In this document: positions 1 to 64,000 of the stretch, piece after piece
Layout of the letters: every line of letters begins with the position of its first letter
How positions within the stretch are numbered: position 1 is the first letter of the stretch
NCBI GenBank assembly: GCA_963774705.1
Contig: CAVZFW010000015.1
Coordinates: 138,046 to 202,045 of the forward strand
From: an uncultured delta proteobacterium
GTDB lineage: Bacteria; Desulfobacterota; Binatia; Binatales; Binataceae
Length of the DNA stretch: 64,000 nt
Direction of reading: 5' to 3'
Program-made: the position numbers and the translations under genes
Notes under the pieces: generated by a model
The model's input: only the letters and a program-made list of their open reading frames with translations
What the model was told of the DNA's origin: nothing
The model's database searches: none

Positions 1-374
1 GGCTCCGGCAGATACGAGCCTTTGTGATCGAGGTAGTCGGCCTGTTCTTTAGTGATCGGTTTCTTGCGCTGGACATTGCGCACGTTCAGGGCCCGCTGGA
101 TATCATGACTGACGCCCGGTCCCGCCAGCGACAGGAGGTTAACCATTCCGGCGCTACCGTGAAACAGCGAGACCGGGTTCGCATAGCCGAGTCCGTTGGC
201 CAGCAGGCGCCTGCTTTCGGGATCAAACCAGAAGCTGCTCTTGAGCACTTCTAATTCGTCTTTTGTAAGCCAGTCTTTGGCCCGCTCCCATAACCACGGC
301 GGCTCGGTGACGTGGGCGTCGCAGTCAAAAGACGGAAAGTCCTTCGTCATTGGTGCGAATTTCTGAACCGGCAT
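1..374 (-). CDS. amidohydrolase-family protein, N-terminal part (gene continues past left edge)
   Basis: Not in ORF track (no stop inside window). ATG at 374-372 with GGAGG upstream. Translation MPVQKFAPMTKDFPSFDCDAHVTEPPWLWERAKDW has the DxDxHxxEP metal-ligand start typical of amidohydrolase_2 proteins. Confidence 0.6.
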   Translation of the reverse strand, partial: MPVQKFAPMTKDFPSFDCDAHVTEPPWLWERAKDWLTKDELEVLKSSFWFDPESRRLLANGLGYANPVSLFHGSAGMVNLLSLAGPGVSHDIQRALNVRNVQRKKPITKEQADYLDHKGSYLPE

Positions 375-422
375 TGCAAGCCTCCGTCTACTAGCAATTT
401 ACGTGTTAATTATCTGTGGGCG

Positions 423-1661
423 TCACGCCACCGCAGCGACCGCTCGTTTGAAGCGGACCGGCATATGCTTGATGCCAGAGACCAGATTTGAGCTGAGCCG
501 TTCGACCGGTCCTGCCAGCTCGATCTGTTCCACCTCATGCACGAGGGAATGCATCATCAGACGTAGTTCGAGCCGCGCCAGATGCGCGCCGGCGCAGAAA
601 TGCTCGCCCCTGCCGAATGCGATCTGTTCGTTGGGAGTGCGTTCAATGTCGAAGCGATACGGATCCTCGAAGGTCTCCTCGTCACGATTCCCCGAGGGGA
701 GCCATAACGCCAGCTGGTCACCCTCGCGGATATGCTTGCCAGCCATAACCGTGTCGCGCGTCGCGACGCGCGCGATATGAGTTATTGGACTGCTCCAGCG
801 CAGAATCTCTTCAATCGCCGTCAGCATCACAGAAGGATCGTTGAACAGCTTTGCGCACTCGGCGGGCTGCTGGATCAGAGCGAGCAATCCGCCCGAGATC
901 GCATTGCGGGTCGTCTCGAGTCCACCGATGATGTACTGAAAGCCGTTGTGAAATAACTCACCTTCGGTCAGCTTGCGCCCGTTGATCTCAGCGTTGCCGA
1001 GCACGCTCAGCAGATCTTCGCCGTCGCCGCCACGCCGCTCGAGCGCGTGCTGCACGCAATACCCGCCAAGACTGGTAACTCCTTGCTGGCGCGTCTCCAT
1101 CGCTGAACCGGATTCGACCTGGTATTCGGCGTCCTCGAAACCCAGTGCCATGTTGCCCCACTTGAACATGTCCTCCCAGTCGCGCCGCGGGATACCGATG
1201 ATTTCGCAGATGAACGCCATCGGCAGCCGCGCCGCAACGTCCACCACGAAATCGCATGTACCGCGGTCCAGCACGCCGTCCAGAATCTCCGCGACCAATC
1301 TGCGGCCGGGATCGTCGTACACGCCCACCGCACGCGGCAAGAACAGACGATTGAACGCGCGGCGCATCGCGCCATGCAGCGGCGGATCGGTCATGATCAT
1401 CATCTGGCCCGCGCCCATCATCTCCGGCGGTACATGTTCCAGTTCGGGACTCGACGGCACTACTACCCCGCGGCTCGAGGTAAACAGATTCGGCTCGCTG
1501 AAAGCCGTAACGATATCGTCGTACCGGGTGATCGACCAGAAAGGCCGTACCCGGCCTTCGGTCCAGTGTATGGGATCCTCGCGCCGCAATTGCTGCCACA
1601 ACGGATGCGGGTCGTGATCGGCGAAAAATCCGGGATCAGTTAGCGCGTGATCGATATCCAT
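423..1661 (-). CDS. cytochrome P450
   Basis: 412-aa intact ORF. Heme loop FGRGEHFCAGAHLARLE (FxxGxHxCxG), K-helix EEILRW (ExxR), I-helix GGLETT. Confidence 0.95.
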   Translation of the reverse strand: MDIDHALTDPGFFADHDPHPLWQQLRREDPIHWTEGRVRPFWSITRYDDIVTAFSEPNLFTSSRGVVVPSSPELEHVPPEMMGAGQMMIMTDPPLHGAMRRAFNRLFLPRAVGVYDDPGRRLVAEILDGVLDRGTCDFVVDVAARLPMAFICEIIGIPRRDWEDMFKWGNMALGFEDAEYQVESGSAMETRQQGVTSLGGYCVQHALERRGGDGEDLLSVLGNAEINGRKLTEGELFHNGFQYIIGGLETTRNAISGGLLALIQQPAECAKLFNDPSVMLTAIEEILRWSSPITHIARVATRDTVMAGKHIREGDQLALWLPSGNRDEETFEDPYRFDIERTPNEQIAFGRGEHFCAGAHLARLELRLMMHSLVHEVEQIELAGPVERLSSNLVSGIKHMPVRFKRAVAAVA

Positions 1662-1920
1662 TAGCTACTAACCTCCTGCTCCTTTGCTCTCTGGCGGCAA
1701 AGTCTTTCATCCGTAGAAAAAAGAAGTACCAAGCGACCTCTCAATCTCGGTGTTACGCCTCACGCGCGCAACACCGTATCGGACGATATTTCGAAGATTG
1801 AGACACTTGTCCGACCCGGTGTCAAGCTTGACGCTCCACTTCGTTTGGACGACAATCCAGAAATTGAGACAGGTGTCCGATTCGCCCTGCTCAGATTGGC
1901 CAGAACGCGAAAACGAAGCG

Positions 1921-2586
1921 ATGACCTCATCCCCAAAAGTCAAATACAAATCGATCGTGCGCCAATTGCGACGCCAACAGATCGAGGATGCCGCTCTCAA
2001 AGCAGTCCTTAAGCGAGGCTTTCCGGCAAGCACCTTGCGCGTCGTGGCGCGCGAAGCCAAGGTCCCCCTCTCCTTCGTACACTACTACTTCCGCGACAAA
2101 GACGAACTGATGAGGTGTGTGGCAGAGCGGATTCTAGCCCGCGCAATCGAACAGCTCGAGCAGGCGCGCGGCAGCGAACGCGACCCTCGGCGTGCCGCGC
2201 ACGCAGTTCTCCGGGAATGTCTGATTGGGACCGAGAATCGCAGCGCGCTGATTGCGTTCCTCGAACACTGGGCAAGCTGTGTCCGCAAGGGCACGGTGGA
2301 TCGTTTCTATACCAAAGTGCACGATAGCTTTCGCCGAGTGATCGCTCGCGCCCTACGGGATGCGGGCGCTCAGGAGCCCGATAGGCTGGCGCTCGCCCTG
2401 TTCGCAATGATCGTAGGGTACGCCACCTTCTACTGGAGCAAGCCGCTGGATACGGCTGAGCGCACCTCAGTATTGGAAGCGTCATACGCGATGGTCGAGC
2501 GTGCCGTGCGCAAGGGCAAGGGCATCGTCCGAGCCGTGCCGAAGACGAAGCGCGCGGACAGACAGATGGAGGACAAAAAGCAATGA
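1921..2586 (+). CDS. TetR family transcriptional regulator
   Basis: Start moved to ATG 1921 (MTSSPKVKYK). N-terminal HTH LKRGFPASTLRVVAREAKVPLSFVHYYFRDKDEL. Divergent from the P450. Confidence 0.85.
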   Translation: MTSSPKVKYKSIVRQLRRQQIEDAALKAVLKRGFPASTLRVVAREAKVPLSFVHYYFRDKDELMRCVAERILARAIEQLEQARGSERDPRRAAHAVLRECLIGTENRSALIAFLEHWASCVRKGTVDRFYTKVHDSFRRVIARALRDAGAQEPDRLALALFAMIVGYATFYWSKPLDTAERTSVLEASYAMVERAVRKGKGIVRAVPKTKRADRQMEDKKQ

Positions 2587-3260
2587 ACTCGAGCGCAGAA
2601 CATAAGCGCCCCGGCCCTGCCCGCCTCGACGAGCTAGGCTTCACTCTCATCGATGCCGATAACCATTATTATGAGCCCACGATGCCTTCACGCGGTATAT
2701 GGAGCCCGCGTGGCGCGACCGCAGCTTTCGCTGGTTCACCAAAGAAGCGGGCAAACGGCGCCTACTTATCGGCGATCGCTTGCTCCGCATGATCATCGAT
2801 CCAACTTTTGAGCGAGTCGCGAATCCCGGCGCGTTGCTGGAGGTGATCAGGAATCACGGGTCCCGGATTTCGGCATCGCCGCCAAGAGGTCGAACCGATC
2901 CGGCCCGAATATCGCGATCGCACAGCGCGCCTGGCCGCCATGGATCGCCAAGGCGTTGAGCGCGTCTGGCTGTTCCCGACCTTGGGCGTCGTCGCCGAAA
3001 AGCTGATGAATGGCGATCCAGCTTTCATTTGGGCGAGTTATCGGGCTTTCAACCTCTGGCTCGATGAGAACTGGGGCTTTAATCATGGTGACCGTATCTA
3101 CGCCGTGCCCATGTTCTCCCTAGCGGACGTTGATACGGCGGTGCACGAGCTCGACTGGGCGCTGAGCCGCAATCCTCTCCGCGCCAAACATAGTCGGTTC
3201 GCTTTCGCGCCTGCTGACAGCGACGACGCAACTTCGGCGAAGCATCGCCACCTACGATGA
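2583..3260 (+). pseudogene. amidohydrolase-family gene, frameshifted and 3-prime truncated
   Basis: Homologous pieces lie in three frames: ARLDELGFTLIDADNHYYEP (2583 ORF), FRWFTKEAGKRRLLIGDRLL (2699 ORF), VERVWLFPTLGVVAEKLM...AVPMFSLADVDTAVHELDWAL (2940 ORF). Similarity ends near 3180, next to the recombinase cassette. Confidence 0.7.
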
Positions 3261-3338
3261 AAAGCAAGGATCCTGTTTAAATGAACCGGCTGCTGAGCGC
3301 CTTGGGAACGGTCCGCACCTGAGCGAAGCACCTCGCCG

Positions 3339-5832
<2,494 letters not shown>

Positions 5833-5840
<8 letters not shown>

Positions 5841-6358
5841 TGGTGGCTTCCTTTGCGCGGCCCTTCAGACCGAAGAACAGTGGCCCGACCAGCGTGTGCC
5901 GGTGATCGCGCGGGCGACTTCCGAGAGCAACTTGTAGCGTTGTCCTTGGTAGACGACGTTGGTGTCGAGCACAGTGACCCGGTGACTGATACCCCGCCAC
6001 TGGCGGATCAGCACGGTCCCGCCGTTGCCCGCGGCTGCGGAATAGATCGCGGAGCGTCCTTTGATGGATTATCGGCGATCCGATCGAGGACCCGCCGGGT
6101 TGCTGGTTTGAGGCCGGGCGAGGCTTTCTCCTGCAGCCGGTACGCAATCGCTCTAAGCAGCAACGCGCGGCCGAAGCTCGGTGATGGTTCGGCGCCGAAG
6201 AGCGCCGCCCATCGCTGCCTCAGGGCAGGCACGTCGAGAGCGGGTAGGCGCGCGACTTCCAGCGCCGATTTCTCCCGCTCTCCGTCCAGAGTCGGCCACT
6301 TTCGGCTTCGTTTCGATGAGACTGATTGCCCCATGGATACCTCCCATAGGATGTCCAT
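5833..6358 (-). pseudogene. DUF2924-family protein (copy 1), frameshifted
   Basis: LRQRWAALFGAEPSPSFGRALLLRAIAYRLQEKASPGLKPATRRVLDRIA, then the GPLFFGLKGRAKE ending in another frame. Its stop overlaps the recombinase start, as in the usual DUF2924-recombinase pairs. Confidence 0.7.
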
Positions 6359-6653
6359 GTGCGCTCAATCCGCGCCACAAAGCCAGTCGGTTTGCGCGCC
6401 CCTTAAGCCCTGCGTGAGCACGGTAAAAAAACTCGGTCTGGTTTCGCCCTTCGACCGGACCCCGGGCTTGGTGTTGCTGATGCGCGAAATCGGATACGCG
6501 ACGGTATCGAACCCGAGTGCGCTCAGTCAGAAGCCGTCGCCTAGCGAAGCCGATTGAGCCCCTGCTATTTGAGATTTGTCTCTCGTACGGGTACTGGATC
6601 AGTTGAGCCAGTACCCTCTACGACCTGACTTGACGGCGCAGGAGAATCAGATC

Positions 6654-7034
6654 ATGAGCGATACGACCGAACAATTCGAAGGTGGATGCCTCTGCGGCGC
6701 AGTCCGCTTTGTCGCGACCGGTCAGCCCAAGGCGATATATTGGTGTCACTGCCAGAGTTGTCGAAGCCATACCGGCGCGCCGGTCTCCGTCTTCGCGCTA
6801 TTTGACGGCAAAGCCTATACTGTTACCAAAGGCGAGATAACCAAGTTCGATTCTACGCCTGGGCAAACGCGACGTGGCTTCTGCAGCCGATGCGGCTCTA
6901 CCCTGACTTGCGAAAGCCTGCCGGGGCCGACGGAAACGCATTTCCATATTGGTGCGTTCGTTCAGGCCGCGCGCCTTCAACCGACAAGCAAACAGTACTT
7001 TCCCGAGGAGCGCCTGCCCTGGTTGCACCTGTAA
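6654..7034 (+). CDS. GFA (glutathione-dependent formaldehyde-activating / CENP-V like) family protein
   Basis: ATG 6654 with GGAGAA RBS. Cys motifs GGCLCGAVRF, WCHCQSCRSHTGAP, GFCSRCGSTL. Confidence 0.85.
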   Translation: MSDTTEQFEGGCLCGAVRFVATGQPKAIYWCHCQSCRSHTGAPVSVFALFDGKAYTVTKGEITKFDSTPGQTRRGFCSRCGSTLTCESLPGPTETHFHIGAFVQAARLQPTSKQYFPEERLPWLHL

Positions 7035-7135
7035 TCCGCTAAATCGTTGTGCGACACCGCCCCAAGTGGAGTGGCGCATATAATTCATCCGAGCAACTAA
7101 AGGCTTTCTCATCCTAAGGCAAAGGAGCAGTTTCC

Positions 7136-7645
7136 ATGACCGCACAACTCGACACACCCATTGGCACAATAGAACAGCCGCTTGGAGAATTCTCCCCAGA
7201 CATCATGACGCGCCTTCACTCAAAGGCGCTCGACTGGCAGCGCCTGACCGGCAGTCCCCGCTTTGACTACCTCATAGACTATTCGGTCGCCGTCACCCGC
7301 CTCGATCGGGAGGCAGGCCGCATAGAGTTTCTGGCGAAATGGAAACCCAACGCCTACTGCCATTTCCATCGCCATTTAGGCCGCACCGCAACTTGGAATC
7401 TCGAGGGCGAGCACCATGTCGTTGAGACGGTTCCGACCCAGACCCTCCACAAGACACGCCGGCCAGGCTTCCAGGGACAAACCCCAGCCGGCGAGCTTCA
7501 TATGGAATTTGGCGGTGCGGAAGGTTCGACCGTGCTGTTCCTCTGTGAAGCGGTCGACGGCAAACTGTTCGATATCGTGTCGAGCGACGGAAAGGTAATC
7601 GCCACTGCCACCTTGGACGATTTCGCATATGGACGCCTTCGCTGA
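7136..7645 (+). CDS. hypothetical protein, probable cupin fold
   Basis: 169-aa ORF with AAGGAG RBS. HFHRHLGRTATWNLEGEHHVVE resembles a cupin HxH...E...G motif. Family not identified. Confidence 0.45.
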   Translation: MTAQLDTPIGTIEQPLGEFSPDIMTRLHSKALDWQRLTGSPRFDYLIDYSVAVTRLDREAGRIEFLAKWKPNAYCHFHRHLGRTATWNLEGEHHVVETVPTQTLHKTRRPGFQGQTPAGELHMEFGGAEGSTVLFLCEAVDGKLFDIVSSDGKVIATATLDDFAYGRLR

Positions 7646-7787
7646 GGCAAGCGCGCTTTCGGCGCCTTCCTTGCGGCACAGCTCCGCGATGCCGTTCTGG
7701 ATATGCCGCTAAAGAACTGATCCATTTTCCGCTGTAAAAGTGAGCCACCCCGAGTCATAGACTCCGGCGGGAAGCCTGAGGACGGGG

Positions 7788-8105
7788 ATGCTGAAGATGG
7801 ATCAAGTGCATGTACTGCGACACAGGGTGCTGAAAGAGCGACGGAGCATCCGGCGCGTCGCGCGCGAACTGGGTTAAGCCGCAACACGGTAGCCAAGTAC
7901 CTCGACAACCCCGAGCCGGTCAGAAGTTCGGGGCGACAGCGTCAGCGGCCGGTGTGGGAAGCGGTGCGGCCGCGGCTGGAGGAGCTGATCGCGGAGTGGG
8001 AGCCGCGAACCACCGGCAAGCTAAGGATCACCCCAATGCGCCTTCATCGTCAGCTCAAGGCGGAAGTCTATCGAGTCGGAAGAACGCTGGTAGGCGACTA
8101 TTGGC
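7788..8105 (+). pseudogene. IS21-family IstA transposase, N-terminal fragment with frameshift
   Basis: MLKMDQVHVLRHRVLKERRSIRRVARELG, then in frame +2 LSRNTVAKYLDNPEPV...RPVWEAVRPRLEELIAEWEPRTTGKLRITPMRLHRQLK. Homology stops near 8105. Confidence 0.7.
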
Positions 8106-8189
8106 CCTTCGATTGGGAAGGGTCCGGCCTTCACCTGCCAATACCACGATTGGGAATCCCAAAGCCCTCTGGCTTAATCCCTGCTGACA

Positions 8190-8228
8190 GAAGCGGCCGC
8201 CCCGATTGGAGCGGCCGCTTCGTTTTGG
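8190..8228. terminator. GC-rich hairpin, candidate bidirectional terminator
   Basis: Perfect 11-bp inverted repeat GAAGCGGCCGC-N10-GCGGCCGCTTC followed by GTTTTGG. Lies 50 nt past the DUF1329 copy A stop. Confidence 0.5.
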
Positions 8229-8278
8229 CGCCGTTAAATCGATTGCGGGCGGCGCGCCCGGCTAATCGCGTTGCGAGG

Positions 8279-9627
8279 TCAGCGCATGATCATCATGAGA
8301 CCGCCGGGGCTGCCGTACTTGACGCCGTCCAGGTACTCCTTCGGCGCGTTGTTATCGAGATACGGCTTGCGCTTCCACGGATTGCCGAAGCCGCACCATA
8401 CGGTCTCGTGCGAGTTCTGGAAATCCATCGCGGTCGATGCCACGCCATCCCATGCGGAGCCGAGTCCGGGGACGTCGCCGGCATCGTTGTAGTAGGAAAT
8501 CGCCTTCCACAGCTTCTTGTTCGAGTCGTACAGATCGACCCAGTTGCCGTTCCAGTGCTCGCGGTCGGCGTAGATGATGCGGCTCGAATAGCAGTAGCCC
8601 GCGGATTCGCTCGCGATCCGATGGACGTCAACCACCGCATGGTTACGCGCTTCCCACTTGCCCCACGAAGGCTTCGGGAAGCCCAGCGGCATCAGGTAGC
8701 CGCCGGGTAAATCGCGCCGTCCTGGTTGAAATGAGCAAGCGTCAGGAGCTTGCGATCCGCCAGGAAGTCGCCCGTGTAGATCGAGGTGCTGCCGTTGAAG
8801 CCGTTGGTCTTGGCGTCGTCGTAGCTCCAGTCGAAGCCGAACACCGGCGAACAACGGGCGGTGCTGGCCAGGCGCAGCGAACGGCGCAGTGCCGGCACGA
8901 ACACGAAAGTGTCAGGGAAAGGATTCTTTTCCTGATCGACGAAGAACAGGTTGAGCGAAGCGGTGTAACGCGCCTGCTCCGGGGTCTCTTCCATCAGCCA
9001 TTCGGTGTACCAGGTGCCGGGTGCGTAGTTCTGCTGCACCGGGAAGCCGGGGTCGGTGTTGTAGTCGCTCCAGCGATAGACGACGTCGATCGTCGTGGTG
9101 TTGGAGTTGCCGAAGCGGTCATTCGACCAGATCGAGCCGAAGTTATTCGGGCTGTTCACGTAAACCGAAGGCACGAACGCCCAGAATACGTTGGCCAGAA
9201 TCTTCCAGCCCTTATTCGGGTCCTGCGGATTCGGGAAGGGCGTCCCGCCATGGTAGTTCTTCAGTACGTAGTGGCCGTTGGGCAGGACTTCGACTTGGGT
9301 CTGCGGACCGTATTTCTCGGTCGCTTCAACCCAGGTCTTCGGCAGGAAGGTATTGTAGACCGCCGGGCCGACGTCCATTTCGACGTCCGCCGGCATCTTC
9401 CAGTAATAGCCGCCCTCGAACAGCTTCTGCATGCCCAGTGGCATAAACTGCTTGTACTGCTGCCAGTTGGCCATCGTGATCTTCGCGCCAACCGGTTCAG
9501 CGCCCTGGCTCGCGGTGTCTTTGACCCACGATCCATCTCGCTGCGATCCGTTGACTGCGCTCGTCCCAGCGACGGCAAGACGAGCAACATTCCGATTGCC
9601 AATAAACGAACGAGAACACTTCTTCAT
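8279..9627 (-). pseudogene. DUF1329-family periplasmic protein (copy A), frameshifted
   Basis: Roughly 85% identical by eye to copy B, but FNQDGAIYP / GYLMPLGFPKPSWGKW are in different frames (indel near 8700). The signal peptide (LLAIGMLLVLPSLGRAQSTDRSEMD) is also out of frame with both the start codon and the mature part. Confidence 0.8.
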
Positions 9628-10117
9628 TTCAGTGGACCTCCGATTTTCCAGTTACGCTCGGCAAACCCCAACTCATCAAGGCGGGTGCAGTGGGTTTTCA
9701 TTAGCTCCTCTCTCTTTCCAGACTGAAGAGCTAATAGGGGCTATGCGTTCAGCTTATTTGTAGAATATGTATGGCTGTCAACATGTAAATTATAAAACAT
9801 AAGAATTCGGGGCCGTATAGCTTCAAACCACAGTCGGATTCCAGCATTTCGCGGGCATATGTTCCCGGGTCCATCGTAGAGAGTTGTGGCGCGCGATGCG
9901 GACGATCCGGCGAAACTCGCATCACCCGGGCTGCTTTGCCGGCTGATCGAGCCTAGCCTTCGTCCCTACTCAATCATGCGGTCGCGGGGGGACTTTAAGA
10001 ACTGTGCACCCGGTTAACGTACTTCCGAAACCCGGACACTGACCGACCTGGACTCATCGCGATGTTGCAAACGTCGTCTAAAAGCTGTCATCCGCCAGTT
10101 TAGAAACCGGTACCGAA

Positions 10118-10142
10118 AGTTCGAATCCCGTCTGCTCCGCCA
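10118..10142 (+). repeat. tRNA 3-prime-end-like direct repeat, left copy (putative att remnant)
   Basis: AGTTCGAATCCCGTCTGCTCCGCCA contains a T-loop TTCGAAT, an acceptor-like strand, a G discriminator and CCA. No matching 5-prime acceptor strand or D-arm upstream, so not a tRNA gene. Confidence 0.55.
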
Positions 10143-10395
10143 AGGAGTCTTTAGCTGTCCTTATTATTCTTAGGCACGCAGAAATATGCCGTGCGGGCGC
10201 GAGTATTCGCAGTTGAAATGGACCGGAGATAGCCTCTCCCTAATCCGCGCGGCATGATTTTCGCGCTTTCTCTCCATCGCCGGATTCGGCGGTGGACTTC
10301 GGCGATTACCCCAGTAGCGCGAGAATTGTTGTATTGATGAATTTTGGAATCCGAAATACTTAAAAGGTCCAGTAAATTCCCGGTCGGCGGAGGTA

Positions 10396-12105
10396 TCAGA
10401 CGGATTCGGCGAAGCCGAGCAGTTTTTCCTGCGCTTGCCAGTTCAGCGGAAGATCGCCGCGACCGGTCGACAGAAACTGCGCGGTGAGTTCCGGGGGCTG
10501 GCGCCCTTCGGCAATTCTTTCGACGATTGCGGGCGCGAGAAAAGCCAGGCGAATCATGCGGCTGACATAGCGCTTGCCGACACCTTCGCGCTTGGCCAAT
10601 CTCGACCATCGAAGCCGCGCGACCCGAGACCAGATCGTCAAACCAGCGGCGGGCGCGCGCTGTCGCCTTCAGGATCGTCGAATCAATCCGTTGGCGCTGA
10701 ACCTGAGATTCCTCGCGCCGACAATGAGCCGCATCTCAATCCCACGCCGTCTCACTCGCAGTGGTATCTGACGCGTGATCGACAAGTGGGTCGTAGCGTT
10801 CGCCGTCGGTTTGCCGGAAGTGGCAATCGGCAATCTGATCGATAGTCGAATCCCGTCCTGGATGCAACTCCGCTCGCTCGACCAACGTTTTTAATGCGGT
10901 CGCTGCCTCAGCCTCCGAGCGAAGACGCGTGCTCCATTCTGCGGCAGTCGCAAGGATCGAAGTTATGTCATGCGCACCAACTCCGGCCTCATCGACGTCG
11001 GCGACGATAGCCGTGCGCTCATCGAGAATTCCGGCGATGGCGGCCGCCAGGTTGCGTTCGATCTCCAAGGCGGGAACCCGCCATCCCTGTCCAGGCTTAC
11101 GCGGCGCTCCTTTCATCAGACTGCGCGAGACGTAGTATCGGTACCGGCGATTGCCCTTGACTGCGTGACTCGGCGTCAGCCGTTCGCCGCTGTCGTCGAA
11201 GAGCTTGCCGATGAGCGGACTGGGCATCGATCCGCTTGGCTTGCGCATCGGCCCGAACCGTGTGGGCAAGCAAAAGTTCCTGGGTCTTGTCCCATATCGA
11301 ACGTTCGACGATCGGCTGATGCTGGCCCGGATAGCGTGCGCCCTTGTGTCGGATCTCACCGACGTAGATGGGGTTGCGCAGCAGGGTGTAGAGCGCGCCG
11401 CGCGCGAAGGACTTCTCACCGGTGCGGGAGCCATTACTGGATACGCGCAGCTTGGAGCGGAGACCATCGCGGTCGAGTTCCTCCTTGAGCAGACGCACGC
11501 TGCCGAGCTCACAGTAGCGCTGGAAGATATGTCTGACCGTCGCGGCTTCGGATTCGACGACTGCCAGCTGGCGGTCGCGCACCTCGTAGCCGAGCGGGAC
11601 CAGACCGCCCATCCACATGCCCTTGCGCTTGGAGGCGGCAATCTTGTCGCGGATGCGCTCGCCGGTTACCTCGCGCTCGAACTGCGCGAACGAGAGCAGG
11701 ACGTTGAGCGTCAGACGACCCATCGAGGTCGTGGTGTTGAATTGCTGGGTTACCGCGACGAAGGACACGCCGTGCCCATCGAAGATCTCGACCATCCGGG
11801 CGAAGTCCGACAAGCGATCGCGTCAGCCGATCGACCTTATAGACGACCACGACATCGACCAGACCCTCTTCGATGTCGGCCAGCAGTTGCTTGAGCGCCG
11901 GGCGCTCCATCGTCGCGCCGGAAAGACCGCCGTCGTCATATGCAGTCTTGCGCAGACGCCAGCCTTCGCCCTGCTGACTGCGGATGTAGGCCTCACAGGC
12001 CTCGCGCTGGGCATGCAGCGAATTGAAGTCCTGCTCGAGGCCTTCTTCGGATGACTTGCGGGTGTAGATGGCGCAGCGCAGCGCTTGCTCATTACGCGGC
12101 TTCAT
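10396..12105 (-). pseudogene. large serine recombinase (copy 2), at least 3 frameshifts
   Basis: [41 protein letters not shown]...[13 protein letters not shown] (12105 frame), [35 protein letters not shown]...NPIYVGEIRHKG (11813 frame), GNRRYRYYVSRSL (11641 frame), YVSRMIRLAFLAPAIVERIAEGRQPPELT (10641 frame). Confidence 0.85.
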
Positions 12106-12560
12106 TGATCTGCTCCTTCCTGGCGGACTTCAGGCCGAAGAAGCAGCGGCCCCGACCAGCGACTGCCGGTGATCACTCGTGCGATTTGCGACAGCGAGCG
12201 AAAGCGCTTTGTGCGGTACAGGAATCCATCGTCCAGCACGGTCACCTGATGCTTCGTGCCGTGCCATTCCCGGATCAGTACGGTGCCGGTGTTTACGCGA
12301 ATCTTTTCCGGAGTCGGGGCAGCCTGTCGCCGCGCGGCCGTATCGTCGGCGATGCGTTCCAGCAAACGCACGGTCGCCGGCTTGAGGCCGCCCAGGGCTT
12401 TCTCCTGCAGCCGATAGGCGATCCCCTGGACTAGCAGCGACGAACGGAGTTTCGTCGGTGGCTCGACACCAAACAAGGTCTGCCACTGCTCAAGGAGCTC
12501 CTCCGCGTTCAGTTGGCGGAGTTGATCCAGTTGTGACGACCAGTTTTTCGGGGTCTCTCA
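12102..12560 (-). pseudogene. DUF2924-family protein (copy 2), frameshifted at both ends
   Basis: LLVQGIAYRLQEKALGGLKPATVRLLERIADD...GTVLIREWHGTKHQVTVLDDGFLYRTKRFRSLSQIARVITGSRWSGP. The FFGLK ending is lost to a frameshift. The ATG at 12560 is out of frame with LDQLRQLNAEELLEQWQTLFG. Confidence 0.7.
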
Positions 12561-12787
12561 TCGATTTCGAGCCTTTCTTCATAGGTCCCGCTCCTGCTCG
12601 GGTACCACCACACATTGCTCGATTCGCACCATACATCCAGTCGCCGGTGTGTTCGCATTCCAGAGCGTACGTCGGGAAAATCGCATCTTTGTGGTGGGTT
12701 GAAGGCGAATCGCCGGGCTGAGGGTTACCTATCCGTCTCTAGCAGGCCGAAGCTGGCTGCTTTCGACGGCATCTGAAGTCGCCTGAG

Positions 12788-12812
12788 AGTTCGAATTGAC
12801 TGCGCTCCGCCA
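12788..12812 (+). repeat. tRNA 3-prime-end-like direct repeat, right copy
   Basis: AGTTCGAATTGACTGCGCTCCGCCA matches the 10118 copy at 19 of 25 positions, with both 9-nt ends identical, in the same orientation. Confidence 0.55.
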
Positions 12813-13159
12813 CCTAGTCCCTATCTCTGGCTATACTCCACCCAAATCAGCAAAAAGCCCGCCACAGCGGTCCCATTTGCGAATATGTGGTCGCGGAGAA
12901 AATCAATTTCCGGTAGACGACGCGCGAATTCGCGGCCAAAGTCTCTGTGGGCTAATTCGGAGCGACCGTTTGGAACCGATGCCGGACGGCATCGAGGGTT
13001 CCACGAGCGCATTTCTTCTATTGACAGCTTTTCAGACATGCCTGTAGGAAAGTCGTGAAGTAGCGCTGCTCTGGGTTCGTCAGGCTGGAAGGCTGCGCGT
13101 AAGGTCGCGGACGCTCAAGCCGGGAAAAGACGCGACCCTGTGGAACGGAAGCAGTACCG

Positions 13160-13645
13160 ATGGACCGGGGATACAGCATGCTTGGATTTGTCGTGATCGT
13201 GATCCTCTACGCGGTGATCGGGCTCATGGCGGCGGCGGGCGCCATCTTCATCGCCCGGAAAATCCTCGCCCCCAAGGCAGAGCAGATCTTCTATGCGATG
13301 TTCCTCATCATGATCGCCGCGTTCTACTTGGCTTTCGCGGCCTACTTCGGAGTGGCGACGGCGTGGCGGCTGGAAACAGCTGTCGTCGTGGCGTTTGTCG
13401 CAATAGCCCTGCCGGGCGCGCGCCTGCCCTTCGCCCTGATCGTCGGATATTCCTTGCACGGTCTGTGGGACCTGCTGCACGAACTTCAGGCGCATGGAGC
13501 CTACTCGGCGTTCGAGCCGGGCCAGCTCACCCCGATCCCGCTCGCCTACGGAGTTTTTTGTGCAGCCTTCGACTTCTGCATGGCGGCGTATTTCTATGCG
13601 CGACGCGCCGAGTGGATTGCCGCGTGGCACGCGGCGCCGCAGTGA
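13160..13645 (+). CDS. hypothetical integral membrane protein
   Basis: 161-aa ORF with four hydrophobic stretches (LGFVVIVILYAVIGLMAAAGAIFI, IFYAMFLIMIAAFYLAFAAYF, AVVVAFVAIALPG, AYGVFCAAFDFCMAAYF). Family not recognised. Confidence 0.55.
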   Translation: MDRGYSMLGFVVIVILYAVIGLMAAAGAIFIARKILAPKAEQIFYAMFLIMIAAFYLAFAAYFGVATAWRLETAVVVAFVAIALPGARLPFALIVGYSLHGLWDLLHELQAHGAYSAFEPGQLTPIPLAYGVFCAAFDFCMAAYFYARRAEWIAAWHAAPQ

Positions 13646-13667
13646 GAAAATCCCGAAAATGCGTTGA

Positions 13668-14063
13668 CTAATCTATTCCGACCGCACGTTCCTGTTCGCT
13701 CCAAAGAAGCGGCAGTTCGATGCGTTCAGTCAGAGCCTTCGCGGTGACCTGTGGCGGTTGATTACCCGCGACGATGGCCTCGACAATCCGGGGAGCCAGG
13801 AACGCCAACCGAGTCAGGCGGCGCACGTAGTTCGGGAGCACCCCTTCACGCCTGGCGATCGCCGTAACCGATTCCACTTGACCGGCGAGCAAATCGTTAG
13901 CCCAACTGCGTCCCTTCGCGATCGCTTTGATGAGAGCGAGATCAGCGAGCCTAGCTGGTGCGCGACTGCTCTCGATGACCAGACGCATTTCAAAGCCGCG
14001 GATGACGCGTGAGGAGGTTTTCCCTAAGAGCCTAGTACGCCGGACTCCGAGCCATAAAGCCAA
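13668..14063 (-). pseudogene. serine recombinase C-terminal fragment (copy 3)
   Basis: FEMRLVIESSRAP...SVTAIARREGVLPNYVRRLTRLAFLAPRIVEAIVAGNQPPQVTAKALTERIELPLLWSEQE aligns with the last ~115 aa of copies 1 and 2. No catalytic domain upstream. Confidence 0.7.
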
Positions 14064-14199
14064 TATTGACCACAGCCGGCCCGGAAAACCCGCTTTGACG
14101 AACCGAGTTGAAAAACAGCTTAAGCAGCCAGCGCAAGAGTTGCTCTGGCCAGAACTCCGGGCGCTGCGGTAAGAAATCGATAACCTGGGCTGTTAAGCT

Positions 14200-14895
14200 T
14201 TACTTCCCCTTCCGTACCCTGCGAGCGATCGCTTCGAGACCAGCTAAAGCATAATCGACCATATGTCGGGCCAAGGCCGAAGCGTCATCAGCTCCAAGAC
14301 CGAAACTGGGAAGCGCGCGCTTCATCATGCGCCGGTCACCGACTATCAGAATGCAGATCGGCGCCATAAGACTCAGGCAACCTCGAGCTACGGCAGGGTC
14401 GTCCTCCGGCAAGCCCATCAACTCGCCAACGAACCCTCTTAAGGTCCGCGCCAAAGGCAGTATCAATTTCTCCTTTGCTGGGTAGGTTGTGGGTGATGGC
14501 GTTACCATGTCCCGGCCAAAAACTTGCAGTACCCATGATGAGGACACTGGGCCGAGAAGCGTTTGAACGATCACCTCTAACGCCGCCTCAAGTTTTTCCC
14601 TCGGCTCAGTTTTCCCCTCGACTGCAAGCTCGATCGCACGAACTGACAGTATGCGGCTGCGCGCTTCGTCCAGCACGGCAGCATAGAGTGCCTCAATTCC
14701 TCCAAAATGATAGTTAACCGCGGCCGCGTTGGTGCCAGCCCGTTCGCAGATTTCTTTCGCGGTCGAACGCTCGAAGCCCTTTTTTGCGAACACGTGTCCT
14801 GCGGCTTCGAGCAGGTGTTCACGCGTACTTATACGGTCGTCTTCGGTCTCCGACCGGGCATCAGGGCGTGCGCGTCTACTCGTCTGTCGTATCAT
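14200..14895 (-). CDS. TetR family regulator (CerR/DUF1956-type C-terminal domain), copy 1
   Basis: Start at ATG 14895. HTH LLEAAGHVFAKKGFERSTAKEICERAGTNAAAVNYHFGGIEALY. Divergent from the HlyD-ABC operon. Confidence 0.85.
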   Translation of the reverse strand: MIRQTSRRARPDARSETEDDRISTREHLLEAAGHVFAKKGFERSTAKEICERAGTNAAAVNYHFGGIEALYAAVLDEARSRILSVRAIELAVEGKTEPREKLEAALEVIVQTLLGPVSSSWVLQVFGRDMVTPSPTTYPAKEKLILPLARTLRGFVGELMGLPEDDPAVARGCLSLMAPICILIVGDRRMMKRALPSFGLGADDASALARHMVDYALAGLEAIARRVRKGK

Positions 14896-14986
14896 CTCTC
14901 TATTTAGTCCGCAGCTACCGGCTTTGATCAAGCCGGTCTATACGCGCCAGACCGCGATCAAATATAAATGGCATATGGCCACATTA

Positions 14987-15014
14987 ATATCAAATTTAAA
15001 TTTTGATTTGACAA
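14987..15014 (+). promoter_or_regulatory. AT-rich operator/promoter element of the TetR-HlyD divergon (copy 1)
   Basis: ATATCAAATTTAAATTTTGATTTGACAA contains the inverted repeat TCAAAT-N10-ATTTGA overlapping a TTGACA -35 box. Related sequence recurs at 25342 and 31434. Confidence 0.5.
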
Positions 15015-15070
15015 TAGCATCGATGCGACGCTAGCATCGTGATTTTCCGATTGGTTGGGCTGAAGGCCTC

Positions 15071-16102
15071 ATGAAACGAATCCCGCTTATTGTCACATTC
15101 CTCGTTGTAGTCGGTGCCGCGACCTGGTGGTTAGTGGGCGGGCACCCCGCTCGGCGCGAACTGGTGCTCTACGGAGATGTGGATCTGCGGCAAGTGGAGC
15201 TCGCGTTCAACGATAGCGAGCGGATCGCCGCGGTCCTGGTACAGGAGGGAGACCGCGTCAAGCGCGGTCAGGTGCTGGCACGCCTCGATAAGAACCGCCT
15301 GGAGCCCGAGGTCGCCGAGGCCGAAGCGACGGCTGCGGCGCAGCGCGAAGCCGTCGAACGACTGCGCAACGGCAGCCGCCCGCAAGAGATCGCCGAGGCC
15401 CGGGCGAATGTCGAGTCGGCGAAAGCCGCCGCCATCAATGCCCGCGGACAATACGAGCGGCTCAGAACGCTTGCGGCAAATTCGGTGGTGAGCCAGCAGG
15501 ACCTCGAGAATGCGAAGGCTGCGCTTGACGTCGCCGATGCCAAGATGGCTGTGAATCAAAAGGCGCTGGACTTGGCCATCGCAGGACCGCGCAAGGAAGA
15601 CATCGCCCAGGCCGAGGCCGAGTGGCGTTCCGACGAGGCCCAGGCGACCTTCTTGCGTCAGGAGCTCGCGGATGCGCAACTCCTGGCCCCCGTGGATGCC
15701 GTCGTTCGCACTCGCCTGATGGAACCCGGAGAGATGGCGTCGCCGCAAAAGCCGGTGTTTTCGCTCGCGGACACTGATCCGAAATGGGTCCGCGCTTACG
15801 TCGCCGAGTCTGATCTCGGCAAACTGCGCCCGGGGATGAGAGCGTCGATCGCGATCGACAGCTTTCCGGATCAGCGCTTCGACGGGTGGGTCGGGTTCGT
15901 CTCGCCGGTCGCCGAGTTTACGCCGAAGACCGTCGAGACTGCAGAGTTGCGAACTAGCCTCGTCTATGAGGTCAGGGTCTTCGTGAAGGATCCGTCCGAC
16001 CAGCTCCACCTCGGTTCGCCCGCTACTGTGTATCTGCCAACGAATGAAACCCGCCCGCTTCCGTTCTCCGGGATAGGCGCGATCGCAAGGGTCCAGCAAT
16101 GA
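15071..16102 (+). CDS. HlyD-family membrane fusion (periplasmic adaptor) protein
   Basis: 343-aa intact ORF with an N-terminal TM (IPLIVTFLVVVGAATWWLV), a long coiled-coil (AEAEATAAAQREAVERLRNG...), and the C-terminal barrel motif PATVYLP. Confidence 0.9.
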   Translation: MKRIPLIVTFLVVVGAATWWLVGGHPARRELVLYGDVDLRQVELAFNDSERIAAVLVQEGDRVKRGQVLARLDKNRLEPEVAEAEATAAAQREAVERLRNGSRPQEIAEARANVESAKAAAINARGQYERLRTLAANSVVSQQDLENAKAALDVADAKMAVNQKALDLAIAGPRKEDIAQAEAEWRSDEAQATFLRQELADAQLLAPVDAVVRTRLMEPGEMASPQKPVFSLADTDPKWVRAYVAESDLGKLRPGMRASIAIDSFPDQRFDGWVGFVSPVAEFTPKTVETAELRTSLVYEVRVFVKDPSDQLHLGSPATVYLPTNETRPLPFSGIGAIARVQQ

Positions 16103-17855
16103 GTTCCGCCAGGCAGCTCGCGCCTGCCATCATCGGCGACAAGATCCATAAGACGTTTCATCGCGATAAAGGCGAGGATACGGCGCGCTCGATAACGTAT
16201 CCTTCGAAGTCCGACGCGGCGCACTTACCGCACTGGTCGGACCGGATGGAGCGGGAAAGACCACGCTCATGCGTCTGGCCGCCGGATTGATGACCGCCGA
16301 TTCCGGGCCAGCTGAGCGTCCTGGGTATCGACGTTGCCGCCAACCCCCAACAGGTCCAGTCCCGCATTGGCTATATGCCTCAGAGATTCGGGTTGTACGA
16401 GGATCTGAGCGTCCAGGAAAATCTCGATCTCTACGCCGACTCTGCACGGGGTCGGAATCGACGAACGGCGAGCGCGCTATCGGCCGACTGATGGAGATGA
16501 CGGCGCTCGGTCCTTTTCTCCAGCGACTGGCCGGCCGTCTGTCAGGCGGAATGAAGCAGAAGCTCGGCCTCGCCTGCACGCTTATCCGCTCGCCGGAACT
16601 CTTGCTCCTCGATGAACCTACGGTCGGCGTCGATCCACTGTCGCGGCGCGAGCTGTGGGCGATCATCCTGCAGCTCGTCAACGAGCAGGGCCTCACGGTA
16701 CTAGTGAGCACTTCGTATTTGGATGAAGCCGAGCGATGTGCGACATGTCGTGGTCTTGCACGAAGGACAAGGTACTGGCCGAGGGTCGTCCGGACGAAGT
16801 GAGCGAGCTGGCGACAGGTCGCGTGTTTCTTGCGGAACCGCCTGCCAGGCCGGACGCCCCGAGGGATGCAGGCGCGAATGCTGGACGATCCCTGATGTGA
16901 TCGACGCGGTGCCGGAAGGCGGCCACGTGCGACTCGTGATGGCCGCCGAACCCAGCGGCTCGACGTTCGATGGCGCTTCGATGACGCCAGCTCTCGCGCG
17001 GTTCGAGGATGGTTTCATGCTCCTCCTGCGACGGATTACGCCGGATCGACCCCCCGTCGCGATGACGCTCGAACGCCCGCCGCCAGCCGATGGCGACCAG
17101 GTGGTTGTCGAGGTCGATGATCTGGTCACGCCAGTTCGGCGCTTTCACCGCTGTCGATCACGTGAGCTTCGCAGTACAGGCGCGGCGAGATGTTCGGTTT
17201 GCTCGGGCCGAACGGGGCCGGCAAAACCACGACCTTCCGCATGCTCTGCGGCCTGCTCCCGCCAACGCATGGCACGCTGCGAGTGGCTGGCGTCGACCTT
17301 CACACGGCGCGCGCTGCCGCCCGGCAGCGACTCGGTTATGTCGCCCAGAAGTTTGCGCTCTATGGCGATCTGTCGGTTGTCGAGAATCTCGAATTCTTTG
17401 CGAGCGCCTACGGGCTGCGCGGCGACGCGACGGCGTGATCGCATCGCCTGGGCGCTGGAGCAATTCGAGCTCGAACCGCTCATGCGCCAGCCGAGCGGCC
17501 TCCTCCCCGGGGGCTATAAGCAACGGCTCGCGATGGCGGCAGCACTGCTGCATGAGCCAGAGATCTTATTTCTGGACGAGCCGACCAGCGGCGCCGATCC
17601 GCTGGCGCGCCGCGAATTCTGGCGACGCATCACGTCGCTTGCCGAGCAAGGTGTCACGGTGATCGTCACCACGCATTTCATGGAGGAGGCGGAGTATTGC
17701 GATCACGTCGTCATCCTCGATCATGGCCGGGTCCTCGCCCACGGCACGCCCGGCCGAGATTCGCCGCTATGCGCCGGTTGAAGAAGGGGCGTGAGTCGAG
17801 GATGGAGGACGCCTTCATCGCCATCGTCGCAGGCGGCCCGAGGGATCGAGGCTAG
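16099..17855 (+). pseudogene. YbhF-like double-NBD ABC transporter ATPase, many frameshifts
   Basis: ATGA overlap with HlyD. Walker A (GPDGAGKTTLMRLAAG and GLLGPNGAGKTTTFRML), signature (LSGGMKQKLGLA, PGGYKQRLAMA) and Walker B (LLLLDEPTVGVDP, ILFLDEPTSGADP) are all recognisable, but scattered over all three frames with at least 6 switches. Confidence 0.8.
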
Positions 17856-17918
17856 CCCGCCTGTACAGCCGCAGGTCACGGCACGACGCCCGTTGAACGA
17901 TCGACGGTACGACCTGAC

Positions 17919-19038
17919 TTGACCGCGAGGGCTTGGCGGATTTGGGCGCTGGTCAAAAAGGAGGTGCGTCAAATCCTCCGCGATCCCAGCAGCATCGCCG
18001 TCGGCGTGGTGATGCCGGTGTTGCTGATTTTGCTGTTCGGCTATGGCCTGACGCTCGATGTAAAGAACGTCCCGGTCGCGGTCGTGCTGGAGGACACTTC
18101 TCCGGACGCGATCGAATTGGCGTCGACCTTCCAGCTATCCCCCTATTTTCGTGCGCAGCTGATGACCTCGATGGCCCAGGCCGAGGATCTCATTCTCGCG
18201 AGCCAAGTCGATGGCATCATCCGCATCCGCTCCGACTTCTCGCGCCAGATGAGAAACGGAGATGCCGAGGTGCAGATCCTGGCTCACGGTCGCGATGCCA
18301 ATCGCGCCCGTATCATTCAGGGCTATGTCCAAGGGGCGGTCGGCCAGTGGACCGCGCGCCGAATGGCCGAAGGACAAGAAGTGTCGAGCGGGCCCGTGGT
18401 CGTGCAGGACCGGGTTTGGTTCAACGAGGCCAATGAGAGCCGTTACTTTCTGGTTCCCGGTCTGGTCGTGCTCGTCATGACGGTCCTCGGCGCCTTGCTG
18501 ACGGCGCTGGTCGTGGCGCGCGAGTGGGAGCAGGGCACGTTTGAAGCACTGTTCGTAACGCCGGTCCGCGCCGGTGAAATCCTGCTCAGCAAGGTGCTCC
18601 CATACTTGGGCTTGGGCATCTTCGGACTAGTGCTATGCCTGCTTGCCGCCAAATTCCTCTTCCAGGTTCCATTTCTTGGGTCGCTGTGGGTATTAAGCCT
18701 CGGTTCACTACTCTACCTGCTCGTCGCGCTGGGTATGGGGCTGCTGATCTCTTCGACAGTGAAGGCTCAGTTTGTCGCCAGTCTCATAGTTGTGGTGGCG
18801 GCCTTCCTTCCAGCGTTGATGCTCTCAGGATTCCTCTTTGAACTGCACAATCTGCCAGTGGCGGTCCGCTTGCTCACCTATCTGTTTCCCGCGCGGTACT
18901 TACGTCGCGCTACTCCAGACCGTGTTGCTGGCGGGCGACGTCTGGGCCATCATTCTGCCGAATCTGGCAGTGCTGGCCGGCATGGCCATCCTGCTGTTCG
19001 TGCTGACCCGAGTGGGGTTCAAGAAGCAGCTCGACTGA
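17919..19038 (+). pseudogene. ABC-2 type permease (YbhS-like), C-terminal frameshift
   Basis: WALVKKEVRQILRDPSSIAVGVVMPVLLILLFGYG start. After LTYLFPARY the correct ending (VALLQTVLLAGDVWAIILPNLAVLAGMAILLFVLTRVGFKKQLD) is in another frame, with the shift near 18897. Confidence 0.75.
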
Positions 19039-19046
19039 GGTAGATC

Positions 19047-20171
19047 ATGCTCGCCTCCATTTTCCGCATCGTCGCTTTGGTGCGCAAAGAACTCCTCGCA
19101 ATGCTCAAGGATCCACGCGGACGCGCCGTCCTTTTTGTCCCGCCGGTATTACAGTGCATCGTGTTCGGGTATGTCGTGAACTACGATTTGACCCGGCGTT
19201 GCCTACATAGCCTTTGACCGCGACCGCAGCGCCGCGTCATCGGAGCTGCTCGCCTCGTTGGACGGCTCGGGCGTGTTCCAACGGGTCGCAAATCTCGAAC
19301 GCGCAGCGGACGTAAAGACCATGATTGACGAGCGACGCGCCTTGGTCGCGGTTCAGATCGATCAGGATTTCGAGCGCCGATTACTTTCCGGGCGATCGGC
19401 CGACGTACAGGTCATCGCCGACGGTCGCAATTCGAATACGGCCGGCACGGCGCTGAACTATGTCCGCACCGTAGTCGATTCGTTCAATGCTAAATGGTGG
19501 GCAGCGCACGGCGGCGGCGGGCCGCCGGTAAGGGTGACCACCCGCACTTGGTATAATGAGAACCTGGTGGATCGTTGGAGCATCATCCCGAGGCTTGATT
19601 GGCACGCTCACGCTTCCCGAGATGCTCCTGATGACGGCGATGTCGATCGCTCGCGAAAAGGAGGAAGGAACCTTTGACCAGTTGCTCGTAACACCCTTTC
19701 GTCCCGCCGAACTCATGATTGGCAAGGCGTTGCCTTCGCTGCTCGTGTTCCTCAGCCAAGCCACCGGTCTTTCTGCTGGTCGCTCAGCTTTGGTTTCGGA
19801 TTCCTTTCGCAGGGTCGTTCCTCACGCTTTATTTTGGCCTTACCTTGTTTCTTTTGGCGGTGACCGGAATCGGACTCCTGCTTTCGTCGCTGGTCGGGAC
19901 CATGCAGCAAGCACTGCTCTTGTGTTTCTTGCTGGCGATGCCGCTCATGCTCTTGTCCGGGGTCTTCACCTCACGCGAGCTAGCATGCCGGAGGCTATAC
20001 AGGACTTCGATTTGATTAATCCCTTGACGCTACATGATCGATATATCGCGACGGGTGTACCTCGAAGGCGTCGGCGTGGATCGGCTTACTTTCGATTTGT
20101 GGCCGCTGGCGCTGACAGCGCTGGTTACGCTCTCTATCGGTGCATCGGTATTCCGCCGTCAATTAGGATGA
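19047..20171 (+). pseudogene. ABC-2 type permease (YbhR-like), multiple frameshifts
   Basis: MLASIFRIVALVRKELLAMLKDPRGRAVLFVPPVLQCIVFGY, SIAREKEEGTFDQLLVTPFRPAELMIGKALP, LLSSLVGTMQQALLLCFLLAMPLMLLSG and RYMIDISRRVYLEGVGVDRL lie in different frames. Confidence 0.75.
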
Positions 20172-20393
20172 AAAAGTGACAGCAGCAGAGGCCCGCCCTA
20201 GCTCCTTTAGTATGACTCCAAAAATGACAAGTCGCGGATAAGCAATAGGTCAAAAGCGAATAAGGGTTGGTCTCGAAATTCCAGAAGATTCAGAAACAAA
20301 GCAGCGTGAAATATAACTACCATTCGCTTGCAAAGCAGCTTCTCAAGAAGTGTTGATCGGCTCTCACGAAAAACAAAAGCAGGAGAAACGAAC

Positions 20394-21107
20394 ATGACGC
20401 ATGATAAAGTAGCAGTCGTTGCCGGGGTCGGTCCGGGCATCGGTGCGCGTTTCGTAGAAACCTTTGCGCAAGAAGGGTATCGCGTAATAGCGCTGGCACG
20501 CAACGCCGATTCTCTGGAACGGATCCGCAGGGGGCTGGGAGTAACTGCCGATCGATGCCTCTTCTGGGCGATGGACATTACGGACCAAGAACAGGTCAAG
20601 AAAACCTTCCTTCGTGTGCGGGACGAATTAGGCCCGATAAATCTGTTGATTTGTAATGCGGGCGGCGGCGTGAAGAGAGGTTCCTTTCTTGATATCTCTC
20701 CGGAGGAATTTCTCAGGAACCTTCATGGCCAAGCGTTTGGACCGTTCTTGTGCGCCAAGGAAGCAATTCCTGACATGCTGGCCCATAGTGGAGGAACTAT
20801 CGCATACATCGGTGCGACGAGTTCAGTGAAGGGCTATGCGAAGTCTTCAGCCTTTGCCACCGGCAAATTCGCGCTACGCGCCTTAGCGCAGTGCAACGCA
20901 CGAGAATTCGGGCCAAAAGGTATACATGTGTTTCACGTCATCATCGATGGCGGCATCGACAACGTCCCCCTGGGAGAAGACCGGGAAGTAAAATCGGGCA
21001 GGCTGGACTCACGTGCGATTGCTCGTGTTGTTGCGCAAGCCGTTGCCCAGCCACGCGACACGTGGATGCACGAGTTTGATATTCGTCCATCAATCGAGGA
21101 TTTCTGA
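20394..21107 (+). CDS. SDR-family oxidoreductase
   Basis: ATG 20394 with AGGAGA RBS. Cofactor motif VAVVAGVGPGIG. Catalytic region SSVKGYAKSSAFATGKFALRAL (YxxxK-like). Confidence 0.9.
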   Translation: MTHDKVAVVAGVGPGIGARFVETFAQEGYRVIALARNADSLERIRRGLGVTADRCLFWAMDITDQEQVKKTFLRVRDELGPINLLICNAGGGVKRGSFLDISPEEFLRNLHGQAFGPFLCAKEAIPDMLAHSGGTIAYIGATSSVKGYAKSSAFATGKFALRALAQCNAREFGPKGIHVFHVIIDGGIDNVPLGEDREVKSGRLDSRAIARVVAQAVAQPRDTWMHEFDIRPSIEDF

Positions 21108-21121
21108 ACCCGTAAGAAAGA

Positions 21122-21604
21122 ATGATGTTGCTCAAGCATGTTGCGCGAGCAGCGGGACATTCCATGAAAGATAAACCGACCTGGCTCAAGAACTTGTTCC
21201 CTTGGGAGCAGAAAACGATCCACGTCAACGGCCGCTTGATGGCATATGTTGACGAAGGAGATGCGGATGTTCCGTCTGTACTGCTCCTCCATGGGAATCC
21301 GACGTGGGGCTTCCTTTACCGTGACTTCATCGGACCGTTGATAAGCGCTGGTTACAGGGTGATCGTTCCTGACTGTATTGGTTCCGGTTACTCAGACCAC
21401 CCACGCATCGATGCGGCCTTTACGCTAGCCCAGCACATAGCCGACCTCGTGTCGCTGATCGACCAACTGAAGCTTCGCGGCTTCGTGATCGTCGGCCAGG
21501 ACTGGGGCGGTCCACAAGGCGTGGGCGCCGCGCCAGTTCGGGCAGCTTGCACTGGATCATTTACATATCGCTCCATCCACGATCAAACCGCCGCAGGCGA
21601 TTAA
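21122..21604 (+). pseudogene. alpha/beta hydrolase (haloalkane dehalogenase/epoxide hydrolase-like), truncated after ~130 aa of homology
   Basis: VLLLHGNPTWGFLYRDFIGPL and the nucleophile elbow FVIVGQDWGG are present. The cap and C-terminal catalytic residues are absent, and the reading frame ends in unrelated sequence. Confidence 0.65.
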
Positions 21605-22089
21605 ATTTACGTTGCCACTGACCATTGAGGCAGGCGTAGTACCTGCGCCAAAGAGCTAGGCCTGCAGCACTACTGACTAGTACGCGGTGAATAAGAAAAG
21701 TCGCATCGCTCAGAAGATCTCAGATGAACGGCAGTTTGAAGGAAATGCAATTCGGAGGAGCCACCATTCCACACGACGTTAGTCATAGTGAGATAAACGT
21801 CGTTAATCCGCGTTTGAGCCCTGACGACATCGCCGCCGATATCGGAAATGTCCTTCTGCTCTCGAATTGTTTGCCGAATTCGAACGTGATGCGCAGATTG
21901 GTTCGCTCGCTGGAGAACTGCTATAAGCGGCCTAATCGGCGTTTTGCGAATATCTGCTTTCGATCCCTTGATTTCTCGCATTTCAAGAAGGCTTTGGGCA
22001 TCAGAATTCAATGATCTGTTCAGTATTCTCGCGAGCACGAAAATTGCTCATCGAGATCACCAAGAAGCACAGTTTGTTATGAGGATGAG

Positions 22090-22953
22090 TTGGACACTAT
22101 GAAGCAGCACACGATCGCAAACTCGCACAGCCACACAATAGTGGGTAGCGTGGAAGCCGCGCTGAACTTCATTGCCTTAACCGCGCAAAAGCCAGTCACC
22201 CTAATGTACAGGATCGAGAACGGCGAGCCTCAGCGGACCTACGAGAGCATTAAACACAGGGTGACCATTCTTGATAGTCGCGCTATAAACGAGCGTTTGA
22301 CGCTGGACAACCAGGGATTTGCGCTGGTGCATCATCGGACCGCGATCGGAGACTTTTACGATGACGCCGAAGTACGCGCGGCCTATTATCCCGAAGTCGA
22401 GCAGCTGGTAAAGCAGACTACGGGAGCAGCGCAGGTGTTGGTATTCGATCACAACGTGCGGTACGGCATCGGGGGACGGAACGGTACTCGCGCGCCAGTT
22501 CGCTTCGCACACAATGACTATACCCTCAAATCGGGCCCGCAACGCGTGCGTGACCTCATGGGGGCCAAGGCCGATGTGCTGCTAAGAAGCCGATTCGCTT
22601 TCATTAACGTCTGGCGCCCGATTCGCGGCCCGATAGAGGAAGCGCCGCTCGCGATTTGCGACGCGCGGAGCATGAGGCCAAGTGACTTCGTGCCGACTGA
22701 CCGCGAGTACCGCGACCGCACCGGCGAGGTGTACTCGGTGGCTTTCAATCCGGAGCATCGCTGGTCTTATTTTTCCCAGATGGGGCGCGACGAGACCTAG
22801 CTGCTGAAGTGTTATGACTCTTCAATCGATGGGCGCGCGCGATGGACGGCTCATACGGCGTTCGACGATCCAACATCGCCGTCTGATCCCGCTCCGCACG
22901 AGAGTATAGAGGCCCGCACGATCGCTTTTTATGCGCCCGAGGAGAAGGGCTGA
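22090..22953 (+). pseudogene. CmcJ/NvfI-family oxidoreductase with in-frame TAG at 22798
   Basis: VLVFDHNVRYG...RFAHNDYTLKSGPQRV...RFAFINVWRPIRGPIEEAPLAICDA...NPEHRWSYFSQMGRDET then TAG, then in the same frame LLKCYDSSIDGRARWTAHTAFDDPTSP...ESIEARTIAFY. This parallels the C-terminus of the neighbouring paralog. Confidence 0.65.
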
Positions 22954-23060
22954 GATAGGATGGTCAACAGGCGAATTCTTCGCCCTGTCGTTCACTTGTA
23001 TGATGAACCCTAAAGACTACAAAACCTTACTGCCGCAATTGGCTATCTAGGAGTACGATT

Positions 23061-24338
23061 ATGGACCGGATTAAGGACATCGAGAACTACGTTGCGGGTG
23101 CTACGGACAGAGCTTCGTTGGCCTACGTGCCTCCGTTCCAGCTTACGAAAGGACAGCCGCCACCGATCGCCGCGAATGGCGGGTTATCCTATATGTCGTT
23201 TGATCGCGACGGGGATGCGGGTACTGCTGCGGCCACGGCGGCGGCGCTTAAGCAGCTTGCCGAGGGACATGGGCAGGCGATCATCGACATGCTCGACCAG
23301 GCTCCTCCTGGCCCGATCCAGACCAAGTGGGGAATCGGATTTCGCTCCCACGCGGAGTGCATGGAACATATTCGCGCCAACCACATCGTAGCCCCCGAAG
23401 GGGGCGTGGCGCTGCCACTGCGCTACACCATTTTCGAAGAGCCGTCCTACTCAATCGTCTCGTCCAACTCGCTCTGGCGCGACCCGGCGCGCGCGGCCGA
23501 GGCCGCGGGGTTGCGCAAGGAAGAGCAGGACGTCGGGCGTCGCGGCCTCTACTTCCCGCAGATCTTGCGCGACGGACGACGCATCGCGGAGTACTACCCC
23601 GGTCTCTCGCCCAACAGCCCCGAGTGCATGGGCAAGCTTGGCGTTTCGCTCGCGCACCTCGAGTCCAAGTGCAAGAACTTCTACGACTCGGAGGAGGTCG
23701 AGCGCGTGTACTACCCGGAGATTGAGAAGCTCCTGCTGGACTTCTTCCCGGGTGCGACCGATGCGCTGGTGTACAACCACGATGTCTTCGACAAGGACTA
23801 CAAGGGCGACCGCACGGAGGATCAGGAGAAGAAGAATCCGGGTGTGAACGCCAGCTACGCGAACATCGTGCACAATGACCTGAATGACAACAGCGGCCGC
23901 GTGCGCTGCCGCGAACTGCTGACGAAGAACCTGCGCAACTTCGGGCGCGAGCAGCACTATACGCCGGCGCAGGCCGATGCGAAGATGTCGCAGCGGTTCG
24001 TGTCGATCAACCTGGCCAAGCCGATGGAAACCGTGGGCCAGTACCCCTTCGTGCTCTGCGCCTGGCCCTCTTTCGCCGACCAACCGTACATCACCAACTA
24101 TCGCATCTACGATGATCGCGTCGGCGAGACCACCCGCTTCACCCATCGCCGCAACCATGAGTGGTACTGGTTCCCGCAGCAGAAGCCGACCGAGGTCTCG
24201 ATGCTCAAGTGCTACGACTCGGTCACTGACGGTTCGGTGTCGCGCTGGTCTTTCCACAGTGCGTGCACCGATCCCACGGCGCCCGAAGATGCGCCCTGCC
24301 GCAAGAACCTGGTGGCCCGAGCCTTCATCTTTTTCTAG
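23061..24338 (+). CDS. CmcJ/NvfI-family oxidoreductase paralog with ~190-aa unrecognised N-terminal extension
   Basis: 425-aa intact ORF. The C-terminal 230 aa carry VYYPEIEKLLLDFFPGATDALVYNHDV, ANIVHNDLNDNSG, RFVSINLAKPM, EVSMLKCYDSVTDGSVSRWSFHSA. I recognise no family for the N-terminal part. Confidence 0.7.
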   Translation: MDRIKDIENYVAGATDRASLAYVPPFQLTKGQPPPIAANGGLSYMSFDRDGDAGTAAATAAALKQLAEGHGQAIIDMLDQAPPGPIQTKWGIGFRSHAECMEHIRANHIVAPEGGVALPLRYTIFEEPSYSIVSSNSLWRDPARAAEAAGLRKEEQDVGRRGLYFPQILRDGRRIAEYYPGLSPNSPECMGKLGVSLAHLESKCKNFYDSEEVERVYYPEIEKLLLDFFPGATDALVYNHDVFDKDYKGDRTEDQEKKNPGVNASYANIVHNDLNDNSGRVRCRELLTKNLRNFGREQHYTPAQADAKMSQRFVSINLAKPMETVGQYPFVLCAWPSFADQPYITNYRIYDDRVGETTRFTHRRNHEWYWFPQQKPTEVSMLKCYDSVTDGSVSRWSFHSACTDPTAPEDAPCRKNLVARAFIFF

Positions 24339-24564
24339 GCAGACAGACCACGCGGGCCTCCTTGCTAACCGCGGTCGCCAGCACAGTGTTCGTTTATGCC
24401 GCACAGTGCTCGACGCGCAATCATTTGATGTTCGCCACGCCGCGCATACTAGGCAAGAGAAGAGTGACCATCATGCCACTGTCGCTCGGTCAGGCGGAGA
24501 GAGGGAAAGGTCAAGCTCCTGTATGCCAATCACCGAAGTGTGCATTGTCACGACCCGGACCCTA

Positions 24565-25269
24565 TCAGGTTATGCTTTGCGCGGCTTTGGCTTTACGGGC
24601 GGCCGCCTTGAGGCCGGCCAGCGCGTAATCTGCCATATGCCGGGCAAGGGCTGGCGCGTCGTCGGCTGTGAGGCCGAGACCAGGAAGCGCACGATTCATA
24701 ATTCGTCGGTCGCCGAGGATCAGGACACAGATCGGCGCCATTAGAGTCATGCAGCCACGCGCAACAGCTGGGTGGTCTTCCGGCAAGCCCATCAACTCGC
24801 CAACCAGCTCACGCAAGATACGTGCGCCGGGCAAAAGGAGTTTCTCTTTGGCGGTATAAGTAGTCGGCGATGGCGTTACCATATCGCGGCCGAATACCTG
24901 CAATGCCCATGACGAGGAGACCGGGCCCAGCAAGGATTCGATCAAGACATTTAGCGCGGCTTCCAGTTTCGCCACCGGATCGGTTTTGCCGGCGATTGCC
25001 AGTCCGATCTCTCGCACTGAAAAGATACGATTGCGCGCCTGTTCCATCACAGCAGCGTACAGCGCCTCGATACCGCCGAAGTAATAATTGACAGCTGCGG
25101 TGTTCGTGCCGGCGCGTTCACAGATCTCCTTGGCCGTGGTGCGTTCGAAGCCCTTTTGAGCGAATACGTGGCCCGCGGCTTCGAGCAGATGCCCGCGGGT
25201 GCCCTGGCGGTCCTCTTCGGCTTTCGGTCGGCGGGTGGAACCGGCTCGGCGAACTGCGTGTGCTGCCAT
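24565..25269 (-). CDS. TetR family regulator (CerR/DUF1956-type), copy 2
   Basis: 234-aa ORF, highly similar to the 14200-14895 protein along its length (LLEAAGHVFAQKGFERTTAKEICERAGTNTAAVNYYFGGIEALY...LLGPVSSSWALQVFGRDMVTPSPTTY). Confidence 0.85.
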   Translation of the reverse strand: MAAHAVRRAGSTRRPKAEEDRQGTRGHLLEAAGHVFAQKGFERTTAKEICERAGTNTAAVNYYFGGIEALYAAVMEQARNRIFSVREIGLAIAGKTDPVAKLEAALNVLIESLLGPVSSSWALQVFGRDMVTPSPTTYTAKEKLLLPGARILRELVGELMGLPEDHPAVARGCMTLMAPICVLILGDRRIMNRALPGLGLTADDAPALARHMADYALAGLKAAARKAKAAQSIT

Positions 25270-25341
25270 GGAACTATCTTAGCCAATTGGGACCGGGTGC
25301 CGCCATGCCGCCAGTCAACCTCAGGGGCGCTGCGGTTGAAG

Positions 25342-25392
25342 CAGCTTCGCACACACTCGTTCAAATATTAAATTGAAATTATGATTTGACAA
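25342..25392 (+). promoter_or_regulatory. TetR-HlyD operator/promoter element (copy 2)
   Basis: CAGCTTCGCACACACTCGTTCAAATATTAAATTGAAATTATGATTTGACAA is nearly identical to the reverse complement of 31434-31484 and shares the core with 14987-15014. Confidence 0.5.
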
Positions 25393-25441
25393 TTAGTTTC
25401 AGTGAGGACTAGGCTGGGCTATTCCCAATAAGCAAAATCTT

Positions 25442-25700
25442 ATGAAACGCATCCGGCTGATCATCGCAATCCTGGTCTTGGCCGCCGCAAGAGGAACAGC
25501 GTGGTGGCTGCTGGCGGTAAGCGGCCCCAGCACCAGCTGGTGCTTTATGGCGATGTGGATTTGCGGCCGGTCGACCTCGCCTTCAACGACAGCGGCCGGG
25601 GGCGCAGCGTGACGCCGTCGCCAGTCGGGCGAGATGGCGCCACGGCAAAAGCCGATGTTCTCGCTCGCGGTGATCGATTCGAAATGGGTTCGACTGGTTT
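25442..25700 (+). pseudogene. HlyD-family adaptor remnant (internal deletion, frameshifts)
   Basis: MKRIRLIIAILVLAA..., then LVLYGDVDLRPVDLAFNDSG (aa ~30-50 of the intact copy) joined to GEMAPRQKPMFSLAVIDSKWV (aa ~225-245 of the intact copy) in another frame. Confidence 0.7.
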
Positions 25701-25851
25701 CACAGCAGCGCTGACGAGGATGCCCGAACCAAACGCTATGCTCAGCCGGCCAGATTCATATTGGCGCTAGTCGAACAGTCCTTAGGAGCCGGTGCGGTGG
25801 CTTACCACTCATCCCGATTGTTTATTCTCCAAAAACAAGGAAGGTCAGGAA

Positions 25852-26733
25852 ATGGGCAACTTATCTCAATATGTTCCTCCGAAGGTATGGAATTGGAAGT
25901 CGAATGGCGGCCAGTTCGCAAACATCAATCGTCCGATCGCTGGACCGACCCACGACGAAGAGTTGCCGGTCGGCGGCCATCCCCTCCAGCTCTATTCGCT
26001 CGGCACACCGAACGGCGTGAAAGTCACAGTCATGCTGGAGGAACTCTTGGCTCTCGGGCATGGCGGCGCGGAGTACGACGCTTGGCTGATTAAAATCGCA
26101 GACGGTGATCAATTCGGGAGCGGCTTCGTGGCTGTGAACCCGAACTCCAAGATCCCGGCTCTATTGGATCGCGGTGGGCCTATGCCGATCCGTGTGTTCG
26201 AGTCCGGTGCGATTCTGCTGTACCTGGCCGAGAAGTTCCGTGCGTTTTTGCCGACGGAAGCCGGTGCGCGAGCTGAATGTCTCTCGTGGCTCTTCTGGCA
26301 GATGGGAAGTGCGCCCTATCTCGGCGGTGGGTTTGGCCACTTCTACACCTACGCCCCAGAAAAGATCGAATATGCAATCGATCGTTTCGCGATGGAGGTG
26401 AAACGCCAACTCGACGTACTCGACCGGCGCCTGGCCCAGAACGAATACATTGCTGGCAGCACATACACGATCGCCGACATGGCCATCTTTCCTTGGTACG
26501 GGGAGCTGGCGAAGGGACGGCTCTATGGAGCTGGCGAGTTCCTTAGCGTGAAGGATTACGAGAACGTCCGGCGCTGGATTGACGCGCTCCTCGAGCGGCC
26601 GGCCGTAAAGCGAGGCCGCATGGTCAACCGCGTCTACGGCGATCCGTCGAACCAATTGCACGAACGCCACGCCGCCAGCGATTTCGACGCCAAAACTCAG
26701 GATAAGATCGCGCTTGAAGTTGAACAACGATGA
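25852..26733 (+). CDS. yghU: glutathione S-transferase, YghU (Nu-class) type
   Basis: ATG 25852 with AAGGAAGG RBS. MGNLSQYVPPKVWNWKSNGGQFANINRPIAGPTH...LQLYSLGTPNGVKVTVMLEEL...DQFGSGFVAVNPNSKIPAL is the characteristic YghU N-terminus. Confidence 0.85.
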   Translation: MGNLSQYVPPKVWNWKSNGGQFANINRPIAGPTHDEELPVGGHPLQLYSLGTPNGVKVTVMLEELLALGHGGAEYDAWLIKIADGDQFGSGFVAVNPNSKIPALLDRGGPMPIRVFESGAILLYLAEKFRAFLPTEAGARAECLSWLFWQMGSAPYLGGGFGHFYTYAPEKIEYAIDRFAMEVKRQLDVLDRRLAQNEYIAGSTYTIADMAIFPWYGELAKGRLYGAGEFLSVKDYENVRRWIDALLERPAVKRGRMVNRVYGDPSNQLHERHAASDFDAKTQDKIALEVEQR

Positions 26734-26782
26734 CCCACCGGGTCCGTGCAACCGAGAGCGCGGCGCTCTCGCGATCGAGTTG

Positions 26783-27075
26783 CTACACTCCAATAGACGG
26801 TGTCGGGCTGCGGGAAGCGGTCTGACTGGGCGATTCCCTGGTAGTTGATTGGGAAGAGATCGCCATGCGCGCCTCAATCTGAGTTTTGTGATGCCGGCCA
26901 AACAATTCGCATTCGAGGGTAGCGAAGAAACTCTCGCGTATGGCGTTGTCGAGGTAATCGCCGATCGAGCCCATCAAGGGCGCTAGGTCAGGCTCGACGC
27001 AAAGCTAGCCAAAAGCAATCGAAATGTATACTGCTGCCGTGATCGGAGTGATGAATCAGGGCGGCCGGGCTGCGC
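26783..27075 (-). pseudogene. IS3-family transposase C-terminal fragment
   Basis: LIHHSDHGS..., MGSIGDYLDNAIRESFFATLECELFGRH-HKTQIEARMA, and the ending SRSPTPSIGV parallel the OrfB end of the 4116-5378 element. Internal deletions and frame breaks. Confidence 0.7.
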
Positions 27076-27149
27076 TAGCTGAGCGCCATGTTAGCGTTCC
27101 CGCAAGCGCCACTAGTTTGGAGCAACTTCCCGTGTCGGTGGTGACGCAA

Positions 27150-28235
27150 TTATCGAACTGCCCTAACAAGAGCTAAATCAAAAATGGCGATGATTCTGTG
27201 AGAGAAGCCGCGGTAGGCCCATTTGATGGGCGCGACGTGTCGGTTGTGATGGCGGATGTAACGCATGAGCTTGCGCGCCAGGTCATTGACTGAGGTGAAG
27301 ACCCCGCGGGCGACCACGTCGCGCTCGACGCGGGCGAACCACAGTTCGACCTGATTGAGCCACGAGGAATAGGTTGGAGTGAAATGCACGTGCCGCTTGG
27401 GATGTTCAGCCAGGAACTGTGCGACCCGCTTGGTCTTTTACGCCGAGAGGTTGTCGGCGATAATGTGAATCTCCCGGCCTTTGGCTTCCAGCGCAACGAT
27501 CTGGCCGAAAAAGGCCACAAACTCCTCGGTGGTATGGTGGGCGGCGGTCTGACTCAGGACTTTGCCGCTTTTGGTGTTCAGCGCAGCGTAGAGCGAAAGC
27601 GTGCCATCCTGATAGTACTCGAAGCCGTGGCGTTCGGCTCGCCCAGGGCTAAGCGGCAACACCGGGTCGAGGCGATCGAGCGCTTGGATGGCGGTCTTCT
27701 CATCGACGCAAATACTGCGGCGTGCTGCGGCGGATCAACGTACAGCCCGATCAAGTCGTCGGCCTTACGCTCGAAGTCCGGATCATCGGAGGCCATGTAG
27801 CGCTCCAGCCGACGGGGCTTAAGCCCGGCGCACTGCCAAACTCGCGCGACCATCATGTGATTGACTGCCAGCGCTCGCGCCAGCTTGCGGCTGCTCCAAG
27901 TGCGTGGAACGATCCGTCGGCGGGCGTCGGGTCCAGGCCAGAATGCGGCCTTCCAGCCGCGGCGTGCGCTTAGTCGCCGGCCGCCTTGATGACGGGCAAA
28001 TAGGCCCGCCAGACGCTGCTCGGCAAAGCGGGTCTGCCAACGCGATAAAGGCCGAACTACAGCCCAAGGCATGCTGGATGGTGGACCATGATTGACCCTC
28101 GGCCAACATCAAGATCAGCCGCGCGCGGCGCACATCATCGACGCGCAGCACCCGCGAGCGCGCTCGCGTATGGAGTTCCTGAGATTCGGCTGCGACAATC
28201 GGAGCGTGGTTCCCAGTATCACAACAGTAGAGCAT
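27150..28235 (-). mobile_element. IS630-family element, transposase with several frameshifts and a stop
   Basis: HTH part ARLILMLAEGQSWSTIQHALGCS / WSSRKLARALAVNHMMVARVW, DDE part DPDFERKADDLIGLYVDPP, GTLSLYAALNTKSGKV, IHIIADNLSA, HFTPTYSSWLNQVELWFA, all in different frames. Confidence 0.8.
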
Positions 28236-28261
28236 TGTTACTTTCGATTTTAAAGTTACAA

Positions 28262-28520
28262 GCCACTAGGCGTGGTGTCGGCTGGTTATCTTCCATGGTA
28301 CCGCACCGATATCAGCGGTAGAACTTCGCACGGGAAATTCGCAACTGGGCTAACGTCTGGCGTATCGGAGGCGACGATTCCTCAACCAAGCGAAAGATTT
28401 CCAGTTTCTCGGCGGAGCGGATTTCCTTTATCGAACTCCTCGCGGCCGATCATGCTTTTCAGAAGTAACCTGTTCTGGAGTAGGACCTCGGCCAGCAGTT
28501 CCTTCAGGTAGGAGCGGTTC
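28262..28520 (-). pseudogene. second IS3-family fragment (OrfA 3-prime end and OrfB HTH start), cut by the IS630 element
   Basis: LKELLAEVLLQNRLLLKSMIG, then in another frame SAEKLEIFRLVEESSPPIRQTLAQLRISRAKFYR(stop)YR. Pattern typical of IS3-group OrfA/OrfB junctions. Confidence 0.5.
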
Positions 28521-28897
28521 ATGCGATTATGATGGCCGATGCGACCAGCAAATAGGATGGCCCGCGTATACTGAGAGGGCGGTCCGTAAGTTCGGCACGG
28601 TTCACATCGACACCAGCCTCAATGGGACGCTTCTAATGGCACCGAGTAGTCGTACCGCACACCTCAACAGGGCCTGCATATCGTCAACATCTCGATGAAC
28701 CACGAGAAGATGCGGCGGGCCAGCAAATATTCGAAGCCGATTTCTATATGACGAGAGCGCTCCTCGAAATAAGCACTATGCCGGTCTTGAGCTAGATCCC
28801 ACCACTCCGAAGTTTTGTGGCGCGGGGATGAACTGAAACGCCATGTCCTGTTTCGTCCCAGGGGCTGATCTTCGAGCAAGGTTCTCAACGTGACAAA

Positions 28898-29650
28898 TCA
28901 ATTCGCGCTGCTCGCATGGCTGGCTGCTTTTTTTAAGTTGTAGCTATTTTGTGAATCGCCGAAGCCGAGCAACTCCACCCGCGCTATCTCCTTCCCAAAG
29001 AAACCGCTCTCCAAAAGGAGTGTCTTGATCAAGCCGACGTTGGGCGCATACCAATCCAGATATCTCAACCGTCGGCTATCGTGTGCGTGGTACAAGTCGT
29101 GACTGTTCGCTTCATATAGTGTCTCAGTTTCGACTCGAATACAGTCTGAAAAAGCGCCCGCCGGAACCTGCACAACAGCGGTTTCCAAAAAAGTGCGGTG
29201 AGTTTCCGTCAGATGAAAAGCTTCAGGGAAACGGCCGAACGGAAAATATGAGTTGGACCACGTCAAGTCTGGTTCCAGAAGACGCGGTAGAAATCGTCGT
29301 TCCTTGAAAAGGATCCGCTCAGGGTCTCCAAAGCGGAAAGAGCGTGTTATGTATCCATTTTCGACTGTATAACTAATGGTGAAATTATCCTTGCCGTCGG
29401 AGTTGGAATCTTCCAAGACAGGGCCGCCGCTGTCGTTCGCGGAACCGACGTGCGCTAGGCCCACTGTGCGGTCCGTGAAGATCTCGACGGAGCTTTGGCG
29501 CTTATCGATAACGCGATACGTCCAGGTCGAACCGGTGCGTAGCGGGAAGAAAGAGCCCGACAAGCCTGGGTCAAACGGTGCTTTCCGCTGACAGCTCGAG
29601 AGTTGGACTATGGTCAGTGTCAAAAACAAAAAATATGTTACACTTTTCAT
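28898..29650 (-). CDS. hypothetical lipoprotein, downstream partner of DUF1329 copy B
   Basis: Start moved to ATG 29650. MKSVTYFLFLTLTIVQLSSC has a lipobox. Lower GC than neighbours. No family recognised. Confidence 0.55.
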   Translation of the reverse strand: MKSVTYFLFLTLTIVQLSSCQRKAPFDPGLSGSFFPLRTGSTWTYRVIDKRQSSVEIFTDRTVGLAHVGSANDSGGPVLEDSNSDGKDNFTISYTVENGYITRSFRFGDPERILFKERRFLPRLLEPDLTWSNSYFPFGRFPEAFHLTETHRTFLETAVVQVPAGAFSDCIRVETETLYEANSHDLYHAHDSRRLRYLDWYAPNVGLIKTLLLESGFFGKEIARVELLGFGDSQNSYNLKKAASHASSAN

Positions 29651-29758
29651 TGCAATCAGCGTCCCTTGAGGTGCGGTGATAGCAGCGGCCGGTCTCAGTA
29701 ATGTGGATCGGTCTGAGTCCGCCATCGAGCGGACTCAGACCTCTAGTGCTTGGCGCCG

Positions 29759-31111
29759 TTAGCGCATAATCATCATGAGGCCGCCAGGGCTGCCATATTT
29801 GACGCCGTCCAGGTACTCTTTGGGCGCGTTGTTATCGAGGTAGGGCTTACGCTTCCACGGGTTGCCGAAGCCGGACCAGATGGTCTCGTGCCCATTCTGG
29901 AAATCTAGGGCGGACGAGGCGACACCGTCCCATGCGGAACCGAGTCCCGGCACTTTGCCAGCATCGTTGTACCAGGAAATCGCCTTCCATAGTTTGCGGT
30001 TCGAGTCGTACAGATCCGTCCAGTCGCTGTTCCAATGCTCGCGGTCGACGTACATTATGCGGCTCGAATAGCAATAACCTGTGGCTTCGCTCGGGATCCG
30101 GTGGACATCGTCTATTGCCATCGCACGCGCTTCCCATTTGCCCCAAGAGGGTTTGGGGAAACCGAGCGGCATATCGTAACCGTCAGGGAAAATCGCACCA
30201 TCCTCGTTGAAGTGGGCGAGCGTCAGGATATTGCGATCGCCTAGAAAGTCTCCCGTGTAGATCGAAGTGCTGCCGTTGAAGCCATTGGTCTTGGCGTCAT
30301 CGTAGGTCCAGTCAAAACCGAATAGCGGTGCGCATCGGGCGGTGCTGGAGAGACGCAGCGAACGCCGCAAGGACGGCACGAAGACGAAGACATCGGGAAA
30401 AGGATGCGCTTCTTGGTCAACGTAGAACAAGTCGAGCGACGTGGTATAGCGCGCCTGTTCGGGAGTTTCCTCCATTTCCCATTCTGTATACCAAGTGCCG
30501 GGTGCGTAGGTCTGCTGCACGGGGAAGCCCGGATCCGTGTTGAAGTCGCTCCAGCGATAGACGACGTCGACCGTGGTCTTATTCGTGTTGCCAAAGCGGT
30601 CGGCGGACCAGATCGAGCCATAGTTCTCCGGGCCGTTCACATAGACGGAAGGCACAAACGACCAGAATACGTTGGCGAGAATCTTCCAGCCCTTGTTCGG
30701 CTCCTGCGGGTTCGGGAAGGGCGTGCCGCCGTGGTAATTCTTGAGCACATAGTGGCCGTTGGGCAGCACTTCGACTTGGGTCTGCGGACCGTATTTCTCG
30801 GTCGCCTCGACCCAGGTCTTGGGCAGGAAGGTGTTATAGACGGCTGGTCCGATCGGCATCTGGATGTCGGACGGCATCTTCCAGAAGTAAACGCCCTCGA
30901 ACAGCTTCTGCATGCCGAGCGGCATGAACTGTTTGTACTGTTGCCAGTTGGCCATGGTGATAGTGCCGCTGGTCGGCGCCGCACCCTGTTTCTGGGTGTC
31001 TTTCACCCATTGATCCATCTCGCTGCGGTCGGTGGAGGCCTGCGACCATCCCAACGACGGAAATAGGGCAATTGCTAGCCCCGCCGCAATTATAAGGGTC
31101 AGATTCCTCAT
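29759..31111 (-). CDS. DUF1329-family periplasmic protein (copy B, intact)
   Basis: Start moved to ATG 31111 (AAGGAA RBS). Signal peptide MRNLTLIIAAGLAIALFPSLGWSQA. Family hallmarks MANWQQYKQFMPLGMQKLFEG, GGTPFPNP, KGWKILANVFW, ending GSPGGLMMIMR. Confidence 0.9.
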   Translation of the reverse strand: MRNLTLIIAAGLAIALFPSLGWSQASTDRSEMDQWVKDTQKQGAAPTSGTITMANWQQYKQFMPLGMQKLFEGVYFWKMPSDIQMPIGPAVYNTFLPKTWVEATEKYGPQTQVEVLPNGHYVLKNYHGGTPFPNPQEPNKGWKILANVFWSFVPSVYVNGPENYGSIWSADRFGNTNKTTVDVVYRWSDFNTDPGFPVQQTYAPGTWYTEWEMEETPEQARYTTSLDLFYVDQEAHPFPDVFVFVPSLRRSLRLSSTARCAPLFGFDWTYDDAKTNGFNGSTSIYTGDFLGDRNILTLAHFNEDGAIFPDGYDMPLGFPKPSWGKWEARAMAIDDVHRIPSEATGYCYSSRIMYVDREHWNSDWTDLYDSNRKLWKAISWYNDAGKVPGLGSAWDGVASSALDFQNGHETIWSGFGNPWKRKPYLDNNAPKEYLDGVKYGSPGGLMMIMR

Positions 31112-31149
31112 ACGGTTCCTTGACCGGTCGTTGATGCCCCGCTTCGGCC

Positions 31150-31336
31150 ACCGAATCGCGATCGCCTTGCCACCCTTGGCGGTAACGTCCGCGACCGTGC
31201 GGTCAGCTCCTCCCTGTCGGAAGCATAGTTCACCGTGACCGCAGCACCCATTGCCGCCGGCCCCTTCGCGAGCGCCGCTCCGATCCATTTCGACGCGCCG
31301 GTAACGGTCGCCGCTTTTGCCTGCCGGTTTGTTCAT
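31150..31336 (-). pseudogene. SDR N-terminal remnant (spurious 5-prime extension of the 29759-31336 ORF)
   Basis: ATG 31336 with AGGAGAG RBS. GKAATVTGASKWIGAALAKGPAAMGAAVTVNYASDRE in one frame, then GADRTVADVTAKGGKAIAI in another. Only about 60 aa of an SDR. Confidence 0.55.
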
Positions 31337-31373
31337 CTCTACTCTCCTATCTGCTTGTTGCTTTTACCTCGAT

Positions 31374-31484
31374 GATGCGTTTCATCAGGCTGTGCTTATC
31401 GCGGATCACCCACCCTAGTCCTCGCTGGACCGGTTGTCAAATCTAAATTTCAATTTGATATTTGAACGAGTGTGTGCGAAGCTG
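31374..31484 (-). repeat. third copy of the TetR-HlyD promoter module including the first 4 HlyD codons
   Basis: The reverse complement reads CAGCTTCGCACACACTCGTTCAAATATCAAATTGAAATTTAGATTTGACAA...GAGGACTAGGGTGGG...ATGAAACGCATC. Copy 2 at 25342-25453 has the same order, including ATGAAACGCATC (MKRI). Confidence 0.7.
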
Positions 31485-32142
31485 GTTCAGCCGGGCGCAC
31501 TCGGCTGTGGCTCTCTGCGCCGGCGGGCGCGGGCTCCCCATCCTTGCTGTCGCGTTGCTCCTGCCTTATCCCAAATCTTCATGGCAATCCGGACGATGTC
31601 TTGGAACACCTCCGGGTCCGCCACAGTTTTGTTGATCACGTTCAACCTCTTGGGCGACACCCAAGAAGAAATGGTCGGGTGCCCTCGGATCCTGAGTCGG
31701 CGCTAACGAGCCTTCAGGCTGTGCGCGAAGCAAAAGACGATAGATCGCCGTTTCTTGCTGGCCGATCGATTCACCAATCTTACGGGTAATTACGTCCCCA
31801 GCAGTTGGACACTCAAGCGAGGTGTTTACTATCAGACAGCCTCGTGGCAATCGCGGATCGCTAATGCGCCGCACGATTGAATCAAACATGCGTTCGATGG
31901 CACGCCGTGGATCCCGATCGGACAATTCCGCCATCAGGTTCTTCGCCACGGTCTCGAGGTAACGGTCGATTGCCGCAGTGAACACCGCCTCTTTACGCCG
32001 AAGGTGGCGTAAATGCTGCCGCAGTTTATCCCCATCGGCTCGACCAGATCGCTGATCGAGGTGCCTCGTAACCACGGGTCCAGAACAACGTCATCGCACG
32101 GTTTAGAATTTCATTCCGGTCGAACTGTTTGACGCCTGCCAT
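31485..32142 (-). pseudogene. TetR family regulator (different subfamily), frameshifted
   Basis: MAGVKQFDRNEILNRAMTLFWTRGYEA, then the HTH continues out of frame. AVFTAAIDRYLETVAKNL...CLIVNTSLE is in the 32075 frame. The C-terminal ADPEVFQDIVRIAMKIWD is in a third frame. Confidence 0.65.
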
Positions 32143-32155
32143 TTTTTTGAGCTTT

Positions 32156-32182
32156 TATATTGGAATGAACCGGTACAATATA
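32156..32182. promoter_or_regulatory. palindromic candidate operator between TetR pseudogene and dehalogenase remnant
   Basis: TATATTGGAATGAACCGGTACAATATA has 7-nt inverted arms TATATTG/CAATATA around a central ACCGGT. Confidence 0.35.
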
Positions 32183-32492
32183 AGCTCACTCTTCCCGTAC
32201 AAGAGTCATTTTTGCCCGCTGTCAGTTCATTCAGATAATTAAATTAGGGTGCTCCACTTACTTGTCCGATCGTTCCAAAATGGCGACGCTTTTGAGGATG
32301 CCAGACGAAAAGCCCCACGCTTAATGCTTCACCGCGATACGGTAGGCAGTGATCCGTGGCTCATGGCGGGGTTGGTTGAAGACAACAGAAGAGAGTCCCG
32401 ATCCAAGACCGTCGCGCTCGTTATTGAGTGAACGATTTAACGATCTGAAGTTCAGACCAGTGGCCAGAAGGCGGAAATAGGAAGGCGCCTCT

Positions 32493-32690
32493 ATGGCGAT
32501 TTCACCAGCATTCCCTTTCGAGCCGCATTATGTGGACGTCGAGGGTGTTTGCAAGCATTAGGTGGAGCAGGGCCGAGGAGACTCGATTCTGTTTCTTCAC
32601 AGCAAATCGACGTGATCCTATATATGGGCAACATCATTCCCGTGGTCTCCCCACACGGCCACTGCATTGGTAATACGGTTGATAGATGAG
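32493..32690 (+). pseudogene. haloalkane dehalogenase-like N-terminal remnant
   Basis: MAISPAFPFEPHYVDVEGVCKH(stop)VEQGRGDSILFLHS...IIPVVSPHGHCI resembles the FPFxPHYVEV...[22 protein letters not shown] start of HLD-II enzymes, but has stops and shifts. Confidence 0.5.
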
Positions 32691-32717
32691 GCCTAACGAA
32701 GCTTCCGCGAGGCCCCG

Positions 32718-33095
32718 ATGTTATCCCGCGTCACACGTGAGCCGTGGTGCTGGGTGATTCGAGCAGCTCTTGCAATGGTGGTACGGCAGCCCGCGCTTGC
32801 TTCGGGAGGCATGATTGAGGACGCAGCCGCGGCGCTCTGCTTATTTTGCATCCCATTCCATGCGATCATTCCTTTTACGCTCATGATTTGGTCAATGCGC
32901 AGGGGCGCGTCAACGGATCTGAGACGCAACGGTGCCGTTGCAGGTCTGGTTGCCGGAGCGATCGGGGCCACTGTCCATTCGTTCAGTTGCCAGGGCGATT
33001 CGTGGGTGTTCGTTTTCCTCGGTACAGCGGCGCGCCCGCGCTATGCTCGATCATCGGAGCACGACTTGGACCTCGAGTGCTGCGCTGGTAGCTAG
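32718..33095 (+). pseudogene. NrsF (DUF1109) anti-sigma C-terminal fragment
   Basis: CLFCIPFHAIIPFTLMIWSMRRGASTDLRRNGAVAGLVAGAIGATVHSFSCQGDSWVFV parallels the C-terminal TM region of the intact DUF1109 protein at 47329-48027. Confidence 0.5.
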
Positions 33096-33309
33096 CACTT
33101 CGCGAGCGACGGACCCTCCCCAACTTTTTACCCGGAAACCCGCTCCGTTGTAACGGCCAGACGTCCGAACGATTGCAAGAGGAGACGAATATCTGCCGCG
33201 TCTGTTCATCGTAATGACTCGCATATTTGTTGATAGTTCGCTGACAAGATCGCTGGCCTTCCTTGATCGCTTTCCAAAGCATTCGAACATCCGCCCGCCG
33301 CCAGACGAC

Positions 33310-33843
33310 CTAGTCGACTTGCTCGCCGATAATGGATGATGACGCATTCAAACCCGTGTTTTGCTTCCCTGGCAGTGCGGACGCTGCAGCGCCCGCTGCT
33401 CTCAGCCCGAAAACGCGACGCACAAAGAAATCGACGCTCACCCACCCGGGTCCGGAAAGCAGCAGCCACAGATACGCTAGTGCATAAAGAGGCTCGTCGA
33501 GCTCAACGAAGTCGTCGATGCTGCTCACCCTCTTCAAATTTACTTTGAGTATTGCGACCAGCATGTTGATGATCATCGGTATCGAAATCAGTCGTGTGCC
33601 GAGTCCTACAATTGTAAGCCACCCGCCGATGAACTCTGTATATGCCGAAAGGGTCGCGTTGAAGTATGGATAGGGGATACCCCAGCCGGCAAACCGCTGC
33701 GCGAACCCGTCGAGATTGTGAAGTTTGCCCCACCCCGTCTCCATGAAGAAGTAGCCGACGAAGAGCCGCACAAGGAGTTGCGCGAACCACTCCTGCAGAT
33801 CAATCCAATCGAGAATTTGTTCAATTTGCTTCCGAATTTGCAT
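33310..33843 (-). CDS. DoxX-family membrane protein
   Basis: 177-aa ORF. LLVRLFVGYFFMETGWGKL, YTEFIGGWLTIVGLGTRLISIPMIINMLVAI are typical DoxX helices. Confidence 0.85.
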   Translation of the reverse strand: MQIRKQIEQILDWIDLQEWFAQLLVRLFVGYFFMETGWGKLHNLDGFAQRFAGWGIPYPYFNATLSAYTEFIGGWLTIVGLGTRLISIPMIINMLVAILKVNLKRVSSIDDFVELDEPLYALAYLWLLLSGPGWVSVDFFVRRVFGLRAAGAAASALPGKQNTGLNASSSIIGEQVD

Positions 33844-33924
33844 GAGTTTCTATTTCTGAGAGCTCGTCGCGCTCCGTGCTTTCGCTTCTGATTGCTCACC
33901 TGAGAGTTCCTCACGAGGAAATCA

Positions 33925-34581
33925 TTATGCGACAGAACGCTCCCGTTCGATCAAGTTCTTAAGGGCGTGGCGAGCTCGATGCACGCGGATCTTGATAGCG
34001 TTTGGTGACACCGCGAGCATTGCGGCCACCTCCCCTATGTCAAGATCTTCGATGTCCCTTAGGAGAAGAACTGCACGATAGCTTTCCGGCAATTGGTCGA
34101 TACAACGCCGCACCATTTGACGAGTCTCACGCCGGTGCACGGGATGCATGTCGCCCCATCCAGTCTGGTCAAATTCGTCGACCCATCGGCCAGCATCGTC
34201 GAACCGTGTCGACAGATCCTCGATCGGTAACTCGGGCCGACGCCGTCGGGAGCGCAGCTGCATTAATGCGGCGTTGACGACTATTCGATGAAGCCAGGTT
34301 GATAGCTTTGCGTCGGCATTGAAGCCAGCAATAGCTCTGAAAGCAGAAGCCAACGCCTGCTGGACGGCGTCTCGAGCGTCGTGCTCATTTCCCAACAACT
34401 TCCGCGCGGTCGCAAACATCCGGGCCCCGTATCGTCGCACCATCGTCTCGAACGCATCTTTGTCGTGCGCCTTGAGGCGCCTGAGAAGGTCGAATTCGCT
34501 GTGCAAGGCTGGCGCTGATAACGACGATGAGGGTATGTCGAGCAACTGTGCCGAGAAAAACTCAGAGTGTTCTGTAAGCAT
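33925..34581 (-). CDS. ECF-type RNA polymerase sigma-70 factor (sigma 1)
   Basis: Region 2 AFETMVRRYGARMFATARKLLGNEHDARDAVQQALASAF...STWLHRIVVNAAL. Region 4 LPESYRAVLLLRDIEDLDIGEVAAMLAVSPNAIKIRVHRARHAL. AAGGAG RBS. Confidence 0.9.
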   Translation of the reverse strand: MLTEHSEFFSAQLLDIPSSSLSAPALHSEFDLLRRLKAHDKDAFETMVRRYGARMFATARKLLGNEHDARDAVQQALASAFRAIAGFNADAKLSTWLHRIVVNAALMQLRSRRRRPELPIEDLSTRFDDAGRWVDEFDQTGWGDMHPVHRRETRQMVRRCIDQLPESYRAVLLLRDIEDLDIGEVAAMLAVSPNAIKIRVHRARHALKNLIERERSVA

Positions 34582-34796
34582 GACTCCTTTTTTTTCAGTT
34601 TCCGGACGAGCTACCGCCCGATTCGAGCGGCGAAGACTCGGTCGGAAGAAGTCTCCCTTTCACGGGAATGACGACGCCGAAGTGGCTCGACCTCGTGCTT
34701 AGCTGAATCCGCGAGCCTCTTCTTCGCTCTGCATCGGAGCTGGTCGGTCACACAGCGAAGTAGTGTTTTGGAGCACTAATCTCATTGTACTTAGTA

Positions 34797-34822
34797 CTTC
34801 GGATTATCCCTTACGAAGTTAC
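34797..34822 (-). promoter_or_regulatory. ECF-type promoter motif, site 6
   Basis: Minus strand reads GTAACTTCGTAAGGGATAATCCGAAG. 216 nt upstream of sigma 1. Confidence 0.55.
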
Positions 34823-35355
34823 AGGTCGAGCTGAGAAACCTTGGCGGACTCACGAGCATCTCATTGGTCGAGACCGTCGGTTTTCGAGGCCGCCAAACGA
34901 CGGCGGATAGCCATCTCGAGAGCCAATGAAACCCGCAAAGCAGTTCGGAATCGAATTAGTCGGAGAGTCTTTACCAAAGGTCGGCGCCGACCCGCTGATT
35001 AACCCCGTAGGAGAGGAATTATGGATATAAGGCGGTGCGGTTGTGGAGGGCGCAGTCAGCGCTTGATTTTTGACCGCACCCATGTTCACGCGGGACTCGT
35101 CAGAAAACTCGAGCGAGGCGAACGTGAAGTGCGGAGCTGGCGAATAGCTGCAAAGCTCCGAGTTCTCGTAAGAGCGAAAACCACAGCTGCAAGCGGCTGA
35201 ATTCCTGCAACGGCTAGTATTTGGTGATAACTTCAGCCGCCCAAGAATGTATGGAGAAAGGTGGTCATCTGGAAGGTTCAAAGTAGATACGGGAACCTCG
35301 AACCGGATCGGCCACGACAGAAATCCAATCAGGGCGCGCACTCAGCAGGTTAAGT

Positions 35356-36216
35356 ATGAATCGATCAGATTTCGCAGCGCTCGGCTTCGGCATTGGCCTG
35401 CGCCGTTCCCATTATGCACATATCCTGGAGAATCGTCCGCGGTTGGACTGGTTCGAGGTCATCTCGGAGAACTTCATGGTTGAAGGTGGCCGACCCCTCG
35501 AAGTCCTGGAGGGTGTGCGAGCTCAATATCCGATCGTAATGCACGGTGTGTCGCTTTCTATTGGCTCGACGGACCCGCTCAACGTTGTATATTTGAAACA
35601 ACTTGCGAAGATCGCGCGACGCTTCGAGCCGGCCTGGATCTCCGATCATCTATGCTGGACCAGCGTGGGCGGTCGCAATTTGCACGACCTTCTGCCTTTG
35701 CCTTACACCGAGGAGGCAGTTCGCCACGTTGCCGCGCGCCTCAGACGGGTACAAGACATCCTCGGGCGCACTCTGCTACTCGAAAACGTCTCGAGCTATA
35801 TTGCATTTACTTCATCGCAGCTCTCAGAGTGGGAATTCCTCAGCGCCGTGGCTCAGGAGGCCGACTGCGGCATCCTGCTCGACATCAACAACATATTCGT
35901 CAGCGCATTCAACCATCGCTTCGACCCGGTCGGTTACATCGATGCGGTACCCTTAGGACGGGTGATGCAGTTCCATCTTGCCGGCCATAGCGACCATGGC
36001 ACCTACCTGCTCGATACCCACGATCATCCGATTTGCCCAGAAGTCTGGACCCTCTACGAGCACGCGGTACGGCGGTTCGGTCGAGTTCCGACGCTTATCG
36101 AATGGGATGACAATATTCCGGAGTTCGAAGTCTTGGCCGCGGCTGCGGATGAGGCATGCCGGCGATGCGAGTCAGCGCTCGGCGGGGAAGGATCGGGCAC
36201 GGAAGAATGGACTTGA
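35356..36216 (+). CDS. bufB: MNIO family enzyme (DUF692, BufB/MbnB-like)
   Basis: 286-aa intact ORF. GFGIGLRRSHYAHIL...DWFEVISENFM, MHGVSLSIGSTDPL, WISDHLCW, LLENVSSY, ILLDINNIFVSAFNH, TLIEWDDNIP are canonical DUF692 blocks. Confidence 0.9.
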   Translation: MNRSDFAALGFGIGLRRSHYAHILENRPRLDWFEVISENFMVEGGRPLEVLEGVRAQYPIVMHGVSLSIGSTDPLNVVYLKQLAKIARRFEPAWISDHLCWTSVGGRNLHDLLPLPYTEEAVRHVAARLRRVQDILGRTLLLENVSSYIAFTSSQLSEWEFLSAVAQEADCGILLDINNIFVSAFNHRFDPVGYIDAVPLGRVMQFHLAGHSDHGTYLLDTHDHPICPEVWTLYEHAVRRFGRVPTLIEWDDNIPEFEVLAAAADEACRRCESALGGEGSGTEEWT

Positions 36217-37055
36217 CTCTTTCCGAACTCCAAACTTCGCTCTATCAACTGATCACGAATCCTGAGAGAGCAAAACGGATCGGCGACGACGGCGACCCCG
36301 TTTTGGGCCACGCAGAAGCATTGATCCGCGGCGACTCCCGCCTGAGCGCGAGCGAGCGGGTGACGATTTATGCCAACGCCTATTTCTATCGGCTGCTCGA
36401 CTGCCTCTATGAGGAATTTCCTGCGACGTCCGCTGTCGTTGGTGCGGACAACTTTGTCGCCCTCGTACGCGACTACTTGCGGGCGTGGCCTCCCACTGAG
36501 CCATCGATATTCTATATGGGCCGACATCTGAGTGCCTTTCTTCGCGACCATGCTTTCGCCAGGCGCTGGCCCTTCACTTACGAACTAGCGAGGCTGGAAA
36601 GGACGATTCTGGAGGTCTTCCATGCGGCCGAGGTCTTCACACTCAGCGACCAAGCGATGCGCGCTATTCCTTCGTATCAATGGCCTACGATTAGATTGAA
36701 GATACATCCAGCCGTCCAAATCCTGCACAATGAATGGCGCGTGACGGACGTATTGGGCGATGTTCAGACCGGTCGTGAATGCCGCGAGCCCGCGCATCAA
36801 AAGTCGCCAGTGATCGTGTGGAGACAAGACGCGGAGGTGTATTATCGCGCTCTGGAGGACGCAGAAGCTAAAGCGCTCGTCCTCTTGTCGGAAGGCGCAC
36901 GTTTCGCCGCAATTTGCGAGGTCGTTGAAGCCCTGACGTCGACGACTGATCAAGTAGCTCTCATTGGTCGACTATTAGCGCAATGGTTGGCGGATGGGAT
37001 CCTTGTGCGCGCTGACTTGGCGCTCACAACGTCCACGATTACTTCACGAATCTAG
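36207..37055 (+). CDS. bufC: DUF2063-family protein (BufC-like MNIO partner)
   Basis: ATG 36207 overlaps the DUF692 stop by 10 nt. LQTSLYQLITNPE...ALIRGDSRLSASERVTIYANAYFYRLLDCLYEEFPA is the DUF2063 N-terminal signature. Confidence 0.8.
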   Translation: MDLTLSELQTSLYQLITNPERAKRIGDDGDPVLGHAEALIRGDSRLSASERVTIYANAYFYRLLDCLYEEFPATSAVVGADNFVALVRDYLRAWPPTEPSIFYMGRHLSAFLRDHAFARRWPFTYELARLERTILEVFHAAEVFTLSDQAMRAIPSYQWPTIRLKIHPAVQILHNEWRVTDVLGDVQTGRECREPAHQKSPVIVWRQDAEVYYRALEDAEAKALVLLSEGARFAAICEVVEALTSTTDQVALIGRLLAQWLADGILVRADLALTTSTITSRI

Positions 37056-37159
37056 GACGTGTACGAAGCCATCCGGGGCCGCCGCACCGTCCGAAACGCT
37101 TATCGCGGTCGCGAGGTAGGGTTCGGCGTTGCAGCAGGACGGGTCATGTCGCGGACATT

Positions 37160-37675
37160 CTAATCCTGACCTTTGGGCGCTCCCGCTATCGGGGCGAAAA
37201 AGGGTGCGCAACTGTCGCGAAGAGTCTGATGGCAGTTTGCATCCGCCGCAATTTCATCTGTCAGCGGGAGCGAACTCAGGACGACGGCATGGGTGTTCGC
37301 GAAACATGCGACTACGCGCGTGGTGGCGTCGCGATCGGTGATTGCGATGATTGCATCGTGGCCGATCGCGACCGCTGACGGCGAATAAGTGTCGCCAAGC
37401 GTTGTACACATGCAGTGCTGATGCCATTCCTCAACATTCGTTTCATGGAGCGCCGCAAGCACGGCATCATGACAGGCGATGCGGGCCTGCTGGATTGCAT
37501 GACAGAAGTCGTCGTTGTCGCAGTGTAGCGCGGTGGCCGGCCATCGCGTCACGGTGCCACAAGCGGTAAGGAGAAGAGCGCTAATGAAAATCAGAAGCCC
37601 GGCCGTGGGTTTCTGAAATTTATGAGTCGGGAGCTGGTTCGCATTCACGGAGCCGCACGGGTTGCCGAGATTCAC
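37160..37675 (-). CDS. Cys/His-rich lipoprotein, hypothetical
   Basis: Lipobox LLLTAC. Mature part has HCDNDDFCH, IACH, HQHCMC, NCH, SCA. The start is GTG at 37675 or 37648. Abuts the peptidase stop. Confidence 0.5.
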   Translation of the reverse strand: MNLGNPCGSVNANQLPTHKFQKPTAGLLIFISALLLTACGTVTRWPATALHCDNDDFCHAIQQARIACHDAVLAALHETNVEEWHQHCMCTTLGDTYSPSAVAIGHDAIIAITDRDATTRVVACFANTHAVVLSSLPLTDEIAADANCHQTLRDSCAPFFAPIAGAPKGQD

Positions 37676-37676
37676 C

Positions 37677-38699
37677 TCAACGAATGTTGTTTAGCTGCCG
37701 TCTATCGGCGGCTATGGCGCGGCGGACCGATGCCCAAGGCGCACTACCAACAAAGGAGAGCGTTTTGCCGTCGACGTCGACCCCAAGCTTACTCCACAGT
37801 AGCGTCAAGTCCGGTGCGGCTGGAGCCGCCTTCATCTCATCATATAGTTGCAACAGCACCGGCACCCCGACGGCCTTACCACCAACCTCGAAAGCGTGGG
37901 TCAGAGGCCAGGCCGTCTCCATATTCCCACCGGCATCGACGATCGCTCGCAGCGCATCACGCAGGCCATAGCGATCTTTTGTCGCGCGGCGAATTCGGAC
38001 GTCAGCGAGCAGACAGAACATCGCACCGCCCCAGTATGTGCGGCCCCAGGTAGGCGTATGATCGAGTCCCTGGTCGCCGGGACGCGGCAGTCCGTACGGA
38101 AGTCCCTCCACTAAATCGCCCCAAACTTTCGTCGCGCTAATTTCGCCCGCCTCGTTTCGAGCGATCGGTTCGACGTAGGTTGCGATCCCCTCTTCTATCC
38201 AATGATGTTCAGTCGACACCGAGGGGAATGCGTAATGGACCATCTCGTGCGTCATCACCCAGTCGTTCTTGAGGTCGGCGTCGTCGGTTAGCTGACCCAT
38301 GTAAATCCGGGTAGAGACGGGGTGCGTTCCCCAACTTGTCCCACTTAGCACACCCTTACGATTCTCGACGGGAACGATCAAAATTTGCGCCTCGCGGACC
38401 GGAAAGCGGCCGTAATAGGTGATAACGGCTCTCGCCGCCGCAGTAACCCACGCGATGACATGTGTCACTGGAAGTTGAAGACTCCCCGGAGCGAATTCAA
38501 CCTTGACCGTACTATCATCGATTTTGATTGTACTCGGTATTAGCTTTGCGGAGCCGTCGATTGGGTGCACCGTTTGTTCGGTGGAAGTAACCATCTCCAA
38601 CAATCCGGCGCTCGCCGTCCGATTAGTCTCGAATCCATACGGGGCGAAGTTCGTCATCACGGAGGCGAAGAGCACCATGGCGAGCGCTAAGGTTTCCAT
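37677..38699 (-). CDS. secreted zinc metallopeptidase, peptidase-MA (M1/M61-like) fold
   Basis: Start at ATG 38699 (METLALAMVLFASV signal). HEMVH followed by WIEEGIATY (HExxH + E gluzincin arrangement). Confidence 0.65.
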   Translation of the reverse strand: METLALAMVLFASVMTNFAPYGFETNRTASAGLLEMVTSTEQTVHPIDGSAKLIPSTIKIDDSTVKVEFAPGSLQLPVTHVIAWVTAAARAVITYYGRFPVREAQILIVPVENRKGVLSGTSWGTHPVSTRIYMGQLTDDADLKNDWVMTHEMVHYAFPSVSTEHHWIEEGIATYVEPIARNEAGEISATKVWGDLVEGLPYGLPRPGDQGLDHTPTWGRTYWGGAMFCLLADVRIRRATKDRYGLRDALRAIVDAGGNMETAWPLTHAFEVGGKAVGVPVLLQLYDEMKAAPAAPDLTLLWSKLGVDVDGKTLSFVGSAPWASVRRAIAADRRQLNNIR

Positions 38700-39123
38700 T
38701 TCCACTAATGGGTTCGATCTTTCTGGAGCAACCGCCCCGTCAGCCGCGAACAAGCCTCGTGCAACCCAGTCGACTTTCTATTGCTCGTAAGATAGCGGGG
38801 ATGCCTCCCAATCTTTGCCCATGTTGCCATCACACGGCTCGGCTCGCCTCACTCGTTGCATTCGACTCTAGTAGCGGGAAGCACCGCGAGCTTTGACGAA
38901 CAACGCGCAAGAATCGCTTCGGAGAAGTTCTCCGACGGCATGCCTGAGTACAGCCTGGCAATCCATTGTTCTCGAACGGTTTATTCGAAAGGGTCATAAT
39001 TTCAGAAAAACGAGCAATAGAGTTGAGGAGTAATTCTCGCGAACAAACGGAGCAACGCTCCGACCTCGGCTACTATGACGAAGCTGTTCCAGAGCAATCG
39101 CGATCTTTCCTCTCGATCATTAT

Positions 39124-39330
39124 CTAGGCAACGACGTCGCATTTTTCCGCGGTCGATACGGGTGGACCGGGCAACGCAGTTCCCGTTCCCAGGACTTTCA
39201 ATACGCGCGAATCGTGCCAGACTTCGGGCGAGGAAAGCGCTCGGGTATTCTCCGAAGCAATTCCGCCCGGTTGAAGCTCAGTCGCAGTCCACTCGCTCCC
39301 GATGCTGAACGTTTCGTTTGCAGAATCCAT
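39124..39330 (-). CDS. 68-aa ORF created by duplication of the YHS/di-iron gene junction
   Basis: ATG 39330 is preceded by the identical 20-nt GAGTGAGTGAGGTCG leader found at 40194. MDSANETFSIGSEW parallels MDSASEPLHIDCEH. May be a remnant rather than a gene. Confidence 0.3.
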   Translation of the reverse strand: MDSANETFSIGSEWTATELQPGGIASENTRALSSPEVWHDSRVLKVLGTGTALPGPPVSTAEKCDVVA

Positions 39331-39384
39331 CGACCTCACTCACTCGTCGCCCTCTTTGAATGGGGCGTCGAGTTGCGACCCACC

Positions 39385-40194
39385 TTATGCCAAGCGCCTC
39401 TGCGAGTTGATTCTGTGAAACAGGTTGTCCGCGTCAACTCCCAGGTCTTCAAATGAGCGCCCGAGAGGAGCGAGAAGTGCTACCAGTTCACTGCGGACCC
39501 GGACCGCAGTGTTCGCCAGCAACGACATCTCGGCCCCAAGCTCGCAAGAGTGCTGGCGCGAAAACCTCGCATGCCGCGCCTCATCCGAGCGAACTCGGCC
39601 GAACATCTTTACCAGTGCAGTAGCGCGCGCGAGCGGCTTAACTACTGCCGGGAGGACGACGCAAACGGCTGAGTCAAGCGCCGCGACCCTGGCGAAATGA
39701 AGCGCGGGGTCTCGGCTGGCCACGCGTAAAAAGAACCGGCGCGTGCGCAATAGGGTGCCTCCAACATCGTTAGGCACAGAACAATAGCTGCGCAACTCTT
39801 GAATTAATCGCTCGTGTTCCAACTCGTCGGCAGCAATTCGATTCGCCAGAAATCGGCTATGGCCGGCCTGAACATTGGAGATCCGACGCCCTTCTCGCGA
39901 GAAGACCTGGAACGCCGATTCTTCGCCACAAAGCAGAGTTGGTAAGAGCCGACCGAGCGCAGTGACCTGATTGTTGGACAATACAGAAATGCTATCCCTG
40001 ATCCTGGCGATCCTGAGCCGCGGCGTTACTAGCGGACGACACGTCGGGACCAGAACGCGAGGCGAAAAACACACCGCATCTGAATCGGGGACCATTTCCT
40101 GATCGGCCACAATGCCGATAGCGTTCGTCTTAATGTCCACCTCCGGACGCTCGTGCTCGCAGTCAATGTGAAGAGGTTCACTTGCTGAATCCAT
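39385..40194 (-). CDS. hypothetical protein with ferritin-like di-iron-type motifs
   Basis: 269 aa from ATG 40194. LLCGEESAFQVF ... ADELEHERL and ... VRSDEARHARF give an E..(D/E)ExxH x2 pattern. Start overlaps the YHS gene by 17 nt. Confidence 0.45.
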   Translation of the reverse strand: MDSASEPLHIDCEHERPEVDIKTNAIGIVADQEMVPDSDAVCFSPRVLVPTCRPLVTPRLRIARIRDSISVLSNNQVTALGRLLPTLLCGEESAFQVFSREGRRISNVQAGHSRFLANRIAADELEHERLIQELRSYCSVPNDVGGTLLRTRRFFLRVASRDPALHFARVAALDSAVCVVLPAVVKPLARATALVKMFGRVRSDEARHARFSRQHSCELGAEMSLLANTAVRVRSELVALLAPLGRSFEDLGVDADNLFHRINSQRRLA

Positions 40195-40687
40195 CGACCT
40201 CACTCACTCCCTTCTTCGGATAAAACGGCCAGTTGCGATCGGCCGACGAAATGTTCCCGCTCTTGTTCAGCGACCAGAGGTGGTAGGAAAGGTAGTTATT
40301 GTTCAAATAGAGTTTGCCATCGACGATCGCCCATCGAGATGGATCTATGTCGGCAATGCGGTCTATCGCCATCGCGTAGGCACAGTAACCGCCGTACTGC
40401 GGAAGATATTTCTCCGGGTCGGACTCGAATCGTGCCAGGTTCTCGGCGGAACCGAATCGATACGTCACACCTCTCCAGCGGTAGGTATACTCGTTCACGC
40501 CAGCAGTTGGTTGGCCTATAGTGAAGTACGCCACCGGGTCATACCCTTTGAGGCCAGTACCATCTGCGGCGTTCACTGCAGCCACGGGCGTCTTTTCTGA
40601 AGCTGCTAGTGCGGAGCCCGCGCGATTCGCGAATGGAGCCACGACCAGTAGAAACCAAACCAACGCGAAGAATTGAAAGCGCTTCAT
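40178..40687 (-). CDS. secreted YHS-domain protein
   Basis: Signal MKRFQFFALVWFLLVVAPFANRAGSALA. GYDPVAYF...YRFGSAENLARFESDPEKYLPQYGGYCAY is the YHS-domain pattern. Confidence 0.8.
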   Translation of the reverse strand: MKRFQFFALVWFLLVVAPFANRAGSALAASEKTPVAAVNAADGTGLKGYDPVAYFTIGQPTAGVNEYTYRWRGVTYRFGSAENLARFESDPEKYLPQYGGYCAYAMAIDRIADIDPSRWAIVDGKLYLNNNYLSYHLWSLNKSGNISSADRNWPFYPKKGVSEVDGFSK

Positions 40688-40857
40688 AATGTCAATCATC
40701 CTTTGCATCTACACAAGAGTTATCTGTGGCGCAGATCGGACTTCATAAGGGCGTCCCGCTGAGGCCGACTCGGTGACAGTGACTGAGAGAGGAACGGTGG
40801 ATTTCACCACTCCGTGGTGTACGCGGTCCAACACCAGACACAGGCAACGTCGAAACC

Positions 40858-41055
40858 TTAAAGCTCCACCTGCACCTGCGCCGCTCCGTCCGTTTGCTCC
40901 TTAACCCACAAGACGACGCTGACCGCGTCCGCCGTTTCCTTCCATGGCAGCGGCACCCAATGGTCGCCGACTGCCACCGCCCACATATGTATGATCGAAT
41001 CGCGCCTGACGCGGATTACTTCGGTATGACTGAAATCGTAACTTAATCCATTCAT
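40858..41055 (-). CDS. 65-aa hypothetical protein
   Basis: ATG 41055 with GGAGGG RBS 6 nt upstream. MNGLSYDFSHTEVIRVRRDSIIHMWAVAVGDHWVPLPWKE. No family recognised. Confidence 0.4.
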   Translation of the reverse strand: MNGLSYDFSHTEVIRVRRDSIIHMWAVAVGDHWVPLPWKETADAVSVVLWVKEQTDGAAQVQVEL

Positions 41056-41131
41056 TGTTGCCCTCCAGTCGAACAAATAACTTTGCTCGAAGGGCCGCCC
41101 GACTCTTAAGTGCCGTCATTCCACTTTTCTT

Positions 41132-41458
41132 TCAAGGAGCCACAGCGGAGCTGATTCCCGCGCCTGCGAGACTCACGCCTTGTATGATGCATGACTCCGG
41201 ATCTCCTACCAGATCATGCTGGGAGTACAAATGCCCCGGCTTGCAGTTGTGTGATGCCTGAGGCCGAGCGTTAGCTGCAGATGGCTTGAGCCAGCTATCT
41301 TCGATAAACCCGGAGGGCGCGAGGTTATTGGACGAGACCATTTCGACCGCGCCGCTTACGGCTTGGAGTACAGTTGTTCCCGACCAAGCCGGAATTGCTG
41401 TGTTTGTCATGATTAGGCCGAAAACCGCAGCCGCTGTGCTTTTCTTGAAGCTCTTCAT
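41132..41458 (-). CDS. 108-aa secreted protein, paralog of 62999-63319
   Basis: ATG 41458 with GAAGGAG RBS. Signal MKSFKKSTAAAVFGLIMTNTAIPAWS. The C-terminal NCKPGHLYSQHDLVGDPESCII is shared with the 63319 protein. Confidence 0.6.
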   Translation of the reverse strand: MKSFKKSTAAAVFGLIMTNTAIPAWSGTTVLQAVSGAVEMVSSNNLAPSGFIEDSWLKPSAANARPQASHNCKPGHLYSQHDLVGDPESCIIQGVSLAGAGISSAVAP

Positions 41459-41531
41459 AATTACTCCTTCGGAAATTCCTTTATTTAAAAACTGATCTAT
41501 CCGTGTTGTACGCAGCTCCACCTATGGTTAC

Positions 41532-41557
41532 TTTCGGCTCCCGGTCCGGAAAGTTAC
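41532..41557 (-). promoter_or_regulatory. ECF-type promoter motif, site 4
   Basis: Minus strand reads GTAACTTTCCGGACCGGGAGCCGAAA. 74 nt upstream of ATG 41458. Confidence 0.6.
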
Positions 41558-41726
41558 AAAGACGAACTATTAGGATCGACGTCAAGACGAAAACACGGGG
41601 CCAGTTCTCGGTGCCGTTGATCGTTCGGATATCCGCCGATGTGGTCGAGCCAACCCCGATCGACGGGCCGGGACTAGTACGCTCGAACGTAATTGTTGCC
41701 GACATCCTTATTATAGTTTGCAGCCT

Positions 41727-41752
41727 GTAACTTTCGTGGGCCGCGCGCGAAT
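41727..41752 (+). promoter_or_regulatory. ECF-type promoter motif, site 1
   Basis: GTAACTTTCGTGGGCCGCGCGCGAAT. 95 nt upstream of ATG 41847. Confidence 0.6.
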
Positions 41753-41846
41753 TCCTCAAAGAAGGGAACGACAGACTGCATCGCACTGCCGCTTTCAACC
41801 GGCGGCTGGCACTCACAAACGGTAATTACCCAAAGGAGACGGGAAG

Positions 41847-42134
41847 ATGAAAGTAGCAAAGACGGGAGCCTTTCTGGCGACGGCGGTTGGGCTGATGTTC
41901 ATGGCCAACGTCGCATTGGCTCAAGAAAACGTTGCGGCGGCCGGCAGCGGCGCACCAACCACAGAGAGCGCGAAGGTGAAATGCCTGGGAGCCAATAGTT
42001 GTAAGGGACAGAGCTCGTGCAAAAGCGCGCAAAATGATTGCAAGGGACAAAACGCCTGCAAAGGTAAGGGCTTCATCGAAACGTCGAGCTCTCAGGAATG
42101 CACGCAGAAAGGCGGTATGCCGGCAACTAGCTGA
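41847..42134 (+). CDS. bufA: BufA2-like (six-Cys bufferin-type) signal-peptide precursor
   Basis: 95 aa, AAAGGAG RBS. Signal MKVAKTGAFLATAVGLMFMANVALA. Core KCLGANSCKGQSSCKSAQNDCKGQNACKGKGFIETSSSQECTQKGG has six Cys in CKG-type repeats. Confidence 0.7.
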   Translation: MKVAKTGAFLATAVGLMFMANVALAQENVAAAGSGAPTTESAKVKCLGANSCKGQSSCKSAQNDCKGQNACKGKGFIETSSSQECTQKGGMPATS

Positions 42135-42158
42135 CAGATTGTCGAATCTGTCCATGGC

Positions 42159-42196
42159 GGCAGGACGTTTTCCCTTGCGTCCTGCCGTTTTCGTTT
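42159..42196 (+). terminator. rho-independent terminator after the bufA-like gene
   Basis: GGCAGGACG-N10-CGTCCTGCC followed by GTTTTCGTTT. Confidence 0.7.
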
Positions 42197-42272
42197 CAGC
42201 CGACTGTCGGCTAGTTTACGCCCACGATCCAAAGAATAAGGAGAGCGATTATTTTCCGAGACCTGGTCTTCG

Positions 42273-43160
42273 TCAGTCGGGAGTTTTTCGATGTTTGTTC
42301 AGAACCTGATTCTTCAGGTAGGCGACAATAGGTGCGACTTCCTTAGGTTGCCATCCCTGGTAAGCCACCTTCCAGTCGACAGGCCACACTATTCTGAGGT
42401 CCTCTCGGACAGGAAGATCGGTGCGCTCATACAAGGATAAAGCCGCGATGGCCACGGTTCTTTGCATCTCTCGATCGTGGACCATCCCAAAAGGATGCCC
42501 AAAGGGAAATTCCACTCCCACAATACGCGGTAAACCGAACCGTTCCGCAAGATCGGGTAGCATCGTCACAAGAACTGTTGGAATTCCGGCAGCTTCAACG
42601 ATACGCGCCAGCACGGGCACGTTTCTACAGCAATCGGGTCAGCCGGGAGCCAGTATCAGAAGGTCGACATCCTCCTGCCGGAGCCGCGTCACGAGTTCAG
42701 GTCCATAGACATCGTGCCATGCGGTAGATGACCTTCCCTGGTAACCCATGAAGGAATAATGACTCTCGGCCAGAGAACCGATTCGTCCCTCTTCTTCGAA
42801 TTGCGCAAACACCTCGAGCGGAAGGGCGATATTAAAATCGGACACCACGTCATCGGGATTCAAATGGAGATGCGCGACCGCTATCTCATCCGCACCAACG
42901 TTGCGCGGAATAACGCGATACGTCGGGTCTCCCCACATTGGCTCTCGTCGCTCGCGCTCTAGGTCAAAGGATTGCTGCCGGTTTTTCAGATAGAGCCCGG
43001 ACGACGTCAGCAGCGTGACTCGCGCGCTCATTAAAGGCACCTTAGCTACGGCCTGCGCGAAGTCGCCGGCTTGGTACTGAAACGCCTTGAATTCCGGAAT
43101 CATACTGCGTGGCAGGAATTTGTACCCGTCTATTCTGAAGTCGTCATCGGCCTTTGTCAT
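42273..43160 (-). CDS. GrdB-family (glycine/sarcosine/betaine/proline reductase B-like) selenoprotein, UGA 42641-42639 read as Sec
   Basis: The two track ORFs (42639-43160 and 42273-42620) are in the same frame. The joined sequence VDLLILAPG-U-PDCCRNVPVLARIVEAAGIPTVLVTM...RIVGVEFPFGHPFG aligns with the GrdB Sec region as I recall it (DAVILTST-U-GTCTRCGATMVKEIERAGIPVV...IPHPLGNP). Confidence 0.7.
42600..42625 (-). promoter_or_regulatory. SECIS-like hairpin
   Basis: mRNA GAAACGUGCC-CGUGCU-GGCGCGUAUC is a 10-bp stem with one A-A mismatch and a 6-nt G/U-containing loop, starting 13 nt after the UGA. Confidence 0.5.
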
Positions 43161-43314
43161 CGAACGATTCCTTTTCTTCCGCCAGAGCTCGGGAGAACCT
43201 TCCAGTTTCTCCGAAGGTTGTATGCCGCAACTTTGGTCGCTGGAGGCCTGAGGTCCAAGTCAGAAAAAATCTGAGCCTTAGCGGGGCCAGCTCACCGCGC
43301 GCTTCATGACGGCG

Positions 43315-44697
43315 CTATCGCATAATCAGACCGAGGCCACCGGGCGTCGTGTATCTCTCGAGGTCAAGGAATTCCTTGGGCGCCTGCTCGTTCAGATAAA
43401 ATGGCTCGCCTTCACCAGCTTCGGCGAAGACAGTCGCATGTGAATATTTTACATCCCAGAAGCCATAGACCATCGAGTTAGAGATATCCACCGGTCCAAT
43501 GCCTGGTACGTCGATTGTGCGTGGAAAGAAGGCGATAAAGCGCCAAGGTTGCATCTTCTCATCATAAAGGTCTTCCCAAAGCGGCGCAGACGTCGCTTTA
43601 TCGATGTACACCACCCGTTTGCCGAGGCAATGCCCTCCACCGCCCGCGATTTTGGTGACGCTGACGACATAGACATCTCTCAGTTGCCACTTCCCCCATG
43701 TGGGCTTTGGCCAGCCGAGCGGCATATCATAATTTGAGGGCAATCTGCCGGCCGGCATCGTGTAACCAACCAGCGCCAGAATCTTTTTTTCGGCAATCAA
43801 ATCGGCGCTGATCCGGGTCAGGTTGGAGTCAAATCCAAACCTCCGGTCGTCTGGCGTTTCGTCGGTTCCCAAATCAGCGCTGCATCGTGCACTCGGGGAT
43901 AGCGGCTGATAGCGACGCAGCGACGGAATAAAGACGTAAACGTCCTCTGAGCGAGCTAAATCGGCATAGGAAATGGTAAGGACAGTAGTATATCGCTCCT
44001 GCTCGGGCTCTTTGACCATCTCATATTGAGTGAAGTATTTGCCTTCCGCACCCGGAACATCACGTGGGATTCCCGGATCCGTATTGAAAGCCAGTTGCCG
44101 ATAAACTTTCATCCCAGCTTTGCAACTGATGCTGTTGCCATTGTCGATCGTACATACTACGCCATTGGTGTCGACGCTCAGATGCGGCAAATAGCGAAAC
44201 CATAAGTTGGCTAGAATCTTCCATCCCTTGTGCGGCTCTTCGGGCTTTGGAAAGGGCGTGCCCCCCTCGTAACCGGCGAGCGTCAAGCCACCGTTCGGGA
44301 GCTCTATAGCCTTGACCTGGCCCGCGTATTTTTCGGTAGCTTCAACATAATTTTTGGGCAACGGATGGACGATCGTCGGCCCGATTTCCATCTCAACGTC
44401 TGGTGGCATTTTCCAGAAATATTTCCCGTCGAACAGTGCCGCCATCCCATCAGGCATATATTTGCGAAAATTCGTCCAGTTCTGCATCGTGATCTTGGCT
44501 TCCGCAGGCGCTGTATCTGAGGCGTTCGCCGCGCTACCTTCGGGGCCACGCGCTGAGGCGGCGTCGCCGGACGGAGTAGTTTGCGCGCGCACGATTGCAG
44601 ATCCGAGCCCGACCGCCAGGACAACGACAAGCGCCGCGAAACTCTCAAAGAGCCGGAGTCGCTCTCGACCCCGCGCTGATTTCTTCACCACAAACAT
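43315..44697 (-). CDS. DUF1329-family periplasmic protein (copy C, divergent, intact)
   Basis: 460 aa with a signal peptide. ITMQNWTNFRKYMPDGMAALFDGKYFWKMP, GGTPFPKPEEPHKGWKILANLW, ending TTPGGLGLIMR. Roughly 40% identical to copy B by eye. Confidence 0.85.
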   Translation of the reverse strand: MFVVKKSARGRERLRLFESFAALVVVLAVGLGSAIVRAQTTPSGDAASARGPEGSAANASDTAPAEAKITMQNWTNFRKYMPDGMAALFDGKYFWKMPPDVEMEIGPTIVHPLPKNYVEATEKYAGQVKAIELPNGGLTLAGYEGGTPFPKPEEPHKGWKILANLWFRYLPHLSVDTNGVVCTIDNGNSISCKAGMKVYRQLAFNTDPGIPRDVPGAEGKYFTQYEMVKEPEQERYTTVLTISYADLARSEDVYVFIPSLRRYQPLSPSARCSADLGTDETPDDRRFGFDSNLTRISADLIAEKKILALVGYTMPAGRLPSNYDMPLGWPKPTWGKWQLRDVYVVSVTKIAGGGGHCLGKRVVYIDKATSAPLWEDLYDEKMQPWRFIAFFPRTIDVPGIGPVDISNSMVYGFWDVKYSHATVFAEAGEGEPFYLNEQAPKEFLDLERYTTPGGLGLIMR

Positions 44698-44770
44698 ATC
44701 TATTCACACCTTCCTTTCCGGCGGCTAAAAAGCCAGGATGGGCCTCGGACATCCAGTGAGATCGCAAGGA

Positions 44771-45592
44771 TCAGCCTTTTGCTCCCGGCCACGACGCAGC
44801 CGCGCCGAGCCCCTCGAGAGCAAGGCCGTAGCCCAGATCATCGAGCATCAGCTTTTTCAGTTGCTGCGTCAGCGCGACGCGCGCGTAACGCACCGTGAGC
44901 GAGGGTTTCGTAACAATCTCTCGAGCCAATTGCCACGCACGCGGCAGCAAAGCCTCGCGTGTCAGCACTTCACTGACGACGCCGAGTGACATAGCATCGG
45001 ATGCCGAGATCTTCTGCCCTGTCAGGAGGAAATAGCGGCCGCGATTAGGCCCTAATACCAGTGGCCACACCAGATGCACTCCGTCGCCTGGTACAACCCC
45101 ATTGGGAAAATGGGGCGCATCCTGGAATTCCGCGTTTTCCGAAGCAAGCACGATGTCGCACAGCACAGCGAGTTCCGCGTGGATTAGGGCCGGACCGTTA
45201 ACCGCCGCGATCATGGGTACCTCTATATTCAGGAGATTCGTCAGTAGGTACTTCGCGTCAGAGTAGATATGGTCCCAATTGGTCGGTGGGATGCCCGCAG
45301 GTCGAGGCGGAGCGTGCTCCTCCGATACCTGGAGTCCTCCCGGTCCTCCGCTGCGGTTCATTTCGGCGCAAAACGCGTTGCCGGTCCCGGTAATAATTAC
45401 GCAGCAATTCTCATGGTCTCGCGCGACATCGTAGAAAGCATACGATAACTCTTCATGGGGCAACGCACTCCATTCGAATTCAGCATTATTGCTATGTAGC
45501 GTCAGCTGCAGAATGCCGTCTCGGCGCTCCATCCTTACTTGACTGTATTTCGTTGCGTAGTCGTCGAATCTCATCTTCACCACCTCGAACAT
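44771..45592 (-). CDS. enoyl-CoA hydratase/isomerase (crotonase) family protein
   Basis: 273 aa. [53 protein letters not shown] are typical crotonase blocks. Confidence 0.8.
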
Positions 45593-45668
45593 TTTCGTTG
45601 CGCTTTTTCCGCCATGCGCCAGCGCTCTTACTCAGCACTACTCACTGCTCTCGAGCGAACTCGTGCAG

Positions 45669-46358
45669 TCAGGTGTCGTACCCTGGAGCATTCCGCGCGT
45701 CCTCGAATCGGGCCAGCTGCCGTTCACGCCAAAGAGCGATCGGATCGTCGCTTGACAGAAGCTTGAAGGGGCTTGTACTCCGAGCCCACATGAAACCGCC
45801 TAAGACTAAGTAGTCAGCGTAAATCGGCGCCTCTCCACCCACAAAGGGTTGCGTCTTCAGCGTTGTGCGAAAGGGTTCGAGGGTCTGTCGAAAGCCAATC
45901 ACCCGATGATCGCGATCCGCGCACGCCGCTTCGAGCGTCATGCCCAGGCGCTGCTCGCGGCTAGACCGAAAATACGCGCGATCTTTTTCGTGAAGATGGG
46001 CGAATACGTCGATCAGAATGAGGGGCACCAAGCCCGGCAGAAGTACATCGTCGGTCCAGCTTTCAACGAAACGGGTTAACGCCAGCCCGGCCTGTCCGCC
46101 GAAGAGCGAAGCTCCATCAGCGTTGTTCTCGAGATGGTTGACGATCGTCCAAGAGCCTGTGAGTACTTTGCCGCGATCGAGCAGTACCGGTACTCGGCCC
46201 TGCTGTGAGAAAGCGATTACCTCCTTGTCGGTAAAGCGCCAGGGTATGGTTTCCACTGGTAGCCCTTTGTGCGCGAGTGCGAGGCGTACACGCCAACAAT
46301 AAGGGCTGAACCGTCGATCGGCCTCCGCTCCAGCAAGGTCGTACAGTATCAGCGCCAC
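45669..46358 (-). CDS. glutathione S-transferase family protein
   Basis: 229 aa. MALILYDLAGAEADRRFSPYCWRVRLALAHKGLPVE...GRVPVLLD is a thioredoxin-like GST N-domain. Confidence 0.75.
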   Translation of the reverse strand: MALILYDLAGAEADRRFSPYCWRVRLALAHKGLPVETIPWRFTDKEVIAFSQQGRVPVLLDRGKVLTGSWTIVNHLENNADGASLFGGQAGLALTRFVESWTDDVLLPGLVPLILIDVFAHLHEKDRAYFRSSREQRLGMTLEAACADRDHRVIGFRQTLEPFRTTLKTQPFVGGEAPIYADYLVLGGFMWARSTSPFKLLSSDDPIALWRERQLARFEDARNAPGYDT

Positions 46359-46373
46359 CGCGATTGGTCCTCC

Positions 46374-47072
46374 TCAGCGAGCCGTCATATTGGCCGTGGT
46401 CTGGCCAAAGAGGATCTTTTTCGCATCTTCATTCACGAGTTGGCCGCGCTTTTCTTTGCCCAGGTCGACTCCTCTGACGACTGCCGGACGGCTGCGAATC
46501 GTTTCGAACCAGACCTTAAGCCGTGGGAAGTCCTCAAGCTTCTGACCTTGAAGCTTGTACGGCATAACCCAGGGGAAAGCAGCCATGTCCGCAATCGAAT
46601 ATTCGCCCGCGAGAAACGGGCGATCCTGTAAACGACTCTCGATGACTCGGTACAGCCGGTTGGTTTCCTTGATATAGCGCGCGATAGCGTACGGCAATTT
46701 CTCAGGCGCGTAGATGTTGAAATGATGATTTTGCCCAGCCATCGGACCTAGACCGCCCATCTGCCAGTAGAGCCATTGGAGCACCTCGTACTTGCCACGG
46801 GGCTCCCTGGGCATGAATTTTCCAGTTTTTTCCGCGAGGTACTCGAGAATCGCGCCACTTTCGAAAATCGAGATGAGCGCGCCGCCACCCAGCGGCTCAT
46901 GGTCAACAATCGCAGGCATTCGGTTGTTCGGACTGATTTTGAGGAAGTCGGGCTTGAACTGCTCGCCCGCGCCGATATTCACATACTTAATGGCGTAAGG
47001 AACGTTGCATTCCTCTAGCATGATACTGACTTTCCAGCCGTTCGGGGTTGGCCAATAGTAAAGATCGATCAC
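46374..47072 (-). CDS. glutathione S-transferase (YfcG/Nu-like)
   Basis: 232 aa. MIDLYYWPTPNGWKVSIMLEE...GEQFKPDFLKISPNNRMPAIVD...IFESGAILEYLAEKTG. Confidence 0.85.
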   Translation of the reverse strand: MIDLYYWPTPNGWKVSIMLEECNVPYAIKYVNIGAGEQFKPDFLKISPNNRMPAIVDHEPLGGGALISIFESGAILEYLAEKTGKFMPREPRGKYEVLQWLYWQMGGLGPMAGQNHHFNIYAPEKLPYAIARYIKETNRLYRVIESRLQDRPFLAGEYSIADMAAFPWVMPYKLQGQKLEDFPRLKVWFETIRSRPAVVRGVDLGKEKRGQLVNEDAKKILFGQTTANMTAR

Positions 47073-47328
47073 GGTGTGTCTCCATTTTGGCTCTCTGTGT
47101 TCTGCCTCTCGAACCCTAACTCATTTTGGAACGTTCGGTCAAGGATAGTGAGATAACAGGCCGCGAGGATCGATGATCAGGCTTGATATTTGATTGTTTC
47201 TGATTCTTGAAAGCCTTGACGGTGAAGCCACAATCGTTCCAACATGGTCTGTAGAAAAATGTCGAGCATAGACGCGTGCATGCCGCTAGCGAGACAAAGC
47301 CTTCCCGCCGCCCGATGTGAATGTGCGG

Positions 47329-48027
47329 TCAACCGGGGGGTTCAGTACGTGGAATGCGGCGAGGAAATCGGAGCAAGACAGCGCCAGCCCAGGTTGAAAG
47401 CGCAATAAGCGTGAACGCGGGCAACAGGTGCCAGGTGAGCAGATGCAGTGGCTCGTCGATCGGACAGACGATCCGCATCAGCGCAAATGAGAAAAACATC
47501 GCGCCGGCGCCAATTAACGACCCTGACAGCCTGCCGCGTGTCGGGAACCCGCGGCTCACGAGCCACCACAGCAGCAGCCATGGCGTCGCGGCCAGCACCA
47601 GCGTCTCGCTTGCGCAGCGCAAACCAAGGTGGAGAAATTCCTGTAACTGATAGTCGATCCGGATTGGTGCGCTGACAGTTATAAGCACGATACCGGCCAG
47701 CACCAAGGTCACCCCGAGGATGGTTTCGGCCGCGCGCAGTGGCCGCCCCGGGATGGCCGAGCGGAGGGCGAGTATCGCCGAGATCATCGCGGCGGCAACA
47801 AAGAGCACGATCTCGAGCGCATAAGCTGGCCGGTGTTCGAGCTTAGGCAGGAAATCATTGTCGGTATGCGTGATGACCCACGCCAGGACGCCGACCTCCA
47901 GGAGCATCCAGAGCACCAGCCGTACCCGCACCGGCCGCAGCCGGCGCGCCGGCTTGATCTCGTGCGCCAGCCGGCTCACCAATTCACGATGATGCTCTTC
48001 GTGGGTCCTTTGCGATAGTTCGGGCAT
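47329..48027 (-). CDS. nrsF: NrsF-type anti-sigma factor (DUF1109), intact
   Basis: 232 aa, six hydrophobic helices, immediately follows the ECF sigma with no gap. LVSRLAHEIKPARRLRP...LVLWMLLEVGVLAWV pattern of DUF1109. Confidence 0.75.
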   Translation of the reverse strand: MPELSQRTHEEHHRELVSRLAHEIKPARRLRPVRVRLVLWMLLEVGVLAWVITHTDNDFLPKLEHRPAYALEIVLFVAAAMISAILALRSAIPGRPLRAAETILGVTLVLAGIVLITVSAPIRIDYQLQEFLHLGLRCASETLVLAATPWLLLWWLVSRGFPTRGRLSGSLIGAGAMFFSFALMRIVCPIDEPLHLLTWHLLPAFTLIALSTWAGAVLLRFPRRIPRTEPPG

Positions 48028-48579
48028 CTACTCGCCGATTAGCCTTTTCAAAGCCTTGTACGCACGATGCGCTCGCACCTTCAGGGCGCCGACCGAGACC
48101 CCGGCCCGGGCCGCCGCTGCCTCGACCGACAATCCGTCAAGCTTCAGAAGCGAAAAGGCCTGACGCTGATCGGACGGAAGTTTGGCGAGAATTTCGTCGA
48201 GCTCGGGTGGCGCGGTATTGGAGCTATCCGCCGGCCGTTCAGGCAGCTCCGCGACGAGCTCTTCCCAGTGAGCGCGCGACCAGCGGCGGCGCGTGTAGTC
48301 GGCGGCAATGTTGCGCGCGATCGCAAAGAGCCAGGGCTCAAAGGGACGGCCCGGCTCGTAGGTGTGACGCGCTTCGAAGATTGCCATGAACACTTCCTGA
48401 TAGACGTCCTCGAGTTCATGCGGGTCGGCCACGCGGCGTCGCAAAAAGTACGTCAACGACGGCCCAATATCGTCCAGCAGCGCACTGCATGCGCCGGAAT
48501 CGCCCTGCTGCAACTGCTCCATCAGTCGAGCGCGGCGGCGAGTGCGCTCAAGACGCTGGGCTTCATCCGACTCTTTCAT
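48028..48579 (-). CDS. ECF-type sigma factor (sigma 2, SigF-like, paired with NrsF)
   Basis: Region 2 ELEDVYQEVFMAIFEARHTYEPGRPFEPWLFAIARNIAADY. Region 4 LPSDQRQAFSLLKLDGLSVEAAAARAGVSVGALKVRAHRAYKAL. The true start may be Met20 (48522), see findings. Confidence 0.9.
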   Translation of the reverse strand: MKESDEAQRLERTRRRARLMEQLQQGDSGACSALLDDIGPSLTYFLRRRVADPHELEDVYQEVFMAIFEARHTYEPGRPFEPWLFAIARNIAADYTRRRWSRAHWEELVAELPERPADSSNTAPPELDEILAKLPSDQRQAFSLLKLDGLSVEAAAARAGVSVGALKVRAHRAYKALKRLIGE

Positions 48580-48603
48580 TCTCCGCGCTCAGCCAAAAGT
48601 TAC
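48578..48603 (-). promoter_or_regulatory. ECF-type promoter motif, site 2
   Basis: Minus strand reads GTAACTTTTGGCTGAGCGCGGAGAAT. Its last nucleotides overlap the annotated ATG of sigma 2. Confidence 0.5.
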
Positions 48604-48730
48604 TCGGGAATGTGCCATGTCCATCGCGCGAGCCATGGACGCAGCGAGCATAGCCATTTTGAGGACGTGGTGACAGCGCGGCTCGCGAATGTCGCTAAGG
48701 GACCTTCCGCGGGATGATCGCACCAAACCC

Positions 48731-48756
48731 GTAACTTTTGAAGCGCCAGCCGGAAT
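48731..48756 (+). promoter_or_regulatory. ECF-type promoter motif, site 3
   Basis: GTAACTTTTGAAGCGCCAGCCGGAAT. 55 nt upstream of ATG 48812. Confidence 0.6.
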
Positions 48757-48811
48757 TGGTCAGACAGCGGATCGCTCGCTGAAGGTGGTCTTGCTGGAGA
48801 AAGGATGGGTC

Positions 48812-49393
48812 ATGAAGCGCACTGGGTTTTCATTTCCTCGCAAGAGTGATTTCGCAACCAATGGTGCCGGCGAGGATGACCGTCGGGGTAATGTCGACAC
48901 ACGAAACAAGCGACGGATGACTGCCCTGTCGTGCACCTTGGTAATAGCCTTCGCCATGCAGATGATGCCGGTCTGGATGGATCGCGCAGATGCTGGGTCA
49001 GACTTGACGTTGGCGCCAAATCTTTCGTTCGATGATGACTCGAGTCCGAACTTCCCGATCCAGGGAAAGCAACTCTCCGAAGGATCAAAAGCGTCCGGCG
49101 AAGCGACGGTGATTTTCTTCGGTACCGCCAATTGCTGGAACACCGCACGCGAGGCCGAACGTCTGATCAGGCTATACCCACAGTTCCGCAATCGGATTCA
49201 TTTCGTGATTGTGGACCTCCACAACGTTGCGCCTGAGCAGGAGGCCTTGGTGTCTCACTACTACCATGGATACATCCCCACCATCACCGCGATCGATAGC
49301 CGGGGTCAAGTGATTTACGATCGGGCCGGGGAAACCGCCGCGACTCGTGGCGACACGAGCAATCTGCAGACTTTACTCGAGTCGATTCACTAG
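48812..49393 (+). CDS. thioredoxin-fold (TlpA-like) exported protein, single-Cys CWNT motif
   Basis: Start ATG 48812 or the internal Met before the hydrophobic LSCTLVIAFAMQMMPVW. ATVIFFGTANCWNTAREAERL...YIPTITAIDSRGQVIY fits a thioredoxin fold. Confidence 0.5.
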   Translation: MKRTGFSFPRKSDFATNGAGEDDRRGNVDTRNKRRMTALSCTLVIAFAMQMMPVWMDRADAGSDLTLAPNLSFDDDSSPNFPIQGKQLSEGSKASGEATVIFFGTANCWNTAREAERLIRLYPQFRNRIHFVIVDLHNVAPEQEALVSHYYHGYIPTITAIDSRGQVIYDRAGETAATRGDTSNLQTLLESIH

Positions 49394-49413
49394 CCTTTGG
49401 AGCCGGAATAAAA

Positions 49414-49659
49414 ATGAAGAATCGCAGCGTAGCCATCGGGGCACGAGTCCCATCCACAATTTCAGGTGCTTGCTACTCGAGCGATTCGACCACAAATAGT
49501 TTGCCCGGTTTGCACTGGATGGGCTCACTGCCATCCGTGACTGAACAATTACGCGACGCCGAGACCCACGCGCAACCAGAAACCGGCAAGGGCGGTGTGA
49601 CGCTGGAGATGGTGCGGCAATTGCTGGACGCAACTGATCAAGAAGATGGCAAACGTTGA
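49414..49659 (+). CDS. 81-aa hypothetical ORF downstream of the thioredoxin-like gene
   Basis: GGAG RBS 9 nt upstream of the ATG. No recognisable family. Could be non-coding. Confidence 0.3.
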   Translation: MKNRSVAIGARVPSTISGACYSSDSTTNSLPGLHWMGSLPSVTEQLRDAETHAQPETGKGGVTLEMVRQLLDATDQEDGKR

Positions 49660-49939
49660 CGCGAGAATCGACCGAACGTCTGCTGGAATTCGAACCGGCG
49701 GTACCGTTATCCACGCCTGGTGATCGCTTGACGCTTTTGCCTGACTTACTGACGGTCCAGGAAGTCGCTCGACAGTTCGAATTCAACCCGCCAAATAAAG
49801 CAACATTTGAGCATTCGGCGCTCTCCGGTTGCGCTCACTCGGCGAATGCGAACGCTCGGAGGGGCGATGTCTCGTTTCCCGTCCGCCGGCCGAGCCGGCC
49901 CGAGGAAGTAGCCAAGCAAGGTAGCGGTTTGCCGCTGCG

Positions 49940-50450
49940 ATTCACCACTCTCGGATTGGGCGATTCCGCCCAGCGCTCCATCAGCTTCGCCCACGCCTCG
50001 ACGCTCGCCAATACCTTGTCCCGGGTCTCCGGGGGAACCCAGCTGAACGGAACCGACGCGTGCTTCGGTAAACCTGGCCAGCGCGCGATGATCCTGATCG
50101 AGCTTGCCAGCCGGCTCATCGTAAGCGTCGATCGCAAGGGTCTTCGGTTCGCGGCCGGACTGGGCCAGCAGTTCACGAAATTCGCCGAGTTTGGCGAAGA
50201 AGGCCTCGCCGCGCACCGTCGGCATCCAGCCGTCGCAATACGCGCTCGCGGCTCTCATCGCGGCCGGCGCCTAGCCGCCCATTGTAATTGGTGGAAACGC
50301 CCCACACATGATGTCGCCCTCGAATTGGCTGCCTTCGAAATCGATCATCGTCGCCGCACCGACAGATCGTTCCCGATCAGCTCACACGCTCTCGGCGGTG
50401 TATCAAAAAGGTCTCGATAGGACCGTGCTGGATTCATTTTCCCCAAACCG
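49940..50450 (-). pseudogene. luciferase-like monooxygenase (LLM) C-terminal remnant, frameshifted
   Basis: AYCDGWMPTVRGEAFFAKLGEFRELLAQSGREPKTLAI, then TRDKVLASVEAWAKLMERW in another frame. An upstream piece MIDFEGSQFEGDIM is in a third frame. Confidence 0.5.
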
Positions 50451-50994
50451 GCTTGGTCAGATTCGTCGACCTATCGGCAACTCGAAGAAATGACGGCGGA
50501 GCGCGCCGTTGAGGTCATCATCCCCGCCTGAACCGTTCGCTGCTCAAAGTAGCCGTTACTCGAGACGGCATTCCGGCAACGCAAGCGAGTTGTTGGAATC
50601 AGCTGGCGTTTGGATGAAACGTATATCAGCGTCAAAACTATCTGTATCGAGCCATCGACAAGGCTGGTGATACGGTGGACTTCATGCTGACCGCGAAGCG
50701 CGACCGCAGAGCCCCTTCGCGTTTTTTGCGCAAGTCCAAGAGCAGAGCCAACGCTGCGGCGATCGAAGACTACAACCACGACCTGAACACCAGCATCGAA
50801 CTGCGACAGGTCAAATATCTCAACAACATTGACGAGCGGGACCACCGTGCGATCAAACGACTGACGCGGCCGATGCTGGGCTTCAAATCGTTTTGGTCGG
50901 CTGCCACAACGCTGGCAGGGATCGAGATCGTACAGATGACTCGCAAAAGCTCTAGCTGATCTGCCAACGCACACTCACGCCTGCGCAACAGTTC
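50440..50994 (+). mobile_element. IS6-family element remnant (transposase with stop, frameshift and deletion)
   Basis: YRQLEEMTAERAVEV, SWRLDETYISVK, YLYRAIDKAGDTVDFMLTAKRDRRA, IELRQVKYLNNIDERDHRAIKRLTRPMLGFKSFWSAATTLAGIEIVQMTRK. Right end TGCGCAACAGTTC resembles the IS26-type IR GCAACAGT. Confidence 0.7.
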
Positions 50995-51044
50995 TACTCA
51001 TTGGCCTGAATGAGCCGGGGTGGCAGAAAATCGCTTCGACTAGT

Positions 51045-51250
51045 TCACGCGAAACATTGCGACAGAACCAGCGCATCCGCCCGCGGACAGCTCGAACATC
51101 CCTGCGACGTGAACAGCTGAAGAACAACTGGGCCGTCCTCCACCGCTTGGTTCGACTTGAAAATGCGGCGGGCCGACAGATGAAAGCCCATCCGAGCGCG
51201 AACAGAGCCGATACTGCAAAGATCCAGGGAATCGGACCGAATCTCACGCG
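51045..51250 (-). pseudogene. DUF1223 N-terminal fragment
   Basis: PVVLQLFTSQGCSSCPRADALV is the hallmark DUF1223 motif. The signal-like WIFAVSALFALGWAFICRPAA is in another frame. Truncated beside the IS6 end. Confidence 0.5.
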
Positions 51251-51377
51251 GAAAACTCGCACAAGCAATGTCTCGAATTTCACTTGAAGGCGGCGGCTGC
51301 TGCTCCGTCGCAAATACTCTGTCTCTGATTCGAGCCTTCACTAACCGTCTGTGTCTCAGGCTCCAACGCCAATTTAC

Positions 51378-52028
51378 TCAGTGAATGACCGGATATGATT
51401 CCGCGGCCACCATTTTCAGTTGGATCGATCGGGAGCGAAGGTAGGCGATGGCGCGAACCGCGAGCAATATCGCGAGAACCAACCCATAAGCCATCGGCTC
51501 GCGCACGTCGCGCTTGACCCTCCAGGTGAAGTGAATGACGGCGAGCGTCGGCGCCACGTAAGCCAGACGATGAAGCTGCTTCCATCGTACGTAACCGAGA
51601 CGTTTGACCGCCCGGTTTGTCGATGTCGCGGCGAGCGGCAGCAGCAACACAAAGGTGGCAAACCCGACGAAAATGAACCTCCGCTTCACGACATCGTCCG
51701 CGATCGCCCGCCAATCAAGACCTTGGTCCAACGCGGTATAGGTGGTGACGTGCAGCAGGGCATAGAAGGCAGCGAGGAGACCGAGCATCCGTCTCAACCG
51801 CATCGGCCAGGTCCAACCAAGAAGTGCCTTCAGCGGCGTGCACGCAAGCGCCGCGACCAGGAAGACGAGCGCGATCAACCCCAGTTGATTCAAGGCCTGG
51901 GCGATTGGATCTGCTCCAAGATCACCGTGCCAAGCCCGCAGCACAATGGCAGCGATCGGAACGAGCGATCCGGTGAGGACCGCCGGCTTGAGCCATGGCA
52001 GTGGCGGAAATTTCCCCGACGCTCCCAT
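51378..52028 (-). CDS. msrQ: protein-methionine-sulfoxide reductase heme-binding subunit MsrQ (YedZ)
   Basis: Start ATG 52028, 3 nt after the msrP stop. Ferric-reductase-like TM protein with LGLIALVFLVAALACTPL, RRMLGLLAFYALLH-type His helices, HRLAYVAPTLAVIHF. Confidence 0.85.
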   Translation of the reverse strand: MGASGKFPPLPWLKPAVLTGSLVPIAAIVLRAWHGDLGADPIAQALNQLGLIALVFLVAALACTPLKALLGWTWPMRLRRMLGLLAAFYALLHVTTYTALDQGLDWRAIADDVVKRRFIFVGFATFVLLLPLAATSTNRAVKRLGYVRWKQLHRLAYVAPTLAVIHFTWRVKRDVREPMAYGLVLAILLAVRAIAYLRSRSIQLKMVAAESYPVIH

Positions 52029-52030
52029 TT

Positions 52031-53026
52031 TTAGAAGAACCTCCGAAGATCCATTCCGGCATACAAGCCCGCGACCTGCTCCGCGTAGCCATTGAACGGC
52101 AAAGTTGGGCGGCGGTGATACTCGCCGATCCGCCTTTCGCTCGCCTGGCTCCATCGCGGATGATCTACGGCCGGATTCACGGTCGCGTAAAAGCCGTACT
52201 CCGCGGGCGCCGCGAGGTTCCAGGTGGTGGGAGGCGGCTGCTCTGCGAGACGAATTTTTACAATCGATTTGATTCCTTTGAATCCGTATTTCCAGGGGAC
52301 CACGAGTCGCAGAGGCGCCCCATTCTGGTTCGGCAGTCGCCGGCCGTAGAGGCCGACCGCGAGGATGGTTAACGGATGCGTCGCTTCATCGATGCGCAGC
52401 CCCTCGACATAGGGCCAATCGAGCAGACGGCTGCGCTGTTCCGGCATCTGTTCGGGATCGAGCAGGGAGGTGAACTCTACATACTTCGCGCGGCCGTTGG
52501 GCTCGACCCGGCGCAGCAGCCCTCCGAGCGGGAAGCCTACCCACGGAATCACCATCGACCAGCCTTCCACACAGCGCATACGGTAAGTGCGCTCCTCAGG
52601 TGGAAACCACCTGAGGAGTTGGTCGATATCGACGACGCGTGGCCTTGACACCTCGCCCTCGATCGTCACCGTCCACGGATACGGCCTGAGCGTGCGCGAG
52701 TTCTCGGCCGGATCGTTCTTGTCAGTGCCGAACTCGTAGAAGTTGTTGTAAGTGGTTACGCTGTCATATGTCGTCTTCAATTCTCCCGCGGCATAATCTG
52801 CTCGCCGAGCGATCTCAAACCCGGGGGAAGCCAGCAGTGCGTGCGCCTTCGCAGTTTCGTTACGGACATTGGCGCGAAGGCCTCGCATCAGCCAGAGCAG
52901 CGTGCTTCCGACACCAGCGCTCGTTGCAGCGAAGAGCGCGGAGTTCCGTAGGAATTCGCGACGCCTAAGGTATACCCGCTCGGGAGTAACCTCACTCGCG
53001 GGCTGGGTTTTGCCAATGCTGTCCAT
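52031..53026 (-). CDS. msrP: protein-methionine-sulfoxide reductase catalytic subunit MsrP (YedY), Tat-exported molybdoenzyme
   Basis: 331 aa. Tat-like [74 protein letters not shown] are YedY blocks. Confidence 0.9.
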
Positions 53027-53172
53027 GAAACGCGCCGCTCTTTTTCAATCGCAAGCGATATGGCTCAGGCAGATTGGGAGTGCGTCCGCGTAGCCGTCAT
53101 CTCCGGCATCAACCCCATTGCCAGGCACGTATAGTCCGAGCGTTCGACGAGGTTCCTTCTCCATGCCTAATG

Positions 53173-53198
53173 TTTCGGATGAGGGCCAGATAAGTTAC
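53173..53198 (-). promoter_or_regulatory. ECF-type promoter motif, site 5
   Basis: Minus strand reads GTAACTTATCTGGCCCTCATCCGAAA. 146 nt upstream of the msrP ATG. Confidence 0.55.
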
Positions 53199-53394
53199 AG
53201 GGTCTTAAATTCGACTTCAAAACTCTGACGCTCGTGTTCGACACTGCATGCTTGGAAGGCATCGGCTCTTTGAGGTGCATGGCACAGTCGCCGCCGATCG
53301 AAAAGTGCTGCGTGAGCAGCAGGTCAGGCGGCACGGTGGCGACGCACGAGACGCAAGTTGAAGCCGAGCTAGGCCCCACCAGCCAGGGCCGAGA

Positions 53395-53925
53395 GCGCGA
53401 TAGCCGCCAACGCCGGTAAAAAGGTGCCATGTGACAAATGCAACGGTTCGTCTATTGGGTACGCTATGCGCTTCATCGCGAAGGCGAAATATAGGGCTCC
53501 AGCACCTATCCAAGCCCCTGATATCCCCCCCTTCGATCGGCGCCCCTAGCCCAACCTCCCACATCAGCGCCGACCACGGCAGCGACGGGCGTGCGCAGGT
53601 AACGCGCGCACCGCATTCCAACGCGGACAAACTCGAGTAGCGAACCGCTCGTATCGATCGGCCAAGCTAGGATGAGCGCGGCGGTTCCTGCTATTACCAG
53701 CGAAATGATAATCCGACATCAGCGGGACGCACGGTCCGACCCGTAATCGCGGACCTTAGTGTCATGTGGGCGGAAAGCGCTGCTGCCAGGGCAAAGAACG
53801 CCACCTCGAGTACGTAGCTGGGTCCGGCGAGCTTGAGCATAAAGTTGTGCGTGTCTGGGCCACGACCCATGTAAACACACCGGCTTCTGCTGCGAGCCAT
53901 AGCGCCAGTCGTATGCTGATCGGCG
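53395..53925 (-). pseudogene. second NrsF (DUF1109) copy, frameshifted and 5-prime truncated
   Basis: SIRLALWLAAEAGVFTWVV, LKLAGPSYVLEVAFFALAAALSAHMTLRSAITGR, LEFVRVGMRCA, RIAYPIDEPLHL align in order with the intact protein at 47329-48027 but in several frames. Confidence 0.55.
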
Positions 53926-54470
53926 GCGCCACGATGACGGCCTGGATCTCGTCGAGGTTCGGCCGCAAGCGCTATTTTCTGGCGTCGGTGTTTGCTTTCG
54001 TCGCAGCATCGGCCTTGTGCGGCGCCGCACAATCGCTCAGCCAGATGATCGGCTTCCGCCTGATTCAGGGAGCGGCGGGCGCGGCGATGATTCCGTCTTC
54101 CCAAGCGATCCTGATGGAAACATTTCCACCAGATGAACAGCAGATGGCGATGGCACTATGGGGCGTGGGCCTGATGGTCGCTCCTATCCTTGGGCCGACT
54201 GTAGGCGGCTGGATCACCGATAACTGGAATTGGCGGTGGAACTTTTACATAAACGTGCCGATCGGCTTCATCGCATTCGCCATGGTCTCCGCCTTTGTCC
54301 ATGATCCGGCGTACATGCGCCAAAGCCGCGCGCAAAAAGGCAAAGTCGATTACCTCGGAATCGTGCTGCTGATTTTAAGCCTGGGCGTTTTGCAGATTGT
54401 GCTCGATCGCGGCCAGCGCGCCGGCTGGTTCAATTCGCCCTGGGTAGTTTATGCAACTGCGGTTGCCGGA
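53926..54470 (+). pseudogene. MFS (DHA2/EmrB-like) transporter internal fragment
   Basis: WISSRFGRKRYFLASVFAFVAASALCGAAQSLSQMIGFRLIQGAAGAAMIPSSQAIL...GPTVGGWITDNWNWRWNFYINVPIG covers only about TM3-TM7. No start, and homology ends near 54470. Confidence 0.65.
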
Positions 54471-54495
54471 CGATTCCGGTTGTCCGAGAGTCAGA

Positions 54496-55104
54496 TCAAC
54501 GCTCCGCGGAAGTATCGACAGTGTGTTGGTCGTCGGGCGGTTGTCCAATTTGCGCCGCTTTACCAGTCATCGGCGCCATGCCGACACCGTGTTCGTAAAC
54601 GAGTTCTCCGCCAGTCTTGCCCTGGTAGAGAAGCGCACCCGCGGCGACGATGGCGGCAAATAGAAAGACCACGCGGGTGCGCCGAAGGCGGTTCGATAAC
54701 TCAAACATCACGCGCCACGCTGCAAGAATCAAAAACGCATACATGAGGCGCTGCCCGAGAACTGCGTGAGACAGGTAATCGGGACCGTTAGAGGACAAAA
54801 GAATTTGCTGCGCGGCAGGAGAGATAGTGTCCCAGAGCCGATCGGCTTCCGCGTCGCCGCTGAAGTATGACAGGACGCCGGCGGCCGCCCCGCCGATCAT
54901 CAGGAAGAGCGAAGTGCTCCGGAGCTTCTGGCCCCATCCAGCCAGGAAGCCCATCCGGCCGCGAGAGAGCAGGATCGCCGCGGCGGAGAGGAGTTCCGCG
55001 GCGACCCCGACGGTCAGCAGCGCGATCGTGAAGTGATCGACGATCGGATGCAGATGATAGGTTCCTGACCAGTTGAGCAACCATCGAGTCTCTCCGCCCG
55101 ACAT
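54496..55104 (-). CDS. DUF2231-family membrane protein
   Basis: 202 aa. HLHPIVDHFTIALLTVGVAAELL start motif, four further TM helices, C-terminal GGELVYEHGVG. Confidence 0.7.
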   Translation of the reverse strand: MSGGETRWLLNWSGTYHLHPIVDHFTIALLTVGVAAELLSAAAILLSRGRMGFLAGWGQKLRSTSLFLMIGGAAAGVLSYFSGDAEADRLWDTISPAAQQILLSSNGPDYLSHAVLGQRLMYAFLILAAWRVMFELSNRLRRTRVVFLFAAIVAAGALLYQGKTGGELVYEHGVGMAPMTGKAAQIGQPPDDQHTVDTSAER

Positions 55105-55125
55105 CTATCCGCTGATCGTGAGGCC

Positions 55126-55536
55126 TTACTCGACCACCGCAACTTTCATCTTCATGTTGCCGTGGCCGGTGCCGCAATAGTGGTCGCAGATGACCGTAAA
55201 GTTGCCGGCGGTGTCGGGCCTCACGGCGACATCGGTCGTCTTGCCCGCGGCGATATCGGTATCGATTTTCAGCGGCCGCGACATGAAACCATGCACGCGA
55301 TCGGCGCTGCTCAGCCGCAGAATCACCGGCTCGCCCTTCTTGAGTGTGATCGCACTCGGTGAGAAGGCGAATTTTTTTGCGCTGATCTCGATCACTTTCG
55401 GTTCGACTGCCGCGTTGGCCGTTTCCTGCGCACGCACCAGATTGCCATGCGGCGTGAGGGCCGCGAGCCCAATCCCGAATGCCGCCGCGCGAATAATCGT
55501 GTTGACGAGTCGCTTTCTAGCCATGGTCGTTTTCAT
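55126..55536 (-). CDS. exported cupredoxin with a CuA-type ligand set
   Basis: 136 aa with a signal peptide. H(RVHGF)-x34-C-x3-C-x3-H-x2-M (ICDHYCGTGHGNM) has the same spacing as the CuA site of cytochrome oxidase subunit II. Confidence 0.7.
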   Translation of the reverse strand: MKTTMARKRLVNTIIRAAAFGIGLAALTPHGNLVRAQETANAAVEPKVIEISAKKFAFSPSAITLKKGEPVILRLSSADRVHGFMSRPLKIDTDIAAGKTTDVAVRPDTAGNFTVICDHYCGTGHGNMKMKVAVVE

Positions 55537-56543
55537 CTTCCTACTCGATCCTTTGCGTCGTTGCTTCCGTGTTTGAGCAATTGATCCATCCCGACCGTGC
55601 CCGAGTACTCGGCGGTCGCGAGCTCTACTTCCTCGATCTGCAAATCGCCGCCGTCGGCGTTGCCGTTAATCCGCCGCAAGCCCAGGTCCTTGAAAGGCTG
55701 TGACTTGTCGAAGGCCAAGGGTTTTTTCTCAGGGGCGATCGCGGGGTCGGGGAAAGCGAATATCAGCGATCGCGCAGCGTACATTTTCGTGTTGCCGGCC
55801 TGGTGAAAGTTCTCGCGATGAATGTGGCCGTAGAGTACGGTGACGTTTTCGTACGGTGCAAGCGCGTTCATCACGTCGTCGCCGTCGCTGGTGAACCATT
55901 CCCATTCGGGCTTGAGGTCGAACAGCGGACGATGCGTGAAGACGATGATCGGCGCGGTTTTCGGAAAGCGCGCGAGATCGGACTTCATCCACGCGAGTTG
56001 CTCGGCGCCGACCGCGGGCCGTCCGGCGGAGACGTTGTCGAGCGCGATGAAGTGGACGCCGCGATGGTCGAACGAATAATGGGTGGGCCCCATGAATTCG
56101 CGGAACATCTCGCCACCGTCGAGCGCGGCGTCATTCTCGCCCGGCACCACCTTGACTTGCGCGCCGCCGATTTTGCCCGAGATTTCCTTGAACAGCCTGA
56201 AGCGCTTGGCGTGCTCGTCCGGAGAGTCGGCATCGTGGGTCAGATCGCCGGTGACGATCACCAGGTCGGGGCGATTTTTGAGCCCGTTGATAGTGGCGAC
56301 CGCGCTTTCGAATGCCTTGGTGCCCAGCGGATCGGGTGGTCCGTTGAAGCCGACGTGCGAGTCGCTTAGCTGCACGAATGAGAAGGGTGCGGGGGCTTCA
56401 CCGTTGAGCTCGGCGAGCGTGCGCACGATCCCCTCGGCGCCGGCGCTACGCGTAAGTGCGGGGAACACACTATAGAGCGCGCCGATGCTGAACGTCGTTC
56501 CTGCGACGCGCAGGAACGATCGACGATCAAATTTGGCGTTCAT
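55533..56543 (-). CDS. Tat-exported metallophosphoesterase
   Basis: Start ATG 56543 (AAGGAG RBS). Twin-arginine FDRRSFLRVAGTT. Calcineurin-like blocks QLSDSHVG, VTGDLTHD, PGENDA, VFTHRP, YGHIHRE. ATGA overlap with the cupredoxin gene. Confidence 0.85.
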   Translation of the reverse strand: MNAKFDRRSFLRVAGTTFSIGALYSVFPALTRSAGAEGIVRTLAELNGEAPAPFSFVQLSDSHVGFNGPPDPLGTKAFESAVATINGLKNRPDLVIVTGDLTHDADSPDEHAKRFRLFKEISGKIGGAQVKVVPGENDAALDGGEMFREFMGPTHYSFDHRGVHFIALDNVSAGRPAVGAEQLAWMKSDLARFPKTAPIIVFTHRPLFDLKPEWEWFTSDGDDVMNALAPYENVTVLYGHIHRENFHQAGNTKMYAARSLIFAFPDPAIAPEKKPLAFDKSQPFKDLGLRRINGNADGGDLQIEEVELATAEYSGTVGMDQLLKHGSNDAKDRVGR

Positions 56544-56777
56544 CAAATATCTCCTTGCGCTGATTTGCGCCTTCAGCGAACAAGACTCGGCGGAGGGAGA
56601 AAAATTCCCGCGAGCGAATCGCAAATTTGTCGGGAATAAAATTGGCGCCTGCGTGGTTTGTTAGTGAACGAGGAAGGTGAGCGAAGGAGACGCGATTGTT
56701 GGACCGGCGCAAAGCCGTCGATTTCGACCGCGCGTTACTGCCCTGTCTTCTATTCGGCACGGGAAGCGGAAATTGGA

Positions 56778-57518
56778 ATGGAAACACGAGCTTTTGAATT
56801 GATGGAGCACGATTTTAGTTGCCGCAGTCATCAGCCGGAAATGATGGATGGGGAAGCCACAGGTTTCGAGGACTTCCGCAAATGCCTGCGAGACCTTGAG
56901 ATGGTAAACGTCTGCACGCTCGCTTATCGTCCCACGCTCAATTGGTTGAAAAGGGCTTTGCGTGGCGATAAATCGCGGCAGCCAGTTTTCATTCTGGATA
57001 TCGGCAGCGGCGGCGGCGGCATGCTGCGCAAGATATGGAGATGGGCTCAGCGGAGCGGGCGCGAGACCTGTCTCACGGGCGTCGATGTCAATCCTTGGTC
57101 AAAAAAATCGGCAGAAAGTGTCACGCCGCCTCACGCACCGATTCAGTACGAAACCGCCGATATTTTTTCCTTCGACCCGGACCGCCGCGCCGATTTCATC
57201 ATAAGCTCGCTATTCACGCATCATCTGAGCGATAACGAAGTGGTCAAATTCTTGCGCTGGATGGATGGTCACGCCACGCGAGGATGGTTTATCAATGACC
57301 TACATCGCCATCCACTGCCTTTTTTTCTGATCCGTTATGTAACTCGCCTGCTGGGATTCGGTCTAATGGTCCAGCATGACGGACCGATCTCGGTGGCGCG
57401 CGCCTTTACTGCAGCGGATTGGCGGCGCCTTGTCGCGGAAGCGGGAATCCCGATGAGGCGGATCCGCATCAACTGGTTTTTCCCATTCCGCTATTGTGTC
57501 GCGGGGCGAACAATATGA
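56778..57518 (+). CDS. class I SAM-dependent methyltransferase
   Basis: Start ATG 56778. Motif I VFILDIGSGGGGM. FIISSLFTHHL post-I region. Confidence 0.75.
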   Translation: METRAFELMEHDFSCRSHQPEMMDGEATGFEDFRKCLRDLEMVNVCTLAYRPTLNWLKRALRGDKSRQPVFILDIGSGGGGMLRKIWRWAQRSGRETCLTGVDVNPWSKKSAESVTPPHAPIQYETADIFSFDPDRRADFIISSLFTHHLSDNEVVKFLRWMDGHATRGWFINDLHRHPLPFFLIRYVTRLLGFGLMVQHDGPISVARAFTAADWRRLVAEAGIPMRRIRINWFFPFRYCVAGRTI

Positions 57519-58024
57519 CGAGATGGAACGAAGCAGTAGTTGGTCGCGGCGGCGGGCTCTTAGAGCGAACGCCCGTGATTATACGCCCAGAAACGCAGTG
57601 GGGCCGGCGCAATGGAGACCCGCGAGCAGGAACGATCCAAAACCGAACATCGCCTGCGGCGGGTTCGCGGGAAACCACCAGCACTGACATCAGTACGAGG
57701 GCTGAGATCAGCGTCAGCTTATTCGCCACAACCTCACGAACTAGTATTGCTGCCCGCTGTTCCGGCGTGTTTTATTCCGCGGGCTCCGTAACCTTTGCAC
57801 CCGCGTACTGCAAGACCACTATGACCGGCTGATTCGAAGAACGACGCGGAGTTCGTCGAGCGCTCTATAACAACTACGAAAATCCGACACCGCTCGCCGC
57901 GTGAATACAAGAAGACCCTCGTCGATTGTTCAGTCGGCGAGATCACAGGAGTGCGAACTGCGGGATCTTGGCGATGTCTTCACGTCAAATTCGCAACGCA
58001 GACCGCCGTAACCAGGAGCAATCA

Positions 58025-59503
58025 ATGAATAATCGATCGACCAAACGCTTTAGAAAAAGGAAAGGGCCGGTTCTGGCGATGCCCCTCCTGCTGGCGGCGC
58101 TGGCCGCTTCACCGGTTGCGATAAGCTACGCTGAGCAACCGCCATCGCCGTGTCATCCGAATCCTACCGCCGCCGCGGACGAGGTCGCGATACGCGCTCG
58201 CGGTGACATCGCTTCGCTGCCCGGACCGTTACAGGATCGGCTGGCCCAACTAGCGAACCGGCCGCATACGGTTGTGCCCTTACAGGTATTCAATGAAGCG
58301 GATGGAGCCAGCCAACTCTTTCAATACTATTTATTGGATACTTCGGGCTTTCAGCCGAACGTCTTCACGACAATCTTTCCGGGTGTCAATGATCACGTGC
58401 AGTTAACGGTCACCGGCGCGAATTGCGGGATGTCCACGGTCGGCGCAGTTCGTGTTGTGCTAGAACCCAAACCCGGTCTTCCGACCGATCCGAACAACCC
58501 TCGCGCCTTCATCGACGTATTTACCGACATCGACCCGATGTTTGTCATCAACAACGAAAGTGGCTGGTACGAGGGTTGGATGATCCACGATCTCACTGTA
58601 CCGAACGTGAATGCGACGCCGCGCCCAGATGGTCACGCGCAGTTCGGTGCGATTCTGCCCGCGGATGCTGCGGCGCTGAAGGCGATGGGGAGCGGGAATA
58701 ATATTCCGGGCAACATATTTGCCATGGACGGAAATGCAGTCCATTTCCCAAGTGCCTCTGACCATTTCCCTGATATTCAGACCAACGTTGTTCCGATCTA
58801 CTTGAGCATGGGGGCCTATAATGCCCTGCAACAGTCGGACGTACATTCGTACTGGGAGTTCAACTATCAAGGAACGAATTGGGTCCATCCGCTTTATGAG
58901 CTGCCTTTTACTGGCGGGTTTCCGGACAATTTCGGAGCAGCGCCCGACACGTTCGAGGATGGCGAGATCGGCAAGGTGCTATCGATAGTTCCCGGGCCCG
59001 GACCTGCGGGCAAAGAGAACAGTCCAGTCACCGTCGGTGACAACCCCAATCTGCCGCGCGATCCCGACAAATTCGACGCAGATGCCGGTTTCGACAATCA
59101 GCGCGAGTTCAGGGAGCGCGGCATTCCCAGCGGCTTGGCCAACGAGATTTTCCTCGACGTTTATGAGCGGCTCGCTTCATTCATGCCAAAGGAGAAAAAG
59201 CTGGAGAGCAGGTTGTACGAGGCTTATGCAGACGAGGTTGCACGCGTGGACAAGACTCACGGGGGCATAATCACGGCGGCGACGGGAGACATCGATACGG
59301 CAACTGATGGGTTCCCGAACAACGAGCGTTTGTATCTCCCGGCGACAGCCTTCAATCGCTTCGCCGTAACCCGGGAGATTAATGACGGGTCGTTGGCGCC
59401 GCGCTTCTCTCCCAGTCAGCGAGGCTGGGTCCTTTCTGGAGTGATGGTCCCCGTCAGCCCCGCGGTGACTGCCTCCACAGGACGTGACGCGGACGATCGC
59501 TAG
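58025..59503 (+). CDS. 492-aa secreted hypothetical protein
   Basis: ATG 58025 with AGGAG RBS. Signal KGPVLAMPLLLAALAASPVAISYA. Long intact ORF with GC-rich codon usage. No family recognised. Confidence 0.6.
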   Translation: MNNRSTKRFRKRKGPVLAMPLLLAALAASPVAISYAEQPPSPCHPNPTAAADEVAIRARGDIASLPGPLQDRLAQLANRPHTVVPLQVFNEADGASQLFQYYLLDTSGFQPNVFTTIFPGVNDHVQLTVTGANCGMSTVGAVRVVLEPKPGLPTDPNNPRAFIDVFTDIDPMFVINNESGWYEGWMIHDLTVPNVNATPRPDGHAQFGAILPADAAALKAMGSGNNIPGNIFAMDGNAVHFPSASDHFPDIQTNVVPIYLSMGAYNALQQSDVHSYWEFNYQGTNWVHPLYELPFTGGFPDNFGAAPDTFEDGEIGKVLSIVPGPGPAGKENSPVTVGDNPNLPRDPDKFDADAGFDNQREFRERGIPSGLANEIFLDVYERLASFMPKEKKLESRLYEAYADEVARVDKTHGGIITAATGDIDTATDGFPNNERLYLPATAFNRFAVTREINDGSLAPRFSPSQRGWVLSGVMVPVSPAVTASTGRDADDR

Positions 59504-60149
59504 ATCTGTACCTCAGTGATCCAAGGGAGCGTCAGGACGCGACCACCCTCAGTCGCGGGAGCAGCGGACTGACGCTCTCAAGCAGGGCAGAATCGACTTG
59601 TCAAAGGCTTGTTTAGGTGCCCCCGCACGGGAAACATCAAACTCCGGACGCTACTCATAAACGCGGGCAAATTGGGGGATTGCGTAAAGCACACCATCTG
59701 GTAGCGCAGCTCACGACTGAACTTTTATTTCGGAAAGCTCGTGGCCGCTCAAGAAGGGCGGGTGGGCGGCAATGTGATCACGTTGGGAATATTTCGCTCC
59801 CGTAAATTGTCGATCAGTATGAGGGCAGAAGCTCCCGAAAGAGTTAGCGATGGGAAGTGCCGACATACGTGAGAGATCTGGAAGCTAGTACGATACATCC
59901 ACAGTGGCGTCAGGCACGCGCTTTCGCGGCGCACGCCGCTTCCAGAGGAGGGAACGCCGAAATTGGAAAAGACTTTCAATTCGTGGCTTTTCGCAAGGGC
60001 GAGGGCGGCGGTGCGGCCGCTCAGCGGCACAGAACCGATGAAGTTATGCGAAGCGTACCGAAGTACGGGCATCTATATTAGGTGTGAACGTTGATCCGTT
60101 TACCTAATTGTAGCGTGGCACCGTTGCGTGCGGTCTGGACGACTCCGTA

Positions 60150-60854
60150 ATGACATCCGCCATCTTATCGTGGAGCAATGCTGCACACCATAGCGACCAT
60201 GACGCGGCGCCCGCAGTTCCCTATAAGATCGTCGAGATTCAATCAGCTTCGACGCAATTTAAATGGCGGACGTTACGGTTGGGCAAAGAAGATCTAAACA
60301 GTCGTTTTGAACTGCTGGTGCTGCCGCATCTCGACTCCGCCTACAATCTCGCCCACTGGCTCTTGCGCGATGAGCAGGACGCGAAGGATGTTGCGCAGGA
60401 AGCTCTGCTGCGTGCGTTCAGATTTTTCGATCAATTCCGCGGAATGGACGCGCGCCCATGGCTGCTGAAGATTGTGCGCAATGCCTCGTTTACGTGGCTC
60501 CAGCAAAAGCGCGCGAAGAACGCTGTCTCCCTCGACGATGATGACGAAGAAGATCAAAACCAAATCCAGGGCGCGGCGGCCACCTCGAGTCACGCTCCGG
60601 ACAGCATCGCCGCCGATCCAGAGGAACTGATGCTGGCGAAGGTCGATCGGCAGATTATGAATGCCGCGATCGAGCGTCTACCGGTCAAGTTCAAGGAAGT
60701 CCTGCTTTTGCGTGAATTCGAAGATCTCTCGTATAAGGAGATCGCGATGGTTGCTGAAGTCCCGGTCGGCACCGTGATGTCTCGGCTCGGGCGCGCTCGC
60801 GCTTTGCTGACAAAACACCTGCAAGAAGAATTGAGCACTAAGGTGCCAGTATGA
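60150..60854 (+). CDS. ECF-type sigma factor (sigma 3)
   Basis: LDSAYNLAHWLLRDEQDAKDVAQEALLRAFRFFDQFRGMDARPWLLKIVRN (region 2). LPVKFKEVLLLREFEDLSYKEIAMVAEVPVGTVMSRLGRARALL (region 4). The N-terminal 45 aa may not be coding. Confidence 0.85.
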   Translation: MTSAILSWSNAAHHSDHDAAPAVPYKIVEIQSASTQFKWRTLRLGKEDLNSRFELLVLPHLDSAYNLAHWLLRDEQDAKDVAQEALLRAFRFFDQFRGMDARPWLLKIVRNASFTWLQQKRAKNAVSLDDDDEEDQNQIQGAAATSSHAPDSIAADPEELMLAKVDRQIMNAAIERLPVKFKEVLLLREFEDLSYKEIAMVAEVPVGTVMSRLGRARALLTKHLQEELSTKVPV

Positions 60855-61624
60855 ATTGCGACGAGTCTAAGGTGTTATTGCATGGCTATCTAGACGGAGA
60901 ACTCGATCCGGCAGGCAGCCTGACGTTCGAGGCCCACCTCGCATCCTGCAAGGACTGCGGCAAGGAAGTCCCAAAGTACAAAGACCTTGGCGCCGCGGTT
61001 CGAAACACGGCCGAGTACTTCACCGCACCGCAAGATCTACGCTCCACAATTGTTTCTCAATTGCGCCCGTCGCCCGGAAAGGCAGCGTGGAGGCCCAGCA
61101 GATTGCCGGTCTGGCAAGTGCTGGTGGGCGCCGTCGCCGCGTTGTTGATTGCAACGGTGGGTCTCAACACGATCCTGGTGCATCGGTCTGCGGAGAGCTT
61201 CATCGCACAGGAGGTCGTGGCTAGCCACGCCCGCTCGCTGATGGCCAATCATCTGTTCGATGTGGTCTCGACCGACCGGCACACAGTAAAGCCCTGGCTC
61301 GACAAGAACCTGGATTTCGCCCCGGTGGTAGTTGATTTCGCGAAGCAGGAGTTCGCCCTGGCTGGCGGCAGGCTCGATTACCTCGACCATCACCAGGTCG
61401 CCGCCCTCGTCTATCGGCATCGGCAGCATATTGTGAATGTTTTCATTTGGCCGGCCGCAGATGTGGGTGACTTGGCTCCGCAATGGATCGTGCAGCAAGG
61501 TTACAACATCGCGCACTGGACCGAATCGGGGATGAACTATTGGGTCATTTCCGATGCGGATCGAAGCGGTCTCAATGATTTCGTCGGGTTGCTGCGCGGC
61601 GCGGCGGCGCACACTCCTAGCTAG
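60851..61624 (+). CDS. zf-HC2 anti-sigma factor, single TM
   Basis: ATGA overlap with sigma 3. MNCDESKVLLHGYLDGELDPAGSLTFEAHLASCKDCGKE (H-x3-C-x2-C). TM VLVGAVAALLIATVGL. Confidence 0.8.
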   Translation: MNCDESKVLLHGYLDGELDPAGSLTFEAHLASCKDCGKEVPKYKDLGAAVRNTAEYFTAPQDLRSTIVSQLRPSPGKAAWRPSRLPVWQVLVGAVAALLIATVGLNTILVHRSAESFIAQEVVASHARSLMANHLFDVVSTDRHTVKPWLDKNLDFAPVVVDFAKQEFALAGGRLDYLDHHQVAALVYRHRQHIVNVFIWPAADVGDLAPQWIVQQGYNIAHWTESGMNYWVISDADRSGLNDFVGLLRGAAAHTPS

Positions 61625-61698
61625 GTCGAACAATCATCGGCCAAAGGCGTTCAGTGTATGGAAACTATCGGGCTGAAAATCTGTGAGCGAGTGCCGCC

Positions 61699-62602
61699 GT
61701 GAGAAACGAACTGCCTCCCATAACTAGAGCCGCGATAGCCAATCCGGGCGCGTCGAAAGCTGCGATTTCATTCCACTACGATCTCGGTAACGAGTTTTTC
61801 AGGTTATTTCTCGACCACGAATGTTTTTACTCCTGCGCCATGTACGACTAAGAGTCTGACTCTCTGGAAGTGGCGCAGCAACGCAACTCGAGTACCACAT
61901 TCAGCAAGCGGGCGCCGATGGTGCCGCCCGGGTCCTCGATATCGGATGTGGTTGGGGTGCGCTGCAAAAGCGGCTGGTAAGGGAGCACCGGGTAAAAGTC
62001 GCAATTGGCTTGACTCTCAGCGAGAATCAGGCTCAATGGGTCCGGTCGATGGCATACCCGGCGTGGATGTTCGTGTCGAGAGCTGGTCCGATCATATTCC
62101 TCTCGCACCCTACGACTCAATCATTTCCATTGGCGCCCTTGAGCATTTTGCACGTCCATGCAGCCGCCCGGTGCGAGTGCGAGGATATCGCGACTTCTTT
62201 GCTCGTTGTTACGGCTGGCTGAAACCGGGTGGATGGATGTCGCTTCAGTCCATCGGGTTGGGAACAGTGGACCGGGGAATCGAGGGTCAGTTCGTCGCTG
62301 AAAATATCTTCCCAGAGAGCGACCTGCCGCGGCTGGGAGAAATCGCTGACGCATCCGAAGGAATCTTTGAAATCGTCTGCGTTAGGAACGATCGCGCGGA
62401 TTACAAGCGGACAAACCACGAATTCCGCGAACGGTTACGGAAAAGCTGGGAGGCTGCGGTCCGCCTGGTAGGAGAGGAAACGGTTCGCCGTTTCGACAAA
62501 TATTTTCGTGTGTCGGCCGCCGGCTTCAGCCGCGGAACGACGAACCTTTATCGAATTACCTTTCGCAGGGTTCCCCACCCGCGTTTCGATATCGCTTTCT
62601 AA
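61699..62602 (+). pseudogene. cyclopropane-fatty-acyl-phospholipid synthase-like methyltransferase, stop and frameshifts in 5-prime third
   Basis: ISFHYDLGNEFFRLFLD...YSCAMY(stop), LEVAQQRK..., VLDIGCGWGAL in other frames. The 61946-62602 ORF carries SIISIGALEHF...YRDFFARCYGWLKPGG...FPESDLP. Confidence 0.65.
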
Positions 62603-62998
62603 CTGGAACATCGGCTCGGCTTAGTTGAGTGCCCAATTTGACCGAAGATCGTAATTCACTATTGAACCACTTCTTTACAAGCGGGAACTCGCTCGGCGCC
62701 AGTTACCCGATCTGTCCAGTCGCACGAAAGAGGAACGGCATACTAATTTCTGGACTCTGCCAACTCATACTGATGGTCGTTATCTCGCGATCAGAGTCAG
62801 TAACCGCCAACTCTGGTAGCCACTCGCGATGTTATTACACTATCCGCGGCCAAGATATTCTCCTTCCGATGGCAACCGATGCGATCTCGGCTTCGGTTGG
62901 TTCACATCTCTATGCGCAGTCAGACCTGAGTGACCGTCGCGAGGATTATGCTGCTCTCAGCCTGCGACGGTCACTCGATCAGTAGTTCCTGAATGCGG

Positions 62999-63319
62999 TT
63001 ACGGCGCCACCGCCGTACTGTTTCCGCCGATAGTCAGGACGCCCATGATGCAGGCTTGTGGGTCGCCCACAATGTCATGCTGCGAATAAACGTGCCGCGG
63101 TCTGCAGTTCATCTGGTCTTGGTGTGGAGCGGTGTCCAGTGCAGATGGCACAAGCCAGCTTCTCGCCGCGGGTAGCGATCTGGTTACGTTTTTCACGAGC
63201 ATTACGTCGGCACTGATTGGCACTGCGGCTGCGCCAGTAGCCGACCATGCCGGTATACATGCTGCGCCGATAAGCAAGCTGGACATCAAAGCTGCTGCTG
63301 TCGTCTTAACAATCTTCAT
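62999..63319 (-). CDS. 106-aa secreted protein, paralog of 41132-41458
   Basis: Signal MKIVKTTAAALMSSLLIGAACIPAWS. C-terminal NCRPRHVYSQHDIVGDPQACIMGVLTIGGNSTAVAP matches the 41132 protein. Confidence 0.6.
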   Translation of the reverse strand: MKIVKTTAAALMSSLLIGAACIPAWSATGAAAVPISADVMLVKNVTRSLPAARSWLVPSALDTAPHQDQMNCRPRHVYSQHDIVGDPQACIMGVLTIGGNSTAVAP

Positions 63320-63520
63320 TTGGTTCTATCAAAGCTCCTTCTGATGCAGATGTTTCTGCGCTCAAGTTGTTTACTGAAATTTCCCGCAGAATATTCCCGG
63401 TGGCGATACCATCTTCTGGAAATAAGATCGCCCGACGCGAAGTCAGGTCCGAACATTCTTCCGCGGTGGCATATGGTCCAATGACCTTGAAGTGGTCAAT
63501 AGGCTGGGAGCCAATTCGAC

Positions 63521-63736
63521 CTACAGGCCGGTATCTCCCCAGTTCGCGTTATACCATTCCCGCGATCCCGGTTGGATGGGAGTCACCGCGGTTGTTTCGC
63601 TGGACGCAGAAGCTTGAGCACGCTGTGTAGGCGCTGGATCCTCGGCAACGCCACAGCCTGAGATTCCGAACGCGACAAGAAGCGTGATCGCTCCAGCCAA
63701 TTCGAGTCTCGTATTCTTAAAGAAATGAGTGTTCAT
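63521..63736 (-). CDS. 71-aa lipoprotein, hypothetical
   Basis: Lipobox LLVAFGISGC. Lies upstream of, and co-directional with, the 63319 secreted protein. Confidence 0.45.
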   Translation of the reverse strand: MNTHFFKNTRLELAGAITLLVAFGISGCGVAEDPAPTQRAQASASSETTAVTPIQPGSREWYNANWGDTGL

Positions 63737-64000
63737 ATTGTGTCTTCCCGTGACGTGCCAGCAGCACTACTAGCTGTCTGGTGTGCGTCTGTTTGCGGCA
63801 ACTGTTTCGCGACCACTAGTAACCTGGCGAGCCTTCAAGGCTCTCAGTAGGTATTACTGATTGGCCGGGCGAAAAATTCCGAACGTCGATCCGAGCAATA
63901 GGGGAATATTCCAAGACTTTCTCTGGTCGTATCTTTCGAACACCACGAGCATTGGTCGTGGATTAGGAGAAGAAGTCAAAAGTGTATCAACGTGAGACGT

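Follow-up and report, generated by a model that had tools for sequence, protein, structure and literature searches.

A bufferin locus with a dead adjacent precursor gene and an intact pair of maturation enzymes lies within the 64,000-nt stretch of DNA from an uncultured soil bacterium of the Binataceae analysed here (the window). We propose, with a probability of roughly 60%, that the locus is a copper-stress RiPP system of the bufferin-2 (Buf2) type in which the enzymes BufB and BufC modify a distal precursor, BufA2, in trans. Stand-alone bufferin precursors are already in published surveys, so the locus is a well-documented example rather than a novel type. Genomes in which a single MNIO/partner pair coexists with several precursor genes have likewise been described (PMC12452194).

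The proposed sequence of events would begin with an ancestral bufA2-bufB-bufC operon that lost its bufA2 through frameshifts before the split from L161, a 93%-identical relative, and kept bufB and bufC as intact genes. Under copper or oxidative stress, NrsF would release a SigF-type sigma factor, which would transcribe the stand-alone bufA2, the operon of a 218-aa ECF sigma factor and doxX, the module divergent to bufA2, and msrPQ. BufB and BufC would then turn Cys residues of the BufA2 core into 5-thiooxazoles in the cytoplasm, and the modified BufA2 would be exported by Sec to buffer copper in the periplasm.

Decay of the adjacent precursor

Of 19 Binataceae genome loci, 17 have an intact bufA2 immediately before bufB, as do most metagenome loci, which points to the bufA2-bufB-bufC arrangement of nearly all relatives as the ancestral one. 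In the window, the 775-bp gap directly upstream of bufB holds a bufA2 pseudogene (35021–35289, + strand), which the preliminary description overlooked when it called the distal gene the only recognisable precursor. The pseudogene matches the intact bufA2 by tblastn (E = 1e-10), contains one fragment that matches a BufA2 HMM (E = 8.6e-5), and scores 43.2 bits with NF050166 once its frameshifts are repaired. It retains a ribosome-binding site and an ATG, but 8 nt are deleted, a stop interrupts the signal-peptide frame, two TAG codons are present, one of them created by a +1 insertion, and one Cys has become Arg. Its nucleotide identity is 63–67% to the adjacent genes of three relatives (L001, L002 and L084) and 52% to the distal copy; it is the decayed cognate precursor, orthologous to the adjacent bufA2 genes of relatives.

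The loss is old, because two of the frameshifts, the 8-nt deletion and the +1 insertion, are common to the window and L161. Each lineage additionally carries private lesions; in other words, the adjacent bufA2 was inactivated before the two lineages split and has been decaying since. We considered and rejected an assembly artefact: the pseudogene's 34-aa and 59-aa ORFs recur at the same offsets in an independent Logan assembly, and the pseudogene is also present in L161.

Constraint on the maturation enzymes

The DUF692 assignment of bufB (35356–36216, + strand) in the preliminary description can be sharpened to an MNIO bufferin maturase: the product scores 386.1 bits with NCBIfam MNIO_BufB (NF050167; cut-off 310) and 373.8 bits with Pfam PF05114, matches PDB 3BWW (E = 2e-52) and keeps all metal-ligand motifs. 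Its DUF2063 partner, bufC (36207–37055, + strand; PF09836, 63.7 bits), starts at an ATG at 36207 and overlaps bufB by 10 nt, just as had been described. BufB and BufC are together necessary and sufficient for modification, for which the signal peptide is dispensable (PMC11626156). Against modification of the distal precursor in trans stands preliminary unpublished evidence, reported by the survey authors, for the signal peptide as part of BufB-BufC recognition (PMC12452194); the signal peptides of the two bufA2 paralogues differ.

The bufB gene is intact, and its dN/dS against L161 is 0.15, compared with a range of 0.09–0.24 for bufB in canonical operons. Strong purifying selection has thus acted on the gene ever since the adjacent precursor was lost, keeping it at a constraint equal to that of canonical operons. 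The preliminary description had offered three options: action in trans on a co-regulated precursor, separation by rearrangement, or modification of something else. The retention of bufB under purifying selection after precursor loss, together with an identical Cys spacing (5-5-6-5-13) in the stand-alone BufA2 and in adjacent-type BufA2, makes action in trans the best supported of these, and we infer that it is the most likely.

What is to be made of bufC, which is intact and fast-evolving? Its dN/dS against L161 is 0.875, about three times the normal rate (the baseline in 55 other close pairs is 0.16–0.57), and a value so near neutrality could be a sign of waning function. This rate is one reason to ask whether bufBC is a relic, no longer expressed or needed, with the stand-alone BufA2 matured by an MNIO/DUF2063 pair outside the 64-kb window. 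There are others: no convincing + strand promoter, SigF-type or other, was found upstream of bufBC; L161 bufB has a 1-nt deletion at the position equivalent to window 35694, be it a genuine frameshift or an error of assembly; the distal BufA2 belongs to a 95-aa clade in which most members have no MNIO within 3–10 kb and so must depend on distant enzymes anyway; and an anti-sigma fragment and synteny breaks mark the region as rearranged. We nevertheless consider this explanation possible but unlikely. Not only does the constraint on BufB since the loss of the adjacent precursor fall within the canonical range, but the 849 bp of bufC contain 0 indels and 0 stops relative to L161, where ∼10.6 indels would be expected from the 19 found in 1,515 bp of non-coding DNA (P(0) ∼2e-5). 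Additionally, BufC replacements avoid conserved columns (7/89 versus 45/193, p = 0.0016), and bufB and bufC are intact as well on the more distant contig that carries P0013 (80% identical).

The GGAACC box that relatives carry upstream of bufBC is mutated to GAAACC in the window. A GGAACC-N17-CGAC site (35292–35318, + strand), the sole such site in the window, lies 64 nt upstream of bufB and is kept in L161 with one substitution; it is a weak and speculative candidate for an ECF-type promoter.

Purifying selection on BufB demands a substrate without saying which, and the faster evolution of BufC could mean that this partner protein now recognises something different. Might the enzymes now act not on the 95-aa BufA2 but on another substrate, either a precursor outside the window or the 108-aa secreted Cys/His protein encoded beside bufA2, with its signal peptide and pair of conserved Cys? 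We judge this to be quite unlikely: BufB scores as a bufferin-maturase equivalog, the distal BufA2 is the only intact sequence in the window that matches a bufferin precursor model, its core has the Cys spacing of the lost cognate precursor, and elsewhere the 108-aa protein accompanies bufA2 rather than bufBC.

The stand-alone precursor

The intact bufA2 (41847–42134, + strand) starts 4,792 bp past the end of bufC. As the preliminary description had it, the product is a 95-aa protein with a Sec signal peptide and a six-Cys core. It passes the curated BufA2 model NF050166 (83.9 bits; cut-off 60); a failure against bufferin models would have refuted that description, so the outcome favours it. 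A search of all 1,557 six-frame segments of the window with the BufA2 profile and two BufA1 queries, of the kind that description had called for, returned no other intact precursor. The protein belongs to a clade of ∼95-aa proteins (69–96% identity) with a near-invariant core, whose stand-alone genes each form a unit of one gene under a SigF-type ECF promoter.

Could this protein function unmodified, or have a role unrelated to BufBC? The survey authors explicitly raise such an alternative for surplus precursors (PMC12452194), stand-alone genes are common, and most of the clade lacks a nearby MNIO. The alternative is nonetheless very improbable in our view, as all six Cys and their flanking residues are near-invariant across 45 members of the clade, dN/dS against clade members is 0.07–0.11, copper binding by the Caulobacter bufferin needs thiooxazoles (PMC11626156), and precursor genes are rare in genomes without an MNIO and partner (PMC12452194).

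The region does bear marks of rearrangement, the second option of the preliminary description: breaks in synteny with L161 fall at 33098 and 39097, a 46-bp inverted match lies at 39098–39143, and a 54-nt direct repeat flanks a 272-aa gene (39385–40203, − strand) on both sides. That a rearrangement carried the original adjacent precursor 4.8 kb from its enzymes is, however, scarcely credible: the original copy survives at its old position as a pseudogene, the distal gene is merely 52% identical to it at the nucleotide level, and the distal gene's clade is a different one, conserved, stand-alone in many genomes and equipped with its own conserved promoter. By these comparisons the distal bufA2 is an old paralogue from a conserved stand-alone clade, not a displaced adjacent copy.

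Some observations weigh against modification in trans, our preferred reading. An MNIO is absent from the neighbourhood of the 95-aa gene in 8 of 10 contexts sampled, so the proximity of this gene to bufBC here may reflect clustering of SigF-regulon genes rather than dedicated enzyme–substrate pairing, and the genome beyond the 64-kb window may encode a further MNIO/partner pair or additional precursors. In L161, there is no distal bufA2 within 3 kb of the module. In favour of that reading, the order on the P0013 contig is DoxX and the 218-aa ECF sigma (− strand), an 832-bp gap, MNIO, DUF2063, a gene like that for the window's 358-aa protein, YHS and the 95-aa BufA2; the gap before the MNIO holds no precursor-sized gene, and the split layout of enzymes and precursor recurs there.

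A probable SigF-type regulon

The SigF-type motif TGTAACTT-N14-CGAA occurs 4 times in exact form in the window, where 0.17 copies would be expected. A box of this type, TGTAACTTTCGTGGGCCGCGCGCGAA (41726–41751, + strand), lies 96 nt upstream of the stand-alone bufA2 ATG, and in 8 of 9 clade loci a box is found 96–104 nt upstream (background, 0.012 per kb per strand). At the other end, an intrinsic terminator (42156–42189, + strand; 13-bp stem, 8 G-C pairs, T-run), with a homologous hairpin 3' of the stand-alone bufA2 of L083, closes a single-gene unit, in agreement with the promoter and terminator of its own that this gene had been assigned. The exact box TGTAACTTCGTAAGGGATAATCCGAA (34798–34823, − strand) stands upstream of the 218-aa ECF sigma–doxX operon. 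A further box, TGTAACTTTCCGGACCGGGAGCCGAA (41533–41558, − strand), precedes the 108-aa gene and possibly serves the following genes too; divergent boxes are also found in L164 and L166–L168. Motif search placed another (53174–53199, − strand) at msrPQ (51378–53199, − strand), which comprises msrQ (51378–52154; NF003831, 171 bits) and msrP (52031–53026; NF003767, 467.3 bits). The common box suggests that msrPQ, the ECF sigma–doxX operon, the divergent 108-aa gene and the stand-alone bufA2 form one regulon.

Which sigma factor reads these promoters? A canonical SigF-type ECF sigma (183-aa ORF; Sigma70_r2 and r4_2) is encoded together with an intact 232-aa NrsF anti-sigma, spanning positions 1–204 of the 204-position profile, at 47329–48579 (− strand), with near-consensus SigF boxes at 48579–48604 (− strand) and 48730–48755 (+ strand). 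The sigma factor of this pair probably reads the TGTAAC boxes. The 218-aa ECF sigma beside bufB probably does not read the SigF-type promoter; judging by the box upstream of it, its gene would itself be a target. The Caulobacter SigF site is GTAACC-N16-CGAA (PMC3511200), and the Caulobacter SigF regulon of sigF-nrsF, buf1, buf2 and yedY (PMC3511200; PMC11626156) is matched by the exact boxes of the window and by the presence there of SigF-NrsF and msrPQ.

The first option of the preliminary description, enzymes acting in trans on a co-regulated precursor, therefore stands in part: selection on bufB and the shared Cys spacing favour the trans action, whereas the boxes support co-regulation for the precursor only. 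We infer that bufBC is expressed, and it may be co-regulated with the precursor.

Neighbouring genes

The 218-aa ECF sigma (33925–34581, − strand; Sigma70_r2 and r4_2) and, downstream in the same operon, a BufD-like DoxX-family membrane protein (33310–33843, − strand; PF07681, 72.9 bits; 73.3 bits with the HvfX family, short of its cut-off of 80) are divergent from bufB, as previously described. Each has a dN/dS of 0.20 against L161, and the pair is also present in L161 and on the P0013 contig. Beyond doxX lies the window's second NrsF gene, a fragment (32718–33095, + strand) that lacks the N-terminal half, covers only positions 93–180 of the 204 of the Pfam NrsF profile, and has a frameshifted C-terminus ('...GARLGPRVLRW', then a stop) read in another frame; it coincides exactly with the left synteny break, L161 synteny beginning at 33098.

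Past bufC, a 171-aa protein of no known family with a lipoprotein-like N-terminus (37160–37675, − strand) belongs to the 6-kb module common to the window and L161. Its neighbour, a 358-aa protein (37677–38753, − strand), recurs beside buf2 clusters, with homologues adjoining bufBC in L031, L049, L064, L099, L161 and the P0013 contig. A Pfam search returned no family for this protein, which has at least 6,987 homologues; an AlphaFold2 model (pLDDT 83.9; Foldseek top match 7xyo_A, E = 2e-7) and an invariant HExxH...E point to a predicted exported zinc metallopeptidase of M1/M61-like gluzincin fold. The 272-aa protein between the repeats has two ExxH motifs, a faint resemblance to rubrerythrin/COQ7 and no assigned family.

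Elsewhere the stand-alone bufA2 often has, as its divergent neighbours, genes for a small secreted Cys/His protein and a YHS protein together with a 65-aa ORF. In the window, the divergent module includes a YHS-domain (seleno)protein-family gene (40178–40708, − strand; NF041384, 144.1 bits, cut-off 70), with YHS genes occupying the equivalent place in L082, L164, L166 and the P0013 contig. A conserved small ORF of ∼65 aa (40858–41055, − strand; '...EVIRVRRDSI.H.WA.AV.DHWVPLPWKETADAV...') has 64–65-aa homologous ORFs in L082, L164, L166 and L167. The divergent partner of bufA2 itself is the 108-aa secreted protein (41132–41458, − strand), in which the two conserved Cys are accompanied by several His ('NC(K/R)PGH.YSQHD.VGDPESC') and whose gene is also called at 108 aa in the Logan assembly.

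Decay of the precursor gene beside bufB

Every gene named in the preliminary description was borne out by ORF listing and family searches. The MNIO/DUF692 gene bufB (35356-36216, plus strand) encodes a protein that scores 386.1 bits with NF050167 (cut-off 310; profile positions 1-261 of 262) and 373.8 bits with PF05114, aligns to the DUF692 structure PDB 3BWW (E = 2e-52) with all metal-ligand motifs conserved, and has its nearest relatives in Binataceae ("Candidatus Binatus") MAGs at 65-80% identity, which places the window in that lineage. The DUF2063 (PME-type 1) partner gene bufC, which extends from the ATG at 36207 to 37055 (plus strand), sits directly after the MNIO gene and overlaps it by 10 nt; its product scores 63.7 bits with PF09836 (against 27.2), and the sole NCBIfam model that it matches is HvfC, at 62.3 bits, under the HvfC cut-off of 142. 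On the other side of bufB, on the minus strand, lie the genes for an ECF sigma factor of 218 aa (33925-34581) and for DoxX (33310-33843). The canonical A-B-C order is absent: bufB is preceded by a pseudogene only, and the intact precursor gene is 4.8 kb off, with minus-strand genes in between.

The preliminary description missed a precursor remnant upstream of bufB: the 775-bp gap between the sigma factor gene and bufB holds a decayed bufA2 (35021-35289, plus strand). In a three-frame translation, pieces of the BufA2 core are spread across two frames, "ANVKCGAGE*" followed by "ANSCKAPSSRKSENHSCKRLNSCNG*YLVITSAAQECMEKGGHLEGSK*", and they are still preceded by a good ribosome-binding site and by an ATG at 35021. 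The intact precursor finds this stretch by tblastn with E = 1e-10, and the pseudogene, once its frameshifts are repaired, scores 43.2 bits with the BufA2 model. Six-frame translation of the window gave 1,557 segments, among which a BufA2 HMM recovered only the downstream gene, as a bufferin precursor as had been proposed, and the pseudogene fragments, such that the downstream gene can no longer be called the only recognisable one; BufA1 queries against the same 1,557 segments gave zero matches. The small ORFs of the pseudogene region recur at identical offsets in an independent Logan assembly, and the pseudogene is therefore not an assembly artefact. We also considered whether the 59-aa ORF at 35021-35200 might be a new gene, and rejected the idea since neither its length nor its sequence is conserved in the closest relative, the metagenome contig L161.

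How old is the decay, and which gene decayed? Of 19 Binataceae genome loci, 17 have an intact bufA2 directly upstream of bufB, as do most of the metagenome loci. L161 and window positions 33098-39097 are collinear, with 93.4% nucleotide identity, and the pseudogene is present in both. Alignment of both pseudogenes to the intact orthologues of three relatives (L001, L002 and L084) shows that two lesions are common to both: 8 nt are deleted after ATGGA, and a +1 insertion makes a TAG. Others are private: in the window, one Cys is changed to Arg, a TAG has arisen and the signal-peptide frame contains a stop; in L161, 1 nt is deleted and there is a different TAG. Therefore, the gene was inactivated in place before the window and L161 lineages split, and the two copies, now 91.0% identical, have drifted since. 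With the adjacent genes of relatives the pseudogene shares 63-67% nucleotide identity, compared with only 52% with the window's intact precursor gene. It is the orthologue of the relatives' adjacent bufA2, and the pseudogene and the distal bufA2 are old paralogues, the distal gene not being the original moved elsewhere; the same identities rule out that the adjacent copy was recently duplicated to give the distal gene. One option offered for the split layout was a rearrangement that displaced the original precursor gene, an explanation that the pseudogene contradicts and that we regard as highly improbable.

A Binataceae MAG locus, L007 (~9800-10000), has bufB-bufC intact and no upstream bufA2. 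There, bufB directly adjoins sequence that in L006 flanks bufA2, so that bufA2 has been deleted cleanly and the adjacent precursor has been lost a second time, independently.

A stand-alone precursor gene and its surroundings

The distal bufA2 (41847-42134, plus strand) encodes a signal-peptide protein of 95 aa with six Cys that scores 83.9 bits with the BufA2 (Buf_6/12Cys) model NF050166 (cut-off 60). Its Cys spacing, 5-5-6-5-13, is identical to that of adjacent-type BufA2, and its Sec signal peptide is predicted, by inspection only, as MKVAKTGAFLATAVGLMFMANVALA/QE. Together with its closest homologues (~95 aa, 69-96% identity), the protein makes up a tight clade well apart from adjacent-type BufA2, to which its identity is 43-58%; the Cys-rich core is near-invariant over 45 clade members, and dN/dS of the distal gene against clade members is 0.07-0.11. 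The gene does not adjoin an MNIO gene and has both its own promoter box, of SigF type (41726-41751, plus strand, 96 nt from the ATG), and a hairpin terminator (42156-42189), a homologue of which is found in the locus L083. The position of the box is conserved, falling 96-104 nt upstream of the 95-aa gene in eight of nine loci, while the background frequency of the box is 0.012 per kb per strand.

Ten contexts of the 95-aa gene were sampled. No MNIO is present within the visible 3-10 kb in eight of them (L081-L083 and L164-L168), and the other two, the window and the contig of P0013 (a 95-aa BufA2 that is 80% identical), have a bufBC pair at a distance of 2.7-4.8 kb, with no intact precursor gene next to the pair. 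The surroundings on the P0013 contig match those in the window: MsrPQ, DUF1329, DoxX, the 218-aa ECF sigma factor, a gene like the window's p358 and YHS. That the stand-alone BufA2 works unmodified we consider very unlikely. The 95-aa gene is usually divergent to three or four others: one for a conserved secreted protein (~105 aa, two Cys, several His), a conserved 65-aa ORF, one for a YHS protein and sometimes one for a 183-aa protein.

Stand-alone genes for BufA1 (PF10048) were also seen without a nearby MNIO, at 6922-7224 in L165 and at 4144-4449 in L169; the one in L165 follows a porin gene and precedes the stand-alone 95-aa bufA2 (7960-8247) by 700 bp. Two genes for DUF1329 (LolA-like) proteins flank this region of the window (29759-31336 and 43315-44697, both minus strand) and recur near stand-alone bufA2 genes and buf operons in L082, L083, L164 and the P0013 contig.

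Selection on bufB and bufC after the loss

What has happened to the modifying enzymes since the adjacent precursor died? Between the window and L161, dN/dS is 0.15 for BufB, 0.20 for both the 218-aa ECF sigma factor and DoxX, 0.36 for p358 and 0.40 for p171 (the minus-strand genes at 37677-38753 and 37160-37675, respectively), and 0.875 for BufC, the dS of which, 0.136, is ordinary. For comparison, 55 other close pairs of buf2 loci give 0.09-0.24 for BufB and 0.16-0.57, typically ~0.26, for BufC. In other words, BufB is as constrained as in canonical operons, and BufC is evolving about three times faster than normal.

The rate of BufC does not make it a dead gene. It has no stop codons and no indels in 849 bp, when the 19 indel events in 1,515 bp of aligned non-coding DNA would lead one to expect ~10.6 (P(0) ~2e-5). 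Replacements are rarer at columns conserved in other Binataceae BufCs (7 of 89) than elsewhere (45 of 193; Fisher p = 0.0016), and 80% of conserved positions are kept in both the window and the L161 BufC, normal BufCs keeping 71-98%. Recombination or assembly error as the source of the divergence is likewise out, given the ordinary dS and the mere 24 substitutions in neighbouring bufB. Changes have occurred on both branches, that of the window and that of L161. The fast rate of BufC (36207-37055, plus strand, against L161 7718-8563) could reflect either relaxed constraint or adaptation. The L161 bufB carries a 1-nt deletion at the position matching window 35694, which may be a real frameshift or an assembly error.

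One adaptive reading is that, after the death of the adjacent precursor, BufC as the recognition partner was retuned to the trans-encoded paralogous precursor. A dN/dS three times normal with the excess confined to variable positions, and with the frame and conserved core kept, would then be the trace of a RiPP partner protein that switches substrates and not of relaxed constraint; we put retuning forward tentatively and as the less likely case. If true, the locus would be a natural experiment on how complexes of an MNIO and its partner gain or broaden precursor specificity.

In the sister clade on the BufB tree (L001, L002, L086 and L093; bufB at ~10001, or 851 in L086), bufA2 is kept and bufC is lost: bufA2-bufB is followed directly by a gene for a 366-aa protein, without a DUF2063 gene. 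Either these MNIOs work without BufC or their partner is encoded elsewhere, and bufC is evidently labile in this part of the family. The 366-aa protein that follows bufB in L001 and L002 was rejected as a replacement for BufC, being an ordinary neighbour in BufC-bearing loci and absent from the window. A short BufC in L169 is cut by the contig end.

Promoters and sigma factors

The motif TGTAAC-N15-17-CGAA has four exact copies in the window, against 0.17 expected, and each is correctly placed upstream of a gene. In addition to the copy before the distal bufA2, these SigF-type boxes precede the operon of the 218-aa ECF sigma factor and doxX (34798-34823, minus strand), the gene for the 108-aa protein p108 (box 41533-41558, minus strand; gene 41132-41458) and msrPQ (53174-53199, minus strand; MsrP 467 bits and MsrQ 171 bits with curated models). 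They agree with the published Caulobacter SigF site, GTAACC-N16-CGAA (PMC3511200), the regulon of which comprises sigF-nrsF, both buf operons and yedY (msrP) (PMC3511200; PMC11626156). The window has a canonical sigma/anti-sigma pair of its own at 47329-48579, with near-consensus boxes on either side: a 183-aa ECF sigma factor with Sigma70_r2 and r4_2 domains (48028-48579) and a full-length NrsF, an anti-sigma factor of DUF1109 type (47329-48027; profile positions 1-204 of 204). The sigma factor that reads the SigF-type boxes would be one of the two encoded here, of 183 or of 218 aa, and in a regulon of this kind the target genes would be induced by copper or chromate.

In the window, no SigF-type box was found on the plus strand ahead of the pseudogene or bufB. 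None was found upstream of the relatives' adjacent bufA2 either; relatives have a GGAACC-type box and a different ECF sigma factor. At the position upstream of bufBC, the relatives' box reads GGAACCGTGGCC, and the aligned position in the window and L161 reads GAAACCTTGGCG. A GGAACC-N17-CGAC sequence 64 nt upstream of bufB is a candidate promoter only. It is here that the most serious rival has its footing, namely that bufBC is an unexpressed relic and that another pair elsewhere does the work. We judge this unlikely, with BufB under the same constraint as in canonical operons and BufC free of stops and indels.

A secreted thioredoxin-like gene (48689-49393, plus strand), divergent from sigF-nrsF, has a near-consensus box at 48730-48755 (CGTAACTTTTG...GGAA) and is probably a further member of the regulon. 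A second NrsF gene, at 32718-33095 (plus strand), is a fragment that covers profile positions 93-180 only, with its C-terminus frameshifted. We dropped the idea that loss of the anti-sigma factor had made the regulon constitutive, the SigF-NrsF pair at 47329-48579 being intact.

Probable maturation in trans and comparison with known systems

BufB and BufC together are necessary and sufficient for thiooxazole formation, and the signal peptide is dispensable for bufferin modification (PMC11626156). Our main reading, to which we give a probability of roughly 60%, is that the BufB/BufC pair matures the stand-alone BufA2 in trans; its Cys residues would become 5-thiooxazoles, and the product would bind copper in the periplasm. 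The gene anatomy, the family memberships, the decay in place with its age, the selection regimes and the conservation of the precursor unit's promoter and terminator are shown by the analysis, whereas we infer the enzyme-substrate pairing, the expression of bufBC and the choice of sigma factor at the boxes. A pair that serves some different substrate would equally be expected to remain under selection; we consider this distinctly unlikely, and the only intact precursor in view is the 95-aa one.

Layouts split in this way have been described before, and modification in trans has already been proposed in the literature. A 2025 survey of MNIOs (Antoine et al., PMC12452194) found sizeable proportions of both Buf1 and Buf2 precursors encoded away from MNIO genes, some of them as true single-gene units, and some genomes with several precursors and one MNIO/partner pair, for which it was proposed that one complex serves several related precursors. 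The window precursor, not adjoining an MNIO gene and forming its own transcription unit, resembles these stand-alone precursors. That survey (PMC12452194) does not describe a decayed adjacent precursor or evidence from selection, and it places sigma factor and NrsF genes in Buf1, not Buf2, clusters, whereas in the window and many Binataceae relatives an ECF sigma factor gene lies beside a Buf2-type cluster. New here, then, are the decayed adjacent precursor, the selection on BufB after the precursor's death, the unusual rate of BufC, the ECF sigma factor genes beside Buf2-type clusters, an association thereby extended to Binataceae, and the conserved divergent module of SigF type around the stand-alone gene.

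Among the closest known systems is that of Caulobacter vibrioides. Its buf2ABC operon (CCNA_03001-02999, also CC2907-2905) encodes a six-Cys BufA2 with a Sec signal, an MNIO BufB and a DUF2063 BufC, and its SigF-NrsF copper/chromium stress regulon shares with the window the GTAAC-N16-CGAA promoter and the members doxX, msrP (yedY) and sigF-nrsF (PMC3511200; PMC11626156). However, in Caulobacter the precursor gene opens the operon and all three genes are transcribed from the SigF promoter, whereas in the window the adjacent precursor is a pseudogene and, within the buf genes, a SigF-type box stands only before the separate single-gene precursor, bufBC having no recognisable one. Canonical Binataceae bufA2-bufB-bufC operons (e.g. 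L003-L016) have a divergent ECF sigma factor and the conserved downstream gene of 366 aa. Their BufB is orthologous to that of the window (65-80% identity), as is their BufC (38-56%) and, for the pseudogene, their adjacent bufA2; in contrast, the module of the window and L161 lacks an intact precursor, the 366-aa neighbour and the relatives' type of ECF sigma factor (26-29% identical).

An analogy from elsewhere is that of the prochlorosin/ProcM lanthipeptides, in which one modifying enzyme acts on precursors whose genes are scattered in the genome, many sharing a conserved leader peptide. The enzyme class and chemistry differ from those of bufferins, whose precursors combine a Sec signal peptide with a folded core.

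Among RiPPs made by MNIO enzymes, bufferins form the largest family, and they are a widespread copper defence. The guess made in surveys, that several precursors can share a single enzyme pair, gains evolutionary support from the window locus: strong selection on bufB has continued long after the death of its own precursor gene, and the one intact precursor in view is a nearby single-gene unit that is, by its promoter box, stress-regulated. The segments 35356-37055 and 41847-42134 make a clean pair for in vitro testing.

Neighbouring genes and traces of rearrangement

Pfam and NCBIfam hold no family for p171, p272, p108 or p358, and PDB sequence searches with p358, p272 and BufC gave nothing useful. 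p358 (37677-38753, minus strand) has at least 6,987 homologues, all unannotated as "hypothetical". Its AlphaFold2 model (pLDDT 83.9) has the fold of M1/M61 zinc aminopeptidases (Foldseek E = 2e-7), its HExxH...E motif is invariant, and an anchor helix lies at the N-terminus. Homologues adjoin bufB/bufC in six other loci of several lineages (L031, L049, L064, L099, L161 and the P0013 contig). This M1/M61-like metallopeptidase family, so far without annotation, recurs beside Buf2 clusters, and p358 may be an unrecognised accessory of some of them.

Convergent with the distal bufA2, a GrdB-like gene (42273-43160, minus strand) appears as two ORFs that form one frame of 295 codons, the only break being a TGA at 42639-42641. 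From the context of this in-frame TGA, LLILAPG-U-PDCC, the gene probably encodes a selenocysteine-containing protein.

The left end of the block in common with L161 falls exactly at the NrsF fragment (32718-33095), which suggests a rearrangement junction. At the other end, synteny with L161 stops at 39097, and L161 10829-10874 matches window 39143-39098 in inverted orientation at 98%. Beyond it, a 54-nt direct repeat (39292-39345 and 40156-40209; 76% identical) brackets the 272-aa gene p272 (39385-40203, minus strand) and duplicates its "MRSMDSA" start, which suggests that this gene was inserted or duplicated between the repeats.

Follow-up and report, generated by a model that had tools for sequence, protein, structure and literature searches.

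Six probable ECF16-type promoters around a SigF-NrsF-like sigma/anti-sigma pair in an uncultured member of the Binatia

SigF-NrsF of Caulobacter crescentus is the prototype of the ECF16 group; its promoter reads GTAACC-N16-CGAA (Kohler et al., 2012, PMC3511200) and its regulon comprises yedY, two DUF2282-DUF692-DUF2063(-DoxX) operons and sigF-nrsF itself (PMC3511200). The EcfF-OsrA pair of Bradyrhizobium japonicum responds to H2O2 as inducer, and the EcfF motif has been given as GTAAC(g,a)-N14-15-(c,t)CG(t,a), a "GAAC-free form", with the transcription start 6 bp past the -10 box; the mapped 5' end of the autoregulatory EcfF transcript overlaps the ATG of the annotation, the real start being distal (170 vs 186 aa) (PMC3420878). 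Other mapped ECF16 promoters are TGTAACA-N15-CGAAT for S. meliloti rpoE7 (PMC6180224) and, in Brucella, a -35 box TGTAAC with a -10 box GCGAAT or GCGAAA (PMC8315932). Bufferin (buf1/buf2) clusters are also under SigF control (Leprevost et al., 2024, PMC11626156). Here we analysed a 64-kb stretch of DNA (the window) from an uncultured soil bacterium of the Binatia. A preliminary description of this DNA had cited the Caulobacter motif and SigF regulon, in agreement with Kohler et al. (2012).

The pattern GTAACTT-N15-GAA has exactly six matches on both strands of the window, at the positions where the preliminary description had placed six copies, against an expectation of 0.04 from 100 dinucleotide shuffles, none of which gave six. 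The looser pattern GTAAC-N17-GAA returned the identical six sites (0.97 expected), and GAA stands at the fixed distance in six of the eight GTAACTT heptamers of the window. When both strands were scored with a weight matrix, the six sites reached 22.2-26.1 bits and the runner-up, the opposite strand of site 2, 14.2 bits. The boxes are a -35 element (c)TGTAACTT and a -10 element nGAA(t), separated by 16 nt if one counts from GTAAC up to the base that precedes GAA; this base is C, G or A, and is non-canonical (not C) in two of the six. The previously quoted sequences and distances to the gene start (95, 74, 55, 146 and 216 nt for sites 1, 2, 4, 5 and 6) proved right within 1 nt. All six sites face the adjacent gene, whose start lies 55-216 nt away or abuts the site, and two divergent pairs are present as had been described, sites 1/2 (170 bp apart) and sites 3/4 (128 bp apart). 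The description of all six as intergenic holds except for site 3, where one base belongs both to the GAA and to the first ATG of the sigma ORF.

Each of the six sites is kept in front of the orthologous gene in related Binataceae metagenome loci, which were fetched by homology to the regulon genes and are thus not an unbiased genome sample. We gathered 28 distinct motif instances with variable spacers, GTAAC and GAA being fixed by the search pattern. Site 1 is kept upstream of bufA2 in L046 (3738-), L047 (1710-) and L009 (9132-); site 2, with variable spacers, roughly 75 nt ahead of the p108 orthologs of L046, L047 and L048 (81%, 57% and 56% aa identity, respectively); site 4 upstream of the thioredoxin-fold ortholog in L033 (10267-) and L049 (9578-); and site 6 upstream of sigma2 orthologs in L018-L030, where its boxes are invariant over three different spacers. 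The msrP of L043 has GTAACTTCCGGCCGTATCGATGGAAT 94 nt upstream, and the msrP orthologs of L044 and L045 have no motif upstream. The motif adjoins sig1-nrsF in L001, L003, L004, L005, L007, L008, L009, L033 and L049, and a CGTA variant of the -10 box occurs in more distant Binatia loci. Dispersed repeat copies, mobile-element ends or a chance cluster could also produce a recurring motif, and an inverted repeat containing GTAACTTT is found at 28232-28261 as well; that repeat, however, differs in geometry and abuts IS630-like transposase fragments, the flanks and spacers of the six sites have no mutual similarity, and the sites are kept at orthologous positions among relatives with 56-95% protein identity. 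Together with the shuffle expectation, these observations leave such an origin with next to no probability, and it is effectively refuted already.

Site 3, GTAACTTTTGGCTGAGCGCGGAGAAT (48578..48603, minus strand; pattern match at 48579-48603), is a putative autoregulatory ECF16-type promoter at the operon of sig1 (48028..48579, minus strand), which encodes an ECF16-type (SigF-like) sigma with Pfam r2 and r4 domains, and nrsF (47329..48027, minus strand), encoding a DUF1109 anti-sigma (Pfam NrsF, 63.7 bits vs a cutoff of 26.8). NrsF has six hydrophobic segments, and its sole cysteines, Cys138 and Cys188, are 50 residues apart. The GAA of site 3 overlaps the called sigma start (GAGAATG, with the ATG at 48579-48577), and therefore sig1 made from site 3 probably starts at Met20 (48522). 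Proteobacterial homologs align with sig1 from residue 24-26 onward. Substitutions in the 19 codons after the first ATG are biased to the third position, which suggests that this stretch is translated from another promoter. The start-overlap geometry recurs in L033 (10399+), L049 (9711+) and L003 (CGTATG).

Because the motif statistics, orientation, conservation, partner proteins, regulon content and mapped ECF16 promoters all agree, we concluded that the six sites are very probably promoters read by RNA polymerase with sig1, which on release from NrsF under stress would induce six units. Motif, orientation, conservation and partner proteins are observations; the release from NrsF is inferred from Caulobacter SigF/NrsF, B. 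japonicum EcfF/OsrA and Brucella BcrS/AbcS. By analogy with these pairs, the six-helix membrane NrsF would retain sig1 at the membrane in unstressed cells, and oxidants, reactive chlorine species or thiol-reactive metals may act on C138 and C188 to free it; sig1 would then bind the -35 and -10 boxes, with transcription beginning about 6-7 nt downstream. The units raised would be the sig1-nrsF operon, the orphan bufA2 (a copper-binding peptide precursor), a secreted-protein/YHS-domain operon, a periplasmic thioredoxin-fold protein, the periplasmic methionine-sulfoxide reductase msrPQ, and sigma2 with doxX.

Site 6, GTAACTTCGTAAGGGATAATCCGAAG (34797..34822, minus strand; pattern match at 34798-34822), is the candidate ECF16-type promoter of the sigma2-doxX unit (33310..34581, minus strand), in which sigma2 (33925-34581), the second ECF sigma and a member of another group, is paired with doxX (33310-33843). 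What remains of a STAS-domain coding region, now decayed, forms the 216-nt sigma2 leader (34582-34796), and the long-form relatives of sigma2 are STAS-domain::ECF fusions with a sigma-54-type promoter and without the SigF-type motif. It appears from these comparisons that the sigma-54 control of sigma2 relatives was replaced by a SigF-type promoter in this lineage, which is the most interesting side aspect of the locus. Autoregulation is common among ECF sigmas, and the strict conservation of site 6 in L018-L030 would also fit a motif read by sigma2 instead of or besides sig1, site 6 being the sigma2 autoregulatory promoter. We consider this unlikely: sigma2 is only about 25% identical to sig1, among NCBIfam models it matches SigM/SigW-like ones best, and an NrsF-linked Burkholderia sigma matches sig1 at 38.5% identity (104 bits) vs 24.5% (39 bits) for sigma2. 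Moreover, the motif accompanies sig1-nrsF in L004, L005, L007 and L008, which have no sigma2 homolog, and in Proteobacteria too (L010-L012, L041), whereas the long-form sigma2 relatives carry the other promoter type. With sig1 as the preferred reader, sigma2 would be its target in a two-tier cascade.

Site 2, GTAACTTTCCGGACCGGGAGCCGAAA (41532..41557, minus strand; pattern match at 41533-41557), precedes a four-gene secreted/YHS-protein operon (39385..41458, minus strand) as its putative ECF16-type promoter. The operon consists of p108 (41132-41458; secreted and lineage-restricted), p65 (40858-41055), a YHS-domain (seleno)protein family member (40178-40687; NF041384, 144 bits vs a cutoff of 70) and p269 (39385-40194; two ExxH motifs and weak diiron-type matches), and a terminator-like hairpin lies at 39048-39062. 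Partial dyad symmetry at site 2 and site 6 (GTAACTTTC...GAAAGTAAC; GTAACTTCG...CGAAGTAC), as well as a conserved extra block GGCGGACTCACGAGCATCTCA adjoining site 6, might point to an operator bound by a conventional DNA-binding repressor or activator rather than a sigma recognition sequence. The other four sites have no such symmetry, and two short invariant boxes with a fixed 16-17 nt gap, free spacers and a single orientation to the gene are promoter behaviour; since the motif also matches promoters with mapped transcript starts in four organisms, we regard an operator as very unlikely. Of the remaining probable sig1 promoters, site 4, GTAACTTTTGAAGCGCCAGCCGGAAT (48731..48756, plus strand; pattern match at 48731-48755), precedes the gene of a secreted thioredoxin-fold protein (48812..49393, plus strand; start uncertain, 48812 or 48917) with a weak Pfam Thioredoxin_8 match and CWNT in place of CxxC, and site 5, GTAACTTATCTGGCCCTCATCCGAAA (53173..53198, minus strand; pattern match at 53174-53198), precedes the msrPQ unit (51378..53026, minus strand) of msrP (52031-53026; Tat signal RRREFL, Pfam Oxidored_molyb) and msrQ (51378-52028; Pfam Ferric_reduct).

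The bufferin genes are split. Site 1, GTAACTTTCGTGGGCCGCGCGCGAAT (41727..41752, plus strand; pattern match at 41727-41751), is the putative ECF16-type promoter of an orphan, monocistronic bufA2 (41847..42134, plus strand) encoding a 95-aa Sec-signal six-Cys bufferin-2 precursor (NCBIfam NF050166, 83.9 bits vs a cutoff of 60), and the unit is closed by an intrinsic-terminator-like hairpin (42156..42189, plus strand) with a 13-bp stem and then a T run. The intact bufB (35356-36216, plus strand; DUF692/MNIO, Pfam 5.2e-112) and bufC (36165-37055, plus strand; DUF2063, Pfam 2e-17) are 5.6 kb away, behind a bufA2 pseudogene (35021..35290, plus strand) with a frameshift, an internal stop and lost Cys codons; it has 75% nt identity to the intact bufA2 of L021/L023, and its tblastn match is divided between two frames. 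A weak seventh promoter proposed at 35177-35202 falls within this pseudogene and was rejected as coding-derived sequence. DUF692/DUF2063 had been named, correctly, as members of the Caulobacter regulon; here the window scan found no canonical motif upstream of bufB-bufC, although these are core SigF targets elsewhere. A variant candidate, TGAAACCCGCAAAGCAGTTCGGAAT (34927..34951, plus strand), lies 70 nt before the pseudogene-bufB-bufC unit; it deviates by TGAAAC and a spacer 2 nt shorter, and its positional counterpart in L049 is a canonical SigF-type site. The promoter of the bufB/bufC modifying enzymes may be a degenerate variant of the one at the six sites.

The regulon here shares content with the established ECF16 core, which consists of msrP/yedY, bufferin genes and doxX. 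In common with Caulobacter, the gene after the ECF sigma encodes a six-TM DUF1109 anti-sigma whose two conserved Cys are 50 residues apart (C131/C181 in Caulobacter NrsF and C129/C179 in OsrA), and a GTAAC...CGAA promoter stands before the sigma operon itself as well as msrP/yedY, doxX and bufferin precursor genes. The likeness to the Caulobacter SigF promoter noted previously is sound for the motif match, but the spacer is 1 nt shorter here and the variable base before GAA makes the -10 box nGAA, not CGAA. Caulobacter belongs to the Alphaproteobacteria and the present host to the Binatia, in which the orphan bufA2 is separated from bufBC, doxX shares its unit with a second sigma, and the p108/YHS operon, the Trx-fold protein and sigma2 are extra targets. 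The EcfF-OsrA motif range includes both the N15 spacing found here and the CGTA variant of distant Binatia loci, and its autoregulatory promoter overlaps a called ATG as site 3 does; unlike in EcfF, the 19-codon extension of sig1 shows coding-like conservation. Azospira suillum SigF-NrsF and Brucella melitensis BcrS-AbcS (PMC4436054, PMC8315932) share msrPQ (yedYZ) as a direct target, promoters that lie next to the sigma operon or diverge from it, and the boxes TGTAAC and GCGAAT/A, whereas the regulon here also has bufferin genes. The components of bufferin clusters are all present, namely a six-Cys signal-peptide BufA2, a DUF692 MNIO (BufB), its DUF2063 partner (BufC) and DoxX (BufD), but the precursor gene adjoining bufBC has become a pseudogene, an intact bufA2 stands alone elsewhere, and doxX is predicted to be co-transcribed with the second ECF sigma. 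On the Burkholderia pyrrocinia plasmid NZ_CP150851.1, known from its annotation, the sigma-NrsF pair (the sigma compared with sig1 above) is divergent from a DUF2282-DUF692-DUF2063-DoxX operon with GTAACC-N16-CGAAT upstream, a compact canonical cluster without a second sigma, unlike the present locus. Most likely, this SigF/NrsF regulon is of a well-known kind, and what is new is the lineage, Binatia, and some locally rewired parts.

The motif GTAACTT-N15-GAA occurs six times in the window, against 0.04 matches expected from dinucleotide shuffles (0/100 reached six); our own Poisson estimate for six matches is about 6e-12. The six copies lie exactly where the preliminary description had placed them, and each one faces the start of an adjacent gene, as it had claimed: 95 nt ahead of the bufferin-2 precursor gene bufA2 (site 1), 74 nt ahead of the gene for a 108-aa secreted protein, p108 (site 2), abutting a sigma-nrsF operon (site 3), 55 nt ahead of a thioredoxin (Trx)-fold gene (site 4), 146 nt ahead of msrP (site 5) and 216 nt ahead of a second ECF sigma gene (site 6). 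A looser search with GTAAC-N17-GAA returned the same six sites and added none (0.97 expected in the 64-kb window), and of the window's 8 GTAACTT heptamers, 6 are part of the motif. When the two boxes were turned into a weight matrix, the six sites scored 22-26 bits, while the next best position, the opposite strand of site 2, scored 14 bits. The six-site alignment reads (c/t)(t/c)GTAACTT(t)-N14-(C/G/A)GAA(T/A/G), with unrelated flanks and spacers; set against the ECF16 target consensus (T/C)GTAAC-N16-17-CGAA, GTAAC-N16-nGAA is found in all six, CGAA in four, and a pyrimidine precedes GTAAC in five. Gene models were built on Pfam/NCBIfam matches, homology and the gene calls of the collection, and the Pfam and NCBIfam matches bear out the gene assignments made earlier. 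A scan of 30000-56000 against Rfam gave no match at E <= 1, so the long leaders are not explained by any known RNA element. We also considered, as a related operator, the imperfect inverted repeat TTGTTACTTTCGATTTTAAAGTTACAA (28232-28261) with its GTAACTTT half-sites. Its geometry is different, and it abuts two overlapping ORFs (27578-28235(-)) with weak HTH_23/HTH_32 matches, apparently remains of an IS630-like transposase; despite having GTAACTTT in common, repeat and SigF motif are unrelated.

The sites were compared with related metagenome and genome loci fetched by homology to the regulon genes (L001-L050), and 28 distinct motif instances were gathered in all. Site 1 is kept in L046, L047 and L009, and site 4 in L033 and L049. 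Site 2 is kept in L046, L047 and L048, with three different spacers and p108 protein identities of 81%, 57% and 56%, respectively. At site 6, the loci L018-L030 share an invariant CCTGTAACTT and TC.GAAGTAC with three different spacers between them. Site 5 is present in L043 only and absent from L044 and L045, and in one further contig msrPQ comes directly after nrsF-bufA-MbnB-DUF2063. Further motif copies are found in relatives before msrA (assigned by eye from a GCFWG motif), DUF1329 and p65-YHS, which indicates that the regulon is plastic. In two Binataceae MAGs (L001, 11256(+); L009, 11274(+)) the motif lies right after nrsF and ahead of a secreted MsrA-like gene (likewise assigned by eye from GCFWG); after nrsF the window has two GST genes in its place. 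In more distant relatives (L005, 1654(-)/1665(+); L007, 9807(-)), GTAAC-N15/16-CGTA is found upstream of a radical-SAM-like gene (CNQACxHC), and in L005 a divergent copy is also upstream of a SAM-methyltransferase-like gene; from their sequences, these two genes can be read as putatively ArsS/ArsM-like.

The sigma factor encoded at site 3 (sig1, ECF16-type, 48028-48579(-)) is 183 aa long, or 164 aa from Met20, and matches Pfam Sigma70_r2 (60.6 bits) and Sigma70_r4_2 (51.4 bits); the NCBIfam sigma models all score below their cutoffs. The gene of its anti-sigma factor, nrsF (47329-48027(-)), abuts the sig1 stop codon. NrsF matches PF06532 with 63.7 bits (gathering score 26.8) over profile positions 1-204 of 204, shows six hydrophobic segments in a hydropathy scan, and contains only two cysteines, C138 and C188, 50 residues apart. 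Among species-representative genomes the closest sig1 relatives (48-69% identity) come from Candidatus Binataceae, Binatus and Binatia MAGs. Compared with uncharacterised NrsF-linked sigma factors, sig1 is 31-35% identical to those of the Betaproteobacteria loci L010-L012, where the motif follows nrsF, and shares 38.5% identity (104 bits) with a Burkholderia sigma factor annotated beside an 'NrsF family protein'. The Burkholderia gene is divergent from DUF2282-DUF692-DUF2063-DoxX, and the upstream region reads GTAACC-N16-CGAAT. A minor rival reading is that the motif is recognised by the second ECF sigma (sigma2), whose own gene follows site 6; against the same Burkholderia protein, sigma2 scores 39 bits. 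The motif, in GAA or CGTA variants, stands beside sig1-nrsF in L001, L003, L004, L005, L007, L008, L009, L033 and L049, several of which are without a sigma2 homolog. Based on the NrsF features, the likeness to the Burkholderia sigma factor and this placement of the motif, we consider it very probable that sig1 reads GTAACTT-N15-GAA.

Site 3 adjoins the sigma ORF and is kept in L033, L049, L003-L005, L007 and L008 (with CGTA in L003); it is likely the autoregulatory promoter of the sig1-nrsF operon, a prediction from sequence. The earlier statement that all six sites are intergenic has to be amended here, because at site 3 the GAA and the initial ATG of the sigma ORF overlap by one base (GAGAATG), as they also do in L033, L049 and L003. 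If the transcript starts about 6 nt past the box, as mapped for ecfF, it would lack this first ATG, and Met20 (48522), which is conserved, would be where translation of sig1 begins. That position is also the start of the Dadabacteria ortholog, and proteobacterial homologs begin aligning nearby. In the first 19 codons (48523-48579), downstream of the -10 box, differences among the window, L033, L001 and L009 fall mostly in third positions (7/12, 13/21 and 10/19). This makes a longer isoform possible: sig1 may have a short form expressed from site 3 and a long form expressed from a different promoter. Two-isoform control of this sort has been described for sigma-R/SigH (Casas-Pastor et al.).

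The sigma2 gene (33925-34581(-)), which is followed by doxX, encodes 218 aa, while most homologs at 56-72% identity have 287-327 aa. In 16 long members tested, the extra N-terminal part matches Pfam STAS in 14 (best E 2.8e-5) and STAS_2 in 9 (4.3e-7). Its AlphaFold model has the order beta-beta-alpha-beta-alpha-beta-alpha (pLDDT 78-90), and Foldseek found the RsbV/SpoIIAA structures 1vc1, 1tid and 1h4z (target-normalised TM-score 0.56-0.64) beside the expected ECF sigma matches. The sigma2 family consists mostly of fusion proteins of ~290 aa in which a SpoIIAA-like STAS domain, at the N-terminus, is joined to an ECF sigma factor; no description of STAS::ECF fusions was found in the literature searched, the coverage of which is incomplete. 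A gene for a PAS/GAF sigma-54 enhancer-binding protein precedes the long sigma2 gene in L031, L033-L035, L038, L045, L049 and L050, and an element of the -24/-12 type, GG(C/T)AC-N5-TTGC, lies before it in L031, L033, L035, L036, L037, L045, L049 and L050 (GGCCT-N5-TTGCT in L050). The window and L017-L030 are without the enhancer-binding gene. Their 216-250-nt sigma2 leader appears to be a decayed STAS coding region, in which the STAS remnants HEVEPLRRR and FAARIGR can still be read, in two frames. Birth of site 6 from Arg-Val-Thr codons (AGG GTA ACC) of the old STAS domain was rejected, since the alignment places site 6 at the former sigma-54 promoter region of the long-form relatives. We tentatively propose, as a possibility somewhat short of even, that the SigF/NrsF regulon captured sigma2 in a two-tier cascade (with sig1 possibly in two isoforms), the enhancer-binding gene being lost, the STAS domain decaying and site 6 replacing the sigma-54 promoter.

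Several other features were noted around sigma2. In the stretch from site 6 to the variant bufBC promoter considered below, the block GGCGGACTCACGAGCATCTCA (34843-34863) hardly changes across L018-L030. When long-form relatives are aligned, this block falls immediately upstream of their sigma-54 promoter region, and it contains no GG-N10-GC. Of a second nrsF gene, the 3' end survives at 32718-33095(+); L017 and L020 still have an intact paralogous sigma gene (product 37% identical to sig1) together with a gene for a 213-aa NrsF, and these run convergently to doxX. At window position 32763 the synteny with L017/L020 stops, and at 33098 that with L018/L019, which points to a rearrangement hot spot.

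The bufferin genes of the window are in split form. The orphan bufA2 (41847-42134) matches the NCBIfam equivalog NF050166 with 83.9 bits (cutoff 60), and its product has an N-terminal hydrophobic signal ending in ALA-QE and six Cys; a strong hairpin with a T run on its 3' side (42156-42189) indicates that the gene is monocistronic. The DUF692 (MNIO) and DUF2063 genes bufB and bufC (35356-37055) are both intact and lie 5.6 kb away; the DUF692 protein of the window is found on metagenome contigs only. Directly upstream of bufB/bufC is a bufA2 pseudogene (35021-35290(+)); L021-L030 have an intact bufA2 before DUF692, to which this pseudogene is 75% identical in DNA. Its reading frame is broken by a 1-nt insertion and an in-frame stop, Cys codons have been lost, and tblastn splits the match over two frames. 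The orphan is the only intact bufA2 of the window, and a search for a bufferin precursor next to MNIO/DUF2063 finds a pseudogene here. Even the DUF692 match breaks across two frames in L018 and L019, two loci with 95% identity. A weak seventh site (35177-35202) had been put forward as a promoter before the DUF692 gene; we discard it, because its 'AAAACCAC...GAAT' string lies inside the pseudogene and encodes a conserved GNHSCKGLNS segment in relatives, so that it is coding-derived and no promoter.

There is no canonical motif site upstream of bufB-bufC. A variant promoter candidate, TGAAACC-N12-TCGGAAT (34927-34951(+)), is located 70 nt before the pseudogene-bufB-bufC unit; compared with the SigF motif, it has a shorter spacer and another base in place of the invariant T. 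The variant TGAAAC-N13/14-CGGAAT is kept in L018-L030, L033 and L035, and L049 has the canonical GTAACCTTTGATACAAGGTCGAGAAT at the homologous position, which suggests that the window variant is better read as a candidate diverged SigF-type promoter. It may be read by sig1, by a lost paralog (sig3) or by sigma2. As a separate sigma2-type motif, TGAAAC-N12-15-CGGAAT was rejected: it matches just one more place in the window, 25702(-), an autoregulatory copy is missing, and the L049 counterpart is canonical SigF-type. The extra match (25677-25702(-)) is about 400 nt upstream of a TetR-like gene. Literature searches for bufferin-linked ECF sigma factors gave nothing specific.

Site 2 precedes a p108-p65-YHS-p269 unit that is closed by a weaker terminator-like hairpin (39048-39062) and in which 40178-40687 encodes a member of the YHS-domain (seleno)protein family by Pfam/NCBIfam. 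Only 17 homolog clusters of p108 were found among 5.8 billion sequences searched. Within 37160-40194(-), the 269-aa protein p269 has two ExxH motifs and faint Rubrerythrin/COQ7 matches and may be a diiron protein; in the same region, p340 contains HEMVH, a possible metallopeptidase motif, and p171 a lipobox-like LLLTAC. The Trx-fold protein (48812-49393(+)) carries CWNT in place of CxxC. In L002 and L033 a second bufA2 paralog follows the Trx-fold ortholog, which suggests a functional link to bufferins; 3' of the Trx-fold gene the window has no bufA2 paralog or remnant. About 2 kb between this gene and msrQ (49400-51377) holds no convincing gene, only Arg-rich ORFs with no Pfam match, and may be decayed sequence. 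MsrP (52031-53026) matches PF00174 (111.8 bits) and has an RRREFL (Tat) motif; MsrQ (51378-52028) matches PF01794 (65.3 bits), and its ATG lies 2 nt past the msrP stop codon. The two fit a periplasmic methionine sulfoxide reductase of the MsrPQ kind, in which a molybdopterin protein and a haem-binding membrane protein share one operon. MsrP homologs at 72-79% identity are named MsrP/YedY in the sources, and its relatives carry the same organism names as those of sig1 (Candidatus Binataceae, Binatus, Binatia MAGs).

What was observed of the motif (how its copies are oriented and conserved), of the partner proteins and of the gene content fits the following scheme. By analogy with characterised ECF16 systems, NrsF would sequester sig1 until thiol-reactive stress frees it, and transcription would start about 6-7 nt past GAA. 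The signal peptides and the Tat signal suggest that the targets would act in the periplasm against oxidant or copper damage, and, judging from the context, the substrate that BufB/BufC modify in trans would be the orphan BufA2. An uncultured soil lineage thereby gains a well-defined regulon that can be put to the test; to our knowledge, no transcription factor has been studied in Binatia. With it, the ECF16 promoter rule (GTAAC and CGAA/CGTA, about 16 nt apart) reaches well beyond Proteobacteria. The lineage-restricted secreted protein, the YHS-domain protein with its diiron-like partner and the CxxT thioredoxin-fold protein are candidate new members of the SigF response, and their co-regulation with msrPQ and a bufferin makes them candidates for periplasmic oxidant or copper defence. 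The bufferin system, whether working or decaying, keeps an orphan precursor while the enzyme-adjacent one is dead. The comparison further uncovered putative STAS-domain::ECF fusions under sigma-54 control, which one lineage may have exchanged for SigF control; if true, one alternative-sigma circuit replaced another in place, and the comparison also points to a large family of STAS::ECF sigma factors.

The locus is most likely an ECF16 SigF/NrsF regulon, a kind already known, in an unstudied lineage, and its main interest lies in that lineage, in the added targets and in the proposed switch of the second sigma from sigma-54/STAS control to control by SigF. The two cysteines of NrsF agree in number and spacing with C131/C181 of Caulobacter NrsF and C129/C179 of OsrA and AbcS. 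Caulobacter SigF recognises GTAACC-N16-CGAA, and its regulon comprises yedY, two DUF2282-DUF692-DUF2063(-DoxX) operons and sigF-nrsF (Kohler et al., 2012; PMC3511200). The likeness to this system proposed in the preliminary description therefore holds for the motif and the targets, whereas the spacing does not match fully: the motif here, GTAACT-N15-nGAA, has one base fewer than the Caulobacter consensus. Other mapped ECF16 promoters are GTAAC(g,a)-N14-15-(c,t)CG(t,a) for B. japonicum EcfF, with the transcript start 6 bp past the -10 box (PMC3420878), TGTAACA-N15-CGAAT for S. meliloti rpoE7, with N16 at its target SMb20530 (PMC6180224), and a -35 TGTAAC with a -10 GCGAAT/GCGAAA for Brucella BcrS (PMC8315932). 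The window motif falls inside the range published for these ECF16 promoters.

Follow-up and report, generated by a model that had tools for sequence, protein, structure and literature searches.

Does the block of minus-strand genes lying within a bufferin locus of an uncultured delta proteobacterium (Binataceae) encode one undescribed pathway, or is it a patchwork? The first-pass annotation, made from the letters of the window (the whole stretch of DNA analysed, 64,000 nucleotides), had placed a co-directional block of 4.3 kb behind an ECF promoter. It knew of no described system with this composition, and proposed a module for periplasmic metal or oxidant handling, or for peptide maturation and export. 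The block and its surroundings were re-examined through homologues, predicted folds and the gene neighborhoods of related loci.

Layout, promoter and flanking bufferin genes

Seven ORFs, every one on the minus strand, occupy positions 37160-41521 (Table 1), as first described. The YHS and 269-aa genes do share 17 nt (40194/40178), and the peptidase stop abuts the GTG of the lipoprotein ORF (37677/37675), although the lipoprotein probably starts at 37648, ~28 nt past that stop, because its homologues are 162 aa long. Of the remaining gaps, said to be short, not all are: with the start codons of gene callers and homologues they measure 76, 170, 54 and 424 nt, and within the longest lie the scar of a deletion and a hairpin resembling a terminator. 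Terminator-like hairpins in the block were weak, and no strong intrinsic terminator was found there. Gene lengths and spacing were identical in a second contig from an independent assembly.

Table 1 Features of the block and the surrounding bufferin genes (positions in the window).
Feature	Position	Strand	Basis
Pseudogenised BufA2-type precursor	35034..35268	+	tblastn with BufA of L004 and L001
bufB	35356-36216		NF050167 at 7.2e-116
bufC	36156-37055
g7, ~162-aa lipoprotein, lipobox LTAC	37160..37648	-	Alignment of homologues
g6, 340-aa extracytoplasmic gluzincin zinc metallopeptidase, HEMVH...E188	37677..38699	-	Motif and predicted fold
Deletion scar, 46-nt inverted fragment	39098..39143		blastn vs L086 7570-7615
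g5, 68-codon stub of FabH-like KASIII gene (pseudogene)	39124..39330	-	Sequence match to KASIII
54-nt junction repeat, copy 2	39292..39345		Direct repeat D1; copy 1 at 40156-40209
g4, 269-aa cytoplasmic ferritin-like di-metal carboxylate protein (predicted)	39385..40194	-	Predicted model and alignment
g3, 169-aa secreted YHS-domain protein	40178..40687	-	NF041384, Pfam YHS
g2, 65-aa protein without signal peptide	40858..41055	-	ORF
g1, 108-aa Sec-secreted small protein	41132..41458	-	ORF
SigF-type ECF promoter, TGTAACTT-N14-CGAA	41533..41558	-	Exact motif, ~75 nt 5' of g1 ATG
Divergent SigF-type promoter of BufA2	41726..41751	+	Exact motif
Intact BufA2	41847-42134	+	NF050166 at 6.7e-24

The ECF promoter proposed for the block is genuine: GTAACTT-N14-CGAA has four exact sites in the window, against 0.12 expected (range 0.12-0.35), and these precede a sigma gene, BufA2, MsrPQ and g1. 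The identical motif is kept before g1 in L086, a metagenome contig with 92% nucleotide identity to the window, and g1 is a direct target of the SigF-type promoter. The same promoter type had been attributed to both flanking bufferin units, which holds for BufA2 but not for the MNIO pair, as no SigF motif was found upstream of bufB at ≤1 mismatch. In other loci, the exact motif preceded none of 85 peptidase genes, 38 g4 homologues or 16 YHS genes.

Both BufA2 and BufB passed the NCBIfam cut-offs. The pseudogenised precursor, directly 5' of bufB, was recovered as two HSPs that contain internal stops and are not in the same frame.

Three modules and a deletion

Conservation of the gene order, raised in the first-pass annotation, was confined to the close relatives L086, where it is kept, and L003 (80-84% identity), where it is kept with extra genes. 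Beyond these the genes fall apart into independent modules, and the block comprises three of them: g1-g2, the YHS and 269-aa proteins, and the peptidase and lipoprotein.

The g1 protein had no match in Pfam or NCBIfam, and its family comprises 57 cluster representatives among 1.8 billion proteins. The C-terminal NCKPGHLYSQHDLVGDPESC noted earlier is present and forms part of a conserved two-Cys loop (NCKPGxLYSQHDVVGDPExC), in which C72, C90 and G85 are invariant in the family and Y78, H81 and D86 nearly so; a paralogue lies at 62999-63319. The only homologues of g2, whose ribosome-binding site (GGAGGG, six nucleotides 5' of the ATG) agrees with the earlier description, came from L003 (77%) and L086 (88%), its cluster having 12 members.

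The secreted YHS protein is securely assigned, matching NF041384 (YHS_seleno_dom) at 1.9e-42, above cut-off, and Pfam YHS at 2.7e-6. For the 269-aa protein, a di-iron fold had been guessed from two motifs; both ExxH motifs are invariant, and the AF2 model (pLDDT 75.7, 8 helices, preceded by ~60 disordered N-terminal residues) resembles di-iron ferritin-like proteins, with aldehyde-deformylating oxygenase (ADO), R2-like ligand-binding oxidase (R2lox) and stearoyl-ACP desaturase as the best Foldseek matches. None of the 141 homologous clusters carries a Pfam domain; E94/E95, H130, D177, E208, H211, C45, C92 and C181 are invariant and E127 nearly so. On the basis of the model, g4 represents an unnamed, predicted ferritin-like di-iron family. 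Of 24 informative loci, 9 have a YHS gene directly 5' of the g4 homologue; among 26 loci, VTT is a neighbor in 17 and KASIII in 2. Downstream of g4, relatives carry a DedA/VTT gene and a MerA- and RclA-related oxidoreductase that contains FAD (NF004991), usual partners that are both missing from the window.

The 68-aa ORF was read earlier as a gene with a duplicated start. The duplication is real, consisting of a 54-nt direct repeat (39292-39345 and 40156-40209) with 76% identity between copies and a 24-nt exact core, which joins the tail of a YHS gene to the start of the gene after it and was also found in L086 and L003. The ORF itself is not a gene but a stub, the 5' end of a FabH-like KASIII pseudogene without its body: it aligns to the first 62-65 residues of the 388-aa KASIII of L003 (74%) and of L001 (54%), and the remainder is not in the window. 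The 92%-identical L086 holds an intact KASIII-ABC-ABC2 segment, which places a 3.67-kb deletion in the window. Window positions 42300..39145 correspond by blastn (92% identity) to L086 1015..4169, and 39097..36099 to L086 7836..10834; between these breakpoints sits the inverted 46-nt scar piece, 98% identical to L086. In four further loci (L001, L111, L115 and L023), YHS is directly 5' of KASIII, and YHS-KASIII-ABC-ABC2 occurs as a unit.

The metallopeptidase call from HEMVH...EEGIATY was supported by the invariance of H169, E170, H173 and E188 and by an M1/M61-like predicted fold (AF2 pLDDT 81.4; Foldseek M61 7xyo at E 1.8e-7, with M1 6kp0 and 4fgm also matched). The N-terminus is a signal or anchor sequence. 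No Pfam domain was assigned, the best E against Pfam M1 and M61 being just 0.1-0.14, and at least 6987 homologous clusters were found; the family is unnamed, very large and, judging from the model, of a gluzincin fold like that of M1/M61. The Cys-rich lipoprotein downstream, as first called, has 8 invariant Cys besides the lipobox Cys, together with 4 invariant His (alignment A3). It is lineage-specific, with homologues in 11 clusters only, and lies 3' of the peptidase in L004, L005 and L086 and 3.5 kb away in L003.

Buf2 (BufA2-type bufferin) genes lie ≤10 kb from the peptidase in 18 of 80 species-level loci, against about 1% for random placement (a rough estimate). These span several phyla (Binataceae and 'delta' MAGs, Bryobacterales, Acidobacteriaceae, Verrucomicrobiae, Kofleriaceae and Burkholderiales) and several arrangements, i.e., peptidase->BufA2->BufB->BufC->DoxX, DoxX->peptidase at the end of the cluster, and convergent. 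The other 62 loci have no Buf genes within 10 kb; a large Acidobacteriaceae clade lacks the link, as do three distant homologues in unrelated gene contexts. Published bufferin surveys contain no report of this proximity. The recurrence of an unnamed zinc peptidase family beside bufferin genes, and the unnamed di-iron family, are the most interesting parts of the block.

A mosaic region or one pathway

Given these patterns, the block is probably an accessory region, mosaic and in part decayed, of a SigF/NrsF-type ECF stress island around the Buf2 locus, with no single dedicated pathway. Signs of decay are the 3.67-kb deletion with its scar, the KASIII stub, the pseudo-bufA2 and the truncation of the NrsF gene close to the first sigma gene. 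Some observations speak against the mosaic reading: the peptidase-Buf2 link is seen in just 18 of 80 loci, the peptidase, g4 and YHS genes of other loci lack exact SigF motifs, and, because the hairpins are weak, a single predicted transcript through g7 is possible. The contiguous, co-directional modules of L086 and L003 would agree, too, with a single functional unit in this lineage.

A single operon of all seven genes, whose products would make up a new periplasmic metal/oxidant handling or peptide maturation/export pathway acting together with the bufferin genes, appears quite improbable. All are co-directional behind one SigF promoter with no strong terminator, the order persists in L086 and also in L003, where further genes are present, and the products are all secreted, metal-related or redox-related. 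However, a pseudogene stub is among the seven and the genes for the exporter have been deleted, the modules stand apart in most other loci, g1, g2 and g7 are limited to close relatives or small families, and the 424-nt gap with its hairpin parts the halves. The idea of a single undescribed system is not supported, its modules separating outside close relatives and one 'gene' being a deletion stub. Metal or oxidant handling survives as a periplasmic stress theme, which fits because promoters of this type also stand before the sigma gene, BufA2 and MsrPQ, but not as one system, the genes being modular elsewhere; peptide maturation/export is left as a hypothesis for the peptidase, since the ABC exporter of relatives is deleted here.

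The peptidase might instead be a dedicated enzyme of bufferin processing or turnover, a new Buf2 accessory with the other block genes incidental, which we regard as possible but doubtful. Its excess beside Buf2 genes over random placement favors this, and its N-terminal signal or anchor puts it in the compartment of mature bufferin; yet most of its family (62 of 80 loci) is not near Buf genes, and characterised bufferins require Sec and signal peptidase only (PMC11626156). In L024 and L049, moreover, a SigF promoter between peptidase and BufA2 makes them separate transcription units. It is unlikely that the genes are unrelated neighbors left by rearrangement in a recombination-prone region and, besides g1, have no regulation or function in common with the bufferin genes. 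Rearrangement scars in the window, IS elements adjoining the homologous region in L004, the varying neighborhoods of relatives and the unrelated contexts of distant peptidase homologues would agree with this, but Buf2 genes, DoxX, peptidase, YHS, g4, VTT, MerA-like reductase and MsrPQ cluster repeatedly on many contigs in varying orders, a recurrence not expected of chance neighbors.

Under the mosaic reading, metal or reactive-chlorine stress would lead the sigma factor to transcribe g1, probably reading through g2, the YHS gene and the di-iron gene. The YHS protein may bind metal in the periplasm, and the di-iron protein could be an O2-dependent oxidase or oxygenase of a hydrophobic or lipid-like substrate, partnered in most relatives with the DedA membrane protein and MerA/RclA-like flavoprotein reductase presumably lost here. 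Peptidase and lipoprotein would form a separate periplasmic unit, with its own promoter or served by read-through, that may trim or degrade bufferin or stress-damaged envelope proteins.

Comparison with known systems

The window resembles the SigF/NrsF regulons of Caulobacter, Azospira and Bradyrhizobium in having GTAAC..CGAA before a sigma gene, a bufferin precursor and msrPQ (yedYZ), with NrsF-family anti-sigma genes and DoxX nearby. Its motif (GTAACT-N15-CGAA) differs by one base and one spacer position from that published for Caulobacter (GTAACC-N16-CGAA; PMC3511200), and to the published regulon of bufferin operons and yedY/msrP (PMC3511200; PMC11626156) it would add g1, perhaps with YHS and the di-iron gene. 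As in Buf2 clusters (BufA2, BufB MNIO, BufC DUF2063, with or without DoxX), BufA2, BufB, BufC and DoxX surround the block; unlike in them, the precursor beside bufB is a pseudogene, with the intact BufA2 4.8 kb downstream of bufC, and the block genes are not core bufferin genes. In the bufferin survey, further conserved genes occurred only in 'extremely low proportions', and sigma/NrsF genes accompanied Buf1 clusters but not Buf2 ones (PMC12452194).

The peptidase shares HExxH and a downstream Glu on the next helix with M1/M61 aminopeptidases, whose folds it matches at Foldseek E 1.8e-7 to 1e-5 (probability 1.0). It is much smaller (mature domain ~280 aa), has HExxH-X14-E rather than X18 spacing and, by inspection, lacks the GxMEN exopeptidase motif.

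ADO and R2lox are ferritin-like di-metal carboxylate proteins that act on or bind fatty chains. Like them, g4 has predicted ligands E...ExxH...D...ExxH on four core helices, with TM-scores (normalised to target) of 0.64-0.70 against ADO and about 0.5 against R2lox and no significant sequence similarity to either; unlike them, its third carboxylate is Asp, and it has extra invariant Cys (C45, C92, C181) and the disordered N-terminal region. Its genomic partners also differ, being the DedA/VTT protein and MerA/RclA-like reductase rather than acyl-ACP reductase. To our knowledge, characterised RclA or MerA systems have no di-iron partner. The neighbors of g4 in relatives resemble an RclA/MerA-type flavoprotein disulfide reductase with a DedA-family partner and fit a theme of copper or reactive-chlorine stress; the window lacks both genes.

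Composition of the block and the deletion within it

An ORF scan of the window revealed seven minus-strand ORFs at 37160-41521 (g1 to g7), with start codons identical to those in public gene calls for the same sequences. The block is a real co-directional run behind a real SigF promoter; rather than a new system, it combines three modules in a mosaic, of which one is truncated. The first-pass annotation had read it as a single undescribed system, of which the co-directional run and the promoter stand and the unity does not. Its "short gaps or overlaps" apply to the 17-nt overlap of g3 and g4 and to a GTG of g7 abutting the g6 stop, but the remaining intergenic gaps measure 76, 170, 54 and 424 nt. 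Terminator-like hairpins in the block were weak ones only, including one at 39062-39048 within the 424-nt gap, and no RNA family was detected by Rfam over 34500-42400.

Profile matches agreed with the assumed flanking genes, i.e., BufB MNIO, BufC and BufA2. The core genes of the BufA2-type bufferin cluster (Buf2: BufA2, BufB, BufC and an optional DoxX) are thus present on the flanks only, and the seven block genes have no match among the core Buf2 families. Pfam and NCBIfam searches of the seven proteins scored the YHS domain alone, and those of every alignment member gave only sub-threshold hints. Just past BufA2 are genes for a GRDB-like protein (PF07355, 1.3e-8) and a partner; in a related locus (L004), a GRDB-like gene, likewise for 173 aa, and then an ORF of 112 aa are called ~4.2 kb upstream of the peptidase.

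Coordinates of the block, its flanking genes and the SigF-type sites in the window
Feature	Position	Strand	Description
NrsF ORF	32718-33095	+	near first sigma gene; Pfam profile positions 93-180 of 204
SigF-type site	34798-34823	-	upstream of ECF sigma gene 33925-34581
BufA2-type remnant	35034-35268	+	directly upstream of bufB; two frames, internal stops
BufB MNIO	block flank		NF050167, 7.2e-116
BufC	block flank		DUF2063/HvfC-type
g7	37160-37648 or 37160-37675	-	162 or 171 aa
g6	37677-38699	-	340 aa
g5	39124-39330	-	68 aa
g4	39385-40194	-	269 aa
g3	40178-40687	-	169 aa, YHS domain
g2	40858-41055	-	65 aa
g1	41132-41458	-	108 aa
SigF-type site	41533-41558	-	GTAACTT-N14-CGAA, exact; ~75 nt ahead of g1 ATG
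SigF-type site	41726-41751	+	upstream of BufA2
BufA2	block flank		NF050166, 6.7e-24
GRDB-like gene and partner	42273-43160	-	173 aa and 115 aa
Sigma/NrsF pair	47329-48579	-	183-aa ECF sigma and full-length 232-aa NrsF
SigF-type site	53174-53199	-	exact; upstream of MsrP/MsrQ-like genes 52031-53026 and 51378-52154
g1 paralogue	62999-63319	-	106 aa

The fifth ORF aligned with the N-terminal 62-65 residues of a FabH-like KASIII of 388 aa (74% identity in L003 and 54% in L001, both related loci). It does not encode a complete thiolase-fold KASIII, as the first 62-65 codons alone remain, and its sequence identifies it as a deletion stub of a KASIII gene. The closest relative with this segment intact is a metagenome contig (L086; 92% nucleotide identity to the window), with the order BufA2(-) | g1 g2 YHS g4 KASIII ABC ABC2 ... 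peptidase g7 | BufC BufB(-); relatives are labelled as Binataceae or 'delta proteobacterium' MAGs. By blastn, window 42300..39145 corresponds to L086 1015..4169 and window 39097..36099 to L086 7836..10834, and the 46 nt between (window 39098-39143) match L086 7570-7615 in inverted orientation. These breakpoints indicate that the window lacks 3.67 kb, comprising most of the KASIII gene, an ABC ATPase, an ABC-2 permease and the beginning of the ORF that follows. Relocation of the KASIII and ABC genes within the window was ruled out, given that the window has just distant ABC paralogues, at 16-19 kb, and so was an assembly artefact, given an independent 16-kb contig with gene lengths and spacing identical to those of the window. 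In L086 itself the KASIII gene (3975-5151) is split across two frames (ORFs 3975-5018 and 4864-5151), which may reflect decay older than the window deletion or a sequencing error.

The duplicated start reported for the 68-aa ORF is real and corresponds to a 54-nt direct repeat (39292-39345 and 40156-40209), also present in L086 and L003, that comprises the 3' end of a YHS gene and the beginning of the gene after it. A YHS gene immediately precedes KASIII in L001, L111, L115 and L023. The simplest reading would be an ancestor with the order YHS-g4-VTT-reductase-YHS-KASIII, in which an earlier deletion spared only the second YHS tail. In L111, g4 is followed (817-1467) by no more than pieces of the genes for VTT and the MerA-like reductase, so that this island has also undergone a partial deletion of a separate kind. 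A contig from JGI 3300050821 has a YHS gene (169 aa), a 74-aa ORF and the peptidase, convergent on HvfC/MNIO and without g4; this short ORF is perhaps a further KASIII stub, in which case a similar or independent deletion would have occurred there.

The window copy has been eroded in three ways, i.e., the KASIII-ABC deletion, the BufA2 remnant before bufB and the partial NrsF ORF. The remnant is split over two frames with stops, indicating a pseudogene, and the only intact BufA2 is at 41847-42134. The limited profile coverage of the NrsF ORF indicates that it is truncated; an intact sigma/NrsF pair is located 13 kb away. The locus thus illustrates stress-island erosion through its mapped deletion, its pseudo-precursor and its truncated anti-sigma gene, and it cautions that a co-directional run of ORFs need not be a system.

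Protein families encoded in the block

We infer all biochemical roles of the block proteins. The YHS call for g3 was upheld by NF041384, the YHS domain-containing (seleno)protein family, to which it belongs with 144.1 bits (cut-off 70). For g4, 141 homologous clusters were retrieved, nearly all of soil-metagenome proteins and none with a Pfam domain. Residues E94/E95, H130, D177, E208, H211, C45, C92 and C181 are invariant and E127 nearly so. In the AlphaFold model (mean pLDDT 75.7), ~60 disordered N-terminal residues are followed by eight helices, and the candidate ligands are located in the canonical pattern on four core helices (77-107, 113-138, 166-191 and 195-221), so that alignment and model together give the E...ExxH...E/D...ExxH arrangement of a ferritin-like four-helix bundle. 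All top Foldseek matches were di-iron proteins, the best being cyanobacterial aldehyde-deformylating oxygenase (ADO; TM 0.64-0.70 on target), R2-like ligand-binding oxidase and stearoyl-ACP desaturase, all of them di-metal proteins with fatty chains as substrates or ligands. The earlier guess of a di-iron fold therefore gained support at the level of prediction, and g4 is a predicted ferritin-like di-metal protein of an unnamed family, a fold assignment rather than a family membership. Searches of PDB sequences with the single sequence and with profiles returned nothing significant (profile E 1.5 at best for ADO), and no acyl-ACP reductase was found in any locus, on which grounds membership of the ADO family was rejected. 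Where the flanking DNA sufficed, g4 has a DedA/VTT gene downstream in 17 of 26 loci but a KASIII gene in only two of 26, and a YHS gene is upstream in 9 of 24. In g4 loci of relatives the VTT gene is followed by an NF004991 FAD-containing oxidoreductase related to MerA and RclA; neither the VTT nor the MerA/RclA-like reductase gene is present in the window.

The g6 family is far larger, with at least 6987 matching clusters, and in a species-level genome collection at least 598 stretches encode a relative (598 of the 600 matches listed). H169, E170, H173 and E188 are invariant. The model (pLDDT 81.4) matched M61 and M1 catalytic domains in Foldseek (E 1.8e-7 to 1e-5, probability 1.0), with the thermolysin-like fold, HExxH helix and Glu ligand on the next helix of the gluzincins (MA(E)). 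The metallopeptidase call made from its HEMVH...EEGIATY motif thus fits both motif and predicted fold, and g6 is a predicted gluzincin peptidase of a very large unnamed family. Membership of M1 was rejected, as by inspection g6 has no GxMEN and a ligand spacing of HExxH-X14-E rather than X18, and PF01433 reached only E 0.1; for M61, PF05299 reached E 0.14 at best among 32 members, a likeness in fold only. Single-sequence and profile searches of g6 against PDB sequences found nothing significant. An N-terminal hydrophobic segment is present in every homologue, which places the enzyme outside the cytoplasm. Pfam and NCBIfam have no model for the peptidase family or for the di-iron family, and many soil genomes would be better annotated if the two were named.

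The small proteins are narrower in distribution. Homologues of g2 were found in close relatives only, and g7 has only 11 homologous clusters, in which the invariant residues are the lipobox Cys, eight other Cys and four His, in line with its description as a Cys-rich lipoprotein. The alignment of the g1 family (57 representatives) shows a Sec signal peptide, a variable linker and the conserved C-terminal two-Cys loop (C72, C90 and G85 invariant; Y78, H81 and D86 nearly so), matching the secreted protein first described. The g1 paralogue in the window is 41% identical, with the same C-terminal two-Cys loop; a further ECF sigma gene (60150-60854) and the ORF after it (60851-61624) are nearby. 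No MNIO gene adjoins this paralogue or the distant homologues in two contexts read, on contigs too short to inform, and g1 was accordingly rejected as a bufferin-like MNIO substrate.

Recurrence of the peptidase beside Buf2 genes

Among known MNIO-modified peptides, bufferins form the largest group. Buf2 genes (BufA2, BufB or BufC) are located within 10 kb of the peptidase gene in 18 of the 80 best species loci, and DoxX in 12 of the 80; by a rough estimate rather than a computed figure, a random gene would be this near a bufferin cluster ~1% of the time. Unsupervised clustering of the peptidase neighbours, taken as stop-to-stop ORFs, was dominated by spurious overlapping frames because of the high GC content of these genomes, and the Buf and DoxX clusters were all that it confirmed. 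The arrangements vary: peptidase->BufA2->BufB->BufC->DoxX (L024, L049 and L067), BufA2...DoxX->peptidase (L068), DoxX->peptidase divergent from the Buf genes (L040), peptidase->DoxX (L083), and the peptidase convergent with the Buf genes (the window, L004 and L005). A SigF promoter is found between peptidase and BufA2 in L024 and L049. The linked loci fall into about seven separate clades of the peptidase tree, from Binataceae/'delta' MAGs, Kofleriaceae, Verrucomicrobiae, Burkholderiales and Acidobacteriota. The link does not hold everywhere: it is absent from a large Acidobacteriaceae/Terracidiphilus clade, and three distant homologues have unrelated contexts. In two Kofleriaceae MAGs (L014 and L041) BufA2 comes after the peptidase and has a BufC-like gene as its immediate successor, with no BufB (MNIO) match anywhere in either locus.

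The block genes as a set are not conserved members of Buf2 clusters, as the peptidase alone recurs there; g1, g2 and g7 are lineage-specific, and YHS and g4 belong to other modules. Buf2, DoxX, the peptidase, YHS-KASIII-ABC2, g4-VTT-reductase, MsrPQ and SigF/NrsF recur close together in varying order in many related contigs, a pattern that favours a common stress theme over a single fixed pathway. The locus is a SigF/bufferin island with unreported accessory genes. Its most valuable lead is the recurrent link of peptidase and Buf2, followed by the unnamed di-iron family and its association with DedA and reductase genes. It is conceivable, if rather unlikely, that the peptidase is an unrecognised Buf2 accessory, a periplasmic zinc enzyme trimming, activating or recycling the copper-binding peptide, and that g1 and the di-iron/DedA/reductase module are new members of a SigF metal and reactive-chlorine response in soil bacteria. 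A conserved periplasmic metallopeptidase beside Buf2 clusters of several phyla would add a directly testable maturation or turnover step to bufferins, which are thought to require just Sec export and signal peptidase (PMC11626156). According to a survey of MNIO clusters, additional conserved genes occur only in "extremely low proportions", and no such block members are listed; its main text lacks the word 'peptidase' altogether and uses 'protease' a single time, in a general comment about RiPP clusters (PMC12452194).

The SigF-type island and published regulons

Exactly four sites with the motif TGTAACTT-N14-CGAA were found in the 64 kb, compared with 0.12 expected from shuffles, and the looser GTAAC-N16-CGAA recovered the same four. 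The ECF promoter proposed at the head of the block is therefore genuine and of a known type. Ahead of g1 are the -35 GTAAC(C) and -10 CGAA of a SigF/NrsF regulon at the fixed spacing, and the cognate sigma gene has its own motif, with NrsF genes present. Within the block the motif is directly upstream of g1 only; with up to one mismatch allowed, no site was detected in the internal gaps, before bufB or before the g1 paralogue. The suggestion that the neighbours share the promoter type thus holds for BufA2 but not for bufB. The second sigma/NrsF pair has GTAAC-N16-AGAA at 48603-48579, touching the annotated start codon.

By analogy with an Oxidored_molyb and Ferric_reduct pair in a related contig, the genes behind the fourth site are probably MsrP/MsrQ-like. 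The SigF site of Caulobacter is GTAACC-N16-CGAA (Kohler et al.), and its regulon comprises two bufferin operons and yedY (msrP) (PMC3511200); that of Azospira is yedYZ-mrpX (PMC4436054), and SigF control was confirmed in the bufferin paper (PMC11626156). With sites before the sigma gene, g1, BufA2 and MsrP/MsrQ, and a motif close to the published one, the block is placed in a SigF-type island. The window motif differs from the Caulobacter site by one base and a spacer one base shorter, and the MsrPQ-type pair behind its fourth site is as in the published SigF regulons.
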